Assembly (NCBI GenBank): GCA_024679065.1
Contig: JAGIQG010000016.1
Span: 13,516,001 to 13,580,000 of the forward strand
Direction of reading: 5' to 3'
DNA length: 64,000 bases
Source of the DNA: Sphyrna mokarran
Taxonomy: Eukaryota
The notes beneath the pieces were generated by a model, which had not been told where the DNA came from, ran no database searches, and saw nothing but the letters and a program-made list of their open reading frames with translations. Shown piece after piece: positions 1 to 64,000 of this stretch; position 1 is the first letter of the stretch; every line of letters starts with the position of its first letter. The position numbers and the translations under genes are program-made.

Positions 1-3000
1 ATTGGTCCCAGTAAGGATAACTTAAGAGCCAAGTGTCGCTCTTGCCGGCAGCTGACAGGCTCTGGCTCAGAAAATGCCCAGCGAGGTGTATGACGAATCG
101 GAATTGTTAAGATGGAAGTCTCCCTTACAGTTTTAAGTTGGAAACACCCGTTCAAAACATACTCCCGTTCAAACCAAACTGCCGTTCAAACCTCTGTTGG
201 AAGGGGAGGAGCAACAAATATATCAACTAAGAAACCGCCATTATCTGAGACTGAGAAGAAGATGCTTATGGATAAGGTCATTACAACATTTGGGTTTCTG
301 GGAAGACTTGCATGAGTTAAAAGAGGTTCATAGTTTGACAACGGATGACATGAGAATTTTAGTAAAGGGAAATTTAGATTAGACAAGCAAATGTTACTTG
401 GGCATGAGGAAGGAGAAATTGGATCTTTGCAACAGAATATGGTGAGGACCAAAGACGTGAACAGTTTAAATAGACAATCGGAGAAGCTAGAACTGAAGGA
501 CAGGCTAATTGGATGAAGGTGACTTTACCATAGAATCATTGTAGTGTAGAGGGAGGACATTTTGTCCTATTGAGACTGCACTGACCAAATCCCTTTAAGC
601 CCTATCCTCGCAATGCTACATACTTAGCGTACTAATCTCTCTGACACTAAGGGACAATTTAGTATATCCAATCAATCTAACACGCGCATCATTGGACTGT
701 GGGCGGAAACCAGAGCACTAGAAGAAACCCAGGCATATATGGGGTGAGCGTGTAAACTCCACACAGACAGTGACCAGAGGCTGTAGTTGAACATGGATCA
801 CTGGCTCTGAGGCAGCACCGCTAACCACTGTTCCACCCTGCTGCCTTGAATGAAATCGAACACTAAAGAACCTGCAGAAGAATAAGGAGAAAGAAAATTG
901 AGATCTTATGTAGTAAATGGAGGGGTCAAACACTATTTTGGATGAAGATATATTTTTGAGCTTACTCAAAGTTGGGCTCTGTTAGGTCTGACTCGAATCA
1001 TAGATATGGGTATTCCAAGAGGAAGTAATTATCTAGATGTCATGATTTGGGCTACGAAAATTCTCAAAACTACTAGGAAATTTTAGCGCAGATTAATCGC
1101 CGCAGCCTAAACACAAAATGCGTTTTACATTTGGATAGAAAAAAATATATAATGGCAGGGATTGCTGAAACACATCAGAGAAAATAACCACGTTAACAAA
1201 AAAAAACAATGCAGCAACAGCCGTTAAGATAGGTCACGATATCAAAGACTGCTGGGTGAAAGGGGTGGGAGGGATGGGTGGAAGAATTTCCAACTAGGGC
1301 GAAATGAACCTCCGAGGTTCAACCTCAAAATCTTGTAGAACACAGCAAATTCTCCACTCAATCTTTCAGATGACAGCAGCTTGCAGAAGCACTTAGATCT
1401 GAAATATAAATTAGAAGAACTTAAAACAGCATGCTGAGGTCCCAAAATGTTTATAGAAGCAGTGTTAGGAATGCGATCTTGCGGAATGTTTATGCATACC
1501 GGACTTTCTATGGATATAGCAGATGTAATTTTAATGTTAATTTTGCTGGCAGGTGATCAGACAGTACGATTGAATGAACCTTAGTGCAGTTAGGACTGCG
1601 TTGTTAAATAAATCTACTATACTGGAGATTGAGGGTGAAGGCGAACAGTTCGAGAATGCATATGTTCAACAAAGCAAGGATGAGTTTTCGCGATATATCC
1701 CTGAGAACAATTGGGAGCTAAAATCGATGTCATGACAGGACACAACAGTTAGTAATGAAAAACAACAGTTAGTAATGAAGATTTCTCATGAGGCTAATTC
1801 GCACGTTTAGTCCTTAAGAAACATATATGACAATTATTCGTAAAACATCGAATACAGGCAAACACTCCATCGTGGCAAATTCATCTAGCACCCTGAACAC
1901 TATTGAAATAGATCAGATAATGTTTAAAGAACTACATTAGCTACAGGATTTTGGTGAAAACTTGCAGCTAGTAAACAACAATATTGGCTTTTACAATAAG
2001 CAATTAGAAACACATTTTGATTGTCTGTCACAGGGATTACGCAACAGTCCAGCGATTTTTGAGAAACACATAGTACAGATAATAGAGTCTTTAGGTTGTG
2101 CAAGAACAACCATTTTGCAGAATGGGAAGACATTCTAATAGCACCCGACAGTTCAAAACACAATTGCTAAGCCACACACAAAGTAATTCAAACAAATCAG
2201 GAAGTTGGCCTTAAGCTTAAACCCTCGCAAAGAGCAGTTAGGTCAGGAATAATTTCCATCCCATGCAAATGTTATATATCAAGATAAAAAAAATCCAGAA
2301 GACCAAAAAGGGCATTATGTTTTTGTGCAAAGAGCACTTACAGTAAAAAAAGGTTGAGACAAGTGTTATGAAATTTTAATTGTTGCATTCATTTTGTGGA
2401 AGATGCTGCAGTGCCTGCAAATTTTACAGGATTTGATAAAAGGAAGAAGGGCTTGCAACAAAGAAAATAGACTGGGGATAAAAGGAGTTGCCTTCGTTCT
2501 CGGGTTTAAAGAAAGTTATGTTAAACGTTCCTGCATTAGGAGTACCGAACCCACTAATCCATTTCACATTTTCTTCAAGAGAATGATGCATGTGGTAGCC
2601 CAACTACCACATACACGAGGGCATATGAAAAGAAGTTGGATATTACGTTACTCAATTAGATTCATTGACAGAAGTAGGCATGTGTGAGAGCATAGTGTGT
2701 GTCTTATGAGCAATAAGTGTTTCAGAGCTACTCACCCTAATGAGAAATAAAAAGTCTACCCAGTCTTCAGTCAATCATCCGGCTTTTAGAAGCTGGGAGA
2801 TTGAAAAGCGTTTCTGACGTGGAAAAAATCAAAATGGGAAGCAAACCCTTTGCCAGGTGACAGGCATGTAGTCATCACCAGAATGTAAGGGAAATTGCTG
2901 CAGGAAGATTGACAGTGCAAGAAACGGAACATGATGTGCTGCAGAAGTGAATGAGGGAGCAAGTGAAGGTTTAGCAGAAGGACTGATTAACCTATGTGTA

Positions 3001-4950
3001 GCCGGAGCGAGAAAATACGTAACGGTTGAAAATTGTACAATATGGTAGTTCTCATGATGAACAAAAAAACTTATTTTAGGGGAGAAAAAAGAAGAATCCC
3101 AGGGAGCAATTCAGCGGAAATAGCAGAGTTGTAGTATTAATTGAAGTTTTGGAATGGACAAATAATTACGAATTAAAGTCTATACAGACCTTCGATAAGT
3201 GTTTGAGGTATTTAATGACTATATGGCAGCATGGGCAGGATGTGGCGTCGTTACAGCATCAGAGTATGATTAGAGATCTGATCCAAGCAGCCCTGCTTAG
3301 AAGCAGTTGCAATCAAAGTTTAAACTCATAAAAGGTCATAGACACAGACACTAATGGGAAACAGTCAAGTGGACAACGCAGCAAAATATTTGTTGTGAGA
3401 AAATTTGAAAAGGAGACAAACAGCAGATTTTCCATGTAAGTGACATTACAGCTGTTAATATGAAAGAAGTATAGGAAGAGAAGCAGAAATAGAGAAAAAA
3501 GGGAACAGATGGTCAAGATGGCGTATGGTGAAGAGAGGGGACAGATAGTATCAGTATAGTAGTAGTACAGAAACGCTTGCCAGAAGTATACCACGGATTA
3601 GATCATACAAGCATGCAATCATCTAGATATAATATGATCAATTAACTTGAAAATTGTTGGTGCGATGCCGCATAGCAAAATTTTGTTAGAGATGCCTACA
3701 GTGTGTTCTAGTAGAAGAAAATGTCTTTGCAGTCTTAAGGTCGGGAACCAGCCAATATCCAAGAAATATTTGCAAATGGATTTCACGGGACTATTGCCTA
3801 GAGCAGAAAGGAAGACGTATGATTTAGCAATTATTTATCATGCACCCGATGGGTTGAAGCAACTCCATGAAAAAAAATGCCACAAACAAATATTTACCTT
3901 TAATGTTAGTGAATATGACAACACATTGGCGGGGATTTCCTCTGTATTTAGACTCAAGACAGGGAACTCACTTCGCAGGAAGAGTTTTAAGAGAAGCCTG
4001 CAGTATGTTAATGATAAAACAAAGGTTTCACATATTGTATTATGCACAGCCTTCGGGAGTAGTACCGAAATGAATGAATGTATGAATATACAATTGAACC
4101 GAACACTGAGGAATAGTTTAGCCTTAGCTATTTTAGACGAACGAAAAAAAAATGTGTGCATGTATTGCCAGCAATTTCTGAAAACTACTCCTGCTGGAGG
4201 AAACAATGGTAGGGCCTGTGCTCTCCAGAAGATGTAATAACAGGGGGCCAAGACTCTGAAGATGGCCGAAAAGCGTTTCACTGTATGAATGATTTGACAG
4301 ATCGTTCTTGTTCCCTGAAGAAGTAGGGAACACTCAACAGCAGCGCGGGGAATAGTGCAAATAGCAGCACATAACACAACAAATTCACATGCACCATGGT
4401 GTAAGGGAATGGTGAAACTCATGACAGATGGGAATGGCTAGAGGGTCTGGTGTGAGCGGCCTATTAACATGATTATCAAATGCCCTAATTAATGAAACCT
4501 GGTGTTGTGAGACTACATGGGACAAAAGGTACAGTCAGCGATGATGAACTGGACAGATCCGAAACGATGTGCTGATGAGTCAGAAATGTGTCCCCAAGTG
4601 GGTGCACAAAACAGTAAAACAGGAAATCCGCATAGATTTTATAATCACAGTCAATATCTTAGAGATAATTTAGATTTGCAGACGAGTTATTAAATTAGTC
4701 TAAATAATGGTGCAGGGGTATGAGCGTAATATTAGAACAAAGGAGGTTAAAACAAAATGTTCAGTTAATGTGACACTAACTTCAGTGCTGGAAAGCATCT
4801 TGTTTATGTTTACATAATTTGACCAAAAGTACCAAGACAGCTTCGAGGACAAGGGGAGACAACCACAAACTATCAAATTCCAGGACTGATTGTCAAGTGT
4901 CAGACGTGAAACTGAAGGTGTGACGATTGTTGTGCAGATCTGCAAATGAG
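1..4950 (+). mobile_element. Decayed endogenous retrovirus-like LTR retroelement, internal region (gag, RT, RNase H, integrase; possible env remnant)
   Basis: Frameshifted pol motifs in order. RT: 'CLSQGLRNSPAIF' (~2022-2060) and 'EDILIA' (~2126-2143). RNase H: 'SNSAEIAEL' (~3105-3132), 'YTD' (~3181) and 'MGNSQVDNAAK' (~3353-3385). Integrase: 'LQMDFTGLLP' and 'AQPSGVV..LNRTLRN' (3647-4237). No LTR recognised; the 3' boundary is uncertain. Confidence 0.8.
528..845 (-). mobile_element. HE1-like V-SINE inserted in the retroelement gag region
   Basis: The reverse complement starts GGCAGCAGGGTGGAACAGTGGTTAGCGGTGCTGCCTCAGAG (tRNA-derived head), followed by a V-domain-like TGTGTGGAGTTT..GGTTTCCGCCCACAGTCC and a LINE-like tail. 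Confidence 0.9.
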
Positions 4951-4999
4951 TTTTTATCCTTCTTATTATTGACACATGGTTGAAATATAGAGTATATTT

Positions 5000-5260
5000 T
5001 AAATCACAATATTAACACTGCAATGAATTCATTGTGTCCACCCCCCAGTCACCACAATCTACAGCATGTACCACTATACTGAGGCAGAACTTAGCGCAGC
5101 CAATGCATATGATTTGGCCTGTGGAAATAAACCAAAGAAACGGAGGAAATTCACGCAGACATTGACAAAACTTGCAAACTCATAAGATCCAGTTCGGAAG
5201 AGAAGAGAATCTTCGACAACGTGAGGCAGCAATATTCACCACTATTAAACATTAGCGCCC
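5000..5260 (-). mobile_element. Degenerate HE1-like SINE
   Basis: Diverged 'gtggaaataaacc..cacgcagac..tgcaaact..gtgaggcagc' similar to the 528-845 copy. Confidence 0.6.
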
Positions 5261-5319
5261 CGAAAGAAGATATAGGCATTGCCTGTTGATACACATCAAA
5301 ATGTTTTTTTTTATATTGA

Positions 5320-6670
5320 ATGGACTACTTTTGACACAGGATAGTAGCAAACATAATGTAATTAATTTCACGCTGGTGAGTCTTACGCCAGTGGTTGATA
5401 AATTAATGGAGATGATTCTTCGAGGCAAGAATTATTCGTCACTTGGAAATAAGTGGACGTAAAAGCGAGAGGCAGCATGATTTTGTTAAGGGGAATTAGT
5501 GTCCAACTAACCTGATGGAGTTTTTTTCGAGGAAGTGACAAAGATGATTGATGAATATAGGGTAGATGTACACGGACTTCACTCAGGCCTTTGACAAGAT
5601 CCTTCTTGGCAGACTGGTACATAAGGTGAAATTGCCCTGCTACATCGTTGAGCTGGCAAGATGGCTATAGAACTGGCACAATTATAGTTGACAGTGGAAG
5701 AGTGCTTTTCTGAATGGAGGACTAGATATAGTGACATTTGGAGCAAAATGGAACTGTTTTGATTCTTATCTGTGTGGAAAACACGGATTGATGCAATTGC
5801 AGACAGTTATGAAGACTGTCAGAAGACACAACAGGATATAGATTGTTGGAGACGAGGATGAAAAGATGGCAAATGACGTTTAATCCGGACAAACGTGAAG
5901 CAATGTACTCTGGAAGAACTATTGCAAATGGAAAATATACGATAAATGGCAGAACTGTTACGAATATTGAGAGACATATGGATTTGGGTTACAAATACAT
6001 ACGTTACCGGAAGTGTCAACACAGGTGGACAATGCAGTCAAGAACTCATATGGCCTTCAATGGCCGGAGCATTGAGTTTAAAAATTGACAAGACATGTTG
6101 CAACTTTATAAAACCATAGTTACATCACACTTGTATTATAGTTTTCTATTCTTTTCGCAACACAACCAGCAGGATGGGGAGGCTTTGGAGGCGGTACAGA
6201 AGTTAAGATTTACTAAGACGTTTCCCGGTATGGAGGATATTTGTAATGATGAGGCTTTGCAGAAACTTGATTTGTTCTCACTGGAACGACGGCTGTTGAG
6301 GGCCGACTTGATAGAGGTATATACTGTTATGAGGGACATGAAAGTATGGATAGTCAGAAGATGGGAGAGTCAATTAACAGCGGCTTAGGTTTATGATGCG
6401 TGGAGCTAGTTTTAAAGGAGATGTACGATACATTTTTTTTTTAAAAAGAATGTAGTGCACGCCTAGAAATCACTGCTGGCAAAAGTCTTGGAAGGAACAA
6501 TATTATTTTTTAAGTGGGCATCTTGACGAATACATGGATAAAAAGGGAATAGGGGAATATATTCCTCGGAGGTGTAAGGGATTTAGCTGGGCAGCATGCT
6601 TGGTGCAGGTTTGAAAAACCGAATGACCTGTTACTATGCTGCATTTTGTTTTACTTTATTTGTACTTTGT
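5320..6670 (+). mobile_element. 5'-truncated, decayed CR1 LINE (RT C-terminus and 3' UTR)
   Basis: ORF fragments 'RWQMTFNPDK' and 'MLQLYKTIV..LDLFSLERRLLRADLIEVY', with a T-rich repeat tail near 6640-6670. Confidence 0.9.
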
Positions 6671-6784
6671 TGTTTCCCACATTGCTTCAAGGGGAACACA
6701 CGTGTCCAAATCTCAACGGCATGTATTGGGATTATTAAAACAAGTCATGCCCAGAGTAACCTGTTAAATAGATGGGTTCGTGTT

Positions 6785-9700
6785 ACATTAGAACATAAAA
6801 ACATAATAGATAGGAACAACAATGAGCCTTTTGATCATTCAACCCTGTTCCACTATTAATTATGGTCATGGTGGATCATCCAACTCAACAGTCTGATTCT
6901 CTTTTCTTCCCCCAAAACATTTGATCCCATTCGCCCCAACTGCTATTTCTAGCCGTCTCTTGAACACAATCCGTGTTTTGGTGTCAACTAATTCTAGTGG
7001 CAACTAATTCCACAGGCTAATCATTCTTGTGTGAAGAAACGTCTCCTCATCTCCATTTTAAATGGCCAATCATGTACATTCAGATGGTTCTGAATACTCT
7101 CACCATCGGGAATACCCTCCATTCATCCACCCTGTTGAGTCAAGTTAGAATTTTCTTAATCTCTATGTGATCCCCTTCATTCGTCTCAACTCTAGCATAA
7201 GCAATCCTAACTTTGTCAATGTCTTATTATACATCAGTCCCGCCATCATCGGAGTCAGCCTAATAAACCTTTGCTGTGCTCCCTAAAGAGCAAGAGCATC
7301 CTTCCTCAGCAAGGCATTGTCTCATTCCAAAAACATTTCGTTGCTCTATTACTCGAAACATTTAGCAATGAAGACCAACATGTCATTTACCTTCTTCGTC
7401 ACCTGCAGCACCTGCACAATTGTCTTCCGTGACTGGTGCCCAAGGATATCATGTCCCACTGCGCATTCCCCTCTCCCAATTTACAGCCATTGATGTAATA
7501 ATCTGTATTTGCTTTTGTTTCCAAACCGAATAACCTCACAATTATCCACATTACACTGCATTGGCCATTGATTTGCCAAATCAGTCAATCTGTCCAGATC
7601 ATTATGAAAGATCTCGGCATCCTCGTCACAGTTCACCCACCAAACTCGATATTACCTGCAAACTTTGGGAAGTTAAATCTTGTTCCCTCGTCCAAGTCAT
7701 TGTGAATAGCTAGGGCTCCATCACCGAACCCTGTGGGATTCCACAAATTAGTGCCTGCCGATTGTAAAATCCTCAGTGACATCTACTCATCGTTTCATCC
7801 CTGCCAACCAGTTTTCTGTCGATCTCAATACGCTTGCCCCAATCTCATGCATTTTAATCTTGAATGATAATCTTTTATGCTGTACTTTTCCAAACATTTT
7901 CTGACATACACAACTTCGACTGGCTCCTCCCTTCTCAACTCTACTCGTTATATCTTCAAAGAATTCCAACATATTGTCAAGCATGTCTTCCCCTTCATAA
8001 ACCCTTGCTGACTCTGTCTAATCCTGCCACTTTTTCTAAATGGTCTGTTAGAAAATCCTTGATAATGAATTCGAGAATTTTCCTCAATACTGATGTTAGC
8101 TTACTGATCTATTATTCCCAATTTTCTCCCTACCTCAGTCTTTTTCAATACTGATGTGACATTATCTACCCTCCGATCTACAGTGAATTTTCCTGAGTCT
8201 ATAGAATCCTGCAAGCTGACCACCAAAACATCCATTATTTCTAGAGCCACTCCCTTAAGTACTCTGGCATGTAGATTATCAGGCGCTGAGGATTTGTCTG
8301 AATTCAATGCCGCCAATTTTCCCCACACTATTCCTTTACAAATGTTAAGCACCTTCAGTTTTTCCTTCTCTGTAAATCTTACATTCTTCAACATTTCTGA
8401 TATCTGATTTGTGCCATTTTCGTGAAGAGAGTACAAAAGTATGTGTTCATTTGCTCGGTCATTTCTTTGTCCTTTATTATATAGCCCCCCCCCCCCCCAT
8501 TTCTGTCTGTAGGATACCTGTATTTGTGTTCATAATCTCTTTCTCTTCACGTATCTATAGAAAATGTTCGCGTCAGTCTTTATGCTCGTTGCAAACGAAC
8601 ATCCATGTTACATTTTCACTTCTTAATCAATCTCTAGGTCTTTGCTTGCTGAATGATAAACTGCTCCCAATCTTCAGATCATTTTTTTCCCCCTTGGCCA
8701 ATCTGTATGCTTCTTCCTAACATTGGATATTCTCGCTAATTTTCTTTGGAAGCCATGAATTGGTCCTCTTACTCATTCTGTCTTTGTGCCAGGCAGAAAT
8801 AAAGAATGGTTGTAGCTCCCCCGTGATTGCCTATCCATTGATATCTCTTTAGGTAACTCGCCCCCATTTATCAAGGCCAACTCACAGCACATATCCTCAT
8901 AATTCAGTTAATTAAGATTCAGCAACCTAGTTACCAAATGAACTAGGTTACTCTCAATCTAGACAAAAAAAAACTGTATTATGTTATGATCACTCAACCT
9001 CAAGGTCTCTCATACAGCTCTTTTGGCAATGATTGTCTTCTCATTACACTGTGCCCAGTCTAAGGTGGCCTGCTCTGTAGTTGGTTCCTTTACATATTGG
9101 TCGAGAAAACCATCTTGTATGCATTTGAGAAATGTGCCCTCTACAGCTTGTGACTAATTTGAATTACCCAATCAATGTGCAGCTTAAAGTCACTCATCAC
9201 CGATAACCCCTTGTCACATGCATTTTTAATTTCCTGTTCCGTGATATTCTCAGCATCACCACTGCACTTTGGAGGTCTTTATTTTTTTTTTGCCTCTTGT
9301 TATTTCTAAACTCTCCTTACACAGATTCTACCTTTTCAGTGTTAATGTTATTTCCCTAATATATTGTTTCCCTTTTCAACCAAAAGTGCCACGAGCTCCC
9401 TTTTCCTAAATATTGGATATCCTAGGGTATTCAATCCCCACCCGTGATCAACCTCCAGCCACATATCCGTAATCAAAGGATATTGTCTCTGTTTACATCT
9501 AGCTGTGTGATTAGTTTGTTCACTTGTTTGTACATGCTTTGCGCATTACTAGTCAGAACCTTTACACTTTTTTTAATATTGCTTGCCTTACTCGCAATAT
9601 TGTCTCTGTGGTCAGTTTGAACTTTGTGTTTGGTTTCTCTACCTTCACTTTTTGTATTCCTTTCCTTATCTTTTTATTTTCTTCGTGGGCCCTCCTTGTC

Positions 9701-10700
9701 TGGTTCCTTATACAGGTTCTCATTCCCCAGACGTATTAGGTTAAACCCTCCACAAACATTCAAACAAACAGTCCCCTGAGGGCATCAGTCTCAGTTGTGC
9801 CTATGTGTAAACCATCGAATTTGTGCAGTTCCCACCTCCCGAAAACCAGTTCCAATTCTCCAGGAATCTGAAACTCTCACTTTGATACCATTTCATCAGC
9901 CACGTAGTTATTTGATGTACCCTGTCGTTTCTGATCTCACTAATACGTGACGCTGTCAGTACTCCTGACATCATTACCTTTGAGGTCCAATTTCTTTATT
10001 TTCTGCCTAGCTCTCTGTATTTTGCTTTTAATATCTCATTCACTTCGTTTAACCTTTGTCGTTTGTACTGGCATACATCACGGCACTGTTTGTTCACCCT
10101 CTCCCCCTAGAATGTCATGTACCCACTCTGAGACATCTTTGAAACTAGAACCAGCGAGGCAACATGCCGTCCTTGAGTGTCATTTCCGGTCACAGAAATG
10201 CATATCTATTCCTCGTACAAAAGAATCGCCAATAACTATTGCACTGGCACAATGTTTAATTCTCCCCTCTGCAGCAATGCCAACCGTGGCCTAACAAGCT
10301 TGACTGCTGCTGTTTTCGCGAGAGAGGTCATTCCCCTCAACAACCTCCAAAGTAGTGTATTTGTTTTGCAGGGGAATGGTGAGCTGCGTATCCCTCTTGC
10401 TCTGTATGGCGCCACCCATTCCCCTGCTGATTGCGAAGTTTTCGCTCACTGTGTGAATGTCTCTCTATACATACTATGCAAGATACTTTCTAATTCACGG
10501 ATGCTCCAGAGTGTATCTAGCCGCAGGTCTATCTCTGAAAGTCGAGCTTCCACGAGCTGTAGCTGGAGATAGTACCTGCTCGCATGCTGAATCGAGGGAT
10601 TCCAAGTGTGCCCAGCTTCCATATGGAACAAGAGGAGAAAAGTACTGCTTGCATTTCTCTCGTCACATCGTAACATTTAAATTAAACGTTTCAAAGCTTT
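6785..10700 (-). mobile_element. Near full-length decayed CR1 LINE (ORF1 and ORF2)
   Basis: ORF2 fragments 'DKSSAPDNLHARVLK' and 'NMLEFFEDITSRV'; ORF1-like 'LQLQLVEARLSEIDLRLDTLWSIRELES' (10446-10676); CR1 tail at ~6785. Confidence 0.9.
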
Positions 10701-11877
10701 TATATTTCAGACTATGTATAATTTCCTTTTCGTCCTGCTCCACGACATTTATAAACTACAGACCACAGAAGTTACAAGGAAACACTACTGTAATTTTCAA
10801 CAACCACAATGCCAAGAGTAAAAAAAGAAGCAACGCTATTTACTAGTTAAAGGCTATGATGGCATGAAGCAATTTTTATCTATCTCTCACTTGCCCTCGA
10901 TCTTCCCTCGCATGTCCGCATCTCCCAAAGATGAACACTTCTTTCTCCATGAACCTAGTTCACATTCAGCTCAAATGCGATGTCCGCATTCTTTCTAAAA
11001 TCAAAATACAGCTGCATTCACTCCCCTAATGGCATGTGCAGACTCACTGGTCCAGTGGGTATGTCGTTCTATATATTTAACGTTCTGACCAATTTGCAAC
11101 TGGGAGAAGTTGCCATGTGCTTGTGGCAATAGACAGCGTTGTTGGTGTCCTCCCGTATCAATATATAAAACTGTCGATTGAAAATGAAAACACTAGAATT
11201 TAGAACAGGTTTACAATGATACCGCTGCAGCCCTGAGATAGTGGTTCTGGGCTCTGTGGTCCTGCAGTACATATGACACCAGACAATAACTTGATAATTA
11301 AGAGTGCAAATCGTGTTTTAATTGGATTAGGATGTAGCACATTAATACAATTCAGTGAATATAACCAATTTGGGCACACGTGTTAAAAAAGACTTCAAAA
11401 AATTCAAAGAATAAATAGCAACATTTTCTTTGTGGAACTGGGCAACTGGCTGGATGCGTTACTGAAAATAAATCAATAAACAGTTTTTTTTCTTCATTAT
11501 TATCTTAATGTTCGTTGAAAGTATACAAACGTTTTGATGCTGCTGCACGGCAGGGAAATCTATAAGAGGGATAGAAGCAGAGGCATAATCATGTAAAGAA
11601 AAACATCTTCCTTTCACCAAACGCACATCCAAAATATGAAAACGTGTACTGTCAGAAATCTATTTGATGACATACTTAAGATAATATAACTTTTCATTAT
11701 GATGTGAATATTCACCGGTATTATTATTTCAAATTCATCTATGGACAACCCGTCCAGTATTAGTGATGACAATCAAGATACACAATGACAAAATAAAAAG
11801 GCTATACCAACTTTTAGAAGTAAATATTACTTCCTTAGGTACTTCTATTTTTTTGTCAAATATTGGGTAACCAACAG

Positions 11878-11911
11878 AAATATAGCCGGTGGAAGTGGAA
11901 AATTACTGCAG
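11878..11911 (+). pseudogene. Probable dead copy of the 36-nt (type C) microexon
   Basis: cag|AAATATAG...ACTGCAG|gtttgt resembles 53768-53803 at both ends, but it is 34 nt long and has an in-frame TAG. Confidence 0.35.
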
Positions 11912-13913
11912 GTTTGTACAGTTTTGTTTTAAGAAAAACAGACATTGGCCGAATGGCAGAACGGCCAGTCTTAGGAAATAATACTTCCAAATAGGCTTAT
12001 AAGCTAACAGTACAGGTATTGAAGGAAGGTTTAAACAAGTTACTTTGATCTTTTTTAAAGATATGTGCTAATATCCTGAATGTTCAAAAACCATACTTTA
12101 CTTCTGCCAAAGGCAGTTTGCTTTGAAGCATCTTCATAAACCGTATTAAGGCAAAACCATATTATAAGGGGGAAAAAAACTTGCCTTGGGAATGTGCACG
12201 TTTTATCAGTGGAGTTTATTATGTAATGGGAATTTAGGCATTTAGTCAAATTTCATGAATCGGATTTATTCACTGTCCAGATAATATGGATTCATGAACA
12301 GATATCTGTTAATGTGGTTTGGCAATGACCTACACATGAACTTATGGGAACACACCCTTGAAGTTTGCCGCTGTTGTCTGTCTATTGGCGGATATAGGAT
12401 GTTGAGTTAGCCAAGACGGCAAGATTCAAAGGACAAGTGTCATTGTGCAAGAGGACAAGATGCAATTGGCTAAGGTTTATTGCAGGTATTATTGTTGATG
12501 TATCTGTGTTGAAGCTGATTGATTTAAAACTAATGAATGGTAGGAATAATTGATCAGAAAATCTATCGATTGTTCTATTTTGAATTGTATACGCCAGAAT
12601 TCATTAGAAAGGCCTAGCTGCTCCAACTTTGGTGATTTTCCTTAGAGGCCTCTGGTCAAAATAAAGTTTACATTATTAAACTGAGTCACTGACTTCGTGA
12701 GTGCTGAAATATCAGATAGTACCCGGCCACCCTGAAAACCGCACCAGTGGAGTAAAATACCCATAACTATAAAATGTTGCAGCAAAATCTTCACTTCATA
12801 TTTTCATGGACGTCTCTGAAGCTACAAATCTATTTGTCCCACCATAGAATTATTGTTCATTATTACATTTTTTCATGTACAATATTTGTATTTATGAATC
12901 TCAATATGTTTATGATTTTGACGTTGCATCGGACTCATGTTAACTGTTTGTCCTGTCTGAGCATTGACCCCTGGGCAAGGCTGACTTGTTTTCCAATAAA
13001 GAATGTTCAATGTAAATGAAGTACGAAGTGCAATGGCAGGAATGTCGATGGTTCAAACGTCACCGCCCCCACCCCCAACCCCCACCCCCGCGCTATAAAG
13101 GTGAGATGTAATCTGAATGATTCTGCTGACCTATCAGCAATAATCATTGTCAGTATTTTGTTCACATTTTGTGATAGTTGCTTATCTGTAAAGTCGCTAA
13201 GTTTATCTTCTTCCTAAATATCCTTCTGTGAGCAGTTTCCAACATATTTGTACATCATGGTAAAATGCTATTAAGCGTGGATTATGCCCCCTGAATTATA
13301 GCAATCTACTTGCCCCTGACGCAATAATTTCAACCTTTATACTTTTAAAAATGAAGCTCAAGATTTAACTGTTAACGAGGGTGTTAACTGTGTTTCTGTA
13401 CTTATGCTTAGATTTTGCAATCCTATGTCCCATTATATATCTGCTTACTGTGTATTATAAATGCACTTCTTAACATTTGAAGCATTCACTTGACATGGAT
13501 CGCACAGCTAATGCGTTTCATTTGATTTTGCGCTACATGCCCCTTGTGATATAAGCATCATGTGCTTGCAACTTTTTTTTTGTAACCTGTTTTGGCATAA
13601 CCTACGGTTCACAACAAAAAAAAGTCAGCACTGGAAATCGTTAGTTGTAAAATGATTTTACTTCTCATTCAGTGCACCAATAATTTTTTGCTCGTTCGTT
13701 GTCATATTTACAAAACTGTTGATGCACAGTAAATAATACGTTGCATGTTCTAAACATTTATAATGATTTGACTTCTCAATCCGGTTTGCAGAAGACGCAT
13801 TGAAGTGTAAGGAAACCGAGATCAATTCATTCAATATTTCAAGCGCAGCAGCAATTCGCAGAATTTGTTGATACAAAATTGCCTTACATTGGGATCAGGA
13901 GTGTTTTTGTTAG

Positions 13914-13942
13914 ATGCAACGACCATCGGAAAAAAAAATAAC
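13914..13942 (+). pseudogene. Dead type A microexon
   Basis: ttgttag|ATGCAACGACCATCGGAAAAAAAAATAAC|atgagc resembles 38558-38584. It is 29 nt long, the donor is GT>AT, and the upstream gcaattcg motif is shared. Confidence 0.55.
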
Positions 13943-13959
13943 ATGAGCTTGTTCCTGGG

Positions 13960-14130
13960 ATAAGACCAGAAGATCATAGGACATACGAGCACAATTAGGC
14001 CGCTTGTCTATCTAGTCTGCTCCTCCATTCAATCATGGTTGATATTTGCCTCATCCTCATTCTCCTGCCTTTCCCCCATAACGTCTGATCCCCTTATTAA
14101 TCAATAACCTATCACTCTCTGTCATAAAGG
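13960..14130 (-). mobile_element. CR1 3'-end fragment
   Basis: 'aagatcataggacatacgagcacaattaggcc..ccattcaatcatggttgat' is the typical reverse complement of a CR1 tail. Confidence 0.7.
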
Positions 14131-14229
14131 CACAACCAAATTGTAATGTGACATGAGTGAATTAAACAGTTATGATAAGGTCAGGTAAACATAGTCTGCT
14201 GCCCGTTTTGAACTGTAGAATAGACAGGC

Positions 14230-14365
14230 GCTGATATCATCTAATGATCACCACCACTCAGGCGAGAGGCAACGATGAAAAAGGAGGCCACAGACCCCAC
14301 AGGGGAAATGAACCCATGCTGCTACGTTGTTACAAATCGCCAGCCAGCAGAGTTTAACAGACCTC
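14230..14365 (-). mobile_element. tRNA-derived SINE fragment
   Basis: 'ggaaatgaacccatgctg..cagccagcagagtttaacagacc' is a B-box/A-box-like head on the minus strand. Confidence 0.5.
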
Positions 14366-15204
14366 CAATCGAATAGTTCTCAATTTCCAAAAAAAAAAAA
14401 ATCTTCAGGAACGCTCAGTTTGATTTGTACCAGACGTTCAGAGCATTGCCTTCAACTATGGGTCCAACTATGGAAGTATGATAAATCGAGGCTTAATGTG
14501 GGATCGACTACTATAGTCGTCTCCTAGAATTGCAACAAATTTTTCATCAAGTAACCGGAAATAGATGAACTTAAAGTGAATTAGCCAAAAATTGATCCTT
14601 ATTTTGTATCAAGATTATCACTGTGATAATTGGAAGACAGTAATATCAGTCTTATCACCAAATTGTAGAAGTTACATTTAGTATCAATCGTTGTTGAGAT
14701 TGTTCAGATATTTCATAAATATATCGCAGTGCAACAAGTTTTCGAGGAGTGGAAATATTTTGTAGTCATTGCACAGAGTTCTAAAGTGATCAGAATTTAT
14801 TTGATGTAGCATTACGCGTGCTGTACGGAACAGAACGTCATTTCACTCAATGCTGTAATCAAAAGTGGCAATAGCTATTTTCTGAACACAGATTTTAGGG
14901 AATGACATTCGTCACAAAAAGAAACAAAACTCCATCTGTCAATGGAGTTAAATTATATTGTCGTTATCAAATCGCCGACCAAAAACATCGGGAATTTAAT
15001 ATAGACTGGAAAAATCATTGGGCATAAATTAGATTGGTACAGTCCCGCGATATTGTAATGTTCAATGCCAAAAAACACTCTCGCCAAATTTTCAAACAAA
15101 AACGTTCCACTGAGATAGAAAACATACTTTCATAGTTTCATACACTGCAGCTGAGTTTTCTGAGGGCTGGAGAGTAGACAAAGCTGTTCGCTTGTTAGAG
15201 AAAG

Positions 15205-16605
15205 GAAGCAGAAATAATCAAATAAATCTTTGGCTGGTGTGCCTGACGTCAGTGCTGGAGAAGCTTCTGGAGAAATAACAAGGGACAGGAAATCTGCGTA
15301 TTTTGTAAGAAAATGGACGAGATAGTGACAAGTAGCACGGTTTTCTACGGGGAAGGTCATTTTACAAGTTCGCAATTGTCTTTTCTGAAGAGTAACAATG
15401 GTAATTGATGAGGGAATGCCTACACATGTAGTTTATGTGGACCTTGGAAAGGCATTTGACAAGATCCCATATGGTAGACTGACCCACAAATAAAATATCA
15501 TGGGATTTGGGGGGTTTATCATTTTGAATATAGGATTGATTTGGTTTCAGCAAAAAGTAGCGTTGCAAATATATTTCTTGGAATGAAGCTCAGTAGCTCA
15601 TTATGTTCCAAAGGGATCAGTGTTAGGATCTATGTTGTTAGTCGTATATATAAATGATTTTGATGAAAATGTAGGGTGTCTGTTGATGAGGTTTGACACA
15701 AAGATTGGTGGATTTGCTGATAACGCCAGGCATTGTCAAAGTATACAAAATGAGATAGGCAAAGTAGACACTTGGACAAAAAATGCAAGATGGAGTTTGA
15801 TTCGAACAAATGCAAGGTGATGCGTTTTAGAGGATCAAATTTAAGTGTTAATCACGCTGTAATTGACAGAATCTTTAGAAATGTTAACGTTGAGAATTAT
15901 TTGGGCCTGCAGATCAAATATTCGCCCAATGTGACAAAACAGATGCTTAGGTGATTAAGAAAACACACAGCATGCCAGCCTTCATTCTCCAGGACATTGA
16001 ATACAGAAGTTGGGAAAATGTTGCAGATATACAAAACCTAGCAATGATAATATTTGGAACATTACGTGTAATTCTGGTCATCACACAAGTGGAAGGACGT
16101 GTACGTTTTGAAAAGAGTGCAAAGAAGATTCACGAGGTTGTTACCAGGTTTAGAGGTTGATGGTTGTGAGGAGATGTTGAATAAATTAGGATTGTATTCG
16201 TTGGAGAGAATGAGGCTGAGGGGAACCTGCAAAAGTTTTTACATATTCTGATATATATAGGCAGAATGGATAGTCAGTGGCTTTGTCCTCGGGTGAAACT
16301 GTCAATTATAGGAAGAGCCATATTTCAGTATGAGGGGGAGGAAAATTCAGGGTGTACGGGGGAAGCTATTCCACGCAGAATGTTGTGGCAACTTGGAACG
16401 CGCTGCGAGAGAAGGTGGTCGAAACAGGCACTTTAGCAACATTTAAAAGTCATACGGGCGGGTGCATGAATAATGAAGGTATAGAGGAATATGGATCAAG
16501 CAAAGACATCATTTTTTTTAGTTTAGTTGAGGCATTCTGATCGGGGCAGGCTCGAAGGGTCAAAGGCCCAGTTCTTGTGCTATTCTTTTGTTTTGTTTTT
16601 CGTGG
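15205..16605 (+). mobile_element. 5'-truncated decayed CR1 LINE
   Basis: Fragments 'LTSVLEKLL', 'MLLVVYINDFDE' and 'NVVATWNAL', with a T-rich tail at ~16580-16600. Confidence 0.9.
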
Positions 16606-17847
16606 TCTTTGTTGAAGTACCATCCCCAACACCCTTGGGGCACAGAAATAATGTAAATTAATCTCAAAGCACAAGACTGTCGAAATTATCGGATCGTTGC
16701 CCTGTGAATGCACCGCAATATTGCCGCCCACCGAGAAATGGTACGTTGCATCCATATTCGCTCAAGCCACAACAGTAAAATTTTCACTGCTTTCACTGAG
16801 GAATATCGTATGGTTCAGTCGAAACACACTCTGGAGGCTCAGTCTCGTTCCTTCGGCGTACTTTTCTCAAAGTTGGAAAACGTGTAGTTCGTTCGTGGAA
16901 GAAATCTTTTGGACTTGATCGCTCCAATCTCATCCGAATGTCCCTCAAATCCAGATGAACTGACATAATTACTCAGTTACTGTTGCTGCGTGGCAATTAT
17001 GGAAATCCCATTCAATTAACACAAAAATAACAACACATTTAACGTGTTGTTGTATATGCTCAGATACAGAGATCAATTAGAAATCGTCCAAATTTCCGTT
17101 TTTCGATTGCAGTTAAGCTTACTTATCAGTAGCCTATAAAAAACATATTAAAGACCTAAAAATATAGTTCATTGAACCACGGAACGTCCTGCGCATGGCT
17201 GCGAATCCGAGGCTTCCGCCGGATCTGTTGTTTGCATCTCTAAAAACGGTCAGTTAATATTGTTCAAAGTTGCAGGGACTGATTACTTGCTAGTGGGAAA
17301 AAAAACTTCGGGGATTCACAACTGACCACGGTTGCCTCTTGTGAATATTGTTAACTTGAGACAGACATGAAAAACAGCCATAGATCAACTGTCTGCATCG
17401 CAAAACAGTGGCTTCCTCTATCCCCACTCAGTTGATCAATAGCGTCCTTAAATAATGTAGCATTTCAAGTTCAACAGGCGTCGGAAAGGACTCAAGAGAT
17501 GAACTTCAACTGTGCAATCTTCGAGCAGTCTCAGTCCACTTAGAATATTTGTTTAAAGTGCCTCTCAACTATGGTAATGGAAAGAATAACACATACGTTT
17601 GAAATTAACGCATTGCAGTGGGGTTTAATCGTTGGATAAATTCACGGAGTAGGAGACGTTAAGAGGCAGCTCGGTATTTTGATAAGAAAACAATTCCCCA
17701 AAATAGCAAATTTGAGTTCAATAATCATCCCCGTTCATATATTCTTTAATGTAATAATCTAAGTTTACGCTTTGCGAGTTCGCCTATGACGTTATTAATT
17801 TGACACTGAAAACATGGATTTCTCAGACACGTGTTGCTTTTTTTTAG

Positions 17848-17874
17848 AATGTGACAATGTTAAGAAAACGCTCA
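17848..17874 (+). CDS. Microexon type A, 27 nt, phase 1-1: (x)CDNVKKTL
   Basis: gcttttttttag|AATGTGACAATGTTAAGAAAACGCTCA|gtaagt. Confidence 0.75.
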
Positions 17875-18587
17875 GTAAGTATTATAACACACTGCCCTCT
17901 CTGGAATTACCTGCCGCAGGCATTTCCTTTTCAAGACAGCTTGTCTAGACGGTAGGGAATAACGTTTGATAGTCTTAAATGACGGGTCTTGAACCTAAAC
18001 ATGGAATTCCGGTTTTGAAAGCGTTAGATATATCTGTATTGCCAAATTATCTTTTTTAAACCTTTGGCATTCAAGCAAAACTATATCTAGAAACATGAAT
18101 TAGATAAGGGAGATCCGTGACGATTAGTGCAGACATAACGAAGCAAATGACCTTCCTATATCGCGTATGATTCCATGAAGTAGTGTAATCTGATCGTTAA
18201 AACGATCATATGGTTTCATTACCTTGACAGAATGTTATTAATGCACATAGCTCGTTCTCATTTTTTTCGCTATGTATTTCGTATATATACTTTGACTTGT
18301 ACGCAGTTTTGCTGAAGATGTAGTTTCCACGACAATTATATTGTCCGCATTTAATTATTAATTTGCAAAATGTAGCTGTTGAATATCATGTTCAGCATTG
18401 GCTTCAGCTTCCATTCCTAAATGTCATATGTAGATGCGTCTTAAAATTCGCTGTGCATCTCAGTTCACACCGGATCAGAACGACACTCAAAGGTTTTAGC
18501 ATTGTTTAGTAGTGTTATGGCGTAATCGCACCAAACATTTCCATTGGCTCAATATCTAACCATGAATCCCACTTCCTGCTACGGCAG

Positions 18588-18614
18588 AAATTGATCAGGA
18601 CAAAAATTACTCAG
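18588..18614 (+). CDS. Microexon type B, 27 nt, phase 1-1: (K)IDQDKNYS
   Basis: cttcctgctacggcag|AAATTGATCAGGACAAAAATTACTCAG|gtgata; similar to 45659-45685. Confidence 0.6.
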
Positions 18615-19397
18615 GTGATATACATTGAAAGTTCTAGTACGTATACTTATTTCAGAAACGTCTGGTGGACCTGGACACATTGACAACAGTAATAGTTCAA
18701 GACATTCCCTGTTTCACTGAGTGTTAGATATCTTTGTGCTCACAAGAACAAATACGGAAACGTTGAAGACGCATATGAGTTATCAGTACCGATTTCCGAT
18801 TGTGATGAAGTGCAACTTAATGAGAGATAATTTCTTATGGATAAGATGAAAAATACACATTTTGTTTTGATACCGAGTACGGCAAATGTGAAAGAATAAT
18901 GCACAACATTTCGAAATAAATTGCAGTTTTACGGAACAGAGCAATTTTCAGAAAACAGCATGGAAACATCGCACCTATCAACTTCCATGTTAAGAAAGAA
19001 AAGTCATAAAGAAAGAATCTTTCAGTGTGATTGGGCGGTTTGTGACTTTGGATGAGTAGCTGAACGTGTTTGTCTTTGCAGAAGTGTTGTTGAAAGTGAA
19101 TGAAAAAACAGAGCTTAGTCGCATAGCACAGTCTCACACGAAGTATAGCATAATAGAAAAGAACAAAGATTCATTAGCAATATGAAGAAGGCATGTTTGC
19201 AAAGCATAATGTATATCTATTTAGAAGGATCGACGGAGGACACTTTCTGCGCATAAACTCTAGCATAAACCAATTGGACAGAAAAAAATATGATTTTATC
19301 TATATCATATCTATTAATACACAATCGCAGAGGCATACGTTCCTGAATATCTATATTTGAATTTTATTTACAATATTATAGAATATTTTTCTCTCAA

Positions 19398-19431
19398 ATG
19401 TGAAACGTTTAAAAAAATGGTGAAAGTTGCG
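19398..19431 (+). pseudogene. Probable dead type C microexon (DVKRLKK.VKV-like)
   Basis: tttttctctcaa|ATGTGAAACGTTTAAAAAAATGGTGAAAGTTGC: the acceptor reads CAA and the A-run is frameshifted. It lies ~780 nt after a type B exon, as intact type C exons do. Confidence 0.35.
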
Positions 19432-21735
19432 TTGTTTTTTACATTAATTCATGTGATATCGCAATCTCTGTCTGGGCCAGCAGACATGTCTAGGATCCGC
19501 TTGTCGTTGCTTCTGATTTAAAGTGCATTATTTAAATTAAAAAAAAACAAAATGGTATGGATCGTGAGTCAGATCTCGACAAGAACATGTAGGATGGCAT
19601 GAATGATTCAACACACGACGCCATTGAACCTATGGATATTTATGAAAATTCACAATTGTTTCGTGGGTATTTACATAACTGTTGCACCAGAGTTTTGATC
19701 AGTTCAAGTTTCACCATTTCCTATGAAGGGATTCAAATCCTTAAATACTGCCCACCCACCGCTAGCACAAGCCACCCCCCCCCCCCCCCACCTCCCACAA
19801 CCACTCCCTCAACCTGCTTCGCCAGGCAACATTGACACAAAATTATTTATATCTATAATTTAATGCACTTGGGCTGTTATTTTGTGTAAAAAAAAACTTA
19901 ATGCCTGCAGTTATAAATTGGAATGATAAAGAAATCAAAATTTGCATAAATTTGTGCCGGCATTCCCATCAACCTTCACATCAAATATCCATTCACATCG
20001 ATGTGTCCATTTCTGCCCATATTTCGCACTATTGTATTTTGTAAATTCGTTTCTGCAACAGCCTGCTCTATTGAATAACACACGTTTGAACAATTAAAAT
20101 CAAATCAGATTTTTGGAAAGAACTGGTGGAATAGTGTAAGCCAATGCATTCAGTCAATAAAGCTTTTGTTTGTTTATTATGTGACATTTCTTCGAGGATG
20201 CTTAAATACAATGAACGACGTCATCTGCATGAAAAGAATTGTTGCCTAATTTCATTACAGCAAAACACATATTTGCTCAGTCAGGAAAGGCCAATCCTAT
20301 TCAGCAGCTTCTGAAACGTGCAAATAACGCAATAGACATACGTAACCAGTATTTCAAGCATCACTACCAATTTGGCAAAAAAAAGCCGTCAATGCGAGTT
20401 GGTTAAACATGTGGCATCCTTGTTTTGCTAGATGTGAGATTCAGTAAATTGTTAGTCGTCACGTTATTGCATTGCATGCGGAAAAAAAATCTAAGATTCC
20501 TACCAGACCTCCCTCTAATACCGCCTGTCATCCAAATAAAGATCAATTTGCCAGCATCCAGGAAGAATCCGACGAACGCACATATAAGAGATCGATAGAC
20601 TCGAACTCACCAATCAATCTGCAGATTGATGAAAATGACATAATTACACTTCGCCTTGCACATTCATTCTGTGGTGCACTTACACCTGTAGAAAAGTGTA
20701 ACTGGAGCCCTACATTTTTACTGCCGAACTGAAATAATGTGGTATCTATAATATACCAGCCAAACCAGCACCCAAACTGAGTAGCATTATTACCCAGCTA
20801 CTCAACCAAATCTTAATTTGCCAGGGATGATTTGACCACTTGGATATCTCCAGAACAATAACTGAAACTCGCGCTCCACAAGCCAGTAATATGATGAAAG
20901 GCGTATCCCATAGACCTCACCAACACACTGCAAGTGGATCTGAAGAACAAAAATGTAACCGTCAATTTATTATTGTAGTTATATTGCGCGTTTGAGAAGA
21001 TTTGCAAAATCATTAAAAAGTATCAATTTTTCAGAAAGAAATATGCCTCTGTTTTCCAGCTCCAAATCCCAAGAATTTAAAGTAAATGAAATACCTGTAG
21101 AACTGAAACTTGTCATCCAGTCAATGGACAGTCCACTGGCTTTCCGAAACAACATCACATTCAGCAATTCCGACCAGCCCTATCTTTGCAAAGTTGCACA
21201 TTTGTTTGGGCTGAACCACAGAAGGTATGTATCTTGGCTTCTTAAGTGACAATTTAGCATGACCAAAGCAAATAACATGTTCATCTTTGCACTGTGGGCG
21301 GAAAACAGAGCAGCTCTAAGACAGCACTAATTGCATCGTGAACTTGCAAGTACATGTAAAAGTACACACCAAAGGCCACAATCCAATCGGAGTTCCTAAC
21401 ATTTTGATGCAGCCGTCTCCTCTGCCGCCGCTGTATGCACGATGTTTTATTATCTACCTTTGCATAGAACCACAACACAAGCAGACCAGAATACCGAGTC
21501 AACCAATCAGCCACTCTCCAGACCAGCAACATCTGTCCACGTTCCTTTCTGGAATTTCCACCCTGCACCCGAGTTACTATCTACCAATTTAACCAATATG
21601 AAAAATGACACATCTACCGACGGAAATACCCAAGAGCCAGAAATAATTTTCCAGCTGCCATCCCGTCGACACTAATCCATTATACACCTACTATCACAAC
21701 TCCCATCTAACTATGCTCCCAGCCCTAAATGCCAA

Positions 21736-21897
21736 ATTTAATTACTCTCCCGATTTATCATGGTTTGAGCTGAAACAGTCTTCGTGTGATTTTGTATTGA
21801 ACGTTTGGACAATGTGACCAGAAACCTTGTTGCAAGGCGAGAGCGAGTCTCTACGTAATTTTCATTTAGTTTTTCGATAAGATTTTTCATTAACAAT
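21736..21897 (+). repeat. Left arm of a 162-bp inverted repeat
   Basis: Reverse complement of 23592-23753, with about 7 mismatches counted by eye. Confidence 0.95.
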
Positions 21898-22245
21898 TCA
21901 AGTAACTAACCAGAAACCTATCAGTACAGTGCACCAAATACTCTCATTCCTCCAAATATGCCCAGAATATATTGAGCAAGCAACATCAACACACGGCAAC
22001 GACAAAGGGAGTCAGAGAACCAACTTCACACATGCTGTTGTCAAATTCAATACTCAGTCGCCAGGCACATTACAACAGCGGCAGTGCTGACCTCGAAACT
22101 TCGTCGATTCTCTATTTTGTTGCATTTCTTCACATTATTTCCAATCGGTCACAAAGGCACAGCATAGCTCTTTCCGTGGAGTTCTGCATCAGAGTGGATT
22201 GGAAACGGTGAAACAACGCGTGCTTCTGATTTTGTGTGTCAATAG

Positions 22246-22272
22246 CCGAGATGCGACAAATAAAAGAGACAG
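22246..22272 (+). CDS. Microexon type B, 27 nt, phase 1-1: (A)EMRQIKET
   Basis: ttctgattttgtgtgtcaatag|CCGAGATGCGACAAATAAAAGAGACAG|gtttta; the donor is weak. Confidence 0.55.
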
Positions 22273-22274
22273 GT

Positions 22275-22860
22275 TTTAATTGTTATTGTATTGATGACTG
22301 GACGAATGTTTACTGAGATATTTTGTGAGTAAGAGTGAGTGAATAGTCATGTCGTCTGGTATAGTAGAGCACAGTCTGTGGCTATATAGCTGGGTAATCT
22401 TGACAAGTGAATCGTAAATGAATCTTCAAGTGCCTGCCTGGAGGACAGGTTGGTTATTTTACATGGCATGAATTAGCTGTATAAGTTATGAATTTGAAAT
22501 TGTGCGTGAGCTCGGGGAAGAGGATACGTCGAGCTGTGCGTGTGGCGTGTAAGCTCGATGAGGTGTATATATGAGTGATCTGATGTTAAGTTTCGTCAGT
22601 GATTATGTTGATTGATGTGTGGTTTGGTAGTTGAACCAATTGGAGACATGCGATTGAGATACATAGAGAACGATTTAGGGTGATTTGGTTATTGGCTGGA
22701 AGGCTCATTGGCAAGGTTGGAGAGCGGTAAAGTGTGTCATTGTTTCCTTGCCATTTTTTTAAAGGGGGTAAATTGCTTGTCCATCGTGGGTCCAGAATGA
22801 TAGTTTCATTTATAGGAATTGATTGGGATTGGTTGTCTGATCAGATGGATTATGTTTGCT
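22275..22860 (-). repeat. Old unclassified AC/GT-skewed interspersed repeat
   Basis: Similar segments occur at ~21440-21990 (+), 34200-34720 (-), 37600-37780 (+), 43100-43330 (+) and 20740-20810 (+). Confidence 0.5.
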
Positions 22861-23591
22861 TCAGATTGACCCAGAGTCATATGACATAGACGGAAGTAAT
22901 CCAGCTCATCATGTCAACGCAAATTACCTCCAATATCTATCAGCAGATTCACAAAATCAACTGATTAACCCATGATCATCAATACGTTCTCTTTTCAATT
23001 GTCTGCTCACATGTTATCGTTCAAGTTTCTTCCTTAGAATTCAAGATGAGACATTCGGGTCAGGAAGCCACTTCATCCTAAAAATAACGTAATTATTTTT
23101 CCATTCCTAAATTGTCAATTAGCTGACAATTTATTCAAAACTCTGGGTAAAATATCCCTTCACCACTTAACAACATTTCCTTCTCCCACATTTGTTGAAC
23201 TGCCTGTTCACTAATAAAATGTTAATGTGCCTTGCTATTGAAGAAAATCTCAAACTGGGATGATGTTGAAAACATTTCAGTTAACGACACGTATATCGTC
23301 AATGGACGAAACTGTTCTTCGTTGGTCTTTTTTTTAAATGAAGCTTCTATGATCCATGTATTCAACAAACTCCTCAGTTTTCAATTTGCCATGTAATCCT
23401 TAACAGAAGAGAAGCTAAAAGCAAAAACAAAAGGTAACGATTCGCCAAACATTTCTTCGAAACCACAGTTTGTTAATGCATAACTTCGATTTTTTTGTTT
23501 GTTTTTCTGTTGTTGATAATTATTCCACGGGTTATTTAATGGTATTGATGTTGCAGAGACCATTCAACTTGCGATGGCACTGACAATAGAG

Positions 23592-23753
23592 ATTGTTAAT
23601 GAAAAATCTTATCGAAAAACTATTTGAAAATTACGTAGAGACTCGCTCTCGCCTTGCAACAAGGTTTCTGGTCATATTGTCCGAACGTTCAGTACAAAAT
23701 CACACGAAGACTGTTTCAGCTCAAATCATGAGAAATCGGGAGAGTAATTAAAT
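23592..23753 (-). repeat. Right arm of the 162-bp inverted repeat
   Basis: Reverse complement of 21736-21897. Confidence 0.95.
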
Positions 23754-24260
23754 GAAAGTTACATAGTTGGAGCAATTCAACAACAAAACAAACCAAATTA
23801 GTCCATTAATACACTGCACGGAAATATAACTCTGGTAAATTAGTTATGCGGGTATTGTGATTTCAGATTAGCCGAAATTGCATGGCCATCCCAACCTCAA
23901 GACTCATATTTCTGAATGTTTACTGACGTCGCCACGGATACCAACACTCCATCAGTTAACGTTGATTCTGCAAAACAGGATAAAGATTAAAATGGATTAT
24001 TCAAGGCCAATTGAGCAACTGATTTTTCGGATGGAATTGTAATGCGTGAACACTAATATATTGCGTTGATTGCATGAGATTAATAAAGCTTCATTGTGTG
24101 CATACAGCACGCGATGTTACTTGTTGGCCAAATGCGTTTTCCAATTTATATCCTCTGGAAATTCTGCTTAAACGAGCTAAACTAAACACGACTCAAAGGA
24201 TCACAAAGTAGAACATATTCAATTGATACCATGATGTTGAATTGAACTCAATGGTATGTG

Positions 24261-24262
<2 letters not shown>

Positions 24263-24291
<29 letters not shown>
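24263..24291. repeat. (AAT)n microsatellite
   Basis: Read directly from the sequence. Confidence 0.95.
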
Positions 24292-24486
24292 ACCACCAAC
24301 AAGAGGCGATGGAGGAGCACCTGCATCTGCATCATTTTTTTTTTTCATCATCGACTCGACAGTGGTCTAACTCAGTATGGTGCGTAGACAAATGCATGTA
24401 TATTCCTTAGCATGGATTCAGAAAATGTATATCACACGTCGATGAAACCTGGATATTTTTACTGAAGTCTGCACATTATCCTTCAG

Positions 24487-24513
24487 AGAGCGACAAAATT
24501 TGAACACACCGCG
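24487..24513 (+). pseudogene. Dead type A microexon (ESDKI*THR)
   Basis: ccttcag|AGAGCGACAAAATTTGAACACACCGCG|atgaat is 27 nt, with an in-frame TGA and donor GT>AT; it resembles 38558-38584. Confidence 0.5.
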
Positions 24514-25727
24514 ATGAATCAAGGAGTTGTTTAGCTCGACTTAGGTCTCCAATGAGGTATCTGCATTTTGCTGCCAAATGCAATATACTGGCTTCAATTC
24601 AGAATTTCAACTGCAAGTTTCATAATGTTTAACATATATTTACGATATTTACCCATCAATGTGAAAGATATTCTTAAGTATGCTATGTCCATTAAATTAG
24701 AATTGGTTAACGAAACCATGGATCTGTTCACTATCATCTGAATAATGTCTTCACCTTCACTGACAGAGGCATCAAACAACACTTAATCAAAATGATATGC
24801 TTCATCTTTCAACAGTTTGTATTCTGCCCATGCGAAGCAACACGAGACCGCCTTTTATCTAGTTCAGCTGTGAAAAAGATAATGAGTTAAGAGTCGAGGT
24901 ATGAGTGCCTTTCTTTGCCATCAAGTAGACTTAAAATAATGTCACACAAAGCAACTCAGGAAGAATTTAATCTAAATGAATCATAAGGGGCGTTGCATAA
25001 TTTTCGGCTTCATAAGGGCAATCAAAATTTTAATAGGGGTTTCCTAGATCAGTGTATTTTGTGAATTATATAAGCTGCATTGCAAATAACCTGCAAGATC
25101 AATCAAATTCCTCCAATATTAAGGAATCCGTGTTTCCTCTAATTGGATCCAGTCAGCGTTCAGTCTATTCTTTCACAGTCACAAGTTGCATTATTGGAAA
25201 AGACAGCTGTATGAAAATTACTTTTCCACAATTATGGTAATAACTCATCTATAGTGGAAGTTGAGTGAGAATTTGTTTCCGACCTCAGCCGCTGTCAATA
25301 TCGTGGAAAAAAATGTTTAATATTGTCGCAACAGGACAATATAAAAAATGTAGCTGCTACTTTAACTCCTAAATCCCTCCACGACCAAAACAAAAACTTT
25401 CGTGGACTAATCCAGAAACTTTCATTCATCACAAGTCAAAAGCGTGAAGAAGATCTTCCAATTTTCCATTCTGGATATTTCACAATGTTCCAAAACATAC
25501 TCACAACCTAGAGCAGATGATTCGAAAAAAAAACAACTCGACCTATTTTTTATTCAGAAGCGTCAGCACAAGAAACATCTCTGTCAAGTTCCTTTGAAAC
25601 TATACGTTGAAGTTATGAATTCAAGATATATAAAGAGAAAGCACACCAGGCCATTAGTTCAACCAAAACACTCCAAAGAACTGACCTGCGAACATCATTC
25701 ATCCCAAATGTTCCGCAACTATCTAAC

Positions 25728-26190
25728 TTGATTTGATTTGATTTGATTTGATTTCTTATTCGCACATGCAGTAGTATAGAATGAAATGTATTCTTTCTTG
25801 CATGTTATACAGGCAAAGCATGTCGTTCGAAGAGAATGAATGGAAGTGCGCAGAATATAGTGTTGCAGTCATGGCTATGGTGTAGAGAGAAAAAAAAAAG
25901 AACACTAACAGGTCGGATAATGTAGGCTGATGACAGCAGGGAACAAGCTGTTGTTGAGTTAGTTGGTACCTTACCTCATTTTTTATATTCTTTTTCGACG
26001 GAGAAGGCGGGAAAAAGTATGCCCTGGATATTCGGGCACCTTACTGGATACTTGGCGGATGCAGTGCGAAGTCCCGACTCAATCAATGGATCGCTGGTTA
26101 GATTGCGTGATGTGCTAGAATTCATTTATGAGACTTTGTAGTTTCTTGCGGTCATGAGCAGGGCAGTAACCATGCCAAGCTTTGATACAG
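25728..26190 (-). mobile_element. Rex1/Babar-like LINE 3' fragment with a (TTTGA)n tail
   Basis: Similar to 46830-47250 ('cagcagggaacaagctgttgttgagt..', 'caatggat..'). Confidence 0.7.
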
Positions 26191-26696
26191 AATCCGTTCC
26201 GTGGTGCTGCGAGGCAGAAGTACTTAGGACGTTGTCAACTGTTGTGACTGACTCCAGCCACTGTCATAAAAACGCCGAACGTGCCCAGTGATAACTTCGT
26301 TCCGTTCTCACGAACGTCCAATTTGAAAAGCTGGGCTGCACTTGTTCGGAAGCTGACAGCAGTGCACCAAACATCCAAAGCAGTGGCAGTTCTGGAACAT
26401 TCAAAAAATGCATCTCTACATGATAGGAACGGAAACGACAACCTAATTTTGGAAATCTCCTCCATCACATTATTAATTGTAAGGGAATTTAGTTCAATAT
26501 GGTGTTAAGCTCCCATTAAGGTACGCAATGCATTTTGATAAATGAATTCCAAAATAAAATCCAGAAATTTTGCAAAACAAAACTATTCTAATAACATTTA
26601 ACGAAACAAAATATATTCATCTGTGCAAATTCGCTGAAATATGTAACGAATTTTCAAGTCACAACTTGGCTCCTATAACATTTGTTTAATTTTTAG

Positions 26697-26723
26697 AGTA
26701 CAATGAACTTCAGATGAAATGCG
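26697..26723 (+). CDS. Microexon type A, 27 nt, phase 1-1: (E)YNELQMKC
   Basis: tttgtttaatttttag|AGTACAATGAACTTCAGATGAAATGCG|gtaagt. Confidence 0.85.
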
Positions 26724-38964: not shown

Positions 38965-41045
38965 AAAGAACAAAGAACAAAGAAGAACAAAGAACAAAAC
39001 AGCACGGCAAACTGGCCCTTCGGCCCAACGAGCCCGCGCCGCCACCTCGATGTTCCCACCTCTACCCGCGATCACTGTCCATGTTTATAGGTCTATGGAT
39101 TAAAAACCAAATTTGAAACAATTTAGGGAGAATTTGTTTTGCCAATTAGCCTACGAGCACATCTTTGGGATGTGGGAGGAAACCGGAGCACCCGGAGAAA
39201 ACCCACGCAAGCACAGGGAGAATGCGCAAACTCCCCCAGACACAGGCCCAAATCCATGTATTTGCATAGCATAGCGATACTCACTGAGCTGTCGTGTTGC
39301 CCATCAAATGGTCCAGGTCTAGCGTATACTAACGACGTGTAGCACTAGGATACTCTCGAAAAAAAACAATCCAAGAGCAGCGTTCTCACGACCCATCGCG
39401 TGTATGCCCCTCGTTAGACAACAAGATGACCAAAGCACCTGTAGAATAAAAACAAGTACACCAACGTCATCATCTATTTACACACTTCCCAGGGACTCCC
39501 AAGTCTCATGATCCCTATTTTAAATCAATTTTCTATATCCCTCCATTCCCATTCTGTTCATGTGCCCATCTAAGTATTTCTTAAATAACTCCAGATTACC
39601 TGCCTCCACCACTTTACTGGGCAGCTCATTCCATACCCCCACCACCCTCTGTGTGAAAAAAACTCCCTCTCGCATCCAAATTATACCTTAGCCCCCTCAC
39701 CCTAAGCCCGTGACCCCTTGTGCTATTCAAGTCCATCCAAGGAAAAAGCTTAGCCTTGTTTACTCTATCTAGACCCTCATAATCTTGTACACCTCTGTTA
39801 GATCTCCTCTAAGTCTATGTCTTTCTGAGGCAAACAGTCCCAATTTGCCTAACCTCTCCTCGTAACTCAGACCTTCCATACCAGGCAGCATCCTGGTAAA
39901 CCTCCTCTGCACTCTCTCCAGAGTCTCCACGTCCTTCCGGCAGTAGGGCGACCAGAACTGAACGCAGTATTCCAAATGAGGTCTAACCAACGTTTTATAC
40001 AACTGCAACATTAAAGGCCAGCTCATGTAATCTATACACCTTCCTATAAGGGCTAACATACTATATGCTTCTCCACTTCACAACCTTCTCCACTTGCTCT
40101 GCCACCTTCAGAGACTTCTTCACCTGCACCCCCGGGTCTCTCTGCGTTTCTATACTCTTAATAGGTCTACCCTTTATCATATACCACCCTCCCCCCCACA
40201 TTCTTTTTCCCGAAATGCATCTCCTCACATTTATCAAGATTAAATTCCATCTGCCAACTGTCTGCCCAAATTACCAGCCTATCTATGTCCTGCTGCATCG
40301 CCTGACAATGCTCCTCACTATCCGCAAGTCCAGCCATCTTTGTATCGTCTGCAAACTTGCTGATCACTCCACCTACTCCCTCTTCCAAGTCATTTATATA
40401 TATTACAAATAGAAGAGGTCCCAGTACCGAGCTCTACGGCACACCAATAGTGACCGACCTCCAGCTTTTTTTTTCCTAATTGGTCGGCGCAACATCGAAG
40501 GCCGAAGGGCCTGTTCTGCGCTGTAATTTTCTATGTTCTATGTTCTATGTTCCAGCTAGAAAAAACGCCCTTCCACTATTACTCTCGTCTCCTATTACCA
40601 ACTCACTTACTTATTCATCTAGCTACCTATCCTTGCATCCCATTCGCCTTGACCTTCTCAACTAACCTCCCATGAGGGACTTTGTCAAACGTCTTACTAA
40701 AATCCATATAGACGACAACAACGGCTCGCCCTTCATCCATCATTTTCGTCACCTCCTCAAAAAATTCTACCAGATTCGTAAGGCACGACCTCCCCTTAAC
40801 AAATCCATGCTGCGTATCCCTAATCAGATCGCAACGCTCTAAGTGTCTATACATCCTATCTCTAAGCATCCCCTCCAACAGCTTCCCTACCACTGACGTC
40901 AAACTCACCGGCCTATAATTTCCAGGGTTATCCCTACTACCCTTTTTAAACAACGGTACAACATTAGCTATTCTCCAGTCCTCTGGGACCTCGCCTGTGT
41001 CCAAGGAAGCTACAAAGATTGCATCAGAGGCCCAGCAATTTCACC
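38965..41045 (-). mobile_element. Relatively young 5'-truncated CR1 LINE with an extended, SINE-containing 3' end
   Basis: Well-preserved RT motifs 'NYRPVSLTSVVGK', 'MDFSKTFDKVPH', 'SKFADDTK' and 'RPHLEYCVQFWSP'. The 3' region contains an HE1-like segment (~39120-39302) and a (TTCTTTG)n tail. Confidence 0.95.
40467..40550 (+). mobile_element. 84-bp CR1 3'-tip nested in the CR1, with a 7-bp target-site duplication
   Basis: TCCAGCT at 40460-40466 and 40551-40557; (TTCTATG)n tail; same tail family as 47598. Confidence 0.85.
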
Positions 41046-42584
41046 TAGCATTTGTAATTATTGAACAGATTTCTTTATTTTAAATGAATCACAATTAATC
41101 AGATTTTCTAAAGAGCACAGACCTGAATTATTGATTGTATTTCGCTCCACTTACATGTTTTTTGTTGAGCATTTCTAGCACAGTCTATTTGTACTCTTGC
41201 TTTATTTTACCTGCAGTAGCCTGATGGTTTTGTACTTTTCATATATAGTGGTATTACTGTGATCTGCACCTTTCTTGAACCTTACGCAGTGCACTAGATA
41301 AATATCTCCTTACAAAGTCCATCAACAGGTATCAATTGGTGAACAACTATTCCCTACTGTGAGCGGGTTGGAGGTGGGTTAATCCGTGGCTGGTGTAAGG
41401 GAGTTTATTTCAAAATGTCTTGTATCTTTTGAGTGAAATAATGAAAAGCTAGTTCCAATTGAATTGTGATTAGTGGCTAATATGAGTGGTGTGATCGAAT
41501 TCCTCGAATAATATACTTATTTTGCTGGGTGTAAAGAAAAGACAAAGCAAATGACCTTCAATTTCTCAACAAGTACAAACGTGCGCGTCATTGTTCCCAC
41601 ATTTGTGAATTAAAACGAAAAAAGATTTTCTCACATGGCAATTAAAATGAGTAACGATCAACTGGTGCAGGAATTTTCGGAAACGAATTTGTATTCATGT
41701 GAAAGTTAAGTACGTTAACAGAAACACTGTCTGAAATGATTTGCCAGCAGTGCAACTGCAAGTCAAATTGGACGAGGCGATGCTCTCCACACAGCATTTG
41801 GGCCGAACATATTTTTGTAGCTCCATTATGCTGAATTTTTCTGAGATATTACCTTGCAACAGTTTTATGTAATATTGTCAATGATGGTCAAAAGAGAGTG
41901 GAAGCAATTGCACATCACAGTGTTAGCGGGTACTTTTTGTGTGATTGTTTCAGGACAATAGTGTTTTAAAATACTCAAGACGCTATGTATCATCAGAATC
42001 CGTGAATGAATTAACTTCCTCACTGATAGAACAATGCAATCTTGTGGAAAGTGTTCAGCAGCCATTTCCTTTCATGCATCATGTATATAAAAAAATCATT
42101 GTTTCCTTCCCATACAGAAGTTAACCAGACGAAGCTCTTGGCAGGTACAATGCGTCACTATGTCTGCATTGCGTTATTTCATACTCAGGAACAATCTGCT
42201 ACATTTGATTTTGGCGATGCCTTAAATTATCTGCATGGTCAATACATGTTAATGGAAAACACAACTTTCGAATACTAGATGCCCGTGTGTATCGCAGAAC
42301 ATGCACTGAAAGCCAAACACAAAGTATGTGCCGACATTCCAATTGTGCATTAAACATGAAAAAGAACATAATTCTGCATGGAGAAAAGTGGTTTTCCGTA
42401 TTTTGGCAAATATGTTTTCTTCAAATGAACAGGTTTTTTTTTACCAGAGGCGATTGATAGTATTGAAAACAAAAGAAACACTGATGCCCCAATTCAAAAA
42501 TTAACTCAATGGTGGACACAACATACAAAGGGAACAATAATGGCATCGGCCATTTGGGTAAATATCGATATTCGCCATTGTGTT

Positions 42585-42880
42585 ATTTTCTTTGTCTCCC
42601 TCCTCTTCGTCTTCTTCTTCGTTTTCTTCTTCTTTGTCTTATTCTTCGTCTTCTTCTTCTCCTCCTCCTCCTCGGCCTCCTTCTTCCAGTCTTTCCACAG
42701 CTTCTTTTTTTTTCATCTGGAGTTCATTTTTCATCGTAATCGTACGTTCTCCCTATCTCTGTCTTCCCTTTTTCTCCCTCCTCCCCTCATTCTACTTCTC
42801 TGTCTCCTCCTCCTCTTATTTTTTCTACTTCTTCCTCTTTTTGTTCATCTTCTTCTTCCTATTCTTCTTATCTCACTTAC
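42585..42880. repeat. CT/CTT-rich low-complexity repeat
   Basis: Read directly; it explains the spurious Leu/Phe/Ser-rich ORFs here. Confidence 0.95.
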
Positions 42881-43798
42881 TGAATGTTCTCTGATGTCTA
42901 CAATGCTAAATCCCTTGACACTAACTGTGGTAGTGTTGCTAAAGTTCGTTCAGATAGATTAGTACGTAATGCAAATACTGCGGAGCTCCATATCAAAATG
43001 CAATCATAAATTGGCATTGCAAATGACAAAAAGGCGACCAGAACACTTCCGAGGCAACCAACTCGGATTACCGCTAGGAGCAGACTGATTATTAAAAAGC
43101 GCACGACGACCCTCCAATCCTAACTTTATAAGCACTTACACACATTAGCCACCGATCAACTAGTTCCAACAGACCCATTTATTTAGTTAGCCCTCACTGC
43201 CCTGTAACAATCTGCCTATATCATCACATGCACACTGAAAACTTCAAGCAATTACCCATGTAAGCATTCAGACTTAATTAGCTCAGCCAATCTGACAATT
43301 TATTCTTCCCATTTACTTATGTATTCATTCTTATTTGAAGTTTTTTTTTACTGGGAGGTAACTGTAACTCATGTCATCATCAGTGTCTGCCTGTCCTTTC
43401 CTATGTCCATTCAGTTTTAATGGATGCCCTTAGGAAACGCTGGGCAGGCTGGGAGCACTAAGGCCCGCACAGCATCGGAGCTGAGAAGCAGTCTTGTGGC
43501 AATCAACTAACGAGCCTTTGCACGACTTTAACGGCAACAGTAAACTCAAAGTAGGGAATATATCAAGAAACGTGATATTATTCTTCAGAAAACCGCACTG
43601 TCAAGCTGATGAAAAAATGCAATTATCTATGTGGGTTATCGCACTCTAAAAAGTTACCACTAGATATCACGCAATAGAAAATTTCTCCAGTGATATCTAT
43701 CTACATGTAGCATGCATTTCTTATGTCCAAATTTGTCGATATAGATAGCACATTTTCACAGAACATCATAAATTGCTAAAACTCTTTTTTATGTTTAG

Positions 43799-43825
43799 AC
43801 TACGAGGAGCTGAAGAAGAAGTGCA
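43799..43825 (+). CDS. Microexon type A, 27 nt, phase 1-1: (D)YEELKKKC
   Basis: ctcttttttatgtttag|ACTACGAGGAGCTGAAGAAGAAGTGCA|gtaagt. Confidence 0.85.
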
Positions 43826-44204
43826 GTAAGTATCATTTAATATGACCATGTCTCTGATCAAAGTTTACAACGTCACATCCGCGAAAATATTACCCCTGGA
43901 TTCTACTATGTGTTATGTTTCCGAAAAAAATGCAGCCAAAATATATCATAGGTTTAATTATTGGCAAGTTGACTCCAGCTGAATGTCCTATTTTAAAAGC
44001 AATAGAAATGCCTTTCTATTCAGTTCTTACGATTTCCTTTGGCATTTGCTGCAACATGGTCTGGAAGAGTTTAGGTGGACTTATTAGTTTGGTAGCAAAT
44101 TTAGTAATGCCCAACGTTCGGATCCACAAGTCTCTCGATTCAGGATGACTTCAATTCTGTCAACTTAAACAATTCTAATGCCGAATTAAAATTACCGAAT
44201 TTTT

Positions 44205-44485
44205 AGTTAGTATCCCTACCTCACAGATCTAATGACACGGGTTCGATTCAGGCCCCGGTTGTTTGCCCGTTTGGAATTCGTACTTTCTCCCCGTTTCTCT
44301 GTGAGTTTCCTTTGGCTGATCCGGTTTCCTCCTAAGCTCCACTGATGTGCGAATTACGTGGTTAGCAATGCGAATTTGCCCAATTCGTCAAGCGGCCTAA
44401 CGGTGTGGAATGACGAGGATGGAGTCTGGATGTGACTGTTACTGCTGCAGTCTCAATGGGCCAAATGAACTTCCTCTGCACGGTA
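44205..44485 (+). mobile_element. Old HE1-like SINE
   Basis: B-box 'gggttcgattc' and V-domain; paralog of 29570-29885. Confidence 0.8.
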
Positions 44486-44489
44486 GATA

Positions 44490-44612
44490 CAAAGAACAAA
44501 GAACAAACAATAAAACAACACGGGTAACGGACCCTTCGGCTCAACGAGCCCGCGCCGCCACCCCGATGTTCCCACCTCTACCCGTGATCCCTGTCCATGT
44601 TTATAGATCTAT
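44490..44612 (-). mobile_element. Short 3' tip of the SINE-tailed CR1 family
   Basis: Nearly identical to 38965-39095. Confidence 0.85.
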
Positions 44613-45658
44613 GCAACTCTAGAATTTTATAAAATAACAATGCTGGAAATGCAGGTGTGGAACATCGCTAAAATTTAACAGAAATGTATTGTGTCAGGGC
44701 GATGATTAGGAGCGCCCTGAATTCCCCTTATGCATCAGTACCGAGAGTCTGTCATAATTCGCATTTGAAGTTCGTATTCACGGTTTTCTACGGCTGCAGC
44801 GCTTGACTACTCACACAAGTTTCCATACGTCTTGACTATTCGCATTTAGATAACAGCACATTACCCATGTCATTCTTAAATTTTGTGCAGTACAGTGGAT
44901 AAAGCTATTTTGCCTCGAATATGAACCATTTAGTGAGTAAATATACTTCACATAATGGCTGAACAGGTGCAAATTATGCATATCACTTCCGTTATTCTAA
45001 TGGAGTTTAAAAAAAGTAACGAGAGAGAACTTAAGTCAGGGACTGTGGGTCATGAATATTAAAGGTGCAGATATTACTCTTAATGAAAGAACCGATTCTT
45101 TCTCTTGGATAAATGGAGTGAACAAGGTTCCATTTCTGAGAATGTGCAATTTTCCGTGTAAAATTTACATCAACTGGCAATTAAAACAGAAATTCATCTC
45201 TCTAATAGACAATGGGGCAGACTGAAATAGAATGTTTCCAAAATCGTGCTGTTAAGGAGACACTGATAGACGCGTTTTGCGGGCGGTGCTGGTAGATGTC
45301 GAATGGGGGAAGATCAAGGTGCGGCATTTATTCATCGAAAGAGCTTTTGAGTCGAGCAGATGATTTCGGCGTCAAAGTGTTTTTTTTTGTACATTCATTT
45401 GTGGCCTTGAAAAAATGTCTTATCTTCGAATTTCGTCGTAATTCAGGCAAAGACATAGTACTTGACCGAATTGCAGAACACAGATATTAGCAAGCAGTTG
45501 TGTTGTTTGCTGCCGATTGCAATTTAAAGTAATTTCGCACTGAATAGCGCAGGCCATATTGAAACGAATTAACTTATAATGGCCGAAATCTTTCCTATGG
45601 TAAGTGATATGCTATTGTTGATGGCACATATCTAAGACTATACTCCGTTATCTTGCAG

Positions 45659-45685
45659 AGGAGGACCAAGAAACAAATGAGTCAG
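45659..45685 (+). CDS. Microexon type B, 27 nt, phase 1-1: (K)EDQETNES
   Basis: ccgttatcttgcag|AGGAGGACCAAGAAACAAATGAGTCAG|gtaaaa. Confidence 0.8.
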
Positions 45686-46552
45686 GTAAAATATAACATC
45701 CAATCTGCTCATTTTAATTTATTAATAGAGAACAAAGTGGTGGATATCGGCTTGTTGACAGCTTACAATAATCATATGGTATGTGCCAGTAATATTTTAA
45801 TGACTAACACTCAGCAACAAACATCGAGTTAATCATGATGCACCATCGCAAATAGAGAAATCTGAACACAACTATTTACCACCATTCCCTCGTCTCTAGC
45901 GCCGGAGAAGTGCTGCACTATTGGAGATAATTATTTCTTCATAAATAAAGAACTGTCGTTCTTTATTTCTCAGCGAAAACATGTGCGCAATCCCTCAATC
46001 CAGGACCTGATGTGTAAATTTCTGCATAAGAATGTTTGGCACAACAATAACGTTAACTTGAACAAAAAGTGAACTTTTAAAGAAATTAACCGCTTTGAGT
46101 ACTACAGCGTCATAACAATGCGTTGCTACATTTCTTTTAATCATTTGGCTGGGTGTTCGAGATTTACTTCCGTTTTATCTGATATGTGATGGTCAGGAAG
46201 TTTACAAACTCGGACAGTTAAACAAAACACATTTGCACTCGATACGGGAGAGAACATTGACTGTACCATTCCCCCAGTTGACAGTTTTATTGCAATATAA
46301 ACCGATCTTCACCTTAGAGAGAACACGCAAAAACCTGCGTAATCATTCGGCGGATAATAATGAACATGCAGAAACTGCCGTGAGATTATGAGTTGTGCAA
46401 TCAAATGGAAATATTCATGACCAGCAGGATTGTTGTGAAATGACGTAATAACTAATAACGTTGTGCCATAACGGTAAGATATTTTAACTGATAAAGCGTT
46501 GCCTTGGGAAAAAGGACGGAATGAGTTTGAAAAACTGACACTTTTTTTTCAG

Positions 46553-46588
46553 AGATAAAAGTGCTCAAGGAAAAAGCCAAATTATTAG
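46553..46588 (+). CDS. Microexon type C, 36 nt, phase 1-1: (E)IKVLKEKAKLL
   Basis: cttttttttcag|AGATAAAAGTGCTCAAGGAAAAAGCCAAATTATTAG|gtgagg. Confidence 0.85.
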
Positions 46589-46809
46589 GTGAGGAAAATA
46601 TTAAATTGGCAAGAAAAAAAACAATAAATTCGATTCATCCACGGACGTTTTTATATGTCGAAAATTCAAACTTATCTATGTTATTCTGGTATATAATTAT
46701 GGATTGGATATTAAAATGGTGAGCATATCATGAGGGGGTCCGTTTTGTTGAGATTTGTTGAGGGTACATCAGCAAAATGTAAAGAAAAAAGTTGTGAATT
46801 GATCTAAAA

Positions 46810-49800
46810 TATTATTGACACGTATATTAACATACAGTGAAAAATACTGTTCCTTGGCGCTACACAGACAAAACTTGCCATTCATATAGAAGCGAACTCG
46901 AGAATGCAGAATGTAGTGTTGCAGACATAGCCAGGGCGTGGAGAATGATCAACGTAAAGTCAGTTCCATTCAATAGCACAACAGCAGCAGGGAAAAATAT
47001 GTTCTTGAATCGATTGGTACATGTCCTCAGACTTTTGTATCCTTTTCCCGAAGGAAGAAGATAGAAGAGAAAATGCCCCTTGTACGAGAGGTTCTTAAGT
47101 ATGCTGGCTGCTTTGCCGAGGCAGCAAGAAGTGTAGAGAGAGTCAATGGATGGGAGGCTGGCTTGGACGATGGATTGGGCTACATTCACGACCTTTTCCA
47201 GTTTCGTGCTGTCATGTGCAGAGCAGCAGTCACACCAAGCTGTGATAAAACCAGAAAGATTGTTTTCTATGATCTATTTCTAAAAATTGGTGAGATTCGT
47301 TGCTAGCATGCCAAATTTCCTATGCCTCCTGAGAAAGTAGAGGCGTTGATGGGCTTTCTTAACTATAGCATCGGCATGGGACTCCAGGACAGGTTGTTGG
47401 TAATCTACCCACCTAAAAACTTGAAGCTCTCGACACGTCCCACTTCATCCTCGTTTATTAGATAGGAGCATGTTCTCCTTTATGATTCTTGTAGTCGATA
47501 ACAATTTCCTTCGTTTTGTTAACATTGAGAGAGAGATTATTTTTGCAGTATCAGTTCACCAAATTCTCTGTCTCATCGCTGTAATCTGCCTCCGCATTAG
47601 AACATAGAACATAGAACATTACAGCACAGAACAGGCCCTTCGGCCTTCGATGTTGCGCCGACCAATATAAAAAGCAATGCCCCTCCAAACTAAACCATTC
47701 CCTTCTCTTCCATATACTTATCAACTAAACTCTTAAACGCCACCAAACTTGGCGCATCTACAACTGCTGCAGGCAGGCATTCCACTCCCGAACCACCCTT
47801 TGGGTAAAGAACCTACCTCTGATATCCGTCCTATAACTATCACCCCTTAATTTAAAGCTGTGTCCCCTCGTGCTAGCTTTCTCCATCCTAGGAAAAGGCT
47901 ATCACTGTCCACCCTATCTAAACCTCTAATCATCTTATATGCGTCAATAAGATCCCCTCTTAGCCGCCTCCTTTCTAACGAAAACAACCTCAAATCCTTC
48001 AACCTCTCTTCATAGGACCTGCCCTCCATACCAGGCACATCCTGGTAAACCTCCTCTGTACCCTCTCCAATGCCTCCACATCTTTCTTATAATGTGGCGA
48101 CCAGAACTGCACACAATAGTCCAAGTGCGGCCGCACTAGAGTTTTGTACAGTTGCAACATGACGTTGCGGCTCCGAAATTCAATCCCTCTACCAATAAAA
48201 GCCAAGACTCCATATGCCTTCCTAACAACCTTCTCGACCTGACTGCCTACTTTCAGGGATCTATGCACATACACACCAAGATCCTTCTGTTCATCTAGAC
48301 TACTAAGAATCCTACCATTTGCCCTATACTCTACACATTTATTATTTCTGCCATAGTGCATTACCTCACACTTTTCCACATTAAACTCCATTTGCCACCT
48401 CTCGGCCCATCTCTGCAACTTGTCCAAGTCCCTCTGCAAACTATAACACCCCTCTTCAATATCTACCACTCCACCGACTTTAGTGTCATCTGCAAATTTA
48501 CTAATCCATCCTTCAATACCCTCATCCAGATCATTTATAAAAATTACAAACAGCAGGGGCACCAAAACAGATCCCTGAGGTACACTACTTGTCACCGAAC
48601 TCCAAGATGAATATCTCCCATCAACCACCACCCTCTGTCTTCTATCTGCTAGCCAATTCCTAACCCAATTAGCTAAATCACCTTCTATCCTATACATCTG
48701 CATTTTCTGCAGAAGTCTTCCATGGGCCACCTTATCAAACGCCTTACTAAAGTCCATATATACCACATCAACCGCCTTACCCCCAGCCACCTCCTTAGTC
48801 ACTTTTTCAAAAAACTCAATGAGGTTAGTAAGGCACGACCTACCCTTCACAAGACCATGCTGACTATCCCCAATCAATTCATTTCTCTCTAAATAACTAT
48901 AAATCCTATCCCTAATAATTCTCTCCAATACCTTGCCCACAACAGAAGTAAGACTCATGGCCTATAATTCCCTGGAAGGTCTCTCTTCCCCTTCTTAAAC
49001 AATGGGACCACATTCGCTATCCTCCAGTCCTCCGGAACCACACCCGTAACCAACGAGGACCTGAAGATCAGAGCCAGAGGGTCTGCAATCTCCTCTCTTG
49101 CCTCCCAGAGAATCCTAGGGTAAATCCCGTCCGGCCCAGGGGACTTATCCAACTTCAAACCCTCGAGAATATCTAGCACATCCTCCCTATCTACTTCAAT
49201 ACTTTCCAGTTTGCAACCCTGTACCTCAGTGTTCCCCATAACTACATTTACATCACCCTGCGTGAATACCGAAGAGAAATATTTATTCAGTGCCTCTCCA
49301 ATCTCTTCAGGCTCCACGCACAACTTCCCACTGCTGTCTATGACTGGCCTAATCTTGTCCTAACCAATCTTCTATTCTTAACATATCTAAAGAAAGCTTT
49401 AGGATTCTCCTTAATCCTATCAGCCAAAGTCTTCTCATGTCCTCTCTTTGCTCTCCTCAATTCCCCCTTTAGCTCCCTCCTGGCTAATCTATAGCTATCC
49501 ATTGCACTAACCGGGCCTTCAATCCTCATCCTGACATAAGCCTCCTTTTTCCTTTTAACCAGCAAATCAACTTTTTTCGTACACCAAGGTTCTCTTACAC
49601 GACCATTTCCTCCTTGCCTGACAGGGACATACTTATCAAGGACCCGCAGCAGCTGCTCCTTGAATAAGCTCCACATTCCTGATGTTCCCAGTCCCTGTAG
49701 CTTCCTAGTCCCAATCTATGCACCCTAATTCTCTCCTGATGGCCTCATAATTACCCTTCCCCCAGCTATAACTACTGCCCCCAGCTTCATACCTATCCCT

Positions 49801-50245
49801 ATCCATCACTAAGGTGAACGTAAACGAATTGTGGTCACTATCACCAAAATGTTCACCAACCTCCAAGCCTAACACCTGGTCTGGCTCATTGCCCACTACC
49901 AAATCCAATGTAGCCTCACCTGTAGTTGGCCTATCTACATACTGAGTCAAAAAACCCTCCTGCACACTTTGTACGAAAACTGACCCCTCTAACGAGCTCG
50001 AGCTATAGCTATTCCAATCAATATTAGTAAAGTTAAAGTCCCCCATTACAATTACCCTATCACATTGTCTGTGATCCGAACCAGCATGGTAGGTACGCCA
50101 GTTGACTGGCAAATCGAACTGGAAGGGAATTCGGCCACACAGTCATAGGTGTATAAGGAGTATAGCAGCGGGCTGAAAACAGAGCTTTGTGGAGCACCAG
50201 TGTTGAGGATATTCGTGGAGTAGGTCGGTTGCGAAGAATGTCCAA
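46810..50245 (-). mobile_element. Rex1/Babar-clade LINE, 5'-truncated, split by a CR1 insertion (pieces ~46810-47597 and ~50062-50245)
   Basis: C-terminus 'LLPSGKGYKSLRTCTNRFKNIFFPAAVVLLN'; RT remnant 'GAPQ..SPLLYSLYTYDC' at ~50130-50200. Confidence 0.85.
47598..50061 (-). mobile_element. Young 5'-truncated CR1 LINE (end of endonuclease plus RT, few frameshifts)
   Basis: The 319-aa ORF 47999-48958 has 'VPQGSVLVPLLF' and 'SKFADDTK'; 'MGDFNF' and 'SDHN' are endonuclease motifs; (TTCTATG)n tail. Confidence 0.97.
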
Positions 50246-50562
50246 TTGTCCATTAATAGAGAACTAGCAAATATATCAAGATCTTCCTGAAACATTTGAT
50301 GTCTGCGCTCATTTCTAATAAATTAAACGCAGATAATTTGCAATAAAAATGGCGGTGCATTAGTTATATTCTCCAGGATCAGCGATGACTTTTGAGAAGA
50401 GTTGGCTCAAAGTGCTCCATATGTCTCAAAGTACACAATAAGCACCATTTGCCCATTGTTTTTATCCGCTGTTCGTGCTTGTGCTCGACGAAAAGTATCA
50501 TGTTGGGCAACTGAGAAAGTAAATACTTAGAATTTCTTTCCTCTTTGTAACTTGGTTTCCAG

Positions 50563-50577
50563 ACAAAATCAAGAAAG
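50563..50577 (+). CDS. Microexon type D, 15 nt, phase 1-1: (D)KIKK
   Basis: ctctttgtaacttggtttccag|ACAAAATCAAGAAAG|gtaaag. Confidence 0.65.
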
Positions 50578-53006
50578 GTAAAGACCTGCGCCTGATAAAC
50601 ATGATTTCTAATTGCAGTAATAGGATGCTGGTGTAGAAATATTCATTGTGCAAAAAAGTTATCACCTTGAGTGTATGTGAACTGTTAGATATTTAGTAAC
50701 TAATGTCGAACATGAGTGATGTAACATGACCAACCTGCACAGAATGATGGTCCTGTTATCCTAGCGGCTAAAACAAACTATTCCTAATTATTATTCCTTC
50801 CTATGCATTAATTCTAGCTGACTGCCCGTTCCAACTACGTTTAGAACAACAAGTTATTGTCTCAGCTATCTCTCTCTTTTTTCTTCGCAGCGGTTCTTTA
50901 CAGAAGGGAATAATGAAAATTTGGCACGTCAACTCTAAATAATGATTAGCAGCATTGACCTTTATATCTAGCCTACAATCGATTTCCATTGATTATTGCC
51001 TTCATTCCTGCCAATAATCAAAATGTCAGTGAAACCTTCTGTCAAAGTAGCCTACAGTTTTCAAATCCATTCCCTCAAATGTGTTTCCTTTATATTTCAG
51101 TAGTTGTTAACAATGCATTTGTCGTTTGATAAATACGTTTGATTTTCTCAATTGTCCTGAAGTTAAGAAGTGCAGCCTTCAACTCAGTGCTCGGGAGTTC
51201 ACACGAAAAGTCATCAATGCACGGATGTCAAATGAATCTCTGGAAATCAAAATTTGCAGAAAAAAATGTGCCTGTGTTTCAAATGCATTTGCGATATAAA
51301 ATTTACACAAAATTTGGACGTGAATATTGTGGCTTGTCGCACGAAGGAATACAGCAGAATATAAAATTAATTCGTAATAATCTTATTTTACTGTGCAACA
51401 TGAGAAAAACGTTGAATGTGTTTTGCTGTTCCTAACCGACCACCAATTTGAGCCATTATATCTTTCAAAGCTGTAATGCTACAGTAATTACATTCTCCTT
51501 TCTGACCTGATATTACGTTTTACCATTGCTTTGATAAAACGCATTTTGATACATATGTTTTCCTCACATTATAAACTTCGTCAGAGACAATACCTTATAA
51601 TTCATTCTAAATTGTAAACTGCTGTACCCTGGAAAGCATTGAATAGCCATCGCTAATTTTCATTTTAAAACGGTGTAGAGCTGAACATTTTATCTGCTAC
51701 ATTTCATATGATGTTGGGTGTCCCACAGGATTGTTGGGGGTTCACGGGATATCAAAAAAATTGCCCCACTGATAGTTAAGTAACAGTGATTCATTTCCAA
51801 CTCCGGATCGTAGATGGCTTAGAGGAGTCCTTGCAACTGGCAGTGTCCAAAAAAAAAGAAAATGCTTGTCGGCCTTGAATGTAGTAGGTGAGTATTATTT
51901 GGAGTCTACATTCTAAAGGAAATTACTGACCACCAGTCCTTTTTTGATAATATCGGCAATGGTTGCGTGACTATCAACTGCTCAACTCGTTAAGTTTAAG
52001 TTTATTCATCAGTGTCACAAGTAGCCTTACATTAACACTGCGATGAATTTACTATGAATATACCCTAGCTGTCACACTACGATATCTGTTCGGTTATACT
52101 TTGAGAAAATTCTGCATGGCCAATGTACATAACCATCACGTTCTTCCGCTTGGGGAGCAATCTGGAACATCGGAACAACTAAAATTGCAAAAAATGTTGT
52201 GAACTTTGCCTTGACTGCCAATCCCTTATTCTTCCAGAACTCGAAGCAAAGGAAAAACTTGATGGTGAGCAAAGAGATTCCCATTGCGGAACAGAAACAT
52301 AAGGGTCTAAACTCTTAAATGATACCGCCTGGTGTTTATAGCAATGCCGAAGAGCTCCACACCATCGTTCAAGTAAATTGCTCCTTACTGAGGTTGTACA
52401 TATTACATATCAAATTAGCAACAGCTTATTAGTTGTTGGCTAATAGCAGTGTACCTGTTTTTCATTACAGTCGCTCGCGAAGTCAATCGTTCTTAGTTGA
52501 GACATGACTTCAAGTGCATCGGAATAACGAATATCCCATAATATCCGAAGTATTTTGTACAAATGACGACTAAAGTTCATTCATCTCCCTACAGATTCAG
52601 ACAACTACGATGAGTCTTTCCATAGAGACGTGTCGATTTCAGAATCACAAGCATTGTTTCAATTTCCTGCTTAACATTTCCTTCCTCCCACTATATTTGT
52701 AGTATCGCCATCGGGAACGATGCAATACTCCAATTCTGATATATTGTCTGTCCAGGAGGCACCCAGTTCAATCGAAGCTCCTCATGTCCTCAATAGACTT
52801 CCCTGTTGGCTGTCAAATTGTTTCCTCTATTTTTGTACTTATGAAAAATCTTAAGCTATATCGAAAATCTAAATCACAGATCAAAATTATAGATCCCTGT
52901 TTTCATAAATCTGGATGCATCCGAAGGAAGGTTTCCGCTCTATTCACATAATCATTTTGACCGTGAATGAATTCACTATTCATTGCTCTTCTGCTTTAAC
53001 GTGTAG

Positions 53007-53033
53007 ATGAGGAGGCACGAGAGAAAAAGTCAG
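53007..53033 (+). CDS. Microexon type B, 27 nt, phase 1-1: (D)EEAREKKS
   Basis: ctcttctgctttaacgtgtag|ATGAGGAGGCACGAGAGAAAAAGTCAG|gtatca. Confidence 0.75.
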
Positions 53034-53767
53034 GTATCATTCTATGATAAATGCGTCTTATGCAGTAAATGTGAATTTTGCCCCCTTTTGTGGGGGGGGG
53101 GGGTGGAATGGGCGTCATATGCCGCAAGGGTGCTTTATCCAAATGTTTATCATTATATGGTCGCCACATAGCTGACGGAGTAAAGGAGGAGGGGGGGGGG
53201 GTGAATACTGTTGCTTCACTTTGTTTGAATGGGCAACGAATATGTTCTCAACGGGCTCATGTGAGATTAGGGGAGCAAAAATAGCTGAAACTATTAAAAC
53301 TGTTTAAAGATTATAATTTTGCTCTAGTTTGCAATGTAAGAAACAAAGGCTGCATGACAATATCAGGGGGAAAAATGGTACAATGCATTTCTAGTGTCTG
53401 ATGAATAAGTGATCTCTCTGGCATTTAAAACGTCCACATAGAATGACAGATAGGTTTTTGCATTAATGACCTGTTGGACAAATAGCACGTGTGTTTCAGT
53501 GCATCTTTAATGGCTTAAAGTTGCAATACTTTATTTTCAGTTCACATCTGCTAAATTTGATTTAAGAAAACAATCATAGGACACTGCAAATGTTCAGGAA
53601 TCATTTTGCTAAACTCCATCTCCAAAATATTCCATCTCTCGCCTTCGAATACAGTCTCATGTATCAACTTGTGTTTGTAAACGAGGTGCTTTATATTGAG
53701 AGGAAGGTAGCCTGCTGAAATGTAAACATTCATTTTGTTTTTGTTTTTGTTGTTCTGTTTGGTACAG

Positions 53768-53803
53768 AAATATTGGGGTTACAGAAAAATATAAAAGATG
53801 CAG
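53768..53803 (+). CDS. Microexon type C, 36 nt, phase 1-1: (E)ILGLQKNIKDA
   Basis: ttgttctgtttggtacag|AAATATTGGGGTTACAGAAAAATATAAAAGATGCAG|gtatgc; ~730 nt after a type B exon. Confidence 0.75.
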
Positions 53804-54319
53804 GTATGCACATAACTGAAACTGGAATCCAAAGACAACTAGTTATTTAGCTTCCAACATCCATCGCTCGTCTGACATTTAATTTTGTCACTACTGGCGT
53901 ATGAGGTACGAGTGTTCTATAATGTGTGCTCTGGTCGCAATGCTTTCATTAAAAAAAAAGATTGTTTTCCTTCCAAAAAGTCAAATCAGCTTCAGTTAAC
54001 TTAGAAATGAAAAAAAAATCCTAAAATCTAAATGAAGTCTTTTTTTCCTGATTACATGCCTTGCAAAGTGTGAATGCAATTATAAACTATGCCATAACGC
54101 CAATAAATAAAGGACAGAACTCTTTATGCGATATATGTATTTAGCATCATCTTCACATTTGAGAAATAATGGTCTTAAGCCACTCCTCGATTTGCATGAC
54201 ATCTCGGGCAACCAACTCTACCGGTCAAGTATTTCAAAGCAGGTCTCATTTTGGATCCTGTAGTGTAAGTATCGTTCTCGAAATTCTTTGCGAATGCATT
54301 GCCTCCAATTAAGATGAAA

Positions 54320-54568
54320 TTAAAGTTTATTTATTAGTCGCAAGTAAGGCTTACATTACACCGCAATGATTTTGCTGAGGAATTTCCTGTTCAGGTCAAT
54401 AGACATAATCAGCACGTCTTTCAGACTATGGGAGGAAACAGAGCACCCGGAAGAGACCAGAGACAGTTATAGGGAGAACGTATAAATTCAGCAAGACAGT
54501 GATTCAAGCCGGGAATTGAACCCGATGTTGTGAGGCAGCAGTGCTAACAACTGTGCCACCGTGTCACC
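54320..54568 (-). mobile_element. HE1-like SINE
   Basis: 'gggaggaaacagagcacccgg..gggaattgaacccg..gtgaggcagcagtgctaac..gtgccaccgtg'. Confidence 0.85.
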
Positions 54569-55289
54569 TACATGTGTCTACCGAATCGGACTATGCCTTA
54601 AAAAATAATACACTGAGCAAAGTGTGCATGGATTGGGCATGTGGAATTTTTAGAGCATATTTTATTATTTTTTTAATATAAAATGTTCATCTAGAACTGA
54701 ATTAACATGATGCCATTCGTAAATAGCAACACCAAAATTATGTATCACTGCACATAGCACAATGTGTAAATATTCTTGCACAAATGCAACTTTCATTTAT
54801 TTATCAGAAAATACATCTTGAGGCTGTGCGTGGTTCTTCTGCTCTTCCACTGATCATTTCGTTGTGGGTCATGAGTGTCCCCCATGTTATACAGTTCGTT
54901 TACTGACTTAGACACGTGGTATCTGTTTCAAAGCATTGACACATCATTTCTAAATTCTGCATCACATGGAATCATAGAAAACCCGACAGCTCTGAAGCTG
55001 TGAAGTAGCAGTGCTAACCACTGTGCTGTCGTGCTGCCCACAAGTGGCATTTTCAGGTTGGTTATCTCTTTTGTTTCTTTTTTCTAGTCCATTTGTTCCC
55101 TTGAAACATTTCAGACAAGTGTTGTTACTTGCAATCGTTGCACATGCCCTTCGCAAAGTTATGCTGAAACAGATTCTTATTTGCAAACCCACTGATTTGG
55201 TAGAAACTCTGTTCAATACATTTTGAATAGCCCCATTGATGATCCTATTATTGGTTTGAATCAAAGAATGCATGGCCTTGTTCACACCT

Positions 55290-55582
55290 CACAGAATCAT
55301 ACAATCCCATAAATCTTACAGTGCAGAAGGATGTCACTCGAGCTATCCAATCAGCACAGACCATAATCCCACTCAGGTCCTTTTCCCGCAACCCACTAGA
55401 ATAACACTGTTAATCTTCTTGAAATTGTTGTTAATTTAGCATGAAAAATCAACATAATCCCCGTTTCTTTACTCAGTGGCAGGGATAAAAAAAGAAGCAC
55501 CTAGGGGAGACTGTGCAGACTCGGCATGACGGCGATGCGCGTGGGCGCTGTAAGGCAGCTGTACTAACCAATATGCTGCCTT
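55290..55582 (-). mobile_element. Degenerate HE1-like SINE
   Basis: Tail 'cagaatcatacaatcccata' and head 'gtaaggcagctgtactaacca'. Confidence 0.6.
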
Positions 55583-56445
55583 GCTCACCCTTAACAGAAA
55601 CAGGATAGCTCTCTTGCTGGCTCACTGTTTTTTTTTGCAGTTGTGCCAGTTTTACATATGGTTGTTGCATAGAAATCAATTAGCTGGTGGGTAATGCCTC
55701 CCAGATGTTCAGCATAAGATGTTAAATCTGGGTTCATTGTTTTTATTTATCAAGAGCGGTCGCAGAAATGAGATGTTTTCATCGTGCAGATCAGATCCGT
55801 TTCTGATGTTATTGTTACCAAATCGAGAAGAGAAAGAAGGATATCTTGCCATTACTTGATTATTTGCAGTTGTTTTGGATGTCCACACACCACAACTTAA
55901 TGCACTTTTTAATATAGGGGAAATAATGACGTGGTGATTTGGGAGACTTACATCTGAGATGAAGTAAAAGTAGCTAAATGATTAAAAAATGACTTTTCTG
56001 ATTTTACAAGAAAAATTATATTTGGTAGAAATTTTAGACAGAAAATAAATTTTTAAAAAATCTAATAATGTGTTGCGCATACCTACGTAAACGTATTTTT
56101 CCCCGATACTACCGAAGAAGTTTTACATGTAGTTAATTCCTACCTTTTATGTTAATATGTTGGTGACCACCACCAAAATTGCAAGTCACCGGGAAGCACA
56201 CGATGAATTATCCACACGAGTTAATTTCTCTGACATTTACAATGTTGTTATTTTATTAAATGTGTGAAATATTCTCTGGATATGAATAAATACCTCTGCA
56301 TTCTGAACTTGATTTTTCCTGTAACAATTTAAAAGCAATAATTCTTAATTCATATTGTCTTCCACTGCTTTCCTTGCGAATGCGTAATTCTTCAGCAATC
56401 CTGTTTTTTCTTCACATCAAGTTTCCTTGCCACTGAAAGCAACAG

Positions 56446-56474
56446 AATATGAATTCACATCATACCAATTCTGA
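56446..56474 (+). pseudogene. Type A-like exon without a donor that runs into a stop: (E)YEFTSYQF*; either dead or an alternative terminal exon
   Basis: gcaacag|AATATGAATTCACATCATACCAATTCTGA; a tgcgaatgcg motif lies ~70 nt upstream, as for other type A exons. Confidence 0.35.
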
Positions 56475-57042
56475 GTTGCTGCTACTGAACGGCACTACGT
56501 CATCGGGCTTGGTTACTCTAAACAGTATTCTGCTTCGTCCCGATAATGCATTTCGTCCTAGAAACAATTACGTACAATGCTGCGTGTTTTATGATGGCGA
56601 CAGACGAACATCTTACTTCCCCAACATCCTTACACTGCCCACAAACGAGGGAAAGTTTTTGAATTATCGCTTTAACAAAACTATGACAGTTTATTCAGTG
56701 TCGTTGCAAAGTAAATCTCGTACGTAAAACAAAGGACATCATTGTTATTCACTTTCAAAACAATCTCGGGCTATATTAAGTTATTTGCTCTACCATATGT
56801 TGATGAAATGTAAGTTGCATTACGAGAATATTTTCTGGAAAAAAAGGGCCTAAATGTGAATTTTACACGGGTTAATGAATATATAATCTCAAATACGAAG
56901 AAAGTATGATGAACTTTGGGGAACAATATATAGATTTCATATTAAGAGAGTAAAACGTGACATTTTCAGCCAATTGCCTCAACCTACTACAAAGTTTGAT
57001 ATGGTTTACAAAATTTACAATCAGATTTATCATTTGAAACAG

Positions 57043-57069
57043 AGGAACAGCTGCGAAAGAAAAACAATA
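57043..57069 (+). CDS. Microexon, 27 nt, phase 1-1: (E)EQLRKKNN
   Basis: tttatcatttgaaacag|AGGAACAGCTGCGAAAGAAAAACAATA|gtaagc. Confidence 0.7.
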
Positions 57070-57856
57070 GTAAGCAAGCATGCTACAACGAATTGCCTTG
57101 AGGCATTTAAAATCGTTTGAATTCAGTCTTTTTGGCATTGTTTGCACATCGTTTTAATGTTTTCCTTGCTGAAATCAATAGTATTGACAATTACATTCTA
57201 ATCCTAAATGATATTTCAGTCCTTCCCGTGAACATCTATGAACACGAACTTTTAATTTCGAACTTCATTATAAACTCTTGGGAGCCCTTTGCAATGTTCT
57301 CGAACCGACATGGATTGCCAAGAATGTCGATGCATGTTAAGGGCATCACTTAGTTAGAGCTACCCTTCTATTCCTGACCAAGCTGTAAGTAATTTACTTC
57401 AGACACAGTGATATCACACAGCCTCACACTATTTGATCTACAAACAAATTTAGCCGACAGCAACATACGTGGAAATATTCGTTGTTACAGCACATAACGC
57501 AACACGGTACTTTATAATCCATCCAGCTGCACACCACCAGTTCCTGTAGCGCACCACTCGCCCCGCCCCCTTGCCCACCTTCCACATTTTACGCGCAATC
57601 ACACCACTAAACTCCACCTCGCCTCAAAGTGCTGCAACGATCTCAGTAGCTCTTCCAACATTAGGTTCGAACCGATGATCACATTTGTGGGGTTCTAAAA
57701 AAAATGCTGAAGTGGAAGTGGTGGCGATGGGGGGGAAGGGGAGTGTGGGGGTAGTGTTGTGGGGGGAGTGAGTTGGAAGGAGGAAGTGCGTATAAAGGCG
57801 CTGTTGATGGCGCGAGCAGATGACACCATTTGTTTTGTGGATACTTGGTTTGCAAG

Positions 57857-57883
57857 AAGAAAACGACATTTTTAGCGAAGTAG
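57857..57883 (+). CDS. Microexon (D-like context), 27 nt, phase 1-1: (K)ENDIFSEV
   Basis: gatacttggtttgcaag|AAGAAAACGACATTTTTAGCGAAGTAG|gtaatt; the acceptor context resembles that of 50563. Confidence 0.5.
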   Translation, partial: KKTTFLAK

Positions 57884-59043
57884 GTAATTCGAGGGACAAC
57901 TCTGTGACACAAAGGATATGAGGAGATGATAGGGCGCAGGAGAAGCAGGGACATGAATTGTATGACAATGAATTGTTGCATACAATTGATTTTAACCTTT
58001 TATATGAACATGCAGGGAAGCAAAAGTAAGCGTTCATTTTCAATGATATTACTTCCCGTTGATGTTGAATTACCCAGAAACAAATGAAAAGCGATCTCGC
58101 CTCATTTTCAGCATCCAGTTCACTGCAGTATATTTAGGGAACAATTTCACAATAATAGAGAAGGTACACAAATTTGTCCGGACAATTGAAGTGACTGGAA
58201 TGTCACGCAGTTTTCTAGCTAATTTGAATCAGACACCGAGTGACAGGGTCAAAGTTTAATTGATAGAGGAGCTTGGAATCCTGGAAGTTTGAAACATGAC
58301 ACTCGGCACTAAACATTGCATTGCTGGAAACATCGAGAAATTGAAGATAACAGCAAACAAATATGCCAAAATCGTAACAGCCCCAAATCAAGAACAAGAA
58401 CCAGCTCATAATTAGACCGAGCCAGCTTCGGCACCATTCTCCGAAATGCTCTCTTCAAATTACCTAAGCCTTCGAATGGTCCCTAAAGATTGCAATCCAG
58501 TTCCTCACCACCAGCTCCAAATTTAGCAAAGTACAAATGTTGTTGTCTAAGCATGGATTTTATATTATGCTTCATTCTTTTCTGGAATTTGTGGCAACGC
58601 CAATACTTATGAAGCTCCTGTGCATGAAGCTTAGTTAACCATGCGAACAATCTCTGCTTCCCATTAGTAAATGTCCCAGTTATGCTGCTTGACACAATTA
58701 ACTATCAATTTTTCCAGTACTTTTGCTATCGTTCTGGTCGACTGGAGTATTATGGTGTAATCAAGGAGTTAAGATTTCCCAGGTTTGCATGAGGCTGGCG
58801 TCCCGAATGCCAAAAATATAGAAGACTTCCAGTACTATAATTAGTCCTGACATTGAAGAGGGTCGGTACAAGGCCAAGATACATCTCTTTGCCCTCGTTG
58901 TCCAGCAGTCGGCAATGCGCTTCAGACTGAATGTCTGATTTTTTTTTAATTTTGGGGGCGTTACTTTAGTCCATTTTCGGGCAGAGACTGAGATGACGAT
59001 GAATTAGAAGTCGGTTCAGATCTGGCTGAGAGCGTGTTTACAG

Positions 59044-59058
59044 CTGATGATTTTATCC
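59044..59058 (+). CDS. Possible 15-nt phase 1-1 microexon: (A)DDFI
   Basis: gtgtttacag|CTGATGATTTTATCC|gtgagt; weak pyrimidine tract. Confidence 0.3.
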
Positions 59059-59394
59059 GTGAGTACGGAATGCACTGGCAGCATTATTTCCTTTGCAAAA
59101 TAAGCGTTTGAATAACAGCGGCACCTATGAACTCATAAGAGACGTCATGCCCATTCTATGACAGCGACTGGCTTCGATTTGAAAATAAAGCACAGGTGAA
59201 GAAACGTACGTTTCGCAAATTAGAAAGAACATAAGTAAAAAAGAATGGACATGTATTTCTTTATGAGGCGAATAAATGTGGCGAGCTGTAGCCCCCCTGA
59301 ATTTTAGAGGAGTGGCACAGGTTCAGACAGAAATGGACAATTTAAAGGAGATGTGTGGGAGAAGATTCTCACCCAGTCGGGGGTGGGGTGAGTA

Positions 59395-59935
59395 ATCAAA
59401 GAACAAAGAACAAAGAATAACACAGCACAAGAAACAGACCTTTCAGCCCAACAGGCCCGTGCCGTCATTTTTACATTCAGTGAGCGCCTCATACCAATTC
59501 TTCTTCTATCTTTGAATTTTGCCTACACCTCTTGGACTCCACAACAAAGATTTGCAAATTTAGAGAACTATATGTGTGCCAGACTGAGGAAGGTCTAAAA
59601 TAGGGACAATGTGTTAACACCAATCAACCTAAAAGCACGTTTTGGGGATGTGGGAGGAAACCTGAGCACCAGGAGAAAACATACGCAAGCACTGGGAGAA
59701 TGTGCAAACTCCCACAAACACCGAATGAAGTCTGAAATCTAACCTAGGTCCATGTATCTGCACAGCAAACATTGATAGTCACTGATTTATCGTATTGCCC
59801 ACCAGTTGGTCCAGTTTAAGCGTACACTAACGACGTGAACAGAAGGCAACTCTCGAAGTACGTCCAAGAGCAGCCCTCACACGACCAACCGCGTGTATGC
59901 CCCCTGTTGGCCATCAAAGCGACCAAAAGCCCTGC
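59395..59935 (-). mobile_element. Sister-subfamily 3' end of the SINE-tailed CR1
   Basis: Shares the spacer 'gcgtacactaacgacgtg..ccaagagcagc..cgcgtgtatgcccc' and the HE1-like segment with 38965-39440; (TTCTTTG)n tail. Confidence 0.8.
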
Positions 59936-59937
59936 CA

Positions 59938-60120
59938 GATATGTAGCGGAGGCAGGCACAACAGCAATATTTAAGCGTTACCTAAAAGAACACATTAATA
60001 AGGAACAAGAAGAGAGACGCTTTTAGTGTAAGGGAATATTTTTGTTTTAGCTCAGGCATCATGATCATCACATGCTTAGAGGGCTTTTTCCTCTGCTGTT
60101 GCTTGTAATGTGTTTGTTCA
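59938..60120 (+). mobile_element. CR1 3'-end fragment
   Basis: 'VAEAGTTAIFKRYLKEHIN' is typical of a CR1 ORF2 C-terminus. Confidence 0.7.
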
Positions 60121-61569
60121 TCGTGTCTATCGAATAGAGACATTTTAAAGGGAAGCAAAAATAAGTGCACATAAAACAGCGTGTCCAGTTATCAATATAC
60201 TTAACTACCATTGTTACATTAGAACTTCGTGCATGGTACTCATTTATATTGCTATAATAACTACTCGTATTAATTGCTTACAGAACGATTCGGTTGGTAC
60301 AATATACGATTATGCTTCATTTCCCGCATTATTTCAAAATAAAAGTACACCACCTAGTACTGAATTTCAATTTTCCCTCGGGTCTTCTGAGACACTGCCA
60401 CAGATAAAATAGCGCATATTTTCACAGGTCTTGCGGAGTAAAGATGCAAAAGCTTTTCACAATACGATAGATGTTGTCTATCGAAGTACTTATAAAGCTG
60501 CAGTAGACCTATCAAAGTTGGCACATAATTTGCCTTGTAATATATGATATTAAAGTTGTTGCTTTCAAATCCGCGGCTAACTTCAATGTCTTGAGGAAAC
60601 TTTGGAAGATTACAAGTCAGAGATTCATTATTTGTGCAAAATGTTATTACAGACTGCAGGTGCCAACCAATGTACTCAACGTTACAAAGATAAAACCTGG
60701 ATAAACTCAACAAGTCCGCCAACATCTGTGGAGTACAAAGCTGTGCTTTGTTTCCACGTCATGAGACACAACTTCAAGCGGACAAGGAGCGTCTCAAATT
60801 TCTGTCCTGATATTTTTTAATTGTATTATTAGCTATTAACTTGGCTATTTTTGCATGTCTTTTTAATATTCATTTCTGCTCTTGTTTAATGCAAACGATA
60901 CATGTTGAATGTCCTTTGTTGTAATTACACGTGCACAATTCATTACACAGCCTGCGTATTTCCCATTACTGATACACTGATCTTTTATTTGTGAGAACAA
61001 CAATTCTTTTGACTGCATTTTCATTGATGATGCCTGTATTTGAAAGACATTTAACTGCCTGGTAGAGAATCGCATGTTTTGTCTCAGTACAAAACACGTT
61101 TTCTTTGAAACGGTTTATGATCCACAGCAGATTTTCACGTTATTGAGAATCATGTTATATTTCGGAGTGATTATATATTTAGTCGCTCAGTTTTTTTATG
61201 CGTAAATAAGAACACTTTAAAATAATATTTTTGTGCTGGGAAAACATCAAACGTCTCCCAAAATATCTGTCATAATTTCCTTTTTCAAGTAAGTTTCATT
61301 AGACGTTCATCAACTTTTTGAGTTGTAACACTAGATGCATATCACGTCTTTACGTTCACAATGAAAATCGAAGTTACATGTTATTGTCGATGTTGTCTGT
61401 ATGTTTGTTAACATTTTAAACAAACGACATCCCATTTCGCATTACGAGATGTGATTTATTATCTCTGACCTTTAGCTCTATAAAGAATTCCACTAAGGAT
61501 TACATATCGTGAATTGGTATCCCAGGTCATCTGCGCAAAATTGTTTTATCTAATAAGAATAAAGGATTT

Positions 61570-63800
61570 GATCGTGCATTAGTATTGCCGTGGATGAGAA
61601 CTAGGACCTGTAGTCACAGGCCTCCACACAGGCGGCTCAGGTCTTATGGCCGTTTTCTGCTGACCGAAGCGGCTGTGAAACTCGGCGTCTACCTGAGCGA
61701 CTGAGCATTCCTCTTCAGGAACGTACTACTCACCCTTGTAGCATGAGAAAAGGGCTGGAAAAGGTACACTAAACTTTATCTATTTCACTATACACTGGCC
61801 CGTTTACCGCGGCTGACGGGGATCCCATCTTGAGGTCGAATAAAGAAAATAAAAACGAGATGACACCACTCACCAGTGGCACTTGGAACGTGGCACACTT
61901 TTGGACAACCCTACAGCAGACAGACGAAAGAGAACAAGCTTAATTGCCAGCGAGCTCGCAAGATACAACTTTGACATTGCAGCCCTGAGTGAAACTCATC
62001 TTGCTAACGTAGGTCAGTTGACTGAAATTGGAAGTGGATACACTTTTTTTAGGGCTTTGCGGCAGCGATGAACGTCGTGATGTTGGATTTCGATTCGCCG
62101 TCAGGAGTCACTTTGTTCGGAAACTTGCCGGTTTACCTAAGGGTGTGACATTGCAGCTTCGCCACCCTGATAAGTGTCCATGCACCCACAATGAAAACCC
62201 GGAAGAGATGAAAGACAAGTTCTACGAAGAACTAGACGCCCTACTATTAGCAGTGAGTGTTACCGACAAGCTGATCTTGCTTGGTGATTTCAATTCAAGA
62301 GTAGTGTGTGACTCTGAAGCTGGCAGGGAATCATTGGGAGACATGGAGAAGGCAAGTGGAAAAGTAACTGCTTACTCTTAATGAAGACCTGTGCAACAGA
62401 TGACCTCCTCATCACGAACACAACCTTCCGTCTGCCTACGCGTAGCAAGACTTCTTGGATACCTCCACCACACCCCCTCCCCCCACCACCACCACCCCTT
62501 CCCGCTCTAAGCACTGGCATCTTATCGATTATGTCATTGCCAGGAGAAACGACAGGCAGACTATGAGAATGACTAAGGCCATGTGTAGAGCTGACTGCTG
62601 GACAGATCACAGGCTCATGGTCTTCAAAATAGTGATCCGCATCAGACCTACGAGGCGACCACAAGGAAACTAGGCTTTGAAAAAGAATCAATGCGGCCGA
62701 GCTAATGAACCCCAGGAGAGCTTCAGCAATGGCTGAAGACTAATATATCAAGCTTGCTGACCTATACCTCTCAGGCAGCGCTGAGGATGACTGGGAACGT
62801 TTCAGCGATGCTGCCCATGCATCTGAAGTGAAGGTGCTTGCTTCCCCTACCCGCAAACAGCATGACTGATTCGATGAGAACGATGAGGCAATACTTAGAT
62901 AGGCAGATGAACAAAATGGGAATGGAGGGGTATAGAAAACTGATTTAAAATGGGGGTCATGAGCCTGGGGAGTTCCTGTGATGTGTGTAAAAAGATGATG
63001 ATATTGGTGTACTTGTTTTTTATCCTACAGGTGCTTTGGACCACCTTGTTGTCTAACAAGGGGCATACACGCGATGGGTCGTGAGACGGCTGCTCTTAGA
63101 TTTTTTTTCGAGAGTATCCTAGAGCTTCACGTCGTTAGTGTACGCCTGACCTGGACCATTTGATGGGCAACACGACAGCTCAGTGACTATCGTTGTGCTG
63201 TGCAGATGCATGGATTTGGGCCTGTGTCTGTGGGAGTTTGCACATTCTCCCCGTGCTTGCGTGGGTTTTGTCCGGATGTTCCGGTCTCCTCCCACATCCC
63301 AAAGATGTGCTCTTAGGCTAATTGGCAAAACAAATTTTCCCTAAATTGTCTCAAATTTTGTTTTTAATCTATAGATCTATAAATATAGACGTGGATCACG
63401 GGTAGAGGTAGGAACATCGGGGTGGCGGCGCGGGCTCGTTGGGCCGAAGGGCCTGTTTCCCGTGCTGTTTTGTTCTTTGTTCTTCTTTGTTTTTTTTTGA
63501 CCTAGACACAACAACCTGGGAAACGCCGGCACAAAATCACCCTACCTGGCGTTGTCTCATCCAGAAAGACTGTCAAGCTTACGAAGCTAGGTGTAATGCT
63601 AAAACACAACTTAAGCGAGAGCTGTGCAAGTCCAGAGCCACCAGCGCAACAACTGCAGTACCTACACAAGTCTGTCCAATGTGTGCCAGGATATTCCGTG
63701 CCCTAATTGGCCTTTTCAGTCATCTTCGGACACACCGCAACCAGACCCAAAATGACTAATGGTTTCGAGGTCCTCACTGATGACGATAAACGAACAACAT
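61570..63800 (+). mobile_element. RTE-clade LINE: endonuclease and C-terminal zinc finger present, RT missing
   Basis: 'TWNV..LLD..ELARYNFDIAALSETHL..GYTFF', 'KDKFYEEL..LILLGDFN', 'HWHLIDYV..CWTDHRL' and the C-terminal 'CPMCARIFRALIGLFSHLRTH'. Confidence 0.92.
62890..63499 (+). mobile_element. 3' end of the SINE-tailed CR1 inserted into the RTE
   Basis: Closely matches the reverse complement of ~38965-39580. Confidence 0.92.
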
Positions 63801-64000
63801 ACTACTGCCGTAGAATCCACACATGCTCCCATTGTTTCTTGATGTTTGCACCGTGTTCAAACGGTTGGTTTTCTCGAAGCTACGCATGGCAGTGCAAATG
63901 CGTTACTCATGCAAGTGACGAACTTGCTTCGGAATCTGACCTTACACCCAAAGCAACTCTAAATTCTTTTCACACGAATCCAGATAATGAATCTGAATAG

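Follow-up and report, generated by a model that had tools for sequence, protein, structure and literature searches.

Guinea-pig enterophilins are soluble proteins in which a long heptad zipper runs into a C-terminal B30.2 domain, with neither an Ig domain nor a membrane span. The coils of TRIM proteins are antiparallel, and TRIM5 and TRIM21 set spacing or lattice size at a small scale. We know of no BG protein with a B30.2 domain. Of these systems, the literature reports that enterophilin-1 interacts with sorting nexin 1 and reduces EGFR at the cell surface (PMC13749957), that chicken BG genes encode a long coiled coil in many tiny exons of 21 or 24 nt (13-36 per gene) after an IgV domain and a membrane span, and that a soluble form of the BG tail regulates the actin-myosin interaction (PMC4046983). 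The window, by which we mean the whole 64,000-nt stretch of Sphyrna mokarran DNA analysed here, lies on the + strand inside one predicted gene (1..64000). With its long zipper, its B30.2 and no Ig, membrane span or RING found, this gene fits the enterophilin type, a fit that rests on negative searches and on the N-termini of its relatives; the mammalian enterophilin zipper reaches at most about 45 heptads, whereas about 290 are predicted for the window gene. Like chicken BG it encodes a long coil in many tiny exons, but its unit is 36+27 nt, its predicted exons number about 200, a B30.2 is present and no Ig was found; the BG combination of one IgV, a membrane span and a tail of 21-nt exons was not found in it. 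With butyrophilins it shares short heptad exons followed by a single B30.2 exon, although their sizes are 27 and 36 nt rather than mainly 21 nt, the heptads are counted in hundreds rather than a few, and no IgV/IgC or membrane exon was found. C-IV TRIM proteins (TRIM39/69/A33-like) share a coiled coil with PRY-SPRY and have the nearest B30.2 sequences, but no RING or B-box was found for the window gene, and its coil is encoded in microexons, is about 10 times longer and is predicted to be parallel rather than antiparallel.

The preliminary description of this DNA had listed 16 + strand segments, 447 nt in sum, bounded by AG and GT and open in phase 1. De novo splice scans recovered 16/16 of them with these properties. 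The list was incomplete, however, as three 27-nt exons had been overlooked (23407..23433, whose flanks are homologous to those of 34945..34971, 42118..42144 and 52238..52264), and 59058, given as the end, is not that of the final listed exon: this exon, of 27 nt and with a weak acceptor, occupies 57857..57883. The window thus holds 19 phase-1 microexons, all on the + strand. Three copies are evident, the 27-nt exon at 26697..26723 being a duplicate of 38558..38584 with homologous introns, the 27-nt exon at 30889..30915 a duplicate of 45659..45685, and the 36-nt exon at 31822..31857 a duplicate of 46553..46588. The remaining 27-nt exons lie at 17848..17874, 18588..18614, 22246..22272 (donor weak), 34945..34971, 43799..43825, 53007..53033 and 57043..57069, the remaining 36-nt exon lies at 53768..53803, and a 15-nt exon at 50563..50577 is less certain, its length not being enriched over the gene. 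The donor at 59058 belongs to a weaker 15-nt candidate (59044-59058), which was left uncounted, as were candidates of 21, 24, 30 and 33 nt, because these lengths have little strand excess. Tandem Repeats Finder reported only simple repeats.

The array expanded by tandem duplication of intron-containing cassettes. Among 11 duplicated exon pairs, core positions of the coil changed less than the others (pN 0.15 vs 0.27), with dN 0.28, dS 0.41 and an intron distance of 0.36. Since dN/dS is 0.67 overall, sequence constraint on the duplicated exons is weak. Two changes of length were seen among them (+3 and -3 nt), and an exon was lost at two distinct homologous sites (acceptor change, stops). Weak constraint and two decayed copies are what chance matches or the remnants of a dead gene could also leave, and the closest database protein to the B30.2 of the gene is only 43-46% identical. 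The strand comparison tells otherwise. With splice scores alone, C668:12.77-13.716 Mb holds 64 segments of 27 nt and 69 of 36 nt on the + strand against 8 and 12 on the - strand, whereas other lengths within 24-39 nt give 9-20 on + and 7-21 on -; the minus strand, one of the backgrounds named for comparison in the preliminary description, is thus exceeded five- to eightfold at exactly two lengths. Phase 1 is open in 60/64 and 66/69 of the + strand segments (126/133 jointly), the two remaining frames in 27 and 34 of the 64 and in 11 and 39 of the 69. Exons of 36 and 27 nt alternate at 143/191 neighbours (mean 96, maximum 119 in 10,000 shuffles). Splice sites have stayed intact despite about 36% intron divergence, and the B30.2 frame is unbroken. 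We are therefore highly confident that the segments are real exons of a coil-plus-B30.2 gene, and give chance or a dead gene a negligible probability.

The array extends well past the window on both sides, with about 175 predicted microexons outside it. On one strand, 193 phase-1 exons are predicted, 99 of 27 nt and 94 of 36 nt, encoding about 2,000 aa over about 960 kb; the preliminary description had underestimated the array by more than 10 times. Because the exon profile missed 5/18 window exons, the predicted list is itself incomplete. A downstream B30.2 exon, one of the two endings that had been proposed, is present 136 kb beyond the window end: an intact terminal B30.2/PRY-SPRY exon with a phase-1 acceptor (G000:C668:13,715,942-13,716,462, +), the single B30.2 in C668 12.60-13.88 Mb. 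Together with the exon array it bears out the proposal of a hidden cartilaginous-fish coiled-coil gene built from symmetric phase-1 microexons. The other proposed ending, a C-type lectin exon, was not found: where CD23-like lectins have a C-terminal C-type lectin, the final exon of this array is a SPRY exon in phase 1, and Pfam detected no lectin in the ORFs around the array end. An AlphaFold model of the B30.2 of the window gene, from a seven-row alignment, is of low quality (mean pLDDT 57) and was given no weight.

At the 5' side, candidate first coding exons may lie at C668:12,699,717 (Met-Ser) and C668:12,736,861 (Met-Thr). Neighbouring family genes delimit the 5' ends, which stand head to head at 12.65-12.75 Mb, and, for the next gene, a gap of 29 kb follows the B30.2. 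CpG-rich windows are scattered over the region and do not mark gene starts, and the search for signal-peptide-type first exons gave none before the next gene and none convincing before the window gene. The 5' part (12.78-13.09 Mb, 21 exons) is sparse and has no heptad register (181/200 shuffles as high). For this reason the start of the gene may lie near 13.09 Mb; alternatively, the 5' part may be a separate unit. For this shark gene, probably 0.6-1 Mb long with the window in its middle, about 200 exons of 27 and 36 nt are predicted.

One 36+27-nt pair encodes 21 residues, that is, three heptads, with core residues at positions 1, 4, 8, 11, 15 and 18. In genomic order the 19 exons of the window hold a periodicity of 3.5 residues that only 2/200 order shuffles match, while the 16 exons listed earlier show no excess when taken alone (62/200 shuffles as high). 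Over 182 exons in genomic order the heptad power lies above 200/200 exon-order shuffles, and through 13.09-13.71 Mb the register is continuous over consecutive exons (108 and 34 exons; 0/200 shuffles each). Only the ordered joining of neighbouring exons would be expected to leave such a register. The array might instead comprise several shorter units or mostly alternative exons, with real proteins of a few hundred residues: NCBI relatives are mostly 218-460 aa long, start codons occur inside microexons, alternative starts are found in electric ray and elephant shark, and the 5' 340 kb are out of register. We consider such a division improbable, given the unbroken register of the 108 and 34 exons, the occurrence of only one B30.2 in the span and the annotation of one relative at 1,697 aa.

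Attractive g-e' pairs outnumber repulsive ones by 33:1, 15:4 and 7:3 (48 triplets), although glutamate at these positions is partly imposed by the splice-site consensus; this satisfies what a parallel homodimer requires, and we infer that the predicted coil is a parallel dimer. As a coiled coil rises about 0.15 nm per residue, 2,000 residues would give a rod of about 300 nm. N-glycosylation sequons show no enrichment (7 vs 5.4 +- 2.1 expected). The preliminary description had further suggested that any subset of exons could be skipped in frame to tune length and register. The frame is indeed kept, as 0/36,864 exon pairings create a junction stop, but the register lies in the exon order. For that reason single-exon skips in the regular part would disrupt the coil, and only a 36+27 pair would remove whole heptads; single skips of 9 aa or 6 aa are seen in NCBI isoforms of the relatives.

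Judged by its sequence, the window gene is a member of an unnamed cartilaginous-fish family that joins a microexon coil to a B30.2. Six such genes fill about 4 Mb of one chromosome arm. The seven family B30.2 exons (that of the window gene and six paralogs) are all intact and have 27/36-nt phase-1 exons upstream on their own strand; the paralog B30.2s are 33-47% identical to that of the window gene. In a midpoint-rooted B30.2 tree of 42 rows, the family B30.2s and proteins of catshark, skate, electric ray and elephant shark (14 family rows) form a 100/100 clade, and six ray-finned fish butyrophilins, the tree containing no shark or mammalian ones, fall among TRIM rows outside it. The annotated relatives (XP_042192744, XP_042191566-8, XP_038672306/8/9, XP_038668997, XP_069775384-7 and -90, XP_055510696) share with the window gene this clade, blocks of 9 and 12 residues, and SPRY/PRY as the only Pfam domains, with no Ig; their N-termini lie directly in the coil. 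NCBI has misnamed them as TRIM-like or 'nuclear-pore anchor-like', their RING and B-box being missing. The elephant-shark 'nuclear-pore anchor-like' protein XP_042192744 (1,697 aa) parses into 9/12-aa blocks with a score of 103, against -67 for shuffled sequence (maximum -36). These models are short or partly wrong, and XP_038668997 opens with LINE-derived sequence. For the paralog on C1548, predicted microexons match catshark and electric-ray NCBI proteins in order, Met-Ser start included.

No ortholog of the window gene was found in protein searches with its B30.2, which in weak, word-based comparisons had no match at E<=1e-20 among 372 longer proteins and none at E<=1e-8 among 38 near-length proteins. 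An Atlas search returned only generic SPRY clusters, and tblastn searches of the region with the coils of the relatives yielded largely noise, the exons being only 9-12 codons long. Published descriptions of the family were not found by a search whose reach stopped short of bioRxiv supplements and subscription journals, and five family accession numbers do not occur in the papers searched. A shark skin proteome supplement names one A33-like protein.

A cytosolic sensor or decoy derived from a TRIM that lost its RING, with a B30.2 that binds a pathogen or stress ligand and a rod that sets spacing or lattice size, would account for the nearest sequence relatives of the B30.2, which are TRIM39/69/A33-like domains, for the position of the short paralog within a large C1548 cluster of TRIMs, and for the low identity among paralog B30.2s, which suggests different ligands. 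The family nevertheless has stable cross-species orthologs (two paralogs are 71% and 65% identical to catshark proteins), unlike a fast-turnover antiviral cluster. RING and B-box patterns that found 15/15 control TRIMs had no match in 1.28 Mb around the array nor in the 190 kb that cover the paralog on C1548, and B-box had none on C668:8-15 Mb among 150/325 candidates scored. A transcript of 0.6-1 Mb would need hours, which would suit a structural better than an induced protein, and the charge pattern favours a parallel dimer, as opposed to the TRIM arrangement. We regard a sensor as unlikely.

The preliminary description had read the array as the tail or stalk of a receptor, with IgV/IgC and membrane exons to be looked for upstream. 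Heptad microexons followed by a B30.2 are the butyrophilin tail plan (PMC4046983), the best solved-structure matches of the B30.2 are BTN3A1 B30.2 domains (E=4e-33), 21-nt candidates run at 12.83-12.87 Mb, and two NCBI relatives (P0267, P0183) have hydrophobic N-termini, which we read as intron read-through or prediction artefacts. A butyrophilin- or BG-like receptor with a giant cytoplasmic tail would require Ig and membrane exons that have diverged or lie farther off. A butyrophilin ectodomain profile that found held-out butyrophilins at E=1e-42 had E=0.77 as its best value among the 44,113 six-frame ORFs between 12.60 and 13.88 Mb, and in the two 5' gaps none of 120 ORFs had an Ig match in Pfam. 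Ig patterns, which found 2/13 and 0/13 controls, were given no weight, and a V-set search scored 150/1261 candidates. A scan for membrane exons, run without a positive control, gave one weak candidate in the 1.28 Mb (12,793,071, acceptor score 2.1); it is surrounded by coil exons, adjoins a retroviral remnant and has no equivalent ahead of the next gene. With no IgV/IgC, RING, B-box or convincing membrane exon in the 1.28 Mb that include the full array together with the two 5' gaps, and with relatives that begin in the coil, the receptor reading is unsupported; the bounding of the 5' ends by neighbouring family genes and the position of the family B30.2s apart from the six sampled butyrophilins further make such a receptor very unlikely. 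The window gene product is, quite probably, soluble and free of any receptor part.

We favour, with some reservation, a giant coil-plus-B30.2 gene whose product is a soluble parallel rod with a scaffold or tether function. Splicing would join about 200 predicted microexons into a long coiled coil with the B30.2 domain at its end, and the product would be a soluble, cytoplasmic parallel dimer with both B30.2 heads at the same end. Splicing in Sphyrna mokarran, a single transcript over the whole array and the cytoplasmic location are what we infer here from the genomic sequence. The rod might act as a tether or scaffold that holds the two binding heads, a role drawn by analogy with enterophilin and the chicken BG zipper protein, to which we give an even chance. 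A bolder version, which we hold to be rather doubtful, is that cartilaginous fishes have retained for >400 million years a family of giant soluble rods, each with at most 2,000-2,500 residues from at most 200-250 microexons spread over up to 1 Mb and together occupying most of a 5.8-Mb cluster, that co-assemble into a B30.2-tipped filament or tether, with paired 36+27-nt skips setting length in three-heptad (about 3 nm) steps as a splice-tuned ruler unknown in other vertebrates.

The constituent parts are of known kinds. The heptad-exon and B30.2 module of butyrophilins and BG is used here without any receptor part having been found, and shark and ray annotation at present contains only fragments under TRIM names. 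Nebulin has about 183 coding exons and titin about 363. If it is one transcript, the window gene, with about 200 coding exons, would be among the most exon-rich vertebrate genes. It offers a test system for the ordered splicing of about 200 microexons over kilobase introns, as well as a clean natural case of a protein grown through duplication of microexon cassettes, with its register encoded in exon order.

All 16 short segments listed in the preliminary description were recovered by de novo splice scans, each bounded by AG and GT, a multiple of three in length, and open in phase 1, and the scans added three 27-nt exons on the plus strand (window positions 23407, 42118, and 52238). A comparison with the minus strand had been proposed, and the excess lies on the plus strand only: with selection by splice score alone, the 27- and 36-nt lengths were prominent there (64 and 69 segments) and not on the minus strand (8 and 12), and 126 of the 133 plus-strand segments were open in phase 1. 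Over 664 kb, 67 candidates of 27 nt and 55 of 36 nt were found on the plus strand versus 2 and 2 on the minus strand. The microexon array is a real feature of this 2.77 Gb genome.

The window occupies 13,516,001-13,580,000 of contig C668, of which 12.60-13.88 Mb was read without gaps using exon profiles whose cutoffs were set on the minus strand. The profiles called 193 exons in the interval 12.749-13.709 Mb (99 of 27 nt and 94 of 36 nt; 2,019 residues), about five of which are expected to be false since the threshold by construction lets two minus-strand matches per class through. The profiles overlooked 5 of the 18 window exons of these lengths, and therefore the true exon number of the gene is probably 200-250. 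The B30.2 exon anticipated 3' of the array is present and intact: the array terminates in a phase-1 acceptor that leads into this exon, at 13,715,942-13,716,462 (Pfam SPRY, E=4.4e-17), and it is the sole B30.2 within the 1.28 Mb. The 5' neighbor is a family gene in opposite orientation whose array extends to 12.65 Mb, and the 3' neighbor starts at most 29 kb from the B30.2 exon. Toward its 5' end, where exons are sparse, the array includes four or five consecutive candidates of 21 nt, the size of the butyrophilin/BG heptad exon, which are in phase 1 and have good splice sites (12.83-12.87 Mb, stretches L093-L096).

The two exon classes alternate in 143 of 191 neighboring pairs (shuffle mean 96, maximum 119). 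The 36-nt exon places hydrophobic residues at positions 1, 4, 8, and 11, and the 27-nt exon places one at position 3 and lysine at 6, so that one pair makes three heptads. A 3.5-residue period runs across the junctions of 182 exons in genomic order, equaled or exceeded in 0 of 200 shuffles; shuffles were as high in 2 of 200 for the 19 window exons, in 62 of 200 for the 16 first listed, and in 181 of 200 for 21 exons at 12.78-13.09 Mb. The preliminary description held that any subset of exons could be skipped in frame to tune length and register. All exon pairings are indeed in frame, but the heptad moves out of step when 9 or 12 residues are lost, and therefore single skips would create hinges, while paired 36+27 skips would alter rod length.

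Duplicated cassettes in the window are spaced 11.5-14.8 kb apart, with intron identity still about 67-73%. Across 11 independent duplicated exon pairs dN/dS was 0.67, and core positions had changed less (pN 0.15 vs 0.27). When homologous sites were located by intron flanks alone (17 rows, several reciprocal), 12 still had an open exon of unchanged length, 2 differed in length by +3 or -3 nt, and the exon was gone from 3, which represent two distinct sites. Length, frame, and register are constrained more than sequence. A 162-nt inverted duplication of 96% identity (window 21736-21897 and 23592-23753) flanks exons 22246 and 23407, and its pairing in the pre-mRNA could loop them out. Window 37787-37826 contains what resembles a further, decayed 36-nt exon acceptor region, the third of its kind; it lacks the AG and is possibly a lost exon copy or a chance likeness. 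Broken intronic LINE copies with reverse transcriptase and endonuclease-like frames lie at window 47999-50142 (minus strand) and 39627-41040, and others are numerous across the region.

Three separate queries ranked the same seven intact B30.2 exons on top, each with 27/36-nt exons upstream on the same strand. Six lie on C668 at 8.56-14.32 Mb, where sampled 10-kb tiles, as opposed to continuous reading, suggest gene spans of about 0.4-1 Mb; the seventh, a short paralog, lies within a large TRIM cluster on contig C1548. The database relatives, where named, are all cartilaginous fishes (catshark, skate, electric ray, and elephant shark), and the paralogous domains share 65-71% identity with catshark proteins, homology that points to a shark or ray genome. 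A midpoint-rooted tree of rows picked from search matches joins the B30.2 domains of the relatives and the seven exons in a single 100/100 branch, with 22 TRIM-type and 6 butyrophilin rows outside it. XP_042192744 of elephant shark, 1,697 residues long, parses into the same 9/12-residue blocks, scoring far better than shuffled sequence over residues 380-900, and the design therefore predates the holocephalan split, dated to about 420 million years ago (PMC6238376). The predicted exons of the C1548 paralog correspond in order to proteins of catshark and electric ray. Isoforms of the relatives at NCBI differ by single 9- or 6-residue blocks; these models, which presumably rest on transcript alignments, are the sole transcript-level support, and it is indirect. 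In the catshark model XP_038668997, the N-terminal portion (residues 60-118) matches LINE sequence repeatedly in the region, a sign that a family gene was misannotated. The B30.2 exon scoring next below the seven (C1548:99,103,318-99,103,836, minus strand) carries one in-frame stop and is possibly a dead member. At 91-113 Mb and 81 Mb, the contig of the short paralog also carries a cluster of TRIM-type genes with B-box and B30.2, which number in the dozens, and a V-set cluster; C1548 may be the MHC-linked chromosome and the site where the family arose. On the plus strand of C668, at about 14.80 Mb (L072:3300-4400) and about 480 kb beyond the last family gene, a charged low-complexity sequence is repeated in tandem, and some of its copies contain stops.

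The array had been read as the tail or stalk of a receptor, and this reading was not supported. A profile of the butyrophilin ectodomain, run over 44,113 ORFs, found none (best match E=0.77, against E=1e-42 for held-out controls), and Pfam returned just retroelement domains and the control SPRY from 120 gap ORFs. Some electric-ray and elephant-shark isoforms start with Met-Ser and enter the coil directly, and at the matching position of the C1548 paralog there is a Met-Ser exon whose donor is strong. In the 1.28 Mb, only three plus-strand Met-Ser/Met-Thr phase-1 exons have good donors, all within the two 5' gaps, but the motif was picked after the data were seen and also occurs three times on the minus strand. 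Hydrophobic N-termini in two relative models and further microexons upstream of the paralog's Met-Ser exon count against a direct coil start. Fragments at about 12.79 Mb of C668 (L105:1807-2082, minus strand, and nearby frames) resemble the remnant of an endogenous retroviral envelope and polymerase.

The nearest architecture is that of enterophilin. That protein is entered in a table of a review (PMC13749957). Chicken BG tails are spread over 13-36 exons, each of 21 or 24 nt, which follow an IgV domain and a membrane span; a soluble form of the tail regulates actin-myosin (PMC4046983). Butyrophilins vary in heptad number and are present in cartilaginous fishes (PMC12841164). Tested for membership in the butyrophilin, BG, and TRIM groups, the gene fails in all three. 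Solved B30.2 domains of BTN3A1, TRIM21, and pyrin match its own at E=4e-33 to about 1e-25. RING and B-box patterns that detect 15 of 15 control TRIMs gave no match in the 1.28 Mb. The main functional rival is that the product acts as a TRIM-like sensor. For a scaffold role the odds are about even.

The DNA carries the exon array, the heptad design, the cassette duplication, and the B30.2 terminus. The predicted product would be rod-shaped and soluble, with about 2,000 residues and a length of about 300 nm. Flanking charges in 48 triplets (33:1, 15:4, and 7:3, ratios affected by a junction glutamate partly set by the splice consensus) are complementary for a parallel homodimer. Such a dimer would bring two B30.2 heads together at one rod end, and the paired heads could bind a partner avidly while the rod spans or bundles. 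The literature searched, including the supplement of PMC10707392, yielded no description of the family. New here are a near-complete span for the gene, a family of seven genes, a test of the heptad register, and the tested absence of receptor parts; the product would work like a stretched, receptor-free butyrophilin tail.
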